Shown: positions 1-64,000 of the stretch, one piece after another
How the letters are laid out: every line of letters begins with the position of its first letter
Numbering within the stretch: the first letter of the stretch is position 1
Assembly (NCBI GenBank): GCA_035221665.1
Contig: CM069154.1
Location: 6,262,001-6,326,000 of the forward strand
Direction of reading: 5' to 3'
From: Okamejei kenojei
Taxonomy: Eukaryota
Length of the DNA: 64,000 nucleotides
Made by a program: the position numbers and the translations under genes
Notes under the pieces: model-generated
What the model saw: only the letters and a program-made list of their open reading frames with translations
What the model was told of the DNA's origin: nothing
Database searches by the model: none

Positions 1-590
1 AGAGGATTTCAGTATAGGAGTAGAGAGGTTCTTCTGCAGTTGTCTGTTAACACCACATCTGGAGTATTGTGTGCAGTTTTGGTTTCCTAATTTGAGGAAG
101 GACATCCTTGTGATTGAGGCAGTGCAGCGTAGGTTCACGAGATTGGTCCCTGAGATGGCGGGACTGTCATATGAGGAAAGATTCAAAAGACTAGGTTTGT
201 ATTCACTTGAGTTTAGAAGGATGAGGGGGGGTCTTATAGAAACATATAAAATTATAAAAGGAAATTATAAAAGGAAATTATAAAAGGACTGGACAAGCGA
301 GATGCAGCAAAAATGATCCCAATGTTGGGCGAGTCCAGAACCAGGGGCCACAGTCTTAGAATAAAGGGGAGGCCATTTAAGACTGAGGTGAGAAAAAACA
401 TTTTCACCCAGAAAGTTGTGAATTTGTAGAATTCCCTGCCACAGAAGGCAGCGGAGGCTAAATCACTGGATGGATTTAATAGAGAGTTAGATAGAACTCT
501 AGGGTATATCTAATATATGGTGATTGCTGGTCGATGCAGATTTGGTGGGCCGAAAGTCCTGTTTCCATGCTGTATCTCTAAAATAAAATA
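1..590 (+). mobile_element. CR1-clade LINE, 3' fragment (RT C-terminus and 3' UTR)
   Basis: Translates to ...QFWFPNLRKDILVIEAVQRRFTRLVPEMAGLSYEERFKRLGLYSLEFRRMRG, the typical CR1 ORF2 tail; ends near a (ctaaa)n-type tail. Confidence 0.9.
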
Positions 591-946
591 AATTAAACTA
601 AATTAAACTAAACTAAACCAAACTCGGCAGAACTAAACTAAAGTAATCATTGATATTAAAGTGTAACAGTTCCCATTCATTGTTTATGAAGGAGAAGGGA
701 GGGTTCCTTAATGGTTGGATGCAATAGCTCTTGAACCAGTTTCACGATCGTTGGTCAATGTCACCTTACTGTGAGCAGATTAACTGCTGCATTACACACC
801 AAAATAAATTCTACACTTCATTTCCTTTGCTGCACACTTCAAAAAAATCATGAAGGGTGCCATATAAATGCTTGACTTTTGTTCTTTACTGAAGGCCAGT
901 AATCAATAATGAGCCATAACACCCTTCCCTATTCTCTGTCTGGCAG

Positions 947-1035
947 GCTCCCTTACATATTTGCGCCTGGTGTCACTGTGTTTCTCCTGATTCTCATCAT
1001 TGCCTTGTTTTGGTACCGAAAACGTAAAACCAAGG
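947..1035 (+). CDS. Receptor gene A (inhibitory CD300/pIgR-like), transmembrane exon
   Basis: Acceptor ctgtctggcag|G, donor AAGG|gtgag, phase 2 in / phase 1 out; encodes LPYIFAPGVTVFLLILIIALFWYRKRKTK (uncharged TM plus basic stop-transfer). Confidence 0.85.
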
Positions 1036-1827
1036 GTGAGTTTCTGATATCCCTTAAATAATTTCACAGTACATGTCTCAGTTCCTGCAGAATGTCAAGA
1101 GATTTAATTCTGTTCAACAAATGTCCTGCGTTAAAGTAATAAAGTGTAGGAGGAATCATGAACGATCAACAATGCTATCACGTTTGATGCAATCATGGTG
1201 ACTCGGTGACAAAAACTGTTCTTTTAACATCATTGTACAGAAACTTTCTGAGTGTGAAATGGCAGAGATGCGTGAGAACTAAGAGGCTAGTAGAAGTAAG
1301 ATTTACATATATACTCTCATTCTCTCAGCTGTTAGAATATGCTTTGTGTGATTAGCTGTTGTATTTCGAATCAGGTTAAGTCATGTTTATTGTCACATGC
1401 ACTAGCATGGTGAAGTAATTACAATGATGATCACGCTTGCATCCTCACAGGGACATAGACAACGTACAACATACCTGCCGCACACAGAGGGTGGCGGGTA
1501 TATGACAGGAGCTGCCAGAGGAGGTATTTGAGGCAGGGCAGGTCTAGCCTGGACAGGTAATCCAAGATGTGAACGCCCATTACCTTGAAGCTGCCAACTG
1601 TCTCCACCGCCGATGTAAACTTGAAGGTTCACTTAGCTGTTTCTCAGTCAGAGAGCATTAGTGGAAAGTAAAACAATAAACATTTCAGATCCAAGACACA
1701 TCATTACAACTGGGAAAGAGGGAAAAGAGGGGGGAACCTAATTGAAATTAGGTTTCCTCCTCTTTTTTCTACTCCTATCACTTATGAACTTATGAAAACA
1801 TTTTGGAGCAGATAAGGTTAGGGTGAT

Positions 1828-2180
1828 GGACACAAAATGCTGGAGTAACTGAGCGAAACAAGCAGCATCTCTGGAGAGAAGTAATGTGTGATGTTTCAGG
1901 TCGAAACCCTTTTTCAGACTGATGTCAGGCGAGTGGCAGTACAGAGATAAAATATAGTCGGAGACAGTAAGGTTGGTCAGAGAGCAAGGGCTACTTGAAG
2001 TTTGAGAAGTCAATGTTCATACCGCTGGGGTGTAACCTGCCCAAGGAAATATGAGGTGCTGTTTCTCCACTTTGTGCTGGGCCTCATTCTGACAACGGAT
2101 GAGGCCCAGGCCAGAATCAATAGTGTGGAAATTGGAGGATGAGTTAAAGTGTTGAGCAACCGGGAGATCAGGTAGCTTTA
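1828..2180 (-). mobile_element. Penelope-like element 3' fragments (GIY-YIG tail and pLTR with degenerate hammerhead core)
   Basis: Similar to the reverse complement of 51380-51880; includes VAQHFNS...KQHLIF homology. Confidence 0.75.
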
Positions 2181-2817
2181 GGCAGCTTTCGGGTGGGGTG
2201 GGGTAGTGCACAGGGAATATGATCCATTCTGAACATTACGTACATTAATCAGAACACAGGGCAGATTCTTGCTCCGTACGTGCAAATATACTGCAGCACT
2301 TTTGGGGTTCTCCTAAATATAAGGTTGTGGCAATAACACGTAGATGTTTGTGTGTTCGGTGGAACTGCAGATGGTGGTTTACACTGAAGATAAACATAAA
2401 ATGCTCTAGCAATTAGCGAGTCAAGGGCGACATTTTGCCAGCAGCGCAAAAGACAATCGTCAAATATAGTAGTTCCCAGCTTAGCTGGATGATAGAAACA
2501 GATTGAGTATGTGTGTATGTGTGCATATACACACTGAACTTTTTTTTCTCTCCCGTTATGTACCATGTTTACATATTCTGTTGTGCTGCAGCAAGTAAGA
2601 TTGTGATTGTTCTCTCTGGGACATAGGACAATAAAACACTCTTGAGTCTTGAAAAGCAACAGTTGACGTTTCGAGGCGAGACCCTTCTTCAGACTGAGAG
2701 TCAGGGGGAAGGGAAACAAGAGATATAGAAGGTACATAGAACAAATGAATGAAATATATGAATGAATGATGTTTAAACCTGTTCCTGATATGGCTCTATC
2801 GACAACATATTTTCCAG

Positions 2818-2864
2818 AATCCAAGTTCAATACATCACACGGTGAAGACAACAATGAAATCCAG
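2818..2864 (+). CDS. Receptor gene A, cytoplasmic exon 1
   Basis: tttccag|AA...ATCCAG|gtaaaa; 47 nt, phase 1 in / phase 0 out, fitting both neighbours; encodes (E)SKFNTSHGEDNNEIQ. Confidence 0.75.
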
Positions 2865-3279
2865 GTAAAAATGTGACATATAAATTCTCTGAGTGATGAA
2901 AAATATATAATATTGAATTATCTGTCTTTACACAGGCCATTTAGCAACACCTGTCCACTCCAGTTAAGAGAACCAGCACAGAAACAGGCCCTTTGGCCCA
3001 CCGAGTCCACGCCGACCGGTGACCCCTGCACACTCACTATCCTACACACACTAGGGACAATTTGCAATTATACCAAACCAATTAACTTTTAAACCTGTTG
3101 TCGGCACTGGCAGGCAGCAATTCTACCGTTGCTCCACCATGCTGCATTATCTTTGTGTTGCAAACAGCAGCCATGGCTTGTCTGTACACTGAACAGTTTG
3201 GGACCTATTTTGCAATACACATCTGTTGAGGACCTTTCAAATCTATTAGGTTGTAAAATTGGATTTTGTTATATTTTAG

Positions 3280-3549
3280 GAAATGGCAGTGTTGGAAGGG
3301 AACCACATTGATGCAAATCTGCAGCAACTTGGAAACAACAGGGCAGCTTTGGATCACAATGAAGGTGGAATCACGTATGCAGTAGTGAATTGCCAAAGGA
3401 AGTCGAGATCAAGGCACCCTGAGACTCACAATGCTGTTGTCTACGCAGATGTTAATTTTCATCGCAACTGCCCAAAGGGCAATCGGAAACCCCACTCTAC
3501 CGGGGCTCCAGAGAACACTGAAACAATTTATGCCTCTGTTGTTTCTTAG
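3280..3549 (+). CDS. Receptor gene A, terminal exon with ITIM/ITIM/ITSM motifs
   Basis: ttttag|GAA ATG..., phase 0; EMAVLEGNH...ITYAVV...VVYADV...TIYASVVS*; stop at 3547-3549. Confidence 0.9.
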   Translation, partial: EMAVLEGNHIDANLQQLGNNRAALDHNEGGITYAVVNCQRKSRSRHPETHNAVVYADVNFHRNCPKGNRKPHSTGAPENTETIYASVVS

Positions 3550-3869
3550 GAGAGATTTTTAATTCGGTGCGAGTTTTTGGCAATACTTGCTTTACCACTC
3601 TATTCAGTTTACACTGCTTTAATCTGACCTATACGTTGTCAAAGATGGACACAAAATGCTGGAGTAACTCAACAGGTCAGGTAGCATCATCTCTGGAGAA
3701 TATAGACAGGTGACGTTTGACGTTGGGACTCATCTTCAGATGGTCTTTAGAAAGGTCCTGACCCAAAATGTTAGCCATCAATTTTCACCAGAGATATTTC
3801 TTGACCATCTGAGTTACTCCAGCATTTTGGGTTCGTCTTTGGATAAACCGGCATCTTTTTATAGCTAGA

Positions 3870-6688
3870 ACATATAACAATTACAGCAAGGAAACAGGCC
3901 CTCTAGGCCCTTCCAGTCTGTGCCGACCATTTATTTTCCCCTAGTCCCATCTACCTGCACTCAGACCATACCCCTCCATTCCCTTCCCGTCCACATACCT
4001 ATCCACTTTACTTTTAAATGTTAAATTCGATCCTGCCTCCACCACTTCTGCTGGAAGCTCATTCCACACAGCCACACTCTCTGAGTAAAGATGTCCCCCC
4101 CCCCCCATGTTACCCCTAAACTTATGTTCCTTAATTCTCATGTCATGCCCTCTTGTTTGAATCTTCCCTACCCTCAATGGAAAAAGCTTATCCACGTAAA
4201 CTCTGTCTATCCCTTTCATCATTTTAAAGACCTCAATCAAGTCCCCCCTTAACCTTCTGTGCTCCAAAGAATAAAGACCTAACTTGTTCAACCTTTCTCT
4301 GTAACTTAGTTGCTGGAACCCAGGCAACATTCTAGTAAATCTCCTCTGTACGCTCTCTATTTTGTTGACATCCTTCCTACAATTAGGCGACCAAAATTGT
4401 ACACCATACTCCAGAATTGGTCTTACCAATGCCTTGTACAATTTTAACATTACTTCCCTACTCCTATATTCAATGCTCTGATTTATAAAGGCCAGCACAC
4501 CAAAAGCTTTCTTTACCACCCTATCTACATGCGATTCCACCCTCAGGGAACTATGCACAGTTATTCCTAGATCCCTCTGTTCCACAGCATTCCTCAATTC
4601 CCTACCATTTACCATGTATGTCCTATTTTGATTTGTCCTGCCAAGATATAGCACTTCACACTTATCAGCATTAAACTCCATCTGCCATCTTTCAGCGCAC
4701 TTTTCCAAATGGCCCAAATCTCTCTGTAGACTTTGAAAATCTACTTCATTATCCACAACACCACCTATCATAGTATCACCTGCATACTTACTTATCCAAT
4801 TTTCCACCCCATCATCCAGATCATTGATGTACATGACAAACAACAGTGGACCCAACACAGATCCCTGAGGCACCCAACTGGTCACCGGCTTCCAACCTGA
4901 CAAACAGCCATCCACCATTACTCTCTGACATCTCCCAATCAGCCACTGTTGAATCCATCTTGCTACTCCGCCATTAACACCCAAAGATTGAACCTTCTTA
5001 ACCAAACTTCCATGGGGAACCTTGTCAAAGGCCTTACTGAAATCCATATAGACAACATCCACTACTTTACCCTCATCAATTTCCCTAGTAACCTCTTCAA
5101 AAAATTCAAGAAGGTTTGTCAAACATGACCTTCCAGGCACAAATCCATGTTGACTATTCCTGATCAGACCCTGTTTATCCAGATGCTTATATATATTATC
5201 TCTAAGTAACCTTTCCATTAATTTGCCCACCACTGACGTCAAACTAACAGGTCTATAATTGCTAGGTTTATTCTTTGAACCCCTTTTAAACAATGGAACA
5301 AGCATGCGCAGTACGCCAATCCTCCGGCACTATTCCCATTTCTAATGACATTTGAAATATTTCTGTCATAGCTCCGGCTATTTCTACACTAACTTCCCTC
5401 AATGTCCTATGGAATATCCTATCAGGACCTGGAGACTTATCCACTTTTATATTTTTCAAAAGTGTCAGTACATCCTCCTCTTTGAATCTCATAGTTTCCA
5501 TAGCTACTCTACTTTTTTCCCTTACCTCACAGAGTTTAATATCCTTCTCCTTGATGAATACTGAAGAAAATAAATTGTTCAATATCTCCCCCATCTCTTT
5601 TGGCTCTGCAGATAGCTGTCCATTCTGGCTCTCTAATGGTCCAATTTTATCCCTCGTTATCCTTTAGCTATTAATATAGCTGTAGAAACCCTTTGGATTT
5701 ACTTTCACCTTTCTTGCCAAAGCAACCTCATATCTTCTTTTAGCCTTTCTAATTTCTTTCTTAAGATTCTTTTTACATCCTTTATACTCCTCTAGCACCT
5801 CATTTACTCCATGCCTCCTATAATTATTGTAGATATCTCTCTTTTTTGGAAACAAGTGTCCAATTTCCCTTGAAAACCATGGCTCTTTCCAATTTTTACT
5901 ATTTCCTTTCAACCGAACAGGGACATAAAGATTCTGTACTCTTACAATGTCCCCTTTAAATGTCCTTCATTTCTCTGCTACATCCTTCCCATAAAACAAA
6001 ATGTCCCAATTCACTCCTTTTAAATCCTTACGCATTCCCTCAAAGTTAGCCTTTCTCCAATCAAAAATCTCCACCCTAGGTCCAGTTCTGACTCTCTCCA
6101 TAATTATATTGAAACTAATGGTATTGTAATCACTGGTCCCGAAGTGCTTACCAACGCATACCTCCGTCACCTGACCTGCCTCATTTCCTAACAAGAGGTC
6201 CAGCACTGCCCCTTCTCTGGTCGATACCTCTATGTATTGTTGCAAAAAACTATCCTGCACACATTTTACAAACTCCAAACCATCCAGCCCATTTACAGAA
6301 TGTGTTTCCCAGTCTATTTTTGGAAAATTGAAATCTCCCACAATCACTACCTTGTGCTTACTACTAATATCTGCTATCTCCCTACATATTTATTCTTTCA
6401 ATTCTCGCTCCCCATTTGGCGGTCTATAATACACCCCTCAAAGTGTTGCTACACCGTTCCCACTTCTCAGTTCCACCCAAATAGCCTCCCTAGACGAGCC
6501 CTCTAATCTATCCTGCTGTAATATATTCTCTGACAAGCAATGCAACACCTCCACCTCTGGTCCCTCCAATTCTATCACACCTGAAGCAACGAAATCCTGG
6601 AATATTTAGTTTCCAATCGCAGCCCTCCAGCATCCATGTTTCACTGATTGCCACAACATCATATTTCCAGGTGTCAATCCAGGCTCTA
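3870..6688 (-). mobile_element. CR1-clade LINE, near full-length ORF2 (endonuclease plus RT), frameshifted and 5'-truncated
   Basis: ORFs 6508-6699, 5967-6347, 5664-5912, 5286-5594 and 3941-5305 give EN motifs (VVAISETW, VGDFNFP) and RT motifs (YRPVSLTS, DFSKAFDKV, PQGSVLGP). Confidence 0.95.
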
Positions 6689-6989
6689 TAATTTGTCAAG
6701 CTTCCTTCTGAGCGGTTTCGTTCAATTCATCAGGTGTAAGGGGTGATGGGGAGAAAGCAGGAGAATGATGTTCGGAGGGAGAGGTAGATCAGCGATGATT
6801 CAATGGTGGAGTAGCCTTGATGGGCCAAATTGTCTTCTCCTATCACTAATTAACTTACGAATTCCACTCCCTTCATCGATCTCTTTCATCCGCTAGTATA
6901 ATGAATGACTCCAGATCATGCATTACAAATGATAAAATGGCACTGGTTCCCATTCCTGTAATACCCACCCTCATTCCGTCCACCCACAA

Positions 6990-8906
6990 ATTCCCCAACC
7001 CTCCCATCATAATTCCTTGCAAGGTTCAGCCTAAGCACACGCCAAAATATTGTGGGTTCAAGTCCAAAAAGAGGCAATGGAACAAACAAGAAAATGGGTT
7101 CAAGTGGATAGTGGGCTAAGGCTGAGAAGCCCAAGATGCCGCAGAAGTATGTTCAATTGGAAATGCTGGTCTTAGCAGCATTGCTACAGGACCTCTTGTC
7201 AACTCTAGAGGCACTCTGTTCGAAATATACAAAGTTCTTGCAGAGCAGCAGAGCGCAGGTTTCCTTGGCTCAATCGTGAAGACGTAGTGAGGCGGGGAAT
7301 GTTTGGCCAAAGCGCCTGTTTCTTTGTTGAATTAATCTATGACTCGAATACAATCTAGCCTGGGATCAATTGGTTCTTAAATATTAAAGGATTCACGGAA
7401 ATAGAAATAGTACTGAATATTGAGATGATAAAGGATAAGGTATGATTTTAATGCATGGTGTAGTTATGAAAGACCTAGTGCGGACTGACATATATGTTAA
7501 TTAATTTGATCACTCTACAATACACATTTATTTTTTTTAACACATTTCCAGTTAATGTACAAACACATCAAAGGCCATCGTGCGATGGAAATAAATATTG
7601 GGTTCTGAGTCAAATGTGTGAGCTGCATCTTGCTGTGGCCAACGAGCTTCCTGTTGATATGAGCAGCTGAATAAACACAAAAAAAAACTTCAGTGGGTCA
7701 AGCAGCATCTCTGAAAGGAAATGGGCAGATGACATTTCAGGTCAAGATCCTACTTCAGACTGGTGTTACATTTCTCAGAATATGACTGCCACAGAAACCC
7801 GCAAACATACAATGTGCACAGGTTCATAGGTTTTTAGTGCAGAATTAGACCTTTCGGCCATTCAAGTCTACACCACAATTCAATCATGGCTGATACATCT
7901 TTCCCTCCCATCCCCATTCTCCTGCCTTCTCCTTATAACAGCTGACACCCACACTGATCACGAATCTGTCAATCTCTGCCTCAGAAATATCTATTGAATT
8001 GGCTTCCACAACCATCTGTTAAAATAAATTCCACAGATTCACCCCCATCTGATGAAAGACATTTGGCCCATATCTCTCTAAATCTATCCTGTCCAGGTTC
8101 CCTCAGGTTCCTATTAAATCTTCCCCCCTCACCTTATGTCCTCTGGTTCTTAAACTATGTCCTCTGATCCTCAAACATTCAGCAGGAACATGTAGAGTAT
8201 GCGAATATTAGCTCAGGGAGAGCACCTTGCCCTGGCAGGTCAGTGGGTTTCAGGTAGAACACAGTGGCACAGCGGTAGAGTTGCTGCCTTACAGCGCCTG
8301 AGACACAGGTACGATGCTGATTTCAGGAACTGTCTGTATGGAGTTTGTATATTCCCCCTGTGTCCACAAGAGTTTTCTCCGGGTGCTCCAATTTCCTCCC
8401 ACACTCCAAAGACATAGAGGTTTGTAGGTTAATTTTCACAGTAAATTGTATACGGGGTGAACACTGGTTGGCGCGGTCTCGGTGGGCCGAAGAGCCTGTT
8501 TCCACGCTGTATCTATAACTTTTTCTTGTCAATTGCCCACACCAGAAGGAGATGGATAACGATCTTGTCCAGAGCACATCTGCCTTGTGTAACTCTGTGG
8601 TTGTGCAACACACGCAACGCTAAAAGGATCTGACTGGGGAGCCCTTCACACCAACTTGATGGGGTTCTTAAAGATAGCAGAGTCAGGGGTTGTGTGGAGA
8701 AGGCAGGAGCGTGGTACTGATTGTGGATGATCAGCCATGACCACATTGAATGGTGGTGCTGGCTCGAAGGGCCGAATTGCCTACTGCACATATTGTCTTT
8801 TGTTTATAACACCCAAGGAAGGATGTTCACAGTCGGTTTGCAAAACCATCATGGAGGAAGTACCATAGACTTAACTCTGCAGTTTGCTTGCCGGTTTGCA
8901 AGCATG
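6990..8906 (+). repeat. Local segmental duplication, copy 1 (paralogue of ~9630-12842)
   Basis: Colinear matches, e.g. 7030 ctaagcacac/9660, 7180 ttgctacaggacctc/10478, 7590 atattgggttctgagtcaaatgtgtga/11714, 8815 ccaaggaaggatgttcacagtcgg/12748. Confidence 0.9.
8262..8515 (+). mobile_element. tRNA-derived V-SINE (HE1-like); other copies at ~2960(-), 12368, 12920, 19150(-), 23222, 37788, 38730(-), 45300
   Basis: A/B-box head (gtggcacagcggtagag...) and conserved central ttctcc...gggtgctcc...tttcctcccacactccaaagac; CR1-like tail gggccgaagagcctgtttcc. Confidence 0.8.
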
Positions 8907-9334
8907 TGTAGAGAAGGATGGGGGTTTAAGAGTTAATGTGTACATGACAGATTGCTTGTTGCACGTGGTGAGCCTGCTTTACTTACTTAGAATTGTTACT
9001 AATAAATGGTTTTGCAGAACTGTAAAAGGTTATGTGACTAAAAAGGGAAGAGGCCCGATACCAAGTAGTACTGCAGAAAAAAACACATCTGTTTTAAACA
9101 ATCAGAACCGGTACAAAAATGTGTTGATTGTGTGATTAGCTGGACCCATGACTGCTCATGTATAAGTATACTGCCTGTGCACAGAATAAATGAGTGGGAC
9201 CGTGAGGGGCAACGATTATGTAACCATACTCATGGATGCTCTCCAACTCCCGCATGCGTAATAAAGAGGCATTGTCACATTCTTAAAGTGATTAATGTGG
9301 TTTGTTGTTTGATAGCACGGATTGAAATTTAACA
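8907..9334 (+). mobile_element. 5' LTR of an endogenous retrovirus or LTR retroelement
   Basis: TGT...ACA termini; start coincides with the end of homology to duplication copy 2; TATAAG at 9161, AATAAA at 9185 and 9260; a PBS follows after 1 nt. Confidence 0.75.
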
Positions 9335-9335
9335 T

Positions 9336-9353
9336 TGGCATAGTCGGCAGGAT
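9336..9353 (+). promoter_or_regulatory. Primer-binding site complementary to the tRNA-Ser 3' end
   Basis: TGGCATAGTCGGCAGGAT matches 17/18 of TGGCGTAGTCGGCAGGAT, the reverse complement of the vertebrate tRNA-Ser end ...ATCCTGCCGACTACGCCA. Confidence 0.85.
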
Positions 9354-9629
9354 CTCGCTGGGACCATCTCCGACGACTGCGTAAGCAGCTGCGGTCTGGC
9401 CGGGACCTCGAGAGGAGTAAAAAGTGTACTATCGGATCCATTGAGTCTGAACTCCCGAACGAGTTCCCGGGAAACCGTGGTCCCTCGTCTGAGGTTGATC
9501 TGGTTCCCTGCTGAGATCCACAAGAGTCAGAGGTAAGAGAAACATCGTTATAATAGTCAAAGGTAAGGTTAATTGAGCATTGAGACTAAGAAGAGTGGGG
9601 TCTGTATAAATTAAAATAATAATTGAACA

Positions 9630-12600
9630 TTCCCATCGTAATTCCTTGGAAATGTCAGCCTAAGCACACCACAACCCATTGTTTCTGGGCCAAAATATTG
9701 TGGGCTCAAGTCCGTAAAGGGGCAATAGATCAAGCAAGAACATGGGTTCAAGTGAATAGTGGTCTAAGGCAGATAAGCCCAAGATGTAAAATGATCCTCA
9801 AGCCTGGGTAAGGGGCCTCTCTGAAACTTGGTCAAGACCGGATTTTACCTGCCTCAGTGACCAGTCGCAAATAAACTGATCTTAAATGAGCCCATCCCTA
9901 GATACGGCCTAGTCAGGGGGAAATGGGGAGGGAGGGGAGTAATTTAGAGTGGAACTGCAGAAAGATTCATAGGTTTTATAGCCTGTTAGAATACTAGAAG
10001 TGAGTCGAGAGTGTTTTATTGCCATACAGTATGTACTTGCAGCAGCACAATTGAGCAATATACATGAATTCCTTTATCTTTTGTATTCACTGAGAATGCA
10101 AGGTGGAGGAAGGGGAGAAAGGCAATGTAGATGTGGTTGAGTAAAAGGCAATGAATGTTTTGTATCTGAGGGCGTCTACCCCAGGACATGTGTAACCAAA
10201 GTTGGCCAATGTGTAATAAAAAATAATTTGTTCTGAAAATAAGCCCCCGAGCCCACGTGAAATGTTCCCATCTACAACGTCCCTCCCCAGTACATGAGTA
10301 CATTACCTACGAGCACTTCAGTGCCAACTGTAGAGTACATCACTGCCTGAACTGCAAATTTCTGGGTGAGATCCCAAACCAAGGAGATTCTACTGTCATG
10401 ACCACAGAAACCCCCCCAAAAAAAGGCAATATCTGTAGCAGAAGTAAGTTCGATTGGAAATGCTGTTCTTAGCAACATTGCTACAGGACCTCTTCTCAAC
10501 TCTAACGGTACTCTGTTCGAAATATACAAAGTTCCTACAGAGCAGTGGGCAGGGATTCGAGTTTCTTGATCACTGGAACCTCTTTTGGGGAAGGCATGAT
10601 CTGTACACAAAGGACGGGTTGCACTTGAACCCGAGGGGGACCAATATCCTGGCAGGGAGATTTGCAAAGGCTACTGGGGAGACTTTAAACTAGAAAGGAT
10701 GGGGGGAGGGACTCGGGTAAAGGGGGCTAGGGGTCAGGGTGTGGGGCAAGAGGCAGAGAAGGGAAGGACCCAAAATGTAGGCGAGAAAGATTTAAAAAGA
10801 TAATAGACAGAGAATAAGGGATGGTGGGTTTCTAAAATGTGTATATTTTAATGCTAGGAGCATTGTAAGTAAGGTGGATGAACTTAGAGCCTGGATTGAC
10901 ACCTGGAAATATGATGTTGCGGCAATCAGTGAAACATGGTTGCAGGAGGGCTGTGATTGGAAACTAAATATTCCAGGATTTCGTTGCTTCAGGTGTGATA
11001 GAATTGGAGGGACCAGAGAGGGAGGTGTTGCATTGCTTGTCAGAGAAGATATTACAGCAGTGCTTTGGCAGGATAGATTAGAGGGCTCGTCTAGGGAGGC
11101 TATTTGGGTGGAACTGATAAGTGGGAACGGTGTAGCAACACTTTTAGGGGTGTACTATAGACCGCCAAATGGGGAGCGAGAATTGGAAGAGCAAATATGT
11201 AAGGAGATAGCAGATATTAGTAGTAAGCACAAGGTAGTGATTGTGGGATATTTCAATTTTCCAATAATAGACTGGGAAACACATTCTGTAAATGGGCTGG
11301 ATGGTTTGGAGTTTGTAAAATGTGTGCAGGATAGTTTTTTGCAGCAGTACATAGAGGTATCGACCAGAGAAGGGGCAGTGCTGGACCTCCTGTTAGGAAA
11401 TGAGGCAGGTCAGGTGACGGAGGTATGCGTTGGTGAGCACTTTAGGACCTGTGTTGTATGACTCAATGGAATCAAGCCTGGGAACAATTGCTTCTTAGAT
11501 ATTAAAGGATCTATGGAAATAGAACTAGTACTGGATATTGACATGATAAAGGATAAGCTATGATTTTAAAGCATGGTGTCGTTATGAAGGACCGAATGGG
11601 GACTGACATATTTGTTCATTAATTTGTTCACCCAACAATACACATTTATTTGTTTTGAACACATTTCCAGTCAATGTACAAACACATCAAAGGCCAATGT
11701 ACGATGGAAAGAAATATTGGGTTCTGAGTCAAATGTGTGATCTGCATCTTGCTGTGGTCAACGTGCTTCCTGTTAATATGAGCAGTTGAGCAAAACACAA
11801 AAAAAACACTTCAGTGGGTCAAACAGCATCTCTGAAAGGAAATGGGCAGATGACATTTCATGTCAGGACCCTACTTCAGACTGGTGTTACTTTTCTCAGA
11901 AAATGACTGCAGCAGAAACCCACAAACAAACAATGTTCATAGGTTCATAAGTTCTAAGTGCAGAATTAGGCCTTTCGGCCCATCAAGCCATTCAATCATG
12001 GCTGATCTATCTTCCCCTCTCAACTCCATTCACCTGCCCTCTCCCCATAACCCCTGACACTCCCACTAATCAGGAATCTGTCAATCTCTGCCTAAAAAAT
12101 ATCCATCGAATTGGCTTCCACAATCGTCTGTTGAAATAAATTCCACAAATTCACCACCCTCTGACTAAAGAAATTTGGCCCATATCTCTCCAAACCTATC
12201 CTGTTCAGGTTCCTATTAAATCTGTCCCCCACCTTAAACCTATGCCCACTGCTTCTCAAACTATGTCCTCTGGTTCTCAAGTATTCAGCAAGAACATGCA
12301 GAGTATAAGAATGTTAGCTCAAGGAGAGCACCTTGCCCTGGCAGGTCAGTGCGTTTCAGGTGGAACACAGTGGCGCAGCGGTAGAGGCGCCGCCTTACAG
12401 CGCCTGAGACCCAGGTTCGATGCTGACCTCGGGTGTTGTCTGTATGGAGTTTGTACGTTCTCCTTGCGTCCACATGGGTTTTCTCGGGGTGCTCCGGTTT
12501 CCTCCCACACTCCAAAGACATTCAGGTTTGTAGGTTAATTTGCAAGTGATCACTGGTAGGCACGAATTCGGTGGGCCGAAGAGCCTGCTTCCACGCTGTA

Positions 12601-12842
12601 CCAATAAAACTTTCTTGCCAATTGCCCACTCCAGAAGTAGATGGATAACAGTTTTGTCCAGAGCACAATTGCCTTGTGTAGCTCTATGGTTGTACAACAC
12701 AACGCAACACAAAAAGGATCTGACTGGGGAGCCCTTCCCACTGCCACCCAAGGAAGGATGTTCACAGTCGGCTTGCAAAACCATCGGGGAGGAAGGACCA
12801 TAGACTTAACTCTGAAGTTTGCTTGCCAGTTTGCAAGCGTGC
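9630..12842 (+). repeat. Local segmental duplication, copy 2 (has extra sequence at 9790-10440 and a CR1 insert)
   Basis: Colinear with 6990-8906. Confidence 0.9.
10547..11450 (+). mobile_element. CR1 fragment: ORF1 C-terminus (SGNH/esterase-like) and ORF2 endonuclease N-terminus
   Basis: FEFLDHWNLFWGRHDLYTKDGLHLNPRGTNILAGRF, then YDVAAISETWLQEG...GVYYRPPN; near-identical to the reverse complement of 6130-6688. Confidence 0.9.
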
Positions 12843-13669
12843 AGCTCCCATGCCGCTAACCAGGGTTCAATCCTTGTTCTTGCCAGCAAAGTAAGTTGAA
12901 GGATAAGTCAGACAATCACACGTTGGCACAGCAGGTAGAGCCGCTGCCTCATAGCATTCGAGTCCCGGGTTCGATCCTGACCTTGGGTGCTGTCTGTGTG
13001 GAGTTAGCACGTTCTCCCTGTGACCATGTTCGTTTCTTCCGGATGCGCGGATTTCCTCCCACATCACAAAGACGCGTGGGTTTTGTAGGTTAATTGGCCC
13101 TCTGCACATTCACCCTCGTGTGGAGGGAATGGATGCGAAAGTGGTCGGTGTGGGACTCGGTGGTCCGAAGGACCTATGCCATGCTGTATCGCTCTATAAA
13201 TGAGTTTAGCGAGTGCAGTTTAGTGTGCATTCTGATATTTGGATGATTGTAAACTGTTGATGGGAAGAAGATGATAATTTACACGAGAGACTAGTGGAAC
13301 AGCCAACACACTGGATATGGATTTTAGTAACAGATGGGGTGAGACAGTGATGAAAGAATAATATATGGGAGACTGTGTTGAATATGAGAAGGATCGTTAG
13401 CACAGGCCTCTGAACTGCATGAAATGTCACCCTCTCAGAGGTTTGCATTCCCAGTCAAACTAATTATCCGTGAGAAACAAGTGTTGCTCACGCTCTGAAT
13501 ACCCGGAGATACCAGAGAACCAGTCCCCAGAGGTCAACAGACTGCGTTCAGTCCTCCCCGGGCAAGCCAGCCCGCTTCCCACTCCCACTTCAAGGATCAG
13601 TAACTCTCTCCCCACCCTGCTCTCTCTCTCTCTCTCTGCCCCGTCAATGCGCCCCCACCCCAAGCAGCC

Positions 13670-14665
13670 ATTGTCTAACCTCCGTCCGGCAGCCAGTCAG
13701 CCTCTCCACCCGGACATTTCCCCGGTGATAAGGAGACTAAACTCTTCTTTCGCCCCATCAGCCGTCGCACACAGCACATAGTCCTCCGACATTTTCGCCA
13801 CCTACAACGGGATCCCACAACAAGCCACATATTTCGATCTCCACCGCTTTCTGCTTTCCGACGAGACCGTTCCCTCCGCAACCCCCTGTTCAACTCGTCC
13901 TTTCCCACCCAAACCACCCCGTCCCCATGTACCTTCCCCTACAACTGCAGGAGATTCAACACCAGACCCTATATATCCCCCATCTACTCCGTCCAAGGGC
14001 CTCAACAGTCTTTTCGGGTGAGGCTGAGGTTCACTTGCATCTCCTCTAACCTCATCCTCTATCTCCGCTGTTCCATGTGTGAACAAGCGGATATAGTAGA
14101 TGGGAGACCAAGCGCGGACTCGGCGACCGTTTCGCTGAACAACTCCGCTCAGTCTGCCTCGGCCTTCGCTACTTCCCGATTGCTAAGCACTTTTATTCCC
14201 CCTCCCATTCCCAAACTGATCTTTCTGTCCTGGACCTCCTCCAGCGTCAGAGTGAGGCCAAAGGCAAATTGTAGGAACAGCGCCTCATATTTCCCGTGGG
14301 CAGCTTACAACCCAGCGGTTTGAATATTGACTTATCTAACTTCAAGTAACCCTTGCTTTACTCCTGCCTCCATCCCGCCCCCAACCGAAGCCTCCAATCA
14401 GTTTCACTGGTTTCCTGATTATATTTTACTGATTGTATGCCTCGGTGTCACCTTCCCTTCAGCTGACAATGATCCATTCTACATTTTCCTTTAACATTGT
14501 CATCTTTGATCACTTGTTTTAACACCTTACCCTTCCATTTCTCTTCTGTCACCCCGAACATGACTGTCAGGCTGAAGGAAGGTCTCGACCAGAAACGTCA
14601 CCCATTCCTTCTCTCGAGAGATGTTGCCTGCTCCTCTGATTTACCCACCATTTTGTGTCTATCTT
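13670..14665 (+). mobile_element. Penelope-like element, 5'-truncated (GIY-YIG region and pLTR)
   Basis: RFTCISSNLILYLRCSMC..., followed by a pLTR containing ctgaaggaaggtctcgaccagaaacgtc; homologous to 50990-51880. Confidence 0.85.
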
Positions 14666-14699
14666 AATGCGGTCGTGATTAGTTTTCGCGTTTAAATTT

Positions 14700-15420
14700 C
14701 AAAGCATTAGATAGGGTTATTGGCACGCTGGTCTTCATCAGTGAGACATTCAGATCATAATTTGGGACAATATGCTTCAGATGTGCAGATGTTGAGTCCA
14801 CACTTTGGGAATTGTGTTCAGCTTTCGTCCCGCAGCTCCAAGAAAAGTGCCTTTGAGGTGGACGACGCTGCCTGGGCAGGATGGAATTGACACGGGGAGC
14901 GATTGGACAAACTCAGACTACAGTCCTTGGTGTGGAAATGATTGAGCGAGTAACTTATAGAAATGTATCAATCACGAGAAGCATATTCATTGTCCCACGA
15001 TGTGTGGAATCAAAAAGTGGAGGACTGACGCAATGGGAACTATTAAAAGGGAGGAATAGTAAGGAGCCATTGACCGTAATGGCATGTTTTGCACAGATGA
15101 GTGGCCGAAGCTGAACACAATTCGCCCAAGTTCGACCTCATCAACAAATGTACAACTGAAACAAAATATCCCAACTTATGTTCTGAGGGACAACATTTTC
15201 CACACATTGGGTAATATGTACATGGAACCTGCTGCCAGGGGGAAGTTGTAGAGGCATTAAGAATAACAGCATTTCAAATAAATGTTGGATATTTGCGTAG
15301 ATTGGGATCATTGCGAGTGATAAATGAGAAACGCGGACATATGGAAATGTTCTAGAAACACATGTTGGTCGGCATTAATGAGCTGTTATGATGGGCATCT
15401 TTCGGTTCCCTATAACTCAA
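14700..15420 (+). mobile_element. Old degraded CR1 3' fragment (similar fragments lie in the V-C2 introns at ~16940-17830 and 27240-27870)
   Basis: Residual CR1 ORF2-tail and 3' UTR similarity. Confidence 0.6.
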
Positions 15421-15580
15421 ACCTTCTTCGGTTTCTGTGCTTCGCACACTCACAGAGATGTAGACGAGCCGATGAGATATCACCCGGCTCGTCGGGCTGA
15501 GATAAAGGGCTGCTGAGATTTAGCATTGTTTGTTTTTAACTGTTCATACAGGTGACTGAATGTTTGTTCCATTCCCACAG

Positions 15581-15901
15581 AAGCTGTGTCCGCTCCTGTG
15601 CTCAGATATCTGTCACCAGCAAATGCCTCACGTCTCGGAGGCTCAGTGTCAGTGTCGTGTGAGTCTGTCCGTTGATCCCTTCCCATCCAATACACATGGT
15701 TTGAGAAGAACGAGTATTGGGTTTCAACGATCTTGAAAAGCAATCAACTGGATCTGAGTTGTGAAATCCTCAGAGGTGAACACCTTCGATATTACTGCAC
15801 AGCCTCAAATAATCGTGGGACAAAATCCAGTGAAATAGTCAAGGTGAAAGTCTTCAAAGGAGCAGGAACGTGCAGTTATGTGACAGAAATGAACAATGCA
15901 G
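15581..15901 (+). pseudogene. Receptor gene B, first Ig C2-like exon with in-frame stop
   Basis: cccacag|AA...GCAG|gtgagt, 321 nt, phase 1-1; EAVSAPVLRYLSPANASRLGGSVSVSCESVR*SLPIQYTW...YYCTASNNRG; TGA at 15673-15675 where paralogues have GGA (Gly). Confidence 0.9.
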
Positions 15902-16562
15902 GTGAGTGTTCCTCTCATGTCACTGAACCTGCTGTTATTCACCTTGTGGTGATGTTCGTGGATTTATTGTTAGTTGCAGACGGCATCATTTCAGCCACCG
16001 TGAGCTTATGGTGTAAAATGCGAGAGTGTGTTTGGGGGACTGGCAAATAATTGCCTGTTGCTTTCACCTGGGAGGTGTTGAGTTTCGAAAGGAGAGAAAG
16101 GCCTGCACTTATCACAACGGGTTGAGTGCATTCCATCAAATTCCTGCCTTCTGCCTTAAAAATGATTTTCTGGCTGCCGCTTAATGTCTTTGGAACCATC
16201 ATCATTTATTACCAAGGATGTACAATTTCATGATCATGTTTATGATATTTACTCTGTTAATTTGTGTTAAACTCCAGTAATTTCACAAAATTAAAGTGGA
16301 ATCTACTTGGCCGTCACTCCATCAAGTATAACCCTTACTCTTCGCCATTCACACCCACATTGGCTGGGAAGCGCTTTGGAACGACCTGTGCAGATGGTGA
16401 GGGACGGTGTACAGTATCTGACTCTCATCGCAATCTAGGTGGAATAATACAGTTAAGAAAATCATTAGGCGGACTCCCCTGTACTCATTGATGTATACTA
16501 TAATGTATATATTTGTGAAAGGCTAATTTTGCTCTTCAATTTATGAAAGATTTTTCCTTCAG

Positions 16563-16880
16563 TTTCAGGTGCACTGTGGGCAGAGAGCGAAGTACGAGGG
16601 GTTGTGGGAAGAGCAATCACAATCGATTGTCACTTTGCAGCAGTGTACCGCTCACACATGAAATACTGGTGCCCTGGGACAAGTCGCCAGTGTACACATG
16701 TAGTGGAAACAACTGGGAAACATGGACAGAGCGGAAGAGTGTCAATCACAGATAACCCGGCACGAGGAATATTTACTGTGACTGTGGAGGATCTTCATTC
16801 TGGAGATACAGGATGGTACAGTTGTGGAATTACTACACCTGGCGAACCAACATTTAAAGTACATCTCCAAGTATCTGAAG
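16563..16880 (+). CDS. Receptor gene B, Ig V exon (CD300/pIgR/TREM type)
   Basis: ttccttcag|TTTCAGGT...GAAG|gtaggt; VSGALWAESEVRGVVGRAITIDCHF...KYWCPGTSRQC...DTGWYSCG, with the extra C-C' cysteine pair. Confidence 0.9.
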
Positions 16881-17955
16881 GTAGGTTTCTCCGTGAGTGA
16901 CTTCATGTCTCCACTATTCATCCGCATAAAACCTTTCTTGGGTCACATATGGGAGTCTGGCGCGCAGTTCTAGTCGCCTCTTCATAATACAAAAGATGTG
17001 AAAGGTTTGCAGAAAAGGTTCATCGGGATATTTAATTGTAGTTTACAAATGCAATATGGAAACGGATCCTTTGGCCCACCGAGTCCATACCTACTAGCGA
17101 TCACCGGTCACACTAGTTCTATGTTATTCCACTTTCCCAGTCGCTCCCTACACACAAATTTACAATACCGCCATTCACACACCTCATTAGTGCAACAGTA
17201 TCACTATCAACAATTTTATGCAAGGAAATTAAAACGTTGTTGATAGTTATAGTGTTGCAATAATGAGGTGTTTGAATGTTGGTATTGTAGAATTGTGGCA
17301 GAGTTTCAGATTAAAGAGATTAACTGCAGATGCTGAAATTGTAAAACAATGACAGATGGTGCTGCTGTGTACTGGTACAGTGGCAGACATGGTTGTTCGG
17401 CAGCTGGGACGATGGAGAGACACTGAGATGTTCAAATCTGGTAAATTGTGAGGAGAAGGAGCAGCGAAGACTTACAAGGATGTTGCGATGACTTGAGGGC
17501 CTGACATACAGGGAGGACCTGAGCAGATTAGGACTTTATTTCTTGGAGCGCAGGAGGATGAGGGATGATCTTATGGAAGGTAAAAAATCATGCGAGGAAT
17601 AGATCGATTAAACACACATGAAATGAGGTACATGAAATGAACTGCCGACAGAAGAAGTTATGGCAGGTACTATCGTAACATTTACGAAAATATTTGACGG
17701 GTACTTGAATAGGATATGTTTAGAGGGTTAAGGGCCAAGAAAGGGCAGGTGGAACTAGTGTAGATTGGGCATGTTGGTCAGCGCGGGCAAGTTAGACCGA
17801 ATGGCCTGTTTCTACGCTGTATGCCTCTGTGATTGTATGTAGATGGATGGGTCAGATTCCAACCTGGCGGCTCTGGCTAAGATATGGTGGATATTGGCGC
17901 GTGTTTGATTTTCAGATGTTCACCTAGTGTCTGATTGTTTGCTCCTTTCCCACAG

Positions 17956-18276
17956 AACCCGTGTCTGTTCCTGTGTTTGGATTTCTGTCACCAGATAATG
18001 TCTCCTGTCTCGGGGGCTCAGTGACAGTACCTTGTGAGTCGGTCAGTGGATCCCTTCCCATTAGCTACAGCTGGTATGAAAAGACCCCATCTGTAGATAC
18101 AAAGATCTCAGACCAAAATGCCCTTGATCTACGTTGTCAATCCTTCAAACACCAGCGCCATCAATATTACTGCACAGCCTCAAATAAACGTGGATCAAAA
18201 TCCAGTGAAATGGTCAACGTGTCCATCTCCAGCAGTGGCGCTCCCTGCAGTATCCTAGTAAAAATCAACGGCACTG
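17956..18276 (+). CDS. Receptor gene B, second Ig C2-like exon
   Basis: cccacag|AA...ACTG|gtaagt, 321 nt, open; EPVSVPVFGFLSP...PCESVSGSLPISYSWY...YYCTASNKRG. Confidence 0.9.
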
Positions 18277-19802
18277 GTAAGTAGTGGAGGGAATGTGGAG
18301 AAGAAGGGGAGGTGGGGGTGGAGTGGTTCTTAAGATCACAAGTGATAGAAGCAGAAATAGACAAGTCAATCATGGCTGATCTATCTTCCGCTCTTCAGCC
18401 CATGGTCCTGCCTTCTCCCCAAAGCCCAGACACCTTGAAATCCATGCACGTTATTTAATTAACATCAATATTAAAACGATGGAATTATGGTCCATTTGTC
18501 AATACTTGGTTGCTGGGCTCCAGAAATAGATTTTCCAGTGCTGACGTCGGCCAGCTTCCTGGCTAGAACTACCTCTTATGTTTACACAGCTTTTATCTCG
18601 ATTTGCAGTGACATTAGTCCAAGCACATTGACTCTCCCACCACCATCTCCACATAGTCCACACTCAGATACGATAAGGGAATGAACATTATCAGTAAAAG
18701 TGGCCACAGTTAACTCCTACACGACGGTATCTCAGATTTGGTCCACTGTGTTAATGTTGACCGTTCTGTACCATCGATACTAATCCCATTTACCAACACC
18801 TCGTCCATTCTGGCAATTCAGATACCTCCACCTTCTAGATTTAAAAATATTTCTTGAAACATCCTGTTCCTGAACTTAACCCTATCGTATCCTTGAGACC
18901 CTTGAAACATCCGATTCCTGAACTTAACCCTATCCTTATCCACTTTTGCACATATCTGCCGTGCAAAATGTTCCAAAAATACCCTATCTACGCTGGTCAC
19001 AGTTTTGCACACTTATAATAGGTTCTCCCTTCCTCACCTGTTCTGCATGGAGTTTTATAAAACCCCTATCCAGTCCCTCCCCATAACTGTAATGTTTCAT
19101 CTCAAGCAATACTCCTCTCGAGTGAAATTGGACACTTTTGATTCGTTTATGGATACATCGTGGAAACCGGCTCTTCGGCCCAATGAGTAAACGTCCAGTA
19201 ATCACCAGTACACTAGTTCCATGGCGACAATTTACAGAAGCCAATTAACCAACAAACCTGCACGACTTCAGATTGCGGGGAAACTGGAGCGCTTTGAGAA
19301 AACCCACACGTTCACAGGGAGCAGGCATAAATTCCATACAGACAGCATCCGTAGTCCGGATCGAACCCGTGACCCTGGCGCTGTAAAGCAGCAACTCAAC
19401 TAATGCGTCGAGGCGACTGCGGACCGACAGGCCGTTGCCGCGCGGAATTTTTGAACACGGTCAGTTTTTCGGAGCCCCGCGCGATGTCGGGACCAGCTCC
19501 GCACAACTCCGCACGGCTCCGGCGATCGGTGTGGGACCGGCCCCGCGAGGCCGGATGGCTCAAGCGACCATGTTAGGTCGCGCTCACCGCATGGAGTCGC
19601 ATGCTGGTAGGACAGGCCCTTACCCACCGTCCCGTACTCGCCTGCTTGTCATGATAACATCTTCCATTTGCTGCAAATCACACTGAAGAATCATTACCCT
19701 GTATCTTAAGCCTATCAACTCCTTACATCGGACACCCATACTCTCTTGTGCAACTGCAAGTGAAAAGTAGTGAAACTGACTTTTATTTCCATGTTCCAAC
19801 AG

Positions 19803-19851
19803 GTCATGAATATTCTTGTGAAAATTCGATAACATCCAATTACTCTGCAAG
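19803..19851 (+). CDS. Receptor gene B, stalk exon
   Basis: ttccaacag|GT...GCAAG|gtaaac, 49 nt, phase 1 in / phase 2 out; (G)HEYSCENSITSNYSA. Confidence 0.75.
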
Positions 19852-20736
19852 GTAAACCGCTCTGTTTCCAATGAAAGTTACACTGTACTAATTGCTGGTG
19901 TTTTGATTGGGAATGCTTTAATTGGGGAACAGTTGTGCCTTCCTTTCGCTGGCATTGAATGGCGTGAGAGTATTGATCTGAATGCACAGTGGCACAGCCT
20001 GTAGAATTACAGCCTCACAACGCACGACCCTGGTTCATTAGGTGCTGTCCAAGTGTGGTCTGCATGTTTTCCCTTTAATTGTGTTGGTTTGATTTAAGTA
20101 CTCCAGTTTCCTCTCAGCTCCCAAAGAGTTGTAAGTTGCATATTGCCCAGTGTGTACAGGAAAGCGGTTGAAAATGTGGATAGGGGGTATGTGGGCGGCC
20201 GGAGGACTTAGGATATACGAACATTAATACCGCCGATATGAGCGAATCTCTAACCGAAATTTCGATCACGATTCCTCCATCCACACACTGACCGCTTAAT
20301 CCAAGTAATATCGAGGATGTGATATTGAGCATTATCATTTTTAATTAATTTTATTAACTGGCATCATCTGTTTCCATATTTATTGCCCCACCTGCTTTCC
20401 ACCATTAGAATTGATCTTTTTTTATTATTCCTGTATATCCATATGGATTTTATTATAATCTTCCTTGCAGCTGCATTTTCTTTCTTCCGGGGTATTACAC
20501 TGTTCTTCCACATCCCCAGTTTCCCTCTCCCGTGACTCCCAGTCTGAAGAAGGTTCTCGACCCGAAACGTCACAAATTCCTTCTCTCCAGAGATGCTGCC
20601 TCTCCCGCTCGGTTTCTCCAGCATTGTGTGGCTATCTACTCTGTATTCGCTGTATTCACTGCTCCATCTCATGACTTATTTATCTGTCTTCTCCGACTAC
20701 ATTTAACCGTGTAATTTCTCATTCCCAGTCTTGCAG

Positions 20737-20754
20737 CCATGCTCCAGCAATGAG
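20737..20754 (+). CDS. Receptor gene B, 18-nt mini-exon
   Basis: cttgcag|CCATGCTCCAGCAATGAG|gtcagt, phase 2-2, (S)HAPAM(S); conserved in the paralogue at 29509-29526. Confidence 0.6.
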
Positions 20755-20967
20755 GTCAGTAATTGGTGATCATGAGTTGTCCCCCCTCCCCCCCCCCCCC
20801 CCCCCCCCCCGGCCAACACTCGTTCTTTCCCCAAGCTGATCTCCATTGACTCTGCTGCTTCGCCCCGATTCACTTCACCAAGATTATGAAGCAAATAACA
20901 GCTAAATGTTTCAAAGATTAACCGTCTCGTTTCCTCCCAGTGACTGTATCTCTTGCCCTTTGCCCAG

Positions 20968-21058
20968 TTACATCTCATGGAAAGTGGGGCGCTGGCTGCT
21001 CTTTCTCCTGCTTGTGATCTGGAGTATCTCAACCGCGGTGTTCACAAGAGGCTCTAAG
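20968..21058 (+). CDS. Receptor gene B, TM exon with basic residues (activating type)
   Basis: tttgcccag|T...AAG|gtaggt; YISWKVGRWLLFLLLVIWSISTAVFTRGSK. Confidence 0.85.
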
Positions 21059-21660
21059 GTAGGTTTTATTGTCGTCATGTTCGTAAATGATAGGAGCAGA
21101 ATTAGGCCATTCAGCCCATCATATCTAATCCGCCCCCAATTCACTCTCGAATCCATTCTTCTGCCTTCTCCCCATAACTCTTGACAGCCTTATTTATCAA
21201 GAATAAGAAAATCTCCGCCTTAAAAATATCAATTGATTTGGACAGATACAAAAATGCTGAAGTAGCTCGGCGGGACAGGCAGCATCTCCGCTGTGAATTG
21301 ACCTTGCCTCCACAGCCTCCTGTGGTAATAAAATCCATAGATTCACCACCCTCTGACCAAAGCAATCACTTCTCATCGCCGAATGTATCCAAACGATTTC
21401 CATTAATGCTTTCAAATATCCCGTCCATTGATAGAAACAAAAATCGTGCACGTTTTCATATCCTGAAATTAAACCAAACCTCTATGTAGATGAGAGCACG
21501 GGGTCTTTTCAGGTTGTGCATGTGCAGGGTGGATTTCTGTGCCCGGTGTGGATTCATTGGGGTCCATCTTCCAGACAGCAATGTGTTGGGGGTGGTCGGG
21601 TCAAATAAAGCGTGGTTCCCACTGTCAGTCAGTCTGATGACTTCACATTGTCTTTTGCAG

Positions 21661-21708
21661 AGACACGATGAGTCCGAATCTCGCCACTCGGCCCACGAAT
21701 TAAAATGA
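21661..21708 (+). CDS. Receptor gene B, terminal exon (short tail without tyrosine)
   Basis: tcttttgcag|AGA..., phase 0; RHDESESRHSAHELK*. Confidence 0.75.
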   Translation, partial: RHDESESRHSAHELK

Positions 21709-22911
21709 AGACTCCTAGCTTGCACCAACAGTGAGAGAATTCTGCACCGCGATGAAATATTTATGCATCATCCTGCTTTGTCAACAGATATCAATTGGAT
21801 AGAATATACGTCTCTTGCAATTCAACTAATTATTTAATGAAAGTGACTTCAAAGCAATGTTCCAAACTTTCCAAACCATATCTGTTTTTATAAAACTCAT
21901 TTCCCGCACTGATCTTAATTTTTGTCACCTCCTCCAAGGTTTCTTTCGTCAACTTCGATTGTTGTTTTAACCTTTGCATGGTTTCCGTTGCTCCAGCATC
22001 TTATACTCTGTTAAACTATATTATATGCATTCACACGCCTGGGAAAAATGTTTTCACTGATTAATGAATAATAATGCATCAGAATCGTTCTTAATAAATT
22101 GCTATTGTCGGTAAATGGTTTGTCTAATTTGTTTTGTGTAGACTGCAACTTTAGTGATGAAGAACAGACTGCAATCAGACTGCTGGACAATCCTCCTGTT
22201 GCCAAGCATTAAAGGCGTTTAGGAAAGGCAATCAATGAATCTTTCACTCCATGCTATTCTATCAGGACAAAATTATGCAACGACATTGTTCAGACGATTA
22301 GCATTATTTTTCGCTCCACATATGTTGACTGACGCGCAAAGCACATCCAACATCTGCAGAATTAATTTCCGATATGCAAATAATTTTTAGGTTGGAACGA
22401 ACTGCAGATGCTTGTTTAAACTGAAGATAGACATAAATTGCTGGGGTAACTCAGCGTGACAGGCGGCATCTGTAGATCGATCAAGGTTGGTTTAGGCGGA
22501 CTGAGCTGCAGTGTTCAGCGAAACAATCGCCGAGCCTGCGCGTGTTCTCGCTTCTCGGCGATCGTTTCACTAAACACTCCTGGGCATCCTCCATTGTCAT
22601 AGTGAGTCCCAGCGCAAATTGGAGGAACAGTACCTCATATTTCGCTTGGGCAGCTTACACCCCAGCCATGTGAACATTTACTTCTCTAACTTCAAGTAAC
22701 CCCTGCATTCCTTCTCAATCCACCCCCCCCCCCTCCGATTAGTTCTCCGATTAATCTGACAGTCTCTGACTACATTTTATCTCTAATCGCTTTGTTACCT
22801 TCTCCCAGCTAACAATGAGGTATTCAACATTTTCCTTTGATCTGCATACCCTTTGCCCCATTTTCACACCTTACAGTTCCTTATCCAAGTATCTCCGTCT
22901 CCCCTGAACTT

Positions 22912-22945
22912 AGTCTGAAGAAGGGTCTCGACCCGAAACGTCACT
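22912..22945 (+). ncRNA. Minimal type-I hammerhead ribozyme motif in a Penelope pLTR (representative intact copy)
   Basis: agt-CTGAAGA-a-GGGTC tc GACCC-GAAAC-GTC-act: CUGANGA and GAAA cores, stem II, an ACGU palindrome in place of stem III, GUC cleavage triplet, agt/act stem I. Confidence 0.7.
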
Positions 22946-24588
22946 CATTCCTTTCACCCAGAGATGCTGCCTGTCCTGATGAGATACTCCAGCATGTTGA
23001 CAACAATATTTTTTTGATTAAGTGATTGAAAGATACAGCATGGATACAGACCACTTGGCCCACCTAGTGCACGTCAACCAGCAATCAACCCTTTCACACT
23101 GGTTCTATGTCACCCCACTTTCGCGTCTTTTGAGTACCGTAATATTGATAAACATTTTAATGCTGCAACGAGTTATTCATTCTGTCCACCGTGCAAATGT
23201 GTTAAAGGACTATAAATAATGGCTACGGTGGCGCAACAGTAGACTTGCTGTCTTCCCGAAGACCCGGGTTCGATCCCGACTACGGGAGCTGGCTGTACGG
23301 AATTTGTACGTTCCACTGTGACCACGTGGATTTTCTTCGCTATCTTCGGTTTCCTCTCACACTCCATAGACGTACAGGTGTGTAGGTTAATTGGCTCGTT
23401 ATAAATGTAAATTGTCCCCAGTGTGTGTGGGGTAGTGCTAATGTGCGGAGATTGCTGGTCAGTGTGGACTCGGTGGGCCGAAGGGTCAGTTTCCGCGCTG
23501 TATCTCTAAACTAAACTAAACTAGTTGAAGGTCTAATCTTGTGGAGAACAAAATGGTTGAGTTGCAGTTTGCAAAGCGCGGGGTGTGAAACTGCAAATAC
23601 AATGTGTTGCTTTCCCCAGTCTGATTTGTGACTGTAACCCCGCCCATGAAAGAACTATGAAGGATGTTGTTTGAAAATAAGAAATAGTGACCTGCAATAA
23701 CGGAGTAACCACCATAAAGTTCGGATGCCACAGATAGACACGACATACTGGAGCAACTCAGCGGGACAGGCACCGTTGTTTTTAGAGGTGGGTGCTGGCT
23801 TGGAATGTACTTTAATTTAAAATGTTCAAACACTAATTTCTTTCTTTACACTGAATTGTTCTGCAGTGCTGACACTTTGCTCGCGCTGCTGATACAAGGG
23901 TGTGTAGATTCGTATCTTTGAACCGTGTCTTGCGAGCAGCTCGATGTAACACTGTTTGCTGAGCCGTTTTTTGCAGAAATCAGGGTCAAAGCAGGACGAG
24001 GATTAAATTAAATTGTTTTGCTGCATTGTCAGTTCCTGTCTGCAGCGTTTTTGGGAGGAAACGGGAAATAGCTAAGAACCAAAAGATCCTTTTCCGAGAG
24101 TCGCCAACGCTCAGCTAACATCAGTGGCGGACACATCAGTGTGTTGCACCGATACCACGTGATACACAACATTGCCACAGATGTACACAACCCGAATAAA
24201 CTGCACTGTTCCCTGAAAGTAACACACCCAGGACCATACCCGCAGCAGATGACATGTTATATTATCATGCAACCATTTTCGTACAAAATTTAATTAATCA
24301 TCGCAAACAGATGTACAAAGTCAGCAAATTATAATTACATGCACACAACTCTGCTAATTTATTAGCTCTGAATTACAATTGGGCAGGTCCATGGATAAGA
24401 AAGGTATGGGGAGATATGGGTCAAACGTGGGCAATTTTGACTAACTTAGATAAGCATCTTGGTCTAACGCGTTGGGGAGAAGTGCCTGTTTCCGCGCTAT
24501 ATGTCTCTGTTACAATCTGACCCAACCATTTGTTAAATATAACCCTGAGCCTTTCACACTGTAACGTGTCGAGCTGCCGCTGGCTCGC

Positions 24589-24612
24589 TGTGGTTCACGA
24601 TCTGACTTCCTG
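24589..24612 (+). promoter_or_regulatory. RUNX (TGTGGTT) and ETS (ACTTCCTG) motifs ~100 bp upstream of the gene C ATG
   Basis: Consensus matches at 24589-24595 and 24605-24612; function inferred only. Confidence 0.45.
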
Positions 24613-24703
24613 ATGCTATCTTCTTCATTGCTATTAGAGAGATGCGGTTGTATCTGAGAGCTCAGAGCTGAGCGACAGACAGACAAGTGCTGGCCTTGTC
24701 ACT

Positions 24704-24752
24704 ATGGATAAAGCAATGTGGATTCTCATTCTTCTCATCTCCTCGCTGCGCG
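24704..24752 (+). CDS. Receptor gene C, leader (signal peptide) exon
   Basis: MDKAMWILILLISSLR, donor G|gtgagt, phase 1; joins VSDAVW at the start of the V exon; alternative ATG at 24716. Confidence 0.85.
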
Positions 24753-26229
24753 GTGAGTGAAAGGCAGAACTGAATATTCGAATAATCAATGTTAGTTGGG
24801 GCCCCGTGTATTCTTTCCACAGCAGAGATGGATACGTATGTGTAGACATGTAATGGGGGCAATGGAACTCAGTGCATTGAGGTGCCGGCGTGTCATTTAT
24901 TTTATCAGAAATGTATGTTATCCAATATCCCTTTAAATCAGAATACAGTGTTGTTTCATATCTTTGATATGCCATAATGGATTGGCAATATAAAGGAAGT
25001 TTAGCTTACAAAGTCCGGGCAATTAAACCATTTTATTTCGTGAAAGAGTCACATGCTCATTGCTAGCCAAGTTTTCATGAAGGCAGAAGTGGTGGAATAA
25101 ATGTCGCGGATGCAAATTCTCCCGCTCACTTTGGCTTCCGTGGAACTCATGGCGCTGATATATTTTTCTCTCGCGTTCACATTGGCTTCAGTTCTATAAA
25201 ATCCAGTCGCAAAACATGTTGTTATCCTCAGATCATGGCACTGTTCTGCTCGACAGCTGACTGGCGTGACTGACTTACTCTTAACATTTGGACTCATCCC
25301 CTACACGCCCTTTGCCTCTGACCGTGTAGAGTTGTCCGCTTCACCCACATGGCACGTTAACGATTCTGCTCTAGAATTCAAATAGATTTAATTGTTTTGT
25401 TACTGATTTTCACCGGACGATGGTAGCTCACAACGCCAGTATTTATAGTCCTGAGCTCTTTTATTTTTCCTTTCTGGGCCTTTGCAGAGGGACGCTTCAG
25501 AGCCAAGCACGTTGTGGGGGCTCTGCAGTCGCTTGTAAACAAGTCTGTGTAGGACTGGTAGATGGGGTTGGGTGATCTTCTTCTTCTTTCGTGTAGGACA
25601 ACTTGTTCTATTTGATTTCCTGTTTGTGCACGTCGAGTTGATTGCATTAGTCGAAACAGGGCGAAGCACGTGAAGGTTGCAATCTTCCACCCCAGGGCTG
25701 GGTGATATTGTCGTGCCTTCATGGTCACCATTGCTGCTATAAGTTTCCCAGTCCTAGAAATATTTAATACAATGGATCCGAACTCGCTATGTATCATGGT
25801 AGGAACTGAGATCACATCTGAATTTCCAAATTCCAAGTTACTAATTTAACCACTGTTGCAACATGGTTCTTTATATGAATAACACAGCACGTAAATTTGG
25901 AGCATATACTCCAAGACAACTGTACCAAAGGACGGAGGTTCAGACATCACCAGGAATAGACAATAGACAATAGGTGCAGGAGTAGGCCATTCCGCACGTC
26001 GAGGCAGCACCGCCATTCACTGTGATCATGGCTGATCATCCACAATCAGTACCTCGTTACTGCCTTCTCCCCATATCCCCGTACTACGCAATCTTTAAGA
26101 TCTCTATCTAATTCTCTATTGAAAGCATGCAAGGAATTGGCTTCCACTACCTTCCACAGATTCACCAGCCTCTGTGTGAAAAAGTATTTCCTCTTCTCCG
26201 TTCTGAAGGCAAAGGCGGCGGTGAATGTC

Positions 26230-26480
26230 TAAACACGGGTCCGGCCCAGTGTTGGTTGAGATATGAATGTTGGCAGCGCAGCCGGCGGCACCGCCAATGA
26301 AATAGCAAAGTGGGGTCTTTCTGCCGGGTGAGAGGCCGGGCACCGCCTGGGATTGTTGAAAGGCAGCTCCTGCAACACTGCCGCGCTCCCTCAGTACCGC
26401 ACTGCGATCCCAGCCCAGTTTCTGCTCAGGGATCTGGAGTGGGAAGCGAACCCTAATTGTACTGACCCCGGGGACAGAAC
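26230..26480 (-). mobile_element. Probable old Deu-domain SINE fragment
   Basis: ctccctcagtaccgcactg...ctggagtgggaagcgaaccc resembles the SacSINE/AmnSINE family from memory; degraded. Confidence 0.4.
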
Positions 26481-26656
26481 ACCGACACAACAGGTACAAT
26501 AACAGCACTGCCTGCACTTCAGACCGGAGACATTGGCCGTGAAGCAATATGACACATCATGGAACGATTTAAGTTTTCTTTAATATAATTTTCAAAATGT
26601 ATCTACTCTCATGAAACAGTTCAATTCCTCTCAGTTCTGAAAGTTTCCCCCTTCAG

Positions 26657-26977
26657 TTTCAGATGCCGTGTGGGGAAAGAAGGATGTCAGAGGAGTTGTG
26701 GGAAGAGCGATCGCAATCGATTGCCACTATGCAGTAGAGTACCGCTCACACACAAAATACTGGTGCCGTGTGCGGAGTCGCCAATGCACAGATATGGTGG
26801 AAACAAATGGGCAACACGGACGGAGAGGAAGAGTGTCAATCACAGATTTCCCGGCACGAGGAATATTTACTGCGACTGTGGACGATCTTCAGGATGGAGA
26901 TACAGGACGGTACCGATGTGGAATTACTGCACCTGGCAAAGAGCCAATGTTACACGTACGTCTCCAGGTATTTGACG
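26657..26977 (+). CDS. Receptor gene C, Ig V exon
   Basis: ccccttcag|TT...GACG|gtaggt, 321 nt; VSDAVWGKKDVRGVVGRAIAIDCHY...KYWCRVRSRQC...DTGRYRCG. Confidence 0.9.
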
Positions 26978-28740
26978 GTAGGTTCCGCAGCGATTGACTT
27001 CATGTCTCCACTGAAATGACTGATCCATGTTTTCTCCGGGAGTGGTCAGGGCAGCACCGATATCCCGAGGCTCCGCAGCAGTGCAGGGACCTGCGGGGAG
27101 CGGGCGGGGGTCGGGAAACCCCACTCATGTTGCGCTCACCCAGTGCGGGCTCTGTCCCACTGAGCGGCCACCCACTTCAAGTGGGATGCTCTGCACATTT
27201 CCCTGCCTCTGAACTGTTAATTTACAAGTCGAATCGGTAGTAAGGAAGGCGAAAACAATGCTAGCATTTATTTATCGAATGTTAAAACTGGGATGTATTG
27301 CTGGAGCTCTAAAAGGCGTTGGGCAGACCACATTTGGAGCAGTTCCTGGCCCCATATCCGAGGAAGGATGTGCCAGCTCCGGATAGGCTCCAGAGGAGGG
27401 TTACAAGAATGATCCCAGGAATAAGTATGTTAACAAATGATGAGCGTTTGACGGTGCTGGGTCTGTACTCGCTTGAGTTTAGAAGGATGAGGGGGAACCT
27501 CATTGATACTTACCGAATAGTGAAAGGCCTGATTAGAGTGGATGTGGAGAGGATGTTTCCACTAGTGGGAGAGGCTCGTGCCAGAGGCCATAGCCATAGA
27601 ATAAATGAACGTTCTTCAGAAAGAAGATAAGGAGGGATTTCTTTAGTCAGAAGGTGGTGCATCTGAGGAATTCATTGCCCACAGACCGATGTGGAGCACA
27701 AACCAATTGATATTATAAGGTGGGGGTTAAGGGTCAATGTATAAGCGGTTATGGGGAGAAGGCAGGAGATTGGGGTTAAGGGGGGAAAATAGATCAGCCT
27801 TGACTGTGAATGGCGAGGTTGACATGATGGGCTGAATGGCCTAATTCTTCACATAGACACTATGAAGTTATGAAGTCTCTCCGTCCCCACTTCACGGATC
27901 AGTCACCCCATCGCCACCCCGCGGTCTCTCTCTCCCTCTACCTCCGTGAGTCTGACTGTCCCCCAATTAAATGTTATTTCTGTATGCTTCTTTATCACCT
28001 TCTCGTTACCAACAATAATCTATTCTACAATTTCCTTGAGCCCTTCTGCTTTGATGTCTCGTTTTCACACCTTATTCTTCCTTACCTCTGTGCCCCCCTC
28101 TCCCCTGACACAGTCTGAAGAAGGACCTCGACCTGAAACGTCACCCATTACATCTATCCAGAGATGCTGCCTGTCCTGTTGAGTTAATCCAGCATTTTAT
28201 TTCTGCCCATGTATCTGTCTAATTGTTTATTAAACATTGCGATAGTCCCTGCCTCAACTACCTCATCTGGTAGCTCGTTCCATACACCCACCACCCTGTA
28301 TCTGAAAGAGTTACCAGTTACAAAAATTCCGATTAATCTTTTCCCCTTCCTCTTAAAATTGCCCAATCTCTCTCTATTGCTCAGACCCTTGTGTCCTGCC
28401 AATCTCATCGTAACTCTTCTCCGCGCCCTCACCCACTTGACAACATCTTTCCCAGAACATATTATCCAATGCCCAATTCAGGCATCTTGGCAATACCGAG
28501 GCATGGGGGGGGGGGGGGGGGAAGGGGTAGATAAGATGAAAGACACAAAAACTGTAGTAACTCAGCGAGTCAGACACCATCTCTGGGGAAAAGAAAAATG
28601 TGGCCTTTCGGGTCGAGACCTTTCTTCAGTCGATAAGCTGATAAAGTTCAATTCTAGTGGGTCCTGGCTGAGATGTAGAAGTTTTAAAATATGGAGAAGG
28701 TTTTTCAGATGTCTACTCAATGTATAATTCTTTCCAACAG

Positions 28741-29061
28741 AACCCGTGTCTGTCCCTGTACTTGGATTCCAGTCATCGGGCAACGTCTCCTGTTTTGCGG
28801 GTTCAGTATCAGTGTCCTGTGAGTCCCACGAGGGATCTCTTCCCATTGTATACACATGGTTTAAGAGGACCCCTTCTGTGGATTTAAATATGTCAGATAC
28901 CAATAAATTGGATCTACATTGCCTATCCTTGAAGCAGCAACACCATCAATATTACTGCGCAGCCTCAAATAAACAAGGAAATATAATGAGTGAAGTTGTC
29001 AATGTGGTCACCTCCAACCATGACGGGACCTGCACCATGGTCATTAGGGTCAACGGCAAAG
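28741..29061 (+). CDS. Receptor gene C, Ig C2-like exon
   Basis: ttccaacag|AA...AAAG|gtaggt, 321 nt, open; EPVSVPVLGF...SCESHEGSLPIVYTW...YYCAASNKQG. Confidence 0.9.
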
Positions 29062-29508
29062 GTAGGTGATGGAGGGTTTGATACTTCAGGCGGTCATTGT
29101 GGTGGTCAACCGGGTGAAGGCTCTGTTACTGGAAGTTCCCTCATGTGTGTGGGCGCCATAGCATCATCACCCCGAGCTCGATTCCTCCATCCACACATCT
29201 ACCACGTTAATCCAAGTAATGTCAAGTAATCTGAGATCAAATGTTATTATGTTTAAATTATTTTATTAATTGGCCTGATCTTTTTGCATATTTCCTGCCT
29301 TGCCTCCCCTCCAACATTAGTCATTGTTAATATTCATGTCTACCCATGTGGATTTTATTATAATCTTCCTTTCCGCTGCGCCTTCTTTCTCCCAAGGAAT
29401 TACACTGTACACTGTATTCATTAGTTTCAGGACTACGCCATCTCATGCCTTCTTTCTGTGTTTTCTGAATCCATATAAACCTGTAATGTGTAATTCCCAG
29501 TCACGCAG

Positions 29509-29526
29509 CCATGCGCCAGTAATTAG
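29509..29526 (+). pseudogene. Gene C mini-exon with inactivated donor (GT>AT)
   Basis: CCATGCGCCAGTAATTAG|atcagt versus gene B ...TGAG|gtcagt. Confidence 0.6.
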
Positions 29527-29724
29527 ATCAGTAATTGGTGATCATAAATTGTCCTTCACCACCCCCCTTAATCCAACATCCGTTCTTACTCACAGCTGAT
29601 CTCCATTGGCTCTGCTGCTTCGTCCCGCTCCACTCAGGTTAGGACGTAAATATCAAGTACATGTTTCAAAGATAAACCGTCTCGTTTCCTCCCAGTGATT
29701 CTGTTTTTCTTGCCCTTTGCGCAG

Positions 29725-29815
29725 TTACATCTCATGGAAAGTGGGGCGCTGGATGTGCTTTCTCCTGCTTGTGATCTGGAGGATCTCAATCGCGTTGTTC
29801 ACATGCGGCACTGAG
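29725..29815 (+). CDS. Receptor gene C, TM exon (open, but out of phase with the C2 exon)
   Basis: tttgcgcag|T...GAG|gtaggt; YISWKVGRWMCFLLLVIWRISIALFTCGTE. Confidence 0.75.
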
Positions 29816-30468
29816 GTAGGTTTTATTGTCGGATATTCATGGTCAGAAATTATAGGAGCAGAATTAGGCCTTTCAGCCCATCATGTCTAATCCGTCATTC
29901 AATCACGGCTGATCTATCTTTCCAACTCAATCCCGTTCTCCTGCTCTTTCCCCATAACCCTAGACACCCGTACTTATCAAACGAATCTCAATCGCTGCCT
30001 TAAAAATATCCATTGACTTGGACAGAAACAAATTGCTGGAGTGGGCCAAGCACAAGCAGCATTTCTGGAGATAATTGACTTGGCCTCCGCAACCTTCTGT
30101 GGCAATGAATTCCACAGAATCGCCACACTCTGACCGAAGAGATTGCTCCTCGTCGCCGAATGTATCGGAAAACGGTTTACATTAATGATTTCAATTGCCC
30201 TGTCTAATGAGAGAAACAAAAACAGTGCACCTTTTGATATCCTGAAGTCAAACCAAAGCTCTCTGCTGACGATATCACACGGTTTTGTCAAGTTGTATGC
30301 CTTCAGGGTCGATTTCTGTGCTTGATGTGGGTTTACTGGGATCGATCTTCCAGACACCATTGTGTTGCGAGCGGTCAGGTGAGACAAATCGTGGCTCCCA
30401 GCAAAGATCCTATGGATCTTTGGTTCCCAGCATCAATTAGTCTGATGACTTCACATTGTCTTTTGCAG

Positions 30469-30516
30469 AAACGCGATGAATCAGAACCTCGCCACACGGC
30501 CCACCAATTACAATGA
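30469..30516 (+). CDS. Receptor gene C, terminal exon
   Basis: ttttgcag|AAA...; KRDESEPRHTAHQLQ*; paralogue of 21661-21708. Confidence 0.7.
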   Translation, partial: KRDESEPRHTAHQLQ

Positions 30517-33500
30517 AGACTCTTAGCTTTCACCAACATTGAAGGAATTCTGCACCGCAATCAAATATATGTATATCATCCAGCTTTGTCAACTGCTGTC
30601 AATTGAACAGAATATATGTCTCTTGTCAATAAATCATTGATTTCATGAAAGTGACTTCAAACCAAGGTTGCTAGACGTCAAGACGAGATCTGTTTCCATA
30701 ACCCGGTGTCCGCTCTGATCTTATTTTTCGTCACCTCCCCCAAAGTTTCTATCGTCACCTTAGTGCGATTATCTAACCGTAGTATAGTTTCCAACTGCAC
30801 TAGTTAACTAACCCTGTTATACTCTGTTCTATGCATTCAATTTACTGGAATCGTTGTTTTGTCAATTAATGAATAATAATGCAGATTATATGAATGCATC
30901 ATAATAAACTGTTGCTGTCAATGAAAGTTTGTCTCATTTGTTTTATTTAGACTGAAACTTTAGTGATGTAGTGATTTAGTGATTGCATTCAGACTGCTGA
31001 TATTCCACCTGCTGCCAATGGTTCAGGGACGTTAAGGAAAGGCAATCAATTAATCCTTCAAACCATGAGAACAAAATGATGCAACAACATTGTTCTGAAT
31101 ATTAGCGTTATTTAACTCTCCATAGATACTGCCTGACACGCGGAGCACATCCAACATCCGCAGATTTCATTCCCAAAATTTAACTTTTTTTTGACTGAGT
31201 GCTTGAAACATACAGAATGGATACAGACCATTCGGCCCAACGAGTCCACATCAACCAGCAATCAACCCTTTCACACTAGTTTTATTTATGCCCACGTTCG
31301 CGTCTTTTGAATTCAGTAATATTGATAAACATTTTAATGCTGAAACGTTATTCAATGTGTCCACTGTGCAAAGGAGTTAAAGGACTATAAATAGTGAAAG
31401 TCTTTTCTTGTGCAGAACAAAATGGTTGAGTTGCAGCTTGCAAAGCGCGGGGTGTGAAACTGCAAATACATTGTGTTACTTTCCTCAGTCTGACTTGTGA
31501 CTGTAACCCCGCCCGTGAAAGAACTGTGAAGGATGTTATTTGAAAATTTGAAAATGTTGACCTGCAATAATGGAGTCACGACCATAAAGTTCGGAAAGAG
31601 TCAAAGAAAGTTTCGGGTTAAAGCCTCACAGACAATGGCCAATGTTCTTCACACAATAAGCGGCGACACGCGGAAATGAGACCAGGGGCTGCTTCGAACC
31701 AAAGATCCTATAGTGGATCCAGAGCTTGCTGTAGGATCTTTGCTTTGAACTTACAAACTCGCAGGTCAGGGAAATCCGAGGGGTGCTGAATAGCCAGAGA
31801 TACTTGCAGATTATGTGGTCACACTGATGCTGCCTGGCCCGTTCAACGCGAGCTTGTTAATGGTCTAATGGGAGGAATGGTCTTGAATTGGAGCCTTTCC
31901 CCACTGCAAGACGTCCCAACGTGCCTCACAGATAGTGAGAGATAAATGGTCTGAGATTCCACAGATAGACAGACACAAAACGCTGGAGTAACTCAGCGGT
32001 CCGGGCAGTTACCATGGAGAGAAAAAATGGGTGACGTTTCGGGTCGAAACCATTCCAGACACCACCAAAGTTGTTTTTAGAGGTGGGTACTGGCTTGGAA
32101 TGTGCTTTAATCTAATATGTCCAAACAGTCATTTCTTTCCTTACGCTGAATTGTTCTGCAGTGCTGACACTTTGATCGAGCTGTTGAAACGAGGATGTGT
32201 ACATTCGTATCTCTGAACCGCATCCTGTGAGCAGCTCGTTGTAATGGTGTTTCGAGAAGTCGTGGGTCAAAATGCTGAAAATAAATTGTTTTGCAGCGCT
32301 TATCGGTTCCACTCTGCAGCGTGTTTAGTTGAGCAAGTGAATAAGAAATAGTTTCTCAGATGAGATCCTTTACCGAGGGTCGCCAACGCTCAGATTACAC
32401 CAGTGGCGGACACATCCGTGTGGCGCACCCATACCACGTGATGCACAACACTGCCACAGATGCGCAACTAGGGTTGCCAACTTTATCACCCCCAAATAAG
32501 GGACAAAAGGTCAAAATAAGGGACAAATTCCCGACGGCAATTCGCTGACCGACGGCCGTGACTGGGTGGCTACCTGTCCAAATCTCTAATTCAATGCCCC
32601 TTATTCATTTCGCCCACCCCTCACCTCTATCCACCCATTATTTGCCAGGCTTTGTCTTACCCCACCTCTTTTCGAGTATCATTCCCCTCACCATCAGTTT
32701 GAAGAAGGGTCCCAGCCGGAAACGTCACCTGTCCATGTCCTCCAGAGATGCTGCATGGTGCTGCATGACTCACTGAGATACTCCAGACATGATATCCTAC
32801 GTAGAAAACTATGCTGTCTATCCCTATTCAAAACTTGTCTATAACAAAGCCTTGAGTAAAAGGGAAAGCCCGAACAGGGACTTGAACCCTAGAAAAGAGT
32901 TCACTGTTAGAGACAAAGACGGTGAAGGGAATAAGATCATAAAACATTTCATGGACTGTATTTTAAAGATCATAAACAATTAAGAACTAGAGAGAAAAAA
33001 ATGCCTTCAGTGAAACCTGGAGAACATTACAAAAATTCCTTTTTAGGAAGACAATTTTCTCCTTGGATTTACGTCACTGGCGTTTGAATCGAGTCAACTT
33101 TCAAGAGTATTTTATTGTCATATGTTTCGAAACCTCACAACTAAATTCTTACTTAATATTCTCACAGTACTCTGAAAAACACAGTGTTCTGTAAAACCCG
33201 TAATAAAGAACAACAAAAAGTCCAGTATATATATAAAAACGGAAACTGACAAATCAACAAACAGTAATAGTGCAACGTCACAAATATTGCACCTGAGTCT
33301 GTATAGTTCGGAGCCTATTTAAATATCCACCAGTTATGGTGGAACATCAGACGTACTGGCGAATATATTTATCTGGCAGAATGGCGCAGATCAAAGAGAC
33401 ATGAGAAGACCACGCCATAATGCAACTGTTTGATTTTCCGTCCTTACACATCTACACACAGTAGCAGCATCCCGAACCAAAACGTCACATATCCTTGTTC

Positions 33501-34358
33501 TCCATAGCTGCTACTTGACACACTTTTGGTACTCCAGCACTTTGTGTTTTTCTTTTGTAAACCCCTGCATCTGGCATTTCTCGCATCCACACATATCTAA
33601 CCATTTCTGCTGTGGAAACAATATTCGAGTCTCGAACTGATTATCAGAAAGTCTAATTCCGGCTTTCACTCACCGGGCAGGGAACAAATGAGAAGCAACG
33701 GAATCCACATTGTTTTCGTAGCAGAGACCAGGTCAGCCGCTCAGTTTTGGTTAGTTGCTCAAATTTTGTTCCTCAGAACTAACAACCGAAAACTACACAT
33801 CCATAAACTAAACCATAGATGCTGTCTCGCCCGCTGAGTTTCTCGAGCATTTTGTATGAAGCTAAAATGAATTTTACATCTCACCTTCTAGGAGTAGTGG
33901 TTATTGCACAGCCGAGGCAGGGTCACAAAAAGAGATGAATGGTGTCGAAAATATAAGAACCATATTATTTTAATCAAATTTCCTCCATGAAACTTACCGA
34001 ATACTGAAAGGCCTGGATAAAGTGAATATGGAGAGGATGTTTCCACCTGTGAGAGATTCTAGGACCAGAGGACATAGCCTCAGAATAAAAGGGCGTACCT
34101 TTAGAAATGATATGAGGAGGAATGTCTTTAGTCAGAGTTTGGTGCAGCTGTGGAATTGATTGCCACAGATGGTTGTGGAGGCCAGGTCAATTTATATTTT
34201 AAAGGCAGAGATTGACAGTTTCTTAATTAGTAAGGGTGCCAGGGGTTATGGGGAGAACACGGGAGAATGGAGTTGAGAGGGAAAGATAGATTGATGGGCC
34301 GAATGGCCTAATACTGCTCCTATAACTTATGATCATTAACTTATGAAGTAAAACTTAC

Positions 34359-34820
34359 TATTGCCGATGTATTGTACCAGAGAACCACAATTCCTTGCTC
34401 TGTTGAAGATTGACACACCCATACTTCACTTGATGTTCGTTCTAGTTTATTTGAGGCTGATTGCCATGTTGCTTGAATGACTGATGATGTTAATTCATAG
34501 TCAGAAATTATTACCATATATATATATATTGAACGGCATGAGTATGAGAAGAGGCACGGAACATTGAAGATAAGTGAGATCTGGTGATGACAGAAATCCA
34601 GGCACATGGATGGACACAGATTTTCTAGAGAGAAGGATCAAACATTAGCTCTTATTTATTCACTAGATCTAATCTAGACTGAATTAGAGAGAGTGTTTTC
34701 ATGCCATATATAGAGAGTGGGAAGAGATCAAGGCCAGATTCACAGCACAATGATGGAATCCCCAAGAATGAGATTTGGTGGTGACAGAAATCCAGACACA
34801 GGAAAGGACACAGGTTCCAT
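34359..34820 (-). pseudogene. Two tandem degenerate C2-exon relics of the receptor family, in inverted orientation
   Basis: Reverse complement 34816-34650 reads EPVSFPVSGFLSPPNL... with a mutated acceptor; 34624-34359 has a ctctag acceptor, ...GFLSSP..., ASNKLERTSSEV... and a gtaagt donor. Confidence 0.75.
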
Positions 34821-35846
34821 GGAGAAAAATCAGACACGCACTGATATATTTTACTCCTGTGCTGAATCTAATCTAAATGAAATATTTAAACAAAAGAGAA
34901 AAATATTCAATATCTTTCAAAAGCACCTGGAAGACGAAGAATCATTGAGTTTGAAGTTTATTTGAATGTAATCCTCACAACTTTCAACAGATGGAGTTAA
35001 TCAACCAATAAATTATTTTAAGCTTGCAGTTAGGTCGGTTTAATGCACTTGAGCTTGATTACAATATCAATTATCACCGATATTTGTACTTAAACCTGGT
35101 TACACATTAATTTTATTTTATTTTCAATAAAAATAAAAGATGTCCCAATGACCCAGTTGCTCATTCTATGCAGCAAAGCCATCAGAAACAATATTCACGG
35201 CTGTTTTCAGACAAATGGTTAAGACCTCGCTGAATCTTTGCTTATTACTGTAGCCTCTGATCTAGGAATCTTCTCAAGACTTTAGACCTTAGAGATACAG
35301 GCCTTTTAGACCAATGAGTATGTGGCGATCAGCTATCTCCTTACAATAGTTCTATCGTACACATTACACGTAAAAATAATGTGATATGCATTAAAAATTC
35401 CTAAGCCAATGTTGCTTTAGTACAATTTTCTAGGTAACCATGACACTAAAGTGAAAGTATTTGGGGATTACAGACATCTGTATAATCTGTATTACAAATA
35501 CCATTTATACTAATAAGCAACAAGGTGTAATATTTCTTCAACCTATGTGATCCGATCAAAAACTTGACTTTCTTTACAGAGAAGAACTCTTTGATTGCTG
35601 CAAGACCCAGGGAAATATAAATGCACTGGCCGCAGATGCCACTGCTGGCTGTAAAGTACACTGCGATACTGTTAACAATGTCAGCAGCATTTGTACAAGC
35701 CACGTGAACCACCACATGAAACTTACAGTGAAGGAGTGAATTTCTGCACAGGGTTTACACTTGCTGAACCTATAATCATTGTTACACTTTACACTTACAA
35801 CCTGTCAGGTCCCATTTTCACGCCCCCTCTCTGCTGCTCCCCCCCC

Positions 35847-35881
<35 letters not shown>

Positions 35882-38800
35882 AATGGAAAAGCCCACGTCA
35901 CCAAATCAGTAAGGGTCCCAAAAATAAAGACCTAACCAACCTTTCTCTGTAACAGTTGCTACCCTGGCCATTCTAGCTCCTCTGTACTCTCTCTATTTTG
36001 TTGCTATAACTGACCCATTGTACACCATACTCCAGCACTTTGTGTCTCTTACTCTATATTTAATTCTGCTGTGACCCTATCTCAGATTCCATCAGGGAAC
36101 TGCACAGGATCCCTCTTGTTTCGATACGTTACACTTGCTTGTTGGTTATTGTTGGTTAACAAACTGGTGGGAATCTACTCGTTTCACCCCAGCAAATCAT
36201 TGTCAATATAAATTAAGTCGTTTCCAGTCTGTAATTTACAATAGGACGAGTTCAGCAGCATATAATTTCGAACATCTTCCAAAAGGAACATTTTCAAGAA
36301 ACAAAAAAGTTATAATAATGAATCTCGCATGGATTTCAAAAGGAAAATCTTACTTGAATAACCTTATTACATTTTTTAGAGTGAAAGGAGAGGCGACAGT
36401 AAGGTAGAAGTAATTTATTTAGATTTTCAAAGGACATCATTCAAGTACCTCATGATAGATATAATGTCGCAGAATGAGGAACACGGAAACTAATAGTAAA
36501 ATGGTGAGCTAGATGGCAATAGACAACAGACAATAGGTGCAGGAGTAGGCCATTTGGCCCTTCATGCTAGCACCGCCATACACTGTGATCATGGCTGATC
36601 ATCCATAATCAGTACCCCTTCAATCTAGGCTTCAATAGCTTCAATCTAGAAAACAAAGAGTGAAAGAAAAGAGTAGTTGATCACATGTGAACATAACAGA
36701 ATGCCCATAGGTTGGAAGACTCAGTCTCAACACAAGGCCTCAACAACAACAGTCTGAAGAAGGGCCCAGACACCGAAACGTCACCTATCTATGTTCTCCA
36801 GAGATGCTGCCTGATCAGCTGAGTTACCTCAGCAGTTTGTGTCCTTTTAGCCTCTACACTATAGCACTATAGAGTGGCTTCACTGGCTCCCTCAATGTTT
36901 GCAGTTGAACAATCTACTCTTGTACTCATATTCCCTTTCGATAAAAAAACAATGTACAATTTACCTTCCTAATTGCTTCATATACCTGCACATTAATTTT
37001 ATGATTTGTGTAGAGGGTCACCCAGAATCCTCTGGAAATAAACACCTGTTTTGCCCCTCACTATTAAAAAAAGAAAATATTTTTCCTGTCAAGGTGTATG
37101 ACCTCATTTTTTTCCACACTGTAGACCATCTGCCATGTCAGGTTCATTAGTATAGTGTGTTACGCTGGCATGGACTGGTGGGCTTACTAGCATTGTCTAT
37201 GCCATTTATCCTACACAATTTCATAGAATTGCAAGAATCAAAACTACTCTGCTATTCAGGTAGTCTTGAGGATAAAACAACCCACTTCAAAATAATTTAT
37301 CATTTTCAACATTCTTTCGCCCCATTGCCAATACACTAAGGCTATAGAATGCATTATCTACAAAAGACATTGTAGTAAATCACTAAAATATATTTGGCAG
37401 CCCCTCTTAAATCATGAAGGACCAAGTTAAAGTGATTTTATCATACTGTTTTGTGAGGTTATTAGTGTCGAGGACATATATTTAAGGTGAGAGGGGAAAG
37501 ATTTAGAAAGGACCTGAGGGACAGCATTTTACACTCTGAGGGTGGTAGGTACATTAATGAACAGCCAGAGGAAGCTGTAAATATTGTTACAATTACAATG
37601 TTTAAAGACATTTGAACAGGAACATGAATAGAAAAGATTTAGAGGCTGAACGCAATAAATGGGACTAGCTTAGATAGACATCTTGGTCAGTTGGGTTGAA
37701 GGACTTTTTTCCATGCTGTGTAACTATGATTCTGCTATCACTACTGATTATAGAATGATAATGGTGGCTAGGTGCCAATGACAAAGACGGCACGGTGGCA
37801 CAGCGGAAGAGCTGCTGCCTTACAGCGCTTGCAGCGCTGGAGACCTGGATTCGATCCTGTCTTCGGGTGCTGTCTGTACAGAGTTTGTACGTTCTCCCCG
37901 TGACTTGCGTGGGTTTTCTCCGAGAACTTCGGTCCAACACTCCCACACTCCAAAGGCGCGCAGGTTTGTAGGTTATTTGGCTTGGTAAAAATATAAATTG
38001 ATCCTAGCGTATGTAGGATATTGTTAATGTACGGGAATCGCTGGTCGTCGTGGACTCGGTGGGCCGAAGGGCCTGTTTCTGCGCTGTATCTCTAAAACTA
38101 AAACTAGAACTAAAAGTCAAGGGCAGCGGGCATCTGGTTAAGGCATCAACTGCATGTTCCCTTTCAAGTCACTGCCTTCCTTGTCAATGGGGAAAATTCC
38201 TGAAACACCAGGACTATCGTACTTGCAGCACTGGTCTTTGAAGTGCTTTGGCTAAATCACTTTTAGAATACTGCTTACAGATGACTCACCATTTCTAATG
38301 AGCTATTATTGACAGTATTGAATACTTCCCTGGCCAGTGACATCTGCATCTCCATCTCTCTGCGTGGAGATGCAGAGTAGACATCTCCATCCAGTCTAAT
38401 AAAAGAAGCACGACGACAATGTTAAAAAAAACCTCAGATAATTAGATGTAGTTTTTCACACAAACAGTGAATATGCTTTGTGCTTTTCAATGTGAAAACT
38501 TTAGCTTGAGTGCAAGATGGTAATGTGTTATATACTGAGAATGCCAAGGAGATTTGGCAAAGTGCCAGATGAAAGACAGTGAAAATAAAAGCTACATGGA
38601 ATAGATCAGAAATGATTTAAAGCTGAGCATGTAAGTATTTGCTATTTAGTTATCTCTGGAAGGAAAGAAGTACTGAAACTTGTGTTGGGAATCATTGTTG
38701 CGACGTGGCAAAGATGATGTGAATTCAGCCAGAGGAAGCCCACATGTTCACCACACAAAAAGCACAACACTCCTCACAGACAGCACCTGAGATCAGGATC

Positions 38801-40635
38801 AACCAGAGGAAACCTACACAGACACAATGAGAATGTGCAAACTCCACATCAGATGTCAAGTCCTCTGGCACTGTGGGGTACAGGTCTACCAGTTGTGCCA
38901 CTGTGCCACCCATTTGGAGGGCATGAATTGAACACTTTTTAGAGTAAAACTGCAAATTTGCTTACTCAGTCTGTGACCTAGCTAAAGCTAATGAAAGTGA
39001 TTTACTTAAGATGTAGGAACAGGGGTAAGAAATTGATGTACACCCATTTACCGAGGTCATGGGTGATTTTGACCCCATTTTCATTCCTGTAAAGTAAAGT
39101 CTTTAATTAAAAAGATCAATTAATTGCAAAATTAATAGCTAACCTAAAAATAAATGTTTCTTGCTGAAACTGGAGGAAAACAATGTTGAGACAGTGTTGT
39201 GTACCAGCACGGCAGAGCCAGTTCAGACCATGTTTTGAAATCTGTTGCTTTTGAAAACTGGGCAGAATTTTGACTCATTCCAGCAGATGGTTGATGAAAT
39301 TATATGTGGTTATAAATAATGGTGTAGGAAATACTGAGAATGGCATGCCACATGAGGTAGGAAGTTATATATGGAAATTAATGCAGAATCACGAAGGACA
39401 ATTTCCTGGGCACCTAAGCCCACTCTGACATGGTGAGTCAGAGCTAACTGTCACCACAAGTGCGAATTCTTAGTTCTTGGGTACACAAATATTGTTATAT
39501 ATAATTTCACAAGAGAGTTGGTAACCTTTAATTAGTTGGAGTATGTACTTTAGATTGTAACCATGCTATCTCATTGAAACAGCACACCAAAAACATCACT
39601 AACAAAGACACAAACTGATCGTCTTTTAACAGTCCAGCAAGTGAAGCATTACTTTTCATGTCATTTATGATTATTAACAAATTTGTAACACAAGGTAAAA
39701 TAATCACTGTTCAAGCTAAAAATGGGTCTTCAATTTGTAGCAACTGACACAATTCTAGACTACAGTTTCAAATAATATCTTCAAAATATGCCTTATACAG
39801 ATCGATGAGTGTAATTCCATGTACAGAAAGCATTCAAGGAGATCAATAATGAAGTGAGATCTTCTGATTGTGATCTGGAAGCTTAGGTACAAATATTTGC
39901 TAATTATTCAGTCCGTCCATTGACCAGGATTGTATGCTTAATTGTAAAAACAATATTCTGTGTTATTTTTAATGCTGATCTTTAGTTATACACAAGGGCT
40001 TTGGAATTTGGGTTAGTTATCAGCCTCTGCACTTTGCACCAGAATGATCAGTTGTGTGGCACTAAAGCACAAAAAAGTTTCTGAACATTCCCTAAATCAC
40101 AAGAATAAGCCTTGTCTCTGCATTCTATTCATCTGCATTCACACTTCTAAAGCTAGATCCCTAACCTGATGCATTGTCTCTACCTGAAACCACTATCCTT
40201 TTGGCGCCACAAATGCTGCCTGACCTGCTGAGTTCCTCCAGCAGCTTGTTTGTTTTTTGCTCCCAGTTCAGGCTTCTCCAGTCTTGTATCTCCAGTCCAA
40301 ACATAAAGAGCGTCTGTTCGTCTTCCAGTCATATTTTTCTTGGAGGGCATCAAGACTTCATAGTATTTTACTGCACAGCTGCAGGACCCACAAACCTGCC
40401 TTTATCAATGGAACCATCATGGAGAGAGCCAAAAGCTTCAAATTCCTTGGTGTGCATATTCTTAAGACCTGAACCCAGCAACTGATGCAATTATAAAGTA
40501 AGCTCATCAATGCCTCTACTTCCTGAGAAGATCGTAGAGATTTGGTATGTCAGAGAGGATTCTCGTGCACTTCTACAGGTGTACAATAAAGAACATATTG
40601 ACTGTTACATCACAGCCTGGTTTGGCAACGTGAAT

Positions 40636-42480
40636 GCCCAGGAGTTTCGATTCTGTAGACTGGGCAATGTTCAGGGACTCGGCAATGGACCTGAACGAAT
40701 ACGCCACAGTCGTTATAGACTTCATAAAGAAATGTGTGGAGGACTGCATCCCTACAAAAACCTTCCGAGTGTTTCCTAATCAGAAGCCTTGGATGAACTT
40801 TGAGATCCGCACTCTTCTGAAGACCAGACACCGGGCATTCATGTCTGATGATACAGTGGTCTACAAGAAGTCCAGATATGACCTGGTAAGGCCATCAAAA
40901 AGACCAAAAGGGACTTCTGCTCCAAGCTGGAGGATGAGACACATATTCGGCAGCTGCGGCGGGGCCTGAATGCAATCACCTCCTACAAAGCGAAATCAGG
41001 AGGTAGCTCGAATGTTGGCGAAACATCATTCCCTGACGAGCTCAATGCGTTTTACACACACTTTGATAGGGAGAACACCGATGTGCCTTCTCGAGCCCCC
41101 ATTCTCTGTGATGGTATTTCAGTCGCAGTCACAGAGGCCGATGTCAGAAAATCCTTCAGAGGAGTGAACCCCCGGAAAGCGCCTGGACCTGATGCCATAC
41201 CCAGTCATGTTCTAAAAATCTGTGTGGACCAACTGGCTGAAGTTTATAGGGACATTTTCAACCTCTCACTTCTGCGGTTCCCACCTGCTTTAAAAGGGCA
41301 TCAATTATACCGGTGCCCAAGAAGAGCAAGGTGACGTGCCTTAATGGCTATCGACCAGTGGCACTAACGTCGGTGGTGATGAACTGCTTTGAGAGGTTAA
41401 TCATGGAGCAAATCAACTCATACTTCGACAGAAACCTGGACCCACTGTAGTTCGCCTACCACCACAACAGATCAATGGTGGATGTGATCTCGCTGGCACT
41501 CCACTCCGCCCTGGACCACTTGGACAACAAAAACCCATATGTCAGGCTTTATTCACTGATTACAACTCGGCATTTAATTCAATCATCCCTTCCAAGCTGG
41601 TTACCAAGCTCTCAGATCTGGGTCTCTGTGCATCCCTCTGCAATTGGATCCTCGACTTCCTTATTCAAAGACCACAGACTGTTCGTATTGGTGGAAATGT
41701 GTGAACCTCGATAACAATCAGCACGGGAGTACCTCAAGGCTGCGTGGACAGCCCCCTGCTGTACTCACTATATATTCATGACTGTGTAGCCGGTCACAGT
41801 GCGAACTCCATCATCAAGTTCGCTGACGACACCAGCGTATCACTGATGGTAATGAGTCAGAGTATAGAAGTGGGATCGACCGACTAACCAAATGGTGCCA
41901 GCACAATAACCTGGCCCTCAACACCAGCAAAACCAAGGTACTGATTGTGGACTTTGGAAGGGGTAGGATGGGGACCAACAGTCCCATTTATATCAACGGG
42001 TCGATGGTGGAGAGGGTCAAAAGCTTCAAATTCTTGGGCGTGCATATTTCTGAAGATCTCTCCTGGTCCGAGAACACTGATGCAATTATAAAGAAAGCAC
42101 ATCAGCGCCTCTACTTCCTGAGAAGATTACGGAGAGTCGGTATGTCAAGGAGGACTCTAGCTAACTTCTACAGGTGCACAGTAGAGAGCGTGCTGAGCGG
42201 TTGCTTCGTGGCTTGGTTCGGCACCTTGAGCGCCCAGGAGCGGTAAAGACTACAAAAAGTAGTAAACACTGCCCTGTCCATTCCATCGAGGAGATCTGTC
42301 ACAGTCGCTGCCTCAAAAAAGCTAGCAGCATCATCAAGGACCCACACCATTCTGGCCACACACTCATCACCCCTCTACCTTCAGGTAGAAGATACAGGAG
42401 CCTGAAGACTGCAACGTCCAGATTCAGGAATAGTTCTTCCCAACAACCATTAGGCTATTAAACTCAACTGGAACAAATCT
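40636..42480 (+). mobile_element. Rex1/Babar-clade non-LTR retrotransposon, degraded ORF2 (more fragments at 40390-40635, 42680-42930 and 57180-57760(-))
   Basis: [40 protein letters not shown] and KAHQRLYFLRRL motifs, with stops and frameshifts. Confidence 0.85.
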
Positions 42481-42978
42481 CTGAAAATTAATACACAATT
42501 ATCTGTTTATTTGCACTTTATCTGCTTATTTATTGATGTGTGTATATATTTATATAATGGTATATGGACTCACTGATATGTTCTTTATTCATGCCTACTA
42601 TATTGTGCTGAAGCAAAGCAAGAATTGCATTGTCCTATCTGGGACACATGACATAAACTCTCTCGACTTGACTTGAGTGAAGAAGACTGCGAAAAGTTGT
42701 GAAAACTGACCAGTCCATCATGGGTTCTGACGTCCCAACCATCTAAAGGATTTACTGGAGTCGCTACTTCAAAAAGGCAGCCAACATCATCAGAGACCCG
42801 CACCACCCTGGCCATGCACTCATTTCACCCCTGCCATCGGGAAGAAGGTACAGGAGCATGAAAACTGTAACGTCCAGGTTCAGGAGCAGCTTCTTTCCCA
42901 CAGCCATTAGGCTATTAAACACCAACCAACATAGACTATTTCTGTTATTATAGCAGTTATTGTTTGTTTGTTTTTTTA

Positions 42979-42985
<7 letters not shown>

Positions 42986-43048
<63 letters not shown>
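42986..43048. repeat. (TA)n microsatellite
   Basis: About 31 TA units. Confidence 0.95.
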
Positions 43049-43049
<1 letters not shown>

Positions 43050-43569
43050 CTAAAAGTCTTCATCTTGTGTGTGTGTCTGTGTCAATCTGGGTAATTCCTA
43101 TTTTCTTCCAAACGCTAGGCCGCAACCTTCCCACTTTCATACATCCTACTCACATTTTTCCCGTGGAGGCGATAAACATCTTCCCGTCGTATTTCCACCT
43201 ATATTTCCAAAGTTATTAATCATTGAAATTTTAAAAACAGGCAAAACTGCCTTCTCAAAGAGTCTTCTCACAATGTTGATGTCACAATGCCTCTCACAGT
43301 GCACCAATCACAATGGGCTCTCAAGCTGGCTGCCGACTGCCACTATGACATCACAATGGGACATTGCCAATGGTAACAATGGGCTCTCAAGCTGGCTAGC
43401 AAAGTTGCCAACGTTATCAAGGTTGCTGCTCCTCTACCAATATCTGAAGGGGCTGCTCATTAAGTTCTGGTTGCATTTTGGTCCCACAATCCTGGTGTTT
43501 GGGCACAAGGCAGGGCATGATGAGGGCCAATCGGGGTTGGGGGACTCTCATCGCCACCCCCCAATTCCA

Positions 43570-44290
43570 CACCTGACTCCCGAAGCGTGTTTCTGATCTG
43601 TTGGATAGGTTATTGGGGGGTTTTCTTTATTATAGAGAGAATTCTTGTCAGCAGATGTGGCGGTCTTCCATGGCCTGCCAGTCCCTTTGTGATTAGTAAG
43701 CTCACCAGTGCTCTCTTTCTTCTTAATTATGTTCCAAACAGTTGATTTTGTTAAATCTAAGGTTTGGCTGATGTATCTTACAGTTTTATTCTTGTTTCTC
43801 AGAATCATAATAGCTTCTTTGACTTTCATTGGTCCTCATGTTGATAAACAGCAATAAAAGATTCCAAAGGTGATGAAATGACTGGAGGAAAGACTAGGTG
43901 CTGCGAGCTCTCTTATACCTGCATTAAGGATGCAATTAAACAAACCTGAGCAATTACAAACGCCTGTGAAGCCATGTGTCCCAAACATTATGGTGCCCTC
44001 AAATGGGGAAGGGGGGGAAGGGGAAGGGGAAGGGGGGGAGAGAGGGAAAGGGGGAAGGGGGGGTGGGAGGGGGGGGGGGAAGGGGGGAAAGGGGGAAGGG
44101 GGGAAAGGGGGAAGGGGGGGGACTATGCATAAACACAGCTGTAAAATGTATAAACATGGCCTTTAATAAAATCTGACAATGTGCACTTTATCTACATGTG
44201 ATTTTTTTCTATTACAAATCTCAAATTGTGGAGTACAGAGGCAAATAAATAAATGATGGGTTTTTGTCCCAAACATTATGGGCACTCTAT
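43570..44290 (-). mobile_element. Tc1/mariner fragment (left end and transposase N-terminal HTH)
   Basis: KVKEAIMILRNKNKTVRYISQTLDLTKSTVWNIIKKKESTGELTNHKGTGRP; end motif gtcccaaacattatgg at ~43978 and ~44266 (IR/DR-like); G-rich expansion at 44005-44121. Confidence 0.8.
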
Positions 44291-44679
44291 GCACTTGTCT
44301 TTTGTGAGTCATACACTGAAACACCCAGATACCTCTACATCGCCGAGGTCAATCATTAATGATATAATAATTTATTACATTTTTTTGGCCAATTGATAAC
44401 TTTTTCTCACATCATATGCCATATAATTCACTATTTGCTCTTCACTGTCTTATCCATATCTCTTCATAGCTTTTGAGTGTCCTCTTCACAACTTAATTTC
44501 CTGACATATTTGTGTAACATTAAATTTAGCAACCATATGGTGCTCATACCCAAAACATTTGTATAAAGCTGGGTCCTCAGCATGGATTCCATTAGCACAT
44601 CACATCTTGCCAACGACAATAAAATGATTCCTTGTTTCCTGTAATCTTTTCCCTAAATAATAAAGCCAACTCTAAAACC

Positions 44680-44940
44680 CATTGACTGGACCATCTCCAT
44701 TTACTGGTGCCCTCTTCAATTCCCTATTTACTAGTGTTCTAATTCCCATTGACTGATCCGCTCCTAATTCCCCATTTAGTAGTGCCCTCTCCTAATTCCC
44801 CCTTGAGTGGTTTAATCTCCTAATTCCCCATTGTCTGCTGCCATCTCCTAATTTCCCATTTACTAGTGCCATCTCCTAATTCCTAATTTACTGGTGCCGT
44901 CTCCTAATTCTCCCTTGACTGGCCCCTTTCCTAATTCACT
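44680..44940. repeat. Degenerate ~29-bp minisatellite (ctcctaattccccattgactggtgcc-like), about 9 units
   Basis: Recurring ctcctaattc(c)c core. Confidence 0.85.
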
Positions 44941-47384
44941 CAATAACACGATATTTCATGGCAGGATCCCCCTTGTCCAATTTAGTTTTGCAAATTGCGA
45001 GTCTTCTTCAGCAGTATCGATTTGTGATAAGTCTTAGACTTTATTCATCTGCTACCCTTTAGCCCAATATATTCCTGACAAACCAGAATGTGTCTTTATT
45101 TGAACAATAGCTTGACAGAGCTATTATTATCTTTATCAGATTAATATATTGACATGAACTTTCAACAGTCTTTGGAGGATGGAAAAATACACACTCTTAT
45201 CAGGTTATGGCCTAGTCCATGATTATGAATTTTACTAAATAGCTAATAATTTAACTATGAAAGCGAAAAAAGCTTATCTCTTCGATATAATCAAATGGGA
45301 TACAGCAGAGACCTGGGTTTGATCCTGAACATGGGTGCTCTCTGTACGGAGTTTATACTTTCTTCCTGTGACCATTTTTTTTACTGTGACCTAAGTGTGT
45401 TTTTCACTTTTTCTATGTTGTTCTGATATTTCTACCTTTATAGGGCTGCAAAACGGATTGAGTGAGCGCGGTAGAGCTGCTGCCTCACAATGCTGGAGAC
45501 CCAGTTATTCAATCCTGAATTACCTCGGATGCTGTCTGTGTAGGGAATTTGCACCTTCTCCTTGTGACTGCGTGGGGCTTCACCAAATGATCCGGTTCCC
45601 TTCCACATCGCAAAGAATGTGGGCCTGAGGGTTAACTGGCCTCTGTAAATTGTCCCTCGTGGTTGAGAAAGTGGGATAACATAGCACTAGATTGAACAGA
45701 TGATCGGCGATCAGCGTAGACTATGGGCTGAAGAGCCTGTTCCCATGTTGTATCTCTAAATAATTGTGGGAAAATGGGACTAATGGAATTGCTCCAACAG
45801 AAGGAGAATGGATGAAGAATCAAGTGGCCTCCTTCGGTGCGATAATAATTGAATGATTTTATTGTTACGACCCTCTCATTAATCATCTAGAGATTGATAG
45901 ATATGATTCTGTTTAAATCATTTCCCAGATGTGTAATAATGCTTATCTGCTGCATCAATGCATTCGCTAGCCGCTGCACTGGCAACGCTTGATTTAATGC
46001 AATAAATTGCACCATTATATTCATGCATTACTCGCAACTGTACATATAATTTTTGTATTTGCCAGCTGATCTTTGATTACACACTGGCAGTCAAGGCAAG
46101 CCAGTTCAGAATAAAGGAAATTTAGACCAAAGCATCCAGCTGGAATTCAATCCACAATTTAAAATCCACTTATTTAAAAGAATTCTATTATAACCATTCA
46201 ATGTCTGCACATGTAATTAAAATGCCAAATGCAAACACAAGCAAGTTGTAATTAGTATCGCCTTCTTTCTTTCAATTCCCTTCCTCTCAAAACGAACTCT
46301 TCATTCGCAGTGCACTCGATATCCTTCTTTAACCATCATTCTTTATTAACAGCATGCAGAGATTCCCATCTGTAGAAAGGAAGTACAGATACTGGTATGA
46401 GTCCGAAGATAGACACAAAGGGCTGGAATAACTCAGCGGGTCAGAAAAAGGATGAGTGACGTTTCGGGTCAGAACTCTTCTGAAGTTAGTCTTCAAAATT
46501 CAGAGTCTGAAGAAAGTTTCCAACCCATAACATCACTTATAAGTTTCCGACCCATAACATCACATAATAGCACATTGTTTCTATATTCATTGTGCTATCT
46601 GGGACACATGAGAATAAACTCTCTTGACTTGACTTTAGTATCCGCAGAGATTCCTATGTCCTAGATGTGCTAGGAATGGCTTGTAGGTGCACATGTGTAA
46701 TTGGGAAACATAAGCTGACCAAAATATTGTATTCTTACATAACCTAAGAATTATGTCCTTCACTCAAGTGAAATTTCTAACCAAATAATTACAAGGGATA
46801 AAGGATAATTTAACAGCTTACATTCAATTGCGCTATTGTGAAACCACATATTTTAAAGTAGGTTAAACCCTTATTTAGAACCTTTGGAAACATATGAAAG
46901 TCTTCTGAAACAATTCTTGTTAGGCAGCAGACAGATTTAATTATCAGAGTAAAGGGATTACATATGCGTTTTTCACGATAAATGCGTACCTGAAAGTAAA
47001 TAATGGAAAATGTTGATAAAAAGCATGTGACCAAGATAAGATAACGGAATGTCACAAGCTGTATTCAAGAAATGCAGCGATTTTACATATTGTACATTCT
47101 GAAAGGAACTATGAACATTGCATTTAGTTTGACAATAAAAATCAGCAATCTTAGAAACAAGGAACTGCAGGTGATGGTTTGCACAAAAGGACATTAAGTG
47201 TTGAGGTAACTCAGCGGGTCAGGCAACATCTTTGAAGAACATGGATAGGTGACGTTTTCTGTCGGGGCCCTTCCTCGGTCTAAAGAAGAGTCCCGCCCTG
47301 AAACGCCACCTATCCATGTCCACCAGAACCTTCATAGCCTATTCCTTCATAAAGAAATAGGCTATCATGCTTTTTTCATGCCGT

Positions 47385-47424
<40 letters not shown>

Positions 47425-49353
47425 GGGGGGGGGATGGACGATATAAATTCAAATGTTTATTCATGTGCTGGTCAGGGCTTTAGGATGATCTGTGGTAATG
47501 AAACACTGTGAAAATGTTTGTTATTCCTTGTTTTATCTTTCCTTCATAATGCAGGATGTTTATATATATTAATAACGTATAGCATTAACATCAATGGATT
47601 CTGTTTTTGTTCATATGTTCCATTTCTCTGAACTTCCTAATAATTTAAGTGTTATCAAGTGCAAGGTAGTGATGTTGAAAAACAGTCAATTTTTGCATAA
47701 AGCATGGTTTTAATTTGTTCCCGTGACACCGAGTCATACAGATGGGAGTGGACGCAAGTTCCGTTCTTGGCTCGGGTTACAGTTACTTATTTTATCCGAG
47801 CTGACAGACAGGGAAATAAAATTAATCTCGGAAAGGGGAAGTAGGAAAAGCAACAAATGCTGCTCAATATTGTGTCCGCTCACCGGTTCTACAAAAAATA
47901 CGTATAGGTGTTGGCCGTAGTTAGGATTAGGCTCATTTATACCAATATTTTAGTTTACTTTAGTCTAGAGATACAGCACGGAGATACTGTAGGCTCTGCA
48001 GATGTGTTGAAAGGGACTCCAGATGCTGGTTTACACCGAAGATAGACACAAAATGCTGGAGTAACTCAGCTGGACAGGGAACATCTCTGGAGAGAAGGAA
48101 TGGGTGATGTTTTGGGTTGAGGCCCTTCTTCAGCCTGATAGTCAGGAGAGGGGGAGACGAGAGACATGGAAGGAAAAGGTGTGAAAAAAAAAAATCAAAG
48201 TGGACAGTGAACGAGTGGGTTAAACCGCGGTCATAGAGCTGGAGAACAGGAGGAATCACAGAAGGGGAGCAGCGAGAAAGGGTGCTTCAGAACTCTCGTC
48301 AGAGGAGGAGAACATTTTCAAAGTCGGCAGGAAGGAACTACAGATACTGGTTTATACCGAAGATAGACGTAAAATGCTGGATTAACAGCTGGACAAGCAG
48401 CATCTCTGGAGAAAATGGCTGATGTTTCGGGTGGAGACATTTCTTCAGACTGAGAGTCAGGGGAAAGGGAAATGAGAGATACAGGTGGTGATATAGATAG
48501 AATGGCTATTTTTAACATATTGTTCCCAAATACACTGTTTTACAAGAATAGAATTGCCATACCAGGGTGTTTCGTTGGCACCTTCCTCTAGCTAACTATG
48601 ATCTATGCTACATTTTCCTTCAGCCTCGTCCCCTTTGAGGTATTGTTTTCACACCTTACCCTTACATTTCTCCCTTAACTCTCAGTCTGAAGAAGGATCT
48701 CGACCCGAAACATCACCCATTCCTTCACTCCAAAGATGGTGTCTGTCCCCGCTGAGTTACTCCAACATTTTGTGTCTCTGTTCAGTGTAAACCAGCACCT
48801 GCAGTTGATGTGATAGCTGAAAATGAGTTACATAACTGCAGACGAAATGTAGGGGGAGGAACTGCATATGTTGGTTTAAACCGTAGACTCAAAAAGCTGC
48901 AGTGGTACAGGCAGCACCTCTGGAGAAAAGAGGTGACGTTTCAGGTCAAGACCCTTCTTCAGCTGAAGATTGACATTAAATATTGGAGTTACTCACCGAA
49001 ACAAGGGTCTCTGCCCAAAACTTAAACCATTCCTTTTATCCAGAGATGCTGCTTGTCCCGTTGAGTTACTCATCTTTGGTTTAAACCAGCATCTGCAGTT
49101 TCTTCCTATGCAGTTCGATAGATAAGACACAGTTCTGCAGTTCTGTAAAGGTAGCATCTCTGGGGAGAAGGAATGTGTGACGTTTTGGGTCGAGACCCTT
49201 CTTCGGGAAAGGGAAACGAAAGACGTAGACTGTGATGTGGTGAGATATGGAATTGAATGAATGAAATGCAAAGCAATAAAACTAACAATGATAAAGGAAG
49301 CAGGTCAAATGGGAAAAAAAAGAACTGCAGATGCTGTTAAAATCGAAGGTAGA

Positions 49354-49681
49354 TCCCAATGTTGGGCGAGTCCAGAACCAGGGACCACATTCTTAGAATA
49401 AAGGGGAGGCCATTTAAGACTGAGGTGATAAGAAACTTTTTCACCCAGAGAGTTGTGAATTTATGTAATTCCCTGCCACAGAGGGCAGTGGAGTTCCAAA
49501 TCACTGGATGGTTTTAGGCAAGAGTTAGATAGAGCTCTTGGGGCTAGTGGAATCAAGGGATATGGGGAGAAGGCAGGCACGGGTTATTGATTGGGGACGA
49601 TCAGCCATGATCACAATGAATGGCGGTGTTGGCTCGAAGGGCCGAATGGCCTCCTCCTGCACCTATTTTCTATAATTCTAT
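49354..49681 (+). mobile_element. CR1 3' fragment inserted into a Penelope tail
   Basis: CR1 3' UTR interrupts aatcgaaggtaga|cacaaaatgctgg, with gtaga duplicated. Confidence 0.75.
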
Positions 49682-50087
49682 GTAGACACAAAATGCTGGT
49701 GAAACTCAGCAGGTAAGGCAGCATCGATGGAGAGAAGGAATTGGCAAGGTTTCGGGTTTCATTCCCACACTGGCCTCTTGTGCAGGAAGGAACTGCAGAT
49801 GCTGGTTTAAACTGAAGGTAGACACGAAAAGTTGGAGTAACTCAGCGAATCAGTCAGCATCTCTGTATTAAGTGACGTTTCGGTTCTTCAGGCTGAAGAA
49901 GGGTCTCGACCGAAAAAGTAGCCGAATGGCCTACTCCTGCACCTATTTTCTATGTTTTCTATGTCACCTATCTCCTTCTCTCCGCAGATGCTGCCGCACC
50001 CGCTGAGTTTCTCCAGCATTTAAGTGTCTACATAGAAATGTACCTTCAGATGTTACCTTAAAGATTGAATCGAATTGAATTGAATAG

Positions 50088-50176
50088 TCTGAAGAAGGGT
50101 CTCGACCCGAAACGCCGCCTATCTCCTTAGATGCTGCTGCTGCACCCACTGAGTTTCTCCAGCCTTTTGTGTACCC
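50088..50176 (+). mobile_element. Mini Penelope insertion (hammerhead core plus tail) with a 12-bp TSD
   Basis: tgaattgaatag at 50076-50087 and 50177-50188. Confidence 0.75.
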
Positions 50177-50195
50177 TGAATTGAATAGCTGCCTG

Positions 50196-50544
50196 GGGGT
50201 TACACAAAAAGCTGGAGAAACTCAGCGGGTGCAGCAGCATCTAAGGAGCGAAGGAGATGGGCGACGTTTCGGGTCGAGACCCTTCTTCAGACTGGTCAGG
50301 GATCAGGGAAACGAGAGATATAGACGGTGATGGGGAGAGATAAAGAACAATGAATGAAAGATATGCAAAAAAGTATCGATGATAAAGGGAACAAGCCATT
50401 GTAAGCTGTTTGTGGTGTGAAAATGAGAAGCTAGTGCGACTAGGGTGGGGGAGGGAGATGGAGATAGAGGGAATGCCAGGGCCCGAGGGCTGAGGGAGAG
50501 GTGGGAAGGGAAGGAGACAGCAAGGGTTAACAGAATTGAGAAAG
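50196..50544 (-). mobile_element. Penelope pLTR, inverted, with a 13-bp TSD
   Basis: Near-identical reverse complement of ~51537-51882; gaatagctgcctg at 50183-50195 and 50545-50557. Confidence 0.85.
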
Positions 50545-50592
50545 GAATAGCTGCCTGTTTGCCAGACTTGCACCGAGGGTGACTACAACTCC

Positions 50593-51882
50593 GACATTTT
50601 CGACATTTCCCTACCATTCCTTGACCTCACCATCTCTATTGCAGGTGATACGCTCCTGACCGACATCCACTACAAACCAACTGACTCCCACAGCTACCTG
50701 GACTACTCTTCCTCCCACCCTGCTTCCTGTAAGGACTCCATCCCCTATTCCCAATTCCTCCGTCTACGCCGCATCTGCTCCCAGGATGAGGTGTTCCACA
50801 CCAGGTCATCACAAATGGCCTCATTCTTCAGAGAACGGGGATTCCCCTTCCCCACCATTGATGAGGCTTGCACCAGGGTCTCCTCCATACCCCGCAACAC
50901 TGCCCTCGCTCCCCATTCCCCCACTCGCAAATAGGGCAGAGTCCCCCTGGTCCTCACCTTTCACCCCACCAGCCGGCAAATACAACATATAGTCCTCCGC
51001 CAGTTTCGCCACCTCCAACGTGACCCCTCCACCCGCCACATCTTCCCATTTCCCCCCCTGTCTGCCTTCCGCAAAGACCACTCCCTCCGCAACTCCCTTG
51101 TCAATTCTTCCCTTCCCTCCCGCTCTACCCCTTCCCCGGGCACTTTCCCTTGCAACCGCAAGAAATGCAACACTTGTCCCTTCACCTCCCCCTTCCACTC
51201 TTTTCAGGGACCCAAGCAGTCCTTCCGGTCAGACAGAGGTTCACCTGCACCTCCTCCAACCTCATCTACTGCATCCGCTGCTCCAGATGCCAGATGATCT
51301 ATATCGGTGAGACCAAGCGGAGGCTTGGCGATGCTTCGCCGAACACCTCCGCTCGGTCCACAATAACCAACCCGACCTCCCGGTGGCTCAGCATTTCAAC
51401 TCCCCCTCCCATTCCGCATCCGACCTCTCGGTCCTGGGCCTCCTCCACGGCCAGAGTGAGCAACACCGCAAGCTGGAGGAACAGCACCTCATATTCCGCT
51501 TGGGGAGTCTGCATCCTTTGGGCTTGAACATTGAATTTTCTCAATTCTGTTAACCCTTGCTGTCTCCTCCCCTTCCCACCTCTCCCTCAGCCCTCGGGGC
51601 CTGGCATTCCCTCTATCTCTATCTCCCTCCCCCACCCCAGTTGCACCAGCTTCTCATTTTCACACCACAAATAGCTTACAATGACTTGTTCCCTTTATCG
51701 TCGAAACTTTTTTGCATATCTTTCATTCATTGTTCCTTATCTCTCCACATCACCGTCTATATCTCTCGTTTCCCTGATCCCTGACCAGCCTGAAGAAGGG
51801 TCTCGACCCGAAACGTCGCCTATCTCCTTCGCTCCTTAGATGCTGCTGCACCCGCTGAGTTTCTCCAGCTTTTTGTGTACCC
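50593..51882 (+). mobile_element. Penelope-like element, 5'-truncated: RT C-terminus, GIY-YIG endonuclease and pLTR, with a 14-bp TSD
   Basis: FLDLTISI...YKPTDSHSYLDYSSSHP..CKDSIPYSQFLRLRRICS; FTCTSSNLIYCIRCSRCQMIYIGETKRRLGD; gtgactacaactcc at 50579-50592 and 51883-51896. Confidence 0.9.
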
Positions 51883-52620
51883 GTGACTACAACTCCCGTG
51901 GTTCAACGCGTGGCTTCCGCCGTGTGGGCCGGATGTGAGGTCAGTGTAGGGCAGGGTTTCCGTTTTCAAACGTTGACTGTCAGGGCTCGTGGCGAGCGCT
52001 CGCGTTTAAACCGCCAACGGTCCGCTCCGCTCCGGGAGCTCGAGCGGCCGCTGAGCCGCTGGACGGCGGGAGCCCTCGGCAGGTCCCCTCCCCTCAGGAC
52101 TTACTCCGTGAGGAAAAACTCGCCTTTTTAATTGTGTGTTCGTGTTACCTTTCGATCTCCGAGCCGGGGGCTTGGGGGTAGAAAACCTCAAGAGTCCGGT
52201 GGCCGCTGCACGCTCCCTCCTTCCTTCCTTCCCTCTCTCCCTCCCTCGGGGGGGAAGACTCCCGTCGCCTCGACTCACTCCCCTCGGGAGGAGAGTCTCT
52301 CTCCCCCCCCCCCCCCCCCCCGGTCGCCGCCATGGGCTGCACCATGAGCGCCGAGGACAAGGCGGCGATGGCCAGGAGCAAGATGATCGACCGCAACCTG
52401 CGAGAAGACGGCCAGAAGTCGTCGCGGGAAGTCAAGCTGCTGCTGCTCGGTAAGGGGAAAAACAAAAACGGCCGGGTAGTGGTGGGGGTGGGGGGGGGGG
52501 GGGGGGGGGGGTGAGGCATTCAGTCGACGGGTGGGACAGACCTGCACTGGCGGTCGCGCCTGCCCCTTCGCCGCCTGTGCCCCAGGGGACGCTGTGTCCG
52601 GAGGTCCGCCTGCCCGGAAA
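51883..52620 (+). promoter_or_regulatory. CpG-island promoter and 5' UTR of the GNAI gene, with an ACTACAACTCCC (ZNF143/THAP11-type) motif at 51886-51897
   Basis: Sharp rise in GC and CpG around exon 1; motif fits ACTAYRNNNCCCR; strong Kozak gccgccATGG. Confidence 0.7.
52332..52449 (+). CDS. GNAI3: G protein G(i) alpha subunit, coding exon 1 (GNAI family; GNAI3 favoured)
   Basis: [39 protein letters not shown](G)|gtaagg; 118 nt, the canonical GNAI exon-1 coding length; MGC myristoylation/palmitoylation site. The family is certain; the paralogue is inferred (IDRNL favours GNAI1/3 over GNAI2, plus linkage to a pIgR-like cluster). Confidence 0.8.
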
Positions 52621-53499
52621 CAGTGGCAAAAGTAATTCCGTAAAGTTGTGAACATCAGTCCGCCTAAACCTTCACGATCTCCTGGTTGCGAAACACTTTT
52701 AACTCTCCGCTCCCATTCCCACACTGGCCTTGTGTACAGGAAGGAACTGAAGATAGACACGAAAAGTTGGAGTAACTCAGCGGATCAGTCAGCATCTCTG
52801 GAGAGAAGGATTCGACCCGAAACGTCACCTAATCATTTTCTCCAGAGATGCTGCCTGACCCGCTGAGTTATTTCAGCTTTTTGTGTCCACCCACACGAAC
52901 CTTTTCGTCCTGGGCCGCCTCCTCTGTCAGAGTGAGGCCCAGCGCAAATTGGAGGAACAGCATCTCTTATTTTGCTAGGGCAGCTTACATTCCAGCGGTA
53001 TGAATATTGATTTCTCTAACTTCAAGTAACCCTCGCTTTCCCTCTCTCCATCATAGACCCTTCCCCCCCCCCCCCCCATCCTAGTTCTCTGACCAGCCTG
53101 ACTGTCCCCTTGATTTATCTCTATGCTTCGGTGTTAATTCTTGCTAGCATGATCTATTCTACATTTTCCTTGATTTGTCATCACCTTTTGATCTCGTTTT
53201 CACACCTTACACTGCCTTTTCCCTGTCTCCCCCTCCACTGACTGTCTGAAGAAGGATCTCAATCCGAAACGTCACTCATTCCTTCAATCCAGAGATACTG
53301 CCTGTCCTGCTGTCATGAATTTCCTGCATAAGAAGGAACTGCAGATGCTGGAAAATTGAAGGTAGACAAAAATGCTGGAGAAACTCAGCGGGTGAGGCAG
53401 CATCCATGGAGCAAAGGAAATAGGCCACGTTTCGGGTCGAGATGCTTCCTCAGGTCTCCTCAGACCTTCCTCACCCACTGAGTTTCTCCAGCATTTTTG

Positions 53500-55552
53500 T
53501 CTACCTTTATTTTTATTAATATGTTTTTGTTCGTCTTTTATTATTTTTATTTTAATCTTAATTTGAACGTATTTAAAATACCAAAGAGTAAAAGAAGATT
53601 CAACGAAATGATCCTCCCCGACTGACAGCCACAGTTAAAACGTTAGTAAGTCATGAGGGCTATTTTAACACATGTTATGCTCATGATTTAGTTCTAATGC
53701 GACTCTAGAATCTACAGTAACCTCCCTGTCTGACTGCCATCACTGCCTGAGCTGGTTGACGAGAGAGAAAATGTCGGGGAGAGTCCACTGGCCATCCAGT
53801 CTTCAGGCGCGAAAGGTTGCATTGCAGAAATTAAAAGATGAAAAGCAAAGGCAGTTATTTCAAGCAGGGGTAAGACCCGGCAATATTGCTATTGAAGCGA
53901 CTTATAAAGTAGCTTATATACTCGGGGTGGGGGGGGGAAGGGAAGCCATTTACCGATGTAGAAATCGTAAAATAATGCATTGTCGAAATTGTAGGATGCT
54001 TAGACCCCGATAAGGTTTCAAAGTGCAAACAACTGCCTCTTTCAAAGAAAACTAACTGATTGGCAGCATGAATTAGCCCTCAACGTAACAGAACATTTTT
54101 CCAAAAGGAAAATATATTATTCAATCGCTGTGGATGAATCAACTGATACTACTGACTCGGCATAGGTTTTATACTTTATTCGGGCCATAACAGAAGATTT
54201 TCTTTGCTACGAAGAGTTACTTGCTTTGGGCACTCTTACGGGTAGAACGCGAGGAATAGATTTCTTCAACAACTTTCAAGATAAATGGCATGAAGTTGGA
54301 ATGGATTTGGTTAATTTAGTGAGTGTATGTACAGACGGTGCACCTTCCATGGCAGGAAAACGTGAAGGGTTTATTGCACAGATAAAGGTATTATCAGATA
54401 CAGATGCTCATTTCATTGTATCTTACATCAGCAAAATCTCTGTGCTAAATCTACTATTTTAAGTGACACTTTGCAACAAGTTATAAGTATTGTTAACTAT
54501 ATTCGTGTAAATGGAACACGGCATCATCAATTTCGTAATGTGCTAAAGTTGGACGATGAGGCATACATTCAGTGTGGATTTGCTGTATCCATGTTGAAAA
54601 TGTTGAAACGGGGACAGGTGTTAGCAAAATTTTTATCTTTGCGGGAACAAATAGTTAAATTTCTTGAAGAACAGAATCAACAATGTGAATTATTGAAAGA
54701 AGATTTGTATAGAAATACTGCATTTCTGTGTGATGTCAAAGCAAAATGATTTGAATGTTTCTTTGCAAAACTAAGTCTATATTTGATATGTGGCAAAAAA
54801 TCCAAGCATTTCGAAAAAAAATATTTTTTCAAAACTCTTCTTCAAAATGAAATTTCGGAAGAACATTTTCCCCAGTTAGCGAAGGTCATTGGTGAGCAGG
54901 AGGATTCATGTGAATCATTTGACGAATACGCAGCTGTTATAGACTTATTAATTAAAGAATATAATGAAAGGTTCACTGGCTTTTAGAATCATGACATCAC
55001 ACTCAAATTAGCATTTCAACCTCACCTAGTTGATGTCTCCAAGGCTCCTAAAGAACTACAGATGGAATTGATTGCGCTCAGTAGATGAAATTTTTAAAGT
55101 CCTTATTTGACGCTAAGAAAGATCTGATTTAAATATGGAGAAATGCAATAGAATACCCACGTCTTTGGCAACATGCACGATAAATGCTTTCTTGCTTTTC
55201 AACCACTTATTGCTGCGAATCTACATTCTCCTTCCTAACCCAAATCAAGACGCCCTTAAGGTCACAAATGACAGATACGCATCTAGAAGAGCAGCTGAAA
55301 CTGCGCACCTCCATGTTGCAACAAAATATTCAAATGCTCTCCCACAAAAAGCAGTCACAACAAAGTCATTAAAAGGGTAGTTAACTTTAGAATTTTTTTT
55401 TTTTCATTTACTTGAAGTTAGTACATAGTAGTTAGATTTTTACTAAATAATGTACATTTTGAAGTAAATCTAATTGAACTTTCTTGGATGCGGCCTTATT
55501 AGATTACAGCTAACAATGCAGCATTCCAACATGAACAGGTTCCCCACCCCTG
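53500..55552 (+). mobile_element. hAT (Charlie/SPIN-like) DNA transposon relic in GNAI intron 1
   Basis: SIAVDESTD, CTDGAPSMAGK, FSTTYCCESTFS...QQSH*, with stops and frameshifts; right TIR aggttccccacccctg at 55537-55552. Confidence 0.85.
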
Positions 55553-58500
55553 CATTAAGTCAGTGCTAGTAATTCTGGGGTAAAACTGTGAATAAAATCT
55601 TTAAGCTAGACCAGGTTGCACAAAGTAGTGTAGAAACGCACAGCTTGGAGCATTTAAAGTGGAAGTCCTGCGAGTATAGCAAGTTCAAGTAATTTATTGC
55701 AAAAATCTATTAAAATCATGAAACTGCTAACTTGGCATTTTTTCACTTGCATATTTGAGCCATTTGTAATATTTTTGTAAAGTGCAATGGGTACATTAAA
55801 ATAAGTGCATTTACTCATAGGCACATTTATGACCATTTATGAACATCTCTAAAATATAAATTTGGATTCCAATGGCAATGGGATTATGGTGATTGATTGC
55901 ATTCTGACCAAATGTGTATCTGAATGTCTGTTCACAAGCGGATCACAAATTAATCTTACTAGAGCATAGTTCAACATTGTTTTTCCAATGAAAGTGATGG
56001 ATCTGTGGAATTCTTTGCCACAGAAGGCTGTGGAGGCCAAGTCAGTGGATATTTTTAAGGTCGGGATGGATAGATTCTTGATTAGCACAGGTGTCAAAGG
56101 TTATGGGGAGCAGGCAGGAAAATGGGTTGGGGGGGAGAGATAGATCAGCCATGATTGAATGGTGGAGTAGACTTGATGGGCCGAAAGGCCTAATTCTGCT
56201 TCTATTCCTTATGACCTTATGAAAGTTGGCTGTGTATATTGACCCTGGTATGGCAATTCTATTGTAAAAGTGTATTTGGGAACAATATGTTGAAATAGCC
56301 ATGCATTATTGTTTTGTCTTCCTAATTTGTGACAATTTGGTAGTTAATATGTGAGAACATTTAATGGGATTATATGCTCTGCCTGAACAAACAGTTAATT
56401 ATCCATACTCTTGGGTATTTATAGGTTGCTATGAATTTTGTCATTGTATATTTTAATTAATCGACTGAGTATTTCTTTCTTTCACCATCTACATTTTGTT
56501 TTATGAAGTGGATTGTGCATGTGTGTGAGAGTAGCAGGAAAGAAGTGAATGGATTTCTGTGAATAAATGCTTATTATGAAATGAATGAAGCACTTACTTA
56601 CTTAGACTTCATTCCTCCCACACTGATGAGTGTATTTGGCAGCAAGTTTTTGCCTTTCTGATCAGTTATGTGCAACGTCTTCCACTCTCGACAGGCTTGC
56701 ATCCCGGGCTTCCAAATCATTCTGGAATGTTCGCCTCCATGTGAGTTTTGGTCGGCCTCTTTTCCTTCTTCCATCAGGTTGCCATGTTATTGCTATCTTA
56801 GGTACAGGCTCAGGTGACATTCTGAGTACGTCCTGCAACTATCATACTGTGTACCTCTATGTCCTGGCAGAGAGGCTTTGTTGCAGTTGCAGAATGAAGC
56901 ACAACATGCTTTAATGTACATTATCCTATGGTATAGTACTCGGAAAAGGTATACATTCGTCAACCACTATCGATTTATTAGTGTCATGTGTACAGAGATG
57001 CTGTGAAATTTACATGCTCCCTAGGTAAATCATACCATAGTCAAATCATACAAAAGTACAACATGTAGTGCAAGGAGAAAATAGACAGAATACAAAATAT
57101 AGTATTACAGCTACAAAGGAATTAAAATAAATTGCAAGGTCTGTAATGGGCGAGATTGGCACTATACCCTGAGAGGTTTGTTCAATAGTCTAAAACAGTA
57201 AGGATAGGGGAAAGCTGCTCGTGAGTCTGGTGGTATGTGCTTTCAAGCTTTTTTAACTTCAGCTCAATGAAAGAGAGACGAGGGAATGACTGGGGTGTTT
57301 GTAGTCCTTGATTATGTTGGCTGCTTTCAGGGGCAGCATGAGGTATAGATGGACTTGATTGGGAGGAAGCTGATTTGTGTGGCGGACTGGGCTGCAACCA
57401 TCACTCTGCAATTTTCCGTGGGCTTTGTCTGAGCGGTTTCCAAATGAAGTTGATGCATCCTGATAGGATGCATTCTCTGGTGCATCTGTAAGAGTCATTG
57501 GAGTCATGCTGAACATCCGTCGATAAATGCAAAATGCTTGAATAACTACTGGGGTCAGGCAGTAGCATCTCTGGAGATCATGATTGGTGACATTTTGGGT
57601 TGGGACCTTTCCTCTTAATCTTCTGAGTAAGTACAGGCAGTGGTATGCCTCCTTGGCTGTAGTTTCAATGTGGTTGGAGCAGGACCCATTGTTGAAGCAC
57701 TTGAGGGATGAATTGTTGCCAACAATACTACCTGACTTCACATTGTTGTTCATTATAGCATGCAGGCCTCCATGTGGGTATCCTGGGACTCTAACGTGGT
57801 CTCAATTTTCTCCTGGTATCCTTCATGGCTTTTTTTAAAAGATCATACATGGATTCCTTGTCAGAAGTGTTCAACTTGGACTTCACCTTGCGGTTCATAA
57901 TTTTCTTTTCCCACTTGGGAACATGCATATCCTCGTCTTATGCAGTCTTCTATGCACGTGCTGGTGAAGACTGTGATGGCACTTGCATACTCATTTGGTT
58001 CGCTGCAGGCTCCTTGAATATGGACCAGTCCACCGACTCGTCCATATTCAGATAAGTGTCTTATCTGTTTCCTTATGACATTCTGTACCGAATGCACCAA
58101 CGTCAGCATCAGCTGTAAGCAATGAGTAGAATCTCATCCTGTTTGTCAGATTTATCTAAACGCAGTGGGGGAAGGAACAGTGTGTATTGATGATTATGTA
58201 GCAGTGGTCGAGTAAGTTCAAGCTCCTGTTGGCCCACTACTTATCAATTTCCATATGGAGGTTCCACCTTACCTCCAATTAAAAAAGCCGACAACTATAG
58301 GGCTTTTTGAATTTATTGTATGAGCATTTTATTGAATTATACAGGTCTGATTCTATGCCCCAATATTTGAAATGGCTGTGGGAAATTAATAATTGAGTTG
58401 TCTGAGATGTGCTTTCTGCACGAAAATAGCTCGAAGCTGTAACTTCAGAAATTGAAATGCAAAATATAAAGCAATAGGTTTGAATGAGTGCTCTGCAAAA

Positions 58501-59569
58501 ATTGTTGGCTAGTAAATTTTAGCTGCTAAATTCATCTTCTGATACTTCTGTTGAAGTATCCTAGCCAAATCAGTGAATTCTCATTAGTGCAGAAAAAATA
58601 AATGTATTGTAAAAGTTATGACTGTATTGATCATTTGCTTTCATTACAATGAAATAGTTTGCAAAAGATAGATAGCTTACCTGTAATTCTACATTAAATG
58701 TCCAAGAAGAAAGATGGTTTATTTGTAAAATAACAATTTCAATATGCTTCCTGTCTTGGGCTTATAGCTGTTCTAGGTTGCATTTGTGGTTCCATTTGCT
58801 TTGTGCGTCATTTTGAGATCGTACTTCCCTTTTGTAAACAGTAACGAGACCAATGGTCACATGATCTAGTTTGTAAGATAGAAAATGAACTAACTGCGTA
58901 ATACAAAATGGGAATTGTACTTTTTTCCTCACCACCACTTCACCTCCCCCTGATCTCTTTCTGGGACGTCAGCCATAAATGTCTTCTATTTAATCAGTCA
59001 CACATGAGAGGGATACAGGAGGAAGGGAATTGTAGAAGTTATTTCGGAACTTTGCACGTCTAATTTTCACATAAAGATTGCCCGAATATATGACTCATCT
59101 TTGGTGTTCGCTTCCTCTCTACTGAGACCAGTATGCATTCTTCCTCTTCCATACTGGCTGGCTAATCTGCTGATCTCTTTGTGGTTTGGATTTGAAGCAT
59201 CAAGACAGTTCAGTTTGGATGGACCCGAGGGGGAAAAAAAACTATTTCCAGAAGGTAATTTCTATTAGATGAAGGATATGTGATTTTGCAAATAAAACTA
59301 TTTGCAACAAGTTTCCCCCATCTTTTGTTATCTGCCTATCTGATTGAAATAAAAACAGAAAATGAAGTCAATATTCAGCAGGTTTGGAAGCAGGTGTGGA
59401 GAGACGAGCAGAATTGACCAACGAAAAGGCATTGACCAGCAATATGAACTCTGTTTCTAGTCGAGTGTTGTTTGACCTGCGTATTTCCAGCATATTCCGT
59501 GTGTGTCCCCCTCCCCAATTTTCCAGCATATGTAGTCTCAGTTTTTTGCTTTTCAATATATAGTTATTG

Positions 59570-59782
59570 ACTTTATATAACCATATAACAACCATATAAC
59601 AATTACAGCACGGAAACAGGCCCTCTCGGCCCTTCCAGTCCGTGCCGGCCATTTGTTTTCCCCTAGTCCCATCTACCTGCACTCAGACCATACCCCTCCA
59701 TTCCCTTCACGTCCATATACCTATCCACTTTACTCTTAAATGTTAAAATCGATCCTGCCTCCACCACTTCTGCTGGAAGCTG
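59570..59782 (-). mobile_element. CR1 3' end, same subfamily as 3870-6688
   Basis: Near-identical to 3870-4060, with a (catataac)n tail. Confidence 0.85.
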
Positions 59783-62389
59783 ATTGCTTGCTGTTTGGAG
59801 ATTTGAATGCTAGGCGTTCACATTTATACTACACCAGTTGTTTGTATGGATGCAGTCTGTCCTGAAGTATCTGTTTCTATTGTACAAAATAATATGGTGG
59901 TACAATGTAAGTGTCCAATAACTCAGTAGAATGTCCAACCATTGTGAATTTTATAACAGTCAGAGGTGAAATGGACAACTTCTCTTACATTGGAGTTCTG
60001 GAGCTGGCCTTTTTTTTACAATGGTGTCATTTGAATATTTCCTGTGTCTGAGAGAGCATATTGTGATATCTCCATATTTCCAGATGGAAACGGATTTGAT
60101 AAAAAGTCTTTGCTATTACCTATGAAATTAGTTATTGATTTATGACATTTCCAACAAAGATAATATTGTGGTACAGTAGGAAGCTCAAAGAAACATAATG
60201 CAATCATACCTACACTGGTAGGAATGTCAAGGTTTGCAAATTAAAATGTTTTCTAAAGCTGAGAGAGTTGAATTTCAAGCTGCCTAAATAATATAGCACT
60301 AATGTGTATATCACAGCCTATTTAACATGTCAGAGTACTAATCACATTGCCATGTGCAAACATTGATGCAAGTCTATCCCCTATACTTAGAGAGCTTATA
60401 TCTTAACAACATGCATCCCATCATTAAGGAGCAATGACTCATTATTTATTCACAAATTTGGAAATATAGTTAGATTTGTTAATTACAGTATGGAATTACA
60501 GACATGTTCTATAATTAATTCATTTGGGTTGCTGTACAAGTTTTAATAACATGGCTGTCTCTGTAAAAACTCACTTTCATTGGCAAAAGCACATATTTTT
60601 CACTAAACAAGTTTTGTTCAAGGTTGCATCTGTACAGATGCCATGCTTGGAAAAGACTTTAAAGCTGCAACTGCCGTCTTACAAAAATAAATAATGCTAA
60701 CAAAGTGCATCCTCTTCACTTCCATTTGTCAGCTCATGTTAGTTATAATTACCACTGTCCTATCACGGATAAAACATAGAAATCTTTTATTATTTTTTAA
60801 ATTTGCTTCAGCTGGAACAGATGGTTGACTAGCTGAACCTCAATGAGTGCTCTGTGTAGCACATTTTTGTTTTGTATTTGATGTATTTGTTATTGTGATA
60901 GACATGCTTTTCACTTAGTTCTTCTGCGTTAAGATAGGAGTCACCAAGCTTTTACAGTTTTTGGCACAAAGATTCAGTCACATGTTTAAAAAGAACATTT
61001 CTTTCATTAATTCGAATGCTGCAGGTGGTGGATTTTTTTTCAGAGATATCCGTGAAAAGAGGAGCAGAGTTAGTAATTGGGTAAGTTTGCATTCATTTTG
61101 AATGAATTCTGTGGTGAGATGGAATAGAAAGAATACTTATCCAGTGGTGAACTGGAATAGATTGAAATTCAATTGAAAGTGTTATGGGGCTCCAGTGTTT
61201 GGAATTAACCCTTTTTAAATGGAGTGCAAGCTGGAAAGGAAATCCTGAAATATTTATTTACTTAAATAACAAACCATTCTTCTAGGGTCCATGTAATGTG
61301 AAAGTAAAAACAATTGCATCAATAACATGCTATCAGCATGCCAAACTATGCACTCACTGGGCCTTTGCAGATGTGTCTGGAAACTTTTGTTTAAAACATT
61401 TGAAGCTCCTGATAAACACAATATATTTTCTCCATTCAAAGCACCTTTTCTTGGACATTTAGCACAATTTAAAAGGTATTTGTGGATAATATTATCAATA
61501 GTGTGATCTTTTTTAAAAAAAGTTAGTGTATTGTTGAAGGAGAAATGGCTGTTATCAAGAGTTTTCAAAGAAACACCTCGCAAGAAATCAGAGGCAGAAT
61601 AGCTTGTGTGGTTGGTTTGTGTTTTGTCTTAAGTCAACAAGGGTTGAAGAATATGTAATGTTTTCAGTTGAAAAGGTAATTTGCAAAGCAACTGAAAACT
61701 AGATTGACCACCTGTAAAAAGAAGGGTGGATCTTGGGTGACAAGCGGGAAAGACCAAGAGATAAACAACTATATTAAGATACAGCATTCAGAGCTCCTAT
61801 TCAAATGCAATAGCTTGCAACATCTTTCATCGCACAATTTGGCAATTTCATGTAATGTATTATTGTAGGTGTTTTAATTCAGGTAAGTGTGTGGTGTTGC
61901 ATTTTGGGAAGCCAAAACTTGACAGGGCCTTCACAGTGAACAGCAGGGCCCTTGGAAGTGTTGTAGAGCAGCGGGAAGTATAAGTGCGTGGTTATCTGAA
62001 AGTTATGTTGTAACTAGATAGGGCGGTGAAGGAGGTTTTTTGGCATGTTGGCCTCCGACGCGGAATTGAGTATAGAAGTTGGAACGATATATTACAGTTG
62101 TACAAGGTGCTGGTGAGGTTGCATGCATAGTGTGTTCTCCTTTGGGTCACCCTGCTTTATAAAGGATGCCACTACCCTGGAAAGTGTGCAGAGAAAGTTT
62201 TCAGAAAATGTTGCCAGGACTTTAGGTCCTGAGCTATATCCAAGGGTTGAGCAGACCAGGACTTTATTCCTTGGCGTGCAGGAGGCTGTGGGGTAATATT
62301 ATAGAGGTGTATATATAATGATGAGGGATTAGATGGTGTCAATGCATGGTCTTTTTCCCAGGGTAGGGGAATGAAGAACTGAAGAGAGA

Positions 62390-64000
62390 GGGGTGTAAAA
62401 TGAGGGTAGAAGCAATAGGTAACAAGGTGAAAAGTAAAAGTGACAGGCAGACAAATCCAGGGCAAAAATCAAAAAGGGCCACTTTTCATCATAATTGTAT
62501 AAGGGGTAAGAGTGTTGTAAAAACAAGCCTGAAGGCTTTGTGTCTCAATGCAAGGAACATTCGTAATAAGGTAGATGAGTTGAATGTACAGATAGTTATT
62601 AATGAATATGATATAGTTGGGATCACGGAGACATGGCTCCAGGGTGACCAAGGCTGGGAGCTGAACATCCAGGGATATTCAATATTCAGGAGGGATAGAC
62701 AGGAAGGAAAAGGAGGTGTGGTCGCATTGCTTGTTAGAGAGGAGATTAACGCAATAGAAAGGAAGGACATTAGCTTGGAGGATGTGGAATCGATATGGGT
62801 AGAGCTGCGAAACACTTAAGGGGCAGAAAACGCTAGTGGGAGTTGTGTACAGGCCACCTAACAGTGGTAGTGGAGTTGGGGATGGCATCAAACATGAAAT
62901 TAGAAATGCGTGCAACAAAGGTAAAACAGTTATAATGGGTGACTTCAATCTACATATAGATTGGGTTAATCAAATTGGCAGGGATGCTGAGGAAGAGGAT
63001 TTCTTGGAATATATGCGGGATAGTTTTCTAAAACAACATGTAGAGGAACCAACGAGAGAGCAGGCTATTCTAGACTGGGTATTGAGTAATGAGGAAGGGT
63101 TAGTTAGCCGTCTTGTTGTGCATGCCCCCTTGGGCAAGAGTGACCATAATATGGTTGGGTTCTTCATTAAGATGGAGAGTGACATTCTTAATTCAGAAAC
63201 AAGGGTTCTGAACTTAAAGAGAGGTAACGTTGAGGGTATGAGATGTGAATTGGTCAAGATAGATTGGCAATTGATTCTTAACATAGAAACATAGAAATTA
63301 GGTGCAGGAGTAGGCCGTTCAGCCCTTCGAGCCTGCACCGCCATTCAATATGATCATGGCTGATCATCCAACTCATATCCCATACCTGTCTTCTCTCCAT
63401 ACCCTCTGATCCCCTTAGCCGCAAGGGCCACATCTAACTCCCTCTTAAATATAGCCAATGAACTGGCCTCAACTACCCTCTGTGGCAGAGAGTTCCAGAG
63501 ACTCACCACTCTCTGTGTGAAAAAAGTCTTTCTCATCTCGGTCCTAAAGGATTTCCCCCTTATCCTTAAGCTGTGACCCCTTGTCCTGGACTTCCCCAAC
63601 ATCGGGAACAATCTTCCTGCATCTACCCTGTCCAACCCCTTAAGAATTTTGTAAGTTTCTATAAGATCCCCTCTCAATCTCGTAAATTCTGGAGAGTATA
63701 AACAGAGTCTATTCAGTCTTTCTTCGTAAGACAGTCCTGACATCCCATGAACCAGTCTGGTGAACCTTCTCTGCACTCCTCTGCACTCCCTCTATGGCAA
63801 TAATGTCCTTCCTCAGATTTGGAGACCAAAACTGTACACAGTACTCCAGGTGTGGTCTCACCAAGACCTTGTACAAAGGGTTGACGGTGGATATGCAATG
63901 GAAGGCATTTAAAGACTGCATGGATGAACTACATTGTTCATCCCAGTTTGGCAAAATAAATCGGGGAAGGTAGTGCATCCGTGGATAACAAGGGAAATCA
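62390..64000 (+). mobile_element. CR1 ORF2 endonuclease region interrupted by an antisense CR1 3' fragment (63281-63875)
   Basis: YDIVGITETW, GVVYRPPN, MGDFN, GKSDHN; the + element breaks at ...gattcttaa and resumes at aaagggttgacgg; the nested copy has a (catagaaa)n tail. Confidence 0.9.

Follow-up and report, generated by a model that had tools for sequence, protein, structure and literature searches.

Repeats dispersed through the window (the whole 64,000-nt stretch of skate DNA that was analyzed) are probably the pseudo-LTR (pLTR) ends of a Neptune-type Penelope element with a minimal type I hammerhead motif, likely copied from uncut RNA and likely by two reverse transcriptases (RTs) that primed at sites 63 and ~98 nt beyond the cut. 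The hammerhead motif in Penelope-like elements (PLEs) is already known, and the first reading of these repeats is thus ordinary. The family's ~0.6 million copies (mostly decayed; a rough estimate from a random sample of 80 stretches of 10 kb), together with a young subfamily having a natural intact open reading frame (ORF), make the genome a record of the transposition reaction at single-base resolution. Three testable rules emerge: each inverted insertion has one short (S) and one long (L) end, 5′ ends run off at the hammerhead edge, and no ends fall at the cut site. These rules address open questions about the origin of the tail and of inverted pLTRs and about the role of the hammerhead.

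The hammerhead motif and its parent element

Allowing up to 3 mismatches, the motif had 13 matches in the window and none in 100 shuffles, and a profile search gave 42 window matches and none in 3 shuffles; 32 window copies span the hammerhead columns. The motif or a variant lies within a few bases of all 25 positions named in the first-pass annotation (the one at ~3710 is degenerate). Its copies are real, but its count of about 25 is too low, with 3765 (+), 47258 (−), 47300 (+), 49017 (+), 49881 (−), 52819 (+) and 57596 (−) among those missed. The window is unremarkable, its hammerhead-copy density being ~1.6 times the average. Genome-wide, there are 48,215 exact motif copies, and ~76,000 structurally intact ones are roughly estimated from 22 in 798,500 bases of the random sample. 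An Rfam search of the window gave 0 matches (the gathering threshold of the hammerhead families was not reached).

The parent element is laid out pLTR-ORF-pLTR in a unit of ~3.95 kb. A natural intact ORF of 1,185 aa (RT–GIY-YIG) sits between two hammerhead motifs, with its ATG 134 nt after GUC. In 21 of 30 loci the motif precedes the ORF-start query by 154 to 156 nt. The ORF has a DKG motif and a PLE-type RT followed by a C-terminal GIY-YIG domain, and relatives share both domains; Pfam matches to RVT_1 (E = 4.5e-6) and GIY-YIG (E = 0.004) both fall below Pfam's curated cutoffs, and a Pfam search with the window's element fragments gave no match. The best named relative is a bamboo-shark protein (70%), which points to a cartilaginous fish as host. 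Placed by linker motif (C-x4-C-x2-C immediately before GIY-YIG) and domain order alone, the element appears to be a Neptune-type EN+ PLE; the CX2-5CxxC linker is not exclusive to Neptune (PMC8557442). Neptune clade elements likewise have a single ORF with RT and then C-terminal GIY-YIG, this linker, pLTRs, partial tandems, an inverted 5′ copy and a 30- to 40-bp tail at one end (PMC8557442). The skate family shows pLTRs, partial tandems (one with 4,072-nt spacing), inverted copies, a tail and a target site duplication (TSD).

As had been proposed, the motif has the CUGANGA and GAAA cores of minimal type I PLE hammerheads, with a UH cleavage triplet, and an ACGU palindrome stands where stem III would be. 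Two details of the proposed fold did not hold. Stem II is not GGGUC/GACCC; it is limited to four pairs (GGGU/ACCC, with a 4-nt loop; closing a fifth would shrink the loop to 2 nt), and its G10.1–C11.1 pair is preceded by a bulged base (the A after CUGAAGA). The 3-bp agt/act stem I is a one-copy state at 22912: of the sampled copies that include the third position, 115 have A·C there. Stem I is thus just 2 bp in the skate family, compared with 3 to 8 bp in 17 of 19 matches from relatives; 15 of those 19 have CG at 15.2–16.2 (the descriptor itself demanded the palindrome). Core and stem II columns are identical among six tail-defined subfamilies, and subfamily changes in stem I retain pairing via G-U. 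The core and all stems are kept in only 4 of the 32 window copies (22915, 50263, 51790 and 53246).

The hammerhead descriptor had 15 sense matches in 80 related-element loci and 0 in 20 shuffles. Among relatives, 96.8% of cells were paired and five of seven pairs varied on both sides, versus 18 to 48% paired in slid-register controls, figures drawn from nine distinct rows chosen by a descriptor that required pairing. The stems therefore covary across related animal elements, but no compensation was found within the genome. Position 2.1 is C in 277 of the 24,086 copies with G as its partner (1.15%), but in 357 of the 9,106 with the mispairing A (3.9%); we therefore rejected stem I compensation, and the gc/gc stem at 51788, earlier described as compensatory-looking, is a sporadic mutation. 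Stem II compensation was not seen either: 2 of 194 copies have the A-U pair of 53246, close to the chance level. Folding z-scores were not significant (−1.76 to 0.84). Predicted folds disfavor the active form: the core pairs with downstream pyrimidines, stem II has a probability of ≤0.01, and the hammerhead form lies 5 to 8 kcal/mol over the predicted minimum. Overall, the two-motif ORF copy, the related-element matches and the number of exact copies bear out the description of a minimal, Penelope-derived, high-copy hammerhead.

In the available text of the PLE survey (PMC4209133; Cervera and de la Pena 2014), minimal hammerheads are likewise type I, with CUGANGA and GAAA cores, an unpaired base between 9 and 10.1, G10.1–C11.1 and a palindromic 15.2–16.2, and lie in pLTRs mostly as dispersed singles, whereas the skate stem I is shorter. 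Descriptor matches there number ~4,000 in the coelacanth and ~9,000 in Xenopus, lower than the exact and estimated intact counts here, though the methods differ; cartilaginous fish are absent from that text.

Ends of the copies and the proposed copying route

The 3′ ends fall at two sites past the cut, S at +63 and L at ~+98, with TSDs mostly of 10 to 16 bp. The 5′ ends cluster at the hammerhead's 5′ edge (−26 to −33), with none at the cut site (+1). Among TSD-verified 5′ ends (87 of 509 copies, against 7 of 509 in a shifted control), 19 lay in −36 to −17, 0 in −16 to +3 and 1 beyond, in a histogram that excludes 54-bp tail-array members and element-like "TSDs." Of 43 nonascertained young copies, 21 ended at −33 to −26 and none at −60 to −36 or at +1. 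Genome-wide, the step from template to nontemplate sequence removes approximately 17% of exact copies at −31 and a further 17% at −32, compared with 1 to 4% for point mutation at −29. A possible alternative cause of the lack of 5′ ends at +1 is that cDNA which is very short, or templated by a 5′-OH RNA, integrates poorly. Separately, in four contig-only runs from two related organisms the family is present, with loose ends around −30 to −32; contigs are not informative on RNA ends, and these runs were not counted as evidence.

Young, TSD-verified inverted insertions had one S and one L end in 26 of 26 cases. Across subfamilies, all 29 classifiable small inverted insertions were S+L (4 more were unclassifiable; this set overlaps the 26). 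No arm extended past −35 in 16 small inverted insertions, whereas 17 of 18 arms did so in 9 long ones. Counting against the S+L rule, 124 tail-out pairs without a TSD included 30 SS and 11 LL pairs, which we read as probable neighbors or array members.

In the mechanism that we propose, the transcript would start at −31/−30, on the sequence YYANWYY, which we take to be an initiator-like motif, and because of this start it would hold both priming sites twice. Two RTs would prime on a single uncleaved RNA and run off at its start. Priming at the 5′ set would run off after ~92 or ~128 nt and yield abundant minis; priming at the 3′ set would yield ORF-bearing copies. A protein dimer would make a staggered cut; each nick would prime cDNA synthesis at one of the sites, and fold-backs would arise where both cDNAs become joined head to head. 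By eye, 18 of 30 ORF-start loci reach upstream of the proposed start, so longer transcripts are presumably also used. Counted genome-wide, G is in excess at −31 (3,308 G versus 3,488 C+T); a cap-derived extra G in local direct insertions (12 of 34) was not significant. The hammerhead likely needs protein help, and selection on active elements likely maintains it.

A stronger version is plausible, although we stop short of favoring it: Penelope integration would be obligately double-primed on one RNA, the dimer starting one cDNA per fixed site from the two strands of the staggered cut, with the transcript beginning exactly at the hammerhead and 5′ priming mass-producing strong-stop-like minis and fold-backs. 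If true, a single rule, obligate double priming, would account for the tail, for inverted pLTRs and for the solo-hammerhead excess in animal genomes, and the ribozyme would stay switched off during transposition.

The end data and the S+L rule fit in vitro work on PAc, a Poseidon element of Anolis carolinensis (Frangieh et al. 2024, PMC11167929), which, in its available text, describes two internal RT starts, both strands extended, and a hammerhead that is dispensable and protein-assisted. As proposed for the skate, the two starts lie downstream of the hammerhead and define the tail, and the template is uncut RNA; unlike the skate ORF, that of PAc starts inside the hammerhead. Bulk data in the same text, with a start site no different between strands, count against the S+L reading; inverted insertions, the S+L rule and run-off minis are not treated in that text. 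Adineta vaga Penelope (Arkhipova et al. 2013, PMC3846280) also has head-to-head inverted pLTRs, a TSD and one tailed pLTR, but that study terms the tail optional and proposes self-priming on an antisense template. The skate inverted insertions have one tail each in all 26 cases, which fits double priming.

Alternative origins of the ends

The −30 edge of the same element might come not from a transcription start but from a stop of the RT, endonuclease cleavage in the −33 to −25 near-palindrome, or processing at a 3′-splice-site-like pyrimidine tract ending in AG at −31/−30. We consider this unlikely. A pyrimidine tract plus CAG does precede the motif, the cap G was not significant, and an intron of Drosophila virilis Penelope ends at the 5′ end of helix I (PMC4209133, available text). 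Against it, no constant upstream exon was seen and several copies' TSDs directly abut −30/−29; 101 of 226 copies read through into the 3′UTR, and both arms of long inverted insertions usually cross the site.

Similarly doubtful is the idea that the short copies form a SINE-like or retrozyme-like family that propagates itself, with transcription from the minis and mobilization in trans. Minis carry the proposed start and both priming sites and are at least as common as 3′UTR-bearing copies (of 107 exact copies, 54 have no upstream 3′UTR), but young minis share the subfamily letters of ORF-bearing copies, and fold-back junctions vary from copy to copy. Non-LTR retrozymes (bioRxiv 10.64898/2026.07.22.740005) are also pLTR derived, hammerhead bearing and noncoding; they form tandem arrays with a hammerhead per unit, whereas skate copies lie scattered, as TSD-flanked singles or fold-backs. 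We found no tandem repeats in which every unit has a complete hammerhead, and the 54-bp arrays detected lack one; as an exception, a 44-bp two-unit duplication (L080) carries the motif twice. Self-propagating minis can coexist with copying of uncut RNA by two RTs.

In the model of PMC4209133, the hammerhead does cut the element's RNA, but the site is restored when the RNA is religated into circles, ahead of reverse transcription. This would also yield copies across the cut site and partial tandems, such as the one seen. This route is very unlikely here, as a circle without a 5′ end leaves the −30 pile-up and the −35 arm limit unexplained.

Copies in the window and effects on host RNA

The window's insertions are listed in Table 1. 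We rejected 50198–51882 as a single element with an inverted head; it comprises three insertions, each with its own TSD.

Table 1. Penelope-derived hammerhead copies in the window
Position	Strand	Feature	TSD or remark
22912..22945	+	pLTR copy of an older subfamily; minimal hammerhead intact	Predicted cut after 22942
50088..50176	+	~90-nt mini insertion: hammerhead (U16.1 mutated) and short tail; begins at hammerhead 5′ edge	12-bp TSD, 50076-50087 / 50177-50188
50196..50544	−	Separate young solo pLTR: 3′UTR, intact hammerhead 50260-50293, short tail	13-bp TSD, 50183-50195 / 50545-50557
50593..51882	+	5′-truncated young Neptune-type element: RT C terminus, Cys linker, frameshifted GIY-YIG, 3′UTR, intact hammerhead 51787-51820, short tail	14-bp TSD, 50579-50592 / 51883-51896
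53243..53276	+	Intact hammerhead, sense, G-alpha intron 1	Stem II A-U replaces one G-C
20506..20634	+	pLTR copy with stem II mismatch, sense	Ig C2-type exon 17928-18281 to putative terminal exon near 22140
27981..28204	+	pLTR copy, stem II broken (28115), sense	Ig V exon 26641-26994 to C2-type exon 28728-29066
3640..3856	.	Old fold-back pair, tail-out, with decay in both hammerheads	TSD not recovered
47157..47320	.	Old tail-out fold-back pair, decayed	TSD not recovered
48975..49122	.	Old fold-back: minus, short-end stub; plus, long-end arm	By eye
52738..52889	.	Fold-back, G-alpha intron 1: minus, long-type arm; plus, short arm; core incomplete	By eye
53331..53501	.	Fold-back, G-alpha intron 1: minus, long arm; plus, short arm; core mutated	
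1828..57612	.	Other decayed single hammerhead-plus-tail copies and tail-only stubs	Singles, minus: 1890, 2665, 7731, 11852, 28602, 32033, 46458, 48106, 48421, 48935, 49179, 57589; plus: 14572, 32699, 36754, 48687, 49893

Once inserted, the copies decay like neutral DNA. Catalytic G12 is kept in 69% of 194 unascertained copies, near the 71 to 78% of noncatalytic CpG bases; the copies are thus not maintained as the self-cleaving-RNA modules proposed earlier. In old subfamilies, G12 loss is somewhat above that of other CpG bases (0.52 to 0.56 versus 0.62 to 0.71), which counts against purely neutral decay. The end points suggest copying from uncut RNA by two enzymes, so the copies are unlikely to cut host RNAs, and we infer that most genomic hammerheads do nothing to them.

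Sense copies had been placed in introns, which is right for 28115 and 53246 and likely for 20544; stem II is broken at 20544 and 28115, however, and an effect on pre-mRNA via cleavage appears unlikely. The G-alpha gene, whose exon 2 lies ~4.7 kb past the window end, has two intact sense copies ~20 kb apart. Lunse et al. are said to have reported in RNA Biol that PLE hammerheads cleave as dimers. That the copies are active modules cutting host pre-mRNA in introns as dimers is the least credible reading: the estimated number of intact copies, the G-alpha pair and the weak dimer cleavage described in the available text of PMC4209133 speak for it, but G12 decays neutrally, the motif is broken in 28 of the 32 window copies, most relatives have a longer stem I, the predicted folds are unfavorable, and 4 of 6 G-alpha-gene copies are sense (small n). 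Intronic fold-back hairpins, rather than self-cleavage, would be the more plausible host effect.

The motif and its host element

Both the motif and the element that carries it are of kinds already known. The motif has all the sequence features that the accessible text of PMC4209133 lists for minimal Penelope-like-element hammerheads, with a stem I of only 2 bp in the window family. A descriptor search on 80 loci of related elements yielded 15 sense and 4 antisense matches (0 in 20 shuffles). When two window copies were aligned with the 8 of the 15 sense matches that had equal length, 96.8% of cells were paired and both sides changed in 5 of 7 pairs (slid controls, 18 to 48%), although these pairing figures are a biased statistic, as the descriptor that picked the relatives requires pairing. 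What the alignment does show is that the architecture is conserved while its stems change freely. The 474 copies fall into six subfamilies set by tail columns; these are told apart by 18 of the 58 tail columns, whereas every column of the core and stem II is shared. Active lineages therefore keep the motif, and the four subfamily differences near it (loop, C17 to U, 1.1, and 1.2) are all fold-compatible. Structure prediction for the element's natural 5′ region pairs the core with downstream pyrimidines, gives stem II a probability of no more than 0.01, and makes the hammerhead form 5 to 8 kcal/mol costlier; folding z-scores are unremarkable.

The reverse transcriptase (RT) piece of the window's element fragment gave 37,771 first-look candidates genome-wide, of which the 150 scored were 90 to 100% identical. 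Whole elements were obtained by tracing the family upstream from this piece. One locus of the genome (L182) has a natural 1,185-aa open reading frame flanked by two direct motif-bearing repeats spaced 3,954 nt apart. Its Pfam matches, RVT_1 and GIY-YIG, are each below the curated cutoff; the linker agrees with the Neptune CX2-5CxxC pattern as described in the accessible part of PMC8557442, and the closest named relative is a bamboo-shark protein (70%). The ATG lies 134 nt downstream of GUC, the predicted cut triplet, and the "tail" is therefore the 5′ untranslated region of the next unit.

In the window, 13 sites match the 28-nt motif with at most three mismatches (0 in 100 dinucleotide shuffles), a profile search gives 42 matches (0 in three shuffles), and an Rfam search gives none. 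The fuzzy scan and profile search recovered all 25 sites of the first-pass annotation and more. Exact copies number 48,215 across the genome (reversed-sequence control, 0). The repeated motif seen in that annotation is confirmed. Eighty evenly chosen stretches (798,500 bases) held 336 matches, of which 183 cover the core from end to end and 22 are intact throughout; this scales roughly to 1.2 million matches, 0.63 million core-covering and 76,000 intact. The window is unremarkable: it has 26 core-covering matches, and the first 60 of these stretches have a rate of 16.2 per 64 kb. The copies at 7731 and 11852 are not independent insertions because each sits in one half of a local duplication.

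Positions of features (window coordinates unless another locus of the same genome is named; C1 is one contig)
Feature	Position	Details
RT end, cysteine linker, frameshifted GIY-YIG, then motif	50593-51882	
LINE-type retroelement fragments	3941-6688, 10796-11461, 40882-42246, 62367-63856	RVT_1 match in two
1.3-kb local duplication	7338-8906 / 11457-12841	84% identity; one hammerhead copy per half
Mini (~90-nt insertion) starting at hammerhead 5′ edge	50088-50176	own target-site duplication (TSD)
Tandem paralogous Ig-receptor genes	15676-36600	leader near 24706, V exon, C2-type exon
Exon 1, Gi/Go-type G-alpha gene	52334-52451	
Inverted insertion, both arms stopping at −32	L186:934-1463	16-bp TSD; arms enclose ~300 nt of other sequence
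54-bp tail arrays	L080:3527-4451, L080:185-561; L036, L037, L048; 23 loci among L194-L237	last group in C1, first 5 Mb

End points of direct and inverted insertions

The copies establish the architecture, two 3′ ends, a 5′ pile-up, the pairing of short with long ends, and neutral decay; the value of the finding lies in the end-point rules, not in the motif. Young copies end 63 nt (S) or ~98 nt (L) beyond GUC. Among 133 unpaired ends, 40 S and 17 L were TSD-bearing direct insertions, one L being an overlooked inverted pair. TSDs within 340 nt were found in 87 of 509 unbiased copies (control, 7 of 509); 19 of their 5′ starts fell at −36 to −17, none at −16 to +3, and one later. From 141 nonascertained anchors, we set aside 98 (other subfamilies or indels). 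Of the 43 kept, 21 have their start between −33 and −26, most often at −30, and neither the interval from −60 to −36 nor position +1 holds any. Counts over the whole genome point the same way: 6,796 exact copies keep −30/−29 but have lost the template letter at −31, and 5,806 keep −31 but have lost −32. This loss rate, ~17% per position, is far above point mutation.

Among inverted insertions, each of the 26 young tail-out pairs whose inverted TSD measures at least 9 carries one S and one L end (probability under independent ends, ≤0.5^26). Of 174 close pairs taken across subfamilies, 33 have a TSD (29 S+L, 4 unclassifiable, no SS or LL); those lacking one included 65 SL, 30 SS, and 11 LL. No arm of the small young pairs (n = 16) extends beyond −35, though size permits, whereas 17 of 18 arms of the long pairs (n = 9) do, the longer arm being either one. 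The two arms therefore behave like copies of the same place of one RNA.

We propose that transcription starts at −31/−30, on an initiator-like sequence. A start inside the pseudo-LTR (pLTR) was placed for D. virilis in the accessible part of PMC2377424. It is rather unlikely that something other than a transcription start made the −30 edge. A protein dimer would then prime on the two strands of a staggered cut, with one RT acting at each site, and priming close to the RNA 5′ end would run off, giving minis and fold-back pairs. SINE-like remobilization of the short copies is also rather unlikely. The accessible text of PMC11167929 reports that reverse transcription begins at two internal sites, that both strands are extended, and that a dimer is predicted, with a hammerhead that is dispensable and protein-assisted; as far as that text goes, its results fit this mechanism. 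Each copy that spans GUC derives from RNA uncut at that site, and circles, in which hammerhead-cut RNA is religated before reverse transcription, are very unlikely.

In the upstream pLTR of L182, a short direct repeat (+43 to +51 and +72 to +80, counted from the cut site) precedes each 3′ end site, a candidate pair of protein-binding sites; older subfamilies show a similar repeat. Minisatellite arrays with 54-bp units, up to 17 of them, consist solely of pLTR tail and lack the hammerhead; their junctions turned up only in the C1 loci, and the 80 evenly chosen stretches held none.

A tail carried by one inverted pLTR has been described (accessible parts of PMC3846280 and PMC8557442), and tandem retrozymes, including one chondrichthyan, are covered by a 2026 preprint (bioRxiv 10.64898/2026.07.22.740005, accessible part). 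A search that lay outside most subscription papers, Repbase, and supplements found no account of the hammerhead of this family, of a strict S+L rule, or of run-off minis; relevant material may lie in the supplements of PMC4209133 and PMC11167929.

Genomic copies and their neighborhood

Genomic copies decay neutrally. Retention by column in 194 unascertained copies gave no sign of maintenance: the non-CpG core is retained at 93% and the better half of tail columns at 91%, and catalytic G12, which lies in a CpG, decays like other CpG bases (69% versus 71 to 78%). Only 25 of 188 copies in that sample, and 4 of 32 in the window, are intact. The interpretation given in the first-pass annotation is partly supported: its high-copy, Penelope-derived hammerhead stands, whereas a reading of the genomic copies as maintained self-cleaving modules is not supported. 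The stem I change at 51788, compensatory-looking in that annotation, is no compensation: C at 2.1 accompanies G in 277 of 24,086 copies and A in 357 of 9,106.

The tandem receptor genes are made up of Ig V and C2-type exons and may be CD300/pIgR-like. Copy 28115 is flanked by two exons of this array and copy 20544 lies upstream of a putative terminal exon; neither of them (28114 and 20543 in the first-pass annotation) is intact. Exons 2 onward of the G-alpha gene were found in neighboring stretches, outside the window, and copy 53246 is therefore in intron 1, bearing out a placement suggested for GNAI. The examined part of this gene has six copies, four in sense orientation and two of these intact. 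Cleavage of host RNA by genomic copies is very unlikely, the least probable of the readings considered. A 1.8-kb cluster of three young, mutually independent Penelope insertions (50076-51896) occupies GC-rich promoter-proximal DNA, about 450 bp ahead of the start codon of the G-alpha gene.

Follow-up and report, generated by a model that had tools for sequence, protein, structure and literature searches.

A truncated 5' end of a probable endogenous retrovirus in an immunoglobulin-receptor cluster of Okamejei kenojei

What is one to make of a segment that looks like the 5' end of a retrovirus and then stops abruptly against host DNA? Such a segment lies in a stretch of 64,000 nucleotides of the Okamejei kenojei genome (assembly GCA_035221665.1, contig CM069154.1, positions 6,262,001 to 6,326,000), which we call the window. 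An earlier note on this DNA had read it as the long terminal repeat (LTR), primer-binding site (PBS) and splice donor of a young endogenous retrovirus (ERV) whose body had been removed by a rearrangement. With a probability of roughly 0.7, we regard it as the 5' LTR, PBS and leader of an ERV belonging to a dispersed family, most likely one related to clade III or to snakehead retrovirus, which integrated, was truncated and has since been carried along as a passenger.

The LTR-like segment, its leader and the host duplication

The features assigned to the element are the following.

8907..9334, plus strand: 5' LTR, 428 bp, TGT..ACA (TG..CA); ends read from the sequence, with the 5' boundary of the family seen in contigs
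9161..9166, plus strand: TATA-like box (TATAA; putative end of U3), presumed to act as such
9260..9265, plus strand: likely polyadenylation signal (AATAAA), 75 nt ahead of the LTR end
9297..9313, plus strand: GT-rich U5 motif resembling one in CmiERV scaffold 2, picked after both sequences had been viewed
9336..9353, plus strand: PBS for tRNA-Ser, 17 of 18 positions, after a 1-nt spacer behind the LTR; single mismatch at 9340
9354..9630, plus strand: ATG-free leader, shared by the family to about 9519 and low-copy beyond
9464..9473, no strand assigned: 10-bp palindrome in the leader, its core retained in other copies
9530..9538, plus strand: splice donor 1 (GT at 9533), ranking 7th of 3531 plus-strand GT sites by matrix score
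9560..9568, plus strand: splice donor 2 (GT at 9563), ranking 4th of the same 3531 sites

Much of this had been recognised before: the 428-bp segment with its TATA-like signal is present, as is the PBS one nucleotide behind it. The latter matches the complement of the human tRNA-Ser(UGA) 3' end as printed in PMC3299991, and no other site in the window does so even when three mismatches are allowed; 0.02 matches are expected by chance (2 in 100 shuffles). The terminal inverted repeat of the LTR-like segment comes to only 3 bp. AATAAA hexamers do occur, as had been claimed, at 9001, 9185 and 9260, but the second of these is not family-wide: at position 9190 most of the contig depth carries another letter in all four of the sequencing runs described below, which makes this hexamer a private change of the present copy. 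The one at 9260 is more likely to serve as the poly(A) signal.

The leader was also rightly called CpG-rich, with 14 CpGs in the 197 nt of 9336-9532 and an observed/expected ratio of 0.88 (versus 0.51 in the whole window), a richness equalled by 35 of 1276 intervals of 200 nt. No ATG occurs for 298 nt past the PBS; among intervals of 277 nt, 98 of 6373 are ATG-free. Donors were ranked with a splice-site matrix, and by this measure the strong donor previously reported at 9533 is accompanied by the one at 9563, which had been missed, both scoring level with the real exon donors of the window. The palindrome at 9464-9473 is a candidate dimerisation site, and the leader as a whole folded no better than its shuffles (z -0.63). 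We tentatively assign 9541-9630 to the element as well.

That neither gag nor a second LTR is visible proved correct. No second LTR lies within the 64-kb window, which, as this copy is truncated, says nothing about the family. Gag, protease, RNase H, integrase and env families were absent from the 150 scanned open frames (out of 159 of at least 80 aa), whose matches fell only on Ig and LINE-type domains and on two minor ones. Reading 9336-10549 in the three plus-strand frames with stops as X returned no protein family, the leader frame 9333-9533 had no match to longer proteins at E <= 1, and neither Rfam nor ARAGORN gave a match. The antisense leader frame, searched against 1.84 billion representatives, gave one match, to a tandem-repeat protein without pairwise similarity, which we rejected.

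On either side of the element are copies of one host segment.

7002..8906, no strand assigned: host segment copy 1, with a SINE-like insert at 8652-8807 (self-comparison)
9631..12841, no strand assigned: host segment copy 2, ending at the empty insertion site 12841/12842 (self-comparison)
9620..9645, no strand assigned: truncation junction, the leader joined to copy 2 at 9630/9631, bridged by contigs
10546..11456, plus strand: LINE fragment (endonuclease) inside copy 2, separate from the LTR element

The two copies differ by 7-12% substitutions depending on the block (K2P 0.135 in the largest block, of 1275 sites). Copy 1 can be aligned to copy 2 as far as 8906, and copy 2 itself begins at 9631, the element occupying exactly 8907-9630; the earlier note had thus placed the start of the element correctly, but had copy 2 begin at 9625. 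Because copy 1 matches up to 8906 and copy 2 runs on at 12842 without any element, copy 2 can be seen as the empty site. The sequence upstream of copy 1 shares imperfect microhomology with the junction at 9620-9645. One could also suspect that 9631-10545 is a decayed gag, a reading that was ruled out: it has no family matches, and other paralogues start at 9631 behind copy-1-like sequence, so that everything from 9631 onward is host DNA.

Several other repeats were observed nearby. The LINE fragment in copy 2 is presumably of the CR1 type. Copy 1 and the element are flanked by two LINE fragments (6131-6688 and 10885-11453) in opposite orientations that differ by 4%, and the family of these fragments is younger than the LTR element. 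A 108-bp block (7141-7248 and 10438-10545) diverges by 9%, compared with 12% between the host copies, and has an open hydrophobic plus-strand frame in both copies with no Pfam match; it could be an exon or a product of chance. Further away, at 50198-51882, inverted repeats of 346 bp (96% identical) surround a 993-bp insert resembling 13747-14368, an element that we take to be possibly Penelope-like.

Copies in public contigs and the age of the element

The proposal that other copies with the same boundary should exist could be followed up in public data. Contigs from four of 24 listed public runs were aligned to 8800-10440 at 82% likeness; these runs (X1, X4, X6 and X9) represent two samples of organism A, one of organism B and one of organism C. 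Of the listed runs with a share below 0.2, X9 was included and 12 others were left out, and the details that follow come from 24 rows of loose contig ends (with 433 further rows) and 32 contig records (with 891 further records). Contigs that break off before 8907 numbered 5, 8, 4 and 5 in X1, X4, X6 and X9, respectively, and their flanks agreed at only 0.47-0.55. Such unlike flanks in all four runs imply both that the 5' boundary is fixed and that the copies are dispersed, so a family starting at 8907 does exist. At the other end, 11, 10, 7 and 8 contigs (same order) diverge behind 9519, and since most of them have a like donor, the donor appears to be a family trait. Summed contig depth, which is not a copy number, is high over 8910-9514 and lower thereafter; a safer lower bound is given by the distinct contigs covering one position, of which there are up to 13. 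We describe the family as dispersed and of low to moderate copy number. We found no description of it in the literature searched, subscription papers being outside our reach.

Several of the listed contigs match only from about 9323, indicating that the PBS and leader also occur with LTRs of other types. The PBS-leader part (9323-9519) was also observed to be at least as deep as the LTR in the public contigs and to occur with other upstream sequence, which weakly suggests that one leader is combined with several kinds of LTR and that solo LTRs are few.

The junction at 9630/9631 was bridged in the second sample of organism A (a 726-nt contig with 11 differences), in organism B (313 nt, 14 differences) and in organism C (161 nt, 9 differences and 2 gaps), which bears out the earlier suggestion that the element was cut off at a rearrangement junction. 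This set, with 1.5-5.6% difference, comprises X4, X6 and X9, as X1, a possible source sample, was not counted; the junction was seen in three studies (P2, P3 and P5) besides the best-matching sample. For B and C, the bridging contigs may represent close paralogues instead of orthologues. The left junction at 8906/8907 was bridged by none of the 32 listed records (891 further records exist).

The element had been called young, a view that the data do not support, since the family contigs among the listed records differ by 7-15% from the copy in the window and the truncation junction is bridged in all three organism labels. Assumed substitution rates are 0.5e-9 per site per year for sharks, from PMC10699275, and 2.2e-10 (PMC4422223). 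At such shark rates, the 4.5-5.8% difference would correspond to roughly 45-130 million years, and a faster rate in this host would shorten that time. Counting against an old age, the leader retains CpGs, which methylation would be expected to erode in an old insert. In organism B the element differs by 4.5%, and its flanks by 4.9% and 2.1%, so the element shows no extra conservation.

Retrovirus or Ty3/Gypsy element

Since no pol is linked to the element, its class can only be inferred. TG..CA ends do not separate retroviruses from Gypsy elements, and the PBS does not decide the matter either, because Ty3/Gypsy elements carry the same one. Those features of membership that were found are an LTR with TG..CA ends at unrelated sites, a tRNA PBS and a long leader with a donor. 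A long leader with a major splice donor after the PBS is typical of retroviruses, albeit not exclusive to them. It is the long leader with donors, together with a likeness to CmiERV, that leads us to consider the element probably an endogenous retrovirus and, given that it is one, somewhat more probably than otherwise a clade III or snakehead-related one. One survey assigns 2843 of 4861 chondrichthyan ERV RT loci to clade III (PMC11089739).

The closest known system is CmiERV scaffold 2, of elephant-shark lineage I, which is related to snakehead retrovirus as defined by Pol plus Env (PMC4422223). It has the same tRNA-Ser PBS, the sole occurrence among the three sequences of its set, and the same TGT..TAACA LTR ends. 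Its poly(A) signal precedes the LTR end by 74 nt (counted by eye, versus 75 in our element), its U5 contains a similar GT-rich motif, and its leader is long and has GTAAG donors. It differs in an LTR about twice as long, a spacer of 3 nt rather than 1, the lack of a match to the palindrome and a complete gag-pol-env, the body that is missing here. The likeness was judged by eye and from two shared motifs, which map to 9297-9313 and 9587-9627; because both were chosen after the two sequences had been viewed, shuffle counts overstate them. The class III XtERV-S of Xenopus tropicalis has the same PBS after an LTR ending in ..ACA, together with a 158-bp leader and a predicted donor within the LTR (PMC8278194); our element, in comparison, has a leader of at least 277 nt and donors after the PBS. 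HERV-S is named as a tRNA-Ser user in PMC5210030, and no PBS passage was found in a paper on lokiretroviruses (PMC7947760).

The alternative that survives best keeps the same history but makes the element a retrotransposon of the Ty3/Gypsy (or BEL) kind whose leader is unusually long. A control set bears on it, obtained by an exact scan of metagenome contigs for the LTR end plus PBS. Four of the 24 loci found (L005, L016, L017 and L019) looked prokaryotic and were dropped. The remaining 20 resemble LTR retrotransposons, a second LTR being visible in four of them and two being of Ty3/Gypsy type by Pfam (gag-protease-RT-RNase H-integrase), and to that extent they favour this reading. The Ty3/Gypsy loci (L003, L014 and others like them) have the identical LTR end, one-base spacer and PBS geometry, with no similarity beyond the PBS. 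The controls differ from our element, however, in just those respects that suggest a retrovirus. An ATG follows the PBS by 4-24 nt in 18 of the 20 and by 302 and 323 nt in the other two, and a like donor within 400 nt was found in none; a Gag that begins no more than about 25 nt past the PBS, a trait that holds for this control set only, is not seen in our element. The controls are not vertebrate Gypsy lineages. Their 57 frames gave no tblastn match in the window, and the U5 motif occurred in none of the 26 loci fetched.

Springer belongs to the Gypsy group. It is an insect LTR transposon with a leader donor, located 43 nt past the LTR, and drives hybrid splicing in Drosophila cells (PMC13097621). 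The argument made earlier, that a leader donor favours a retrovirus over Gypsy, therefore stands against the 20 controls but not as a general rule. Similarly, PMC13524379 describes tRNA-Ser as often used by insect errantiviruses, the Env-bearing relatives of Gypsy, yet reports that these were not found in vertebrate genomes. On balance we consider a Ty3/Gypsy or BEL origin unlikely.

The scans yielded some further observations. None of the 24 metagenome loci is related to the element beyond the PBS, and a scan of viral contigs with the PBS gave two matches, both rejected as chance occurrences within unrelated coding DNA. A scan of prokaryote genomes for PBS plus palindrome with a gap of 80-110 gave no match; the spacing in the window itself, 112, falls outside that range. 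L003, L013 and L014 (from the PBS on) are Ty3/Gypsy copies of about 3.2-3.4 kb with LTRs of 165-171 bp and 96-99% identity, and represent recently active elements with internal deletions, from a host unrelated to ours.

The receptor cluster and the fate of the remnant

The setting of the element, an addition to the earlier note, is a cluster of Ig-superfamily receptor genes, whose V-set exons have pIgR and CD300 as their best solved relatives. The relevant exons are these.

946..3549, plus strand: 3' end of the upstream receptor gene, made up of a transmembrane exon and of tail exons that contain three tyrosine motifs
15581..15901, plus strand: first Ig exon downstream of the element, C2-like and interrupted by an in-frame stop
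16562..16880, plus strand: V-set exon of pIgR/CD300-like type, with no signal-peptide exon found ahead of it
24704..24752, plus strand: signal-peptide exon belonging to the next paralogue, whose V exon is at 26656; served as a control

The tyrosine motifs of the upstream gene are, we assume, inhibitory (ITIM-like), and its exons have no paralogues elsewhere in the window. Between 15581 and 29066, C2-like exons lie at 15581, 17960 and 28731, so placed that the V exons at 16562 and 26656 are each followed by one; no transmembrane exon was identified there for either V block. A local inversion in the cluster is suggested by remains of one signal exon and one C2 exon that lie inverted on the minus strand at 33586-34826.

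The element lies in sense orientation within this pIgR/CD300-like cluster, upstream of Ig exons without a recognisable first exon, which raises the possibility that it was exapted, i.e. that the LTR and donor were kept as promoter and first exon for the downstream exons and amplified together with them. Besides its orientation and its two strong donors, what speaks for this is that no homologue of the signal exon at 24704 was found in the C2-V-C2 block downstream, that the junction is retained in three organism labels, and that in organism C the junction-side contigs have depths of 179 and 200, compared with 22-46 in five other listed records (a 4- to 9-fold excess). There is also a precedent in Springer, which lies with its 5' LTR and leader donor in sense within a gene region and still drives such splicing without its body (PMC13097621). 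In that case, however, splicing was demonstrated by RNA, whereas our element is known from DNA and the next Ig acceptor is 6 kb away, in front of an exon interrupted by an in-frame stop. Moreover, all six ATGs between 9170 and the donor close ahead of the donor, so that a spliced product would have neither a start nor a signal peptide, and conservation of the element does not exceed that of its flanks. As for depth, which again is no copy number, the record of organism C that covers only host sequence (10253-10440) is also deep (138), as plain co-amplification predicts. A body-less LTR and donor serving as promoter and first exon of a receptor block in cartilaginous fish, kept across species and amplified in one, thus strikes us as improbable. 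Finally, that the LTR-like signals arose by chance, or that the truncation is an assembly chimera, is very hard to believe and already largely refuted: the 3-bp inverted repeat and the unbridged left junction among the listed records would allow it, but the chance expectation for the PBS, the 5' boundary common to all four runs and the right junction bridged in P2, P3 and P5 argue against it.

We therefore return to a truncated ERV as the preferred reading, for which the following history may be proposed. A provirus would first have entered one unit of the tandem Ig-receptor cluster, integrating in sense orientation at 8906/8907; the boundary, the empty paralogous site and the family are observed, and integration is what they suggest. 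A non-homologous join would then have fused leader position 9630 with position 9631 inside a neighbouring host unit, so that gag, pol and env were lost along with the 3' LTR and the second target-site copy; the junction itself is observed, and it may have formed either by a deletion from the leader through one unit into the next or by an unequal exchange that duplicated the host segment. Truncation would have preceded the split of organisms A, B and C, as their shared junction indicates, and the remnant would since have been a presumably neutral passenger of the cluster. Whether the duplication or the insertion came first, either order fits, since the host copies (about 12%) and the family copies (7-15%) are similarly diverged. 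The remnant cannot replicate, and its remaining functions would be limited to those of a promoter, a poly(A) site and splice donors.

Such a relic is ordinary unless it drives neighbouring receptor genes. To our knowledge, LTR-driven immune-receptor genes have been described mainly in mammals, and the finding would therefore matter more if transcripts from this LTR do enter the Ig exons. As it stands, it adds another old ERV family, probably of clade III, in a group where such elements are common, and provides a dated marker in a fast-changing immune cluster, with a filled site, an empty paralogous site and a junction present in three organism labels.
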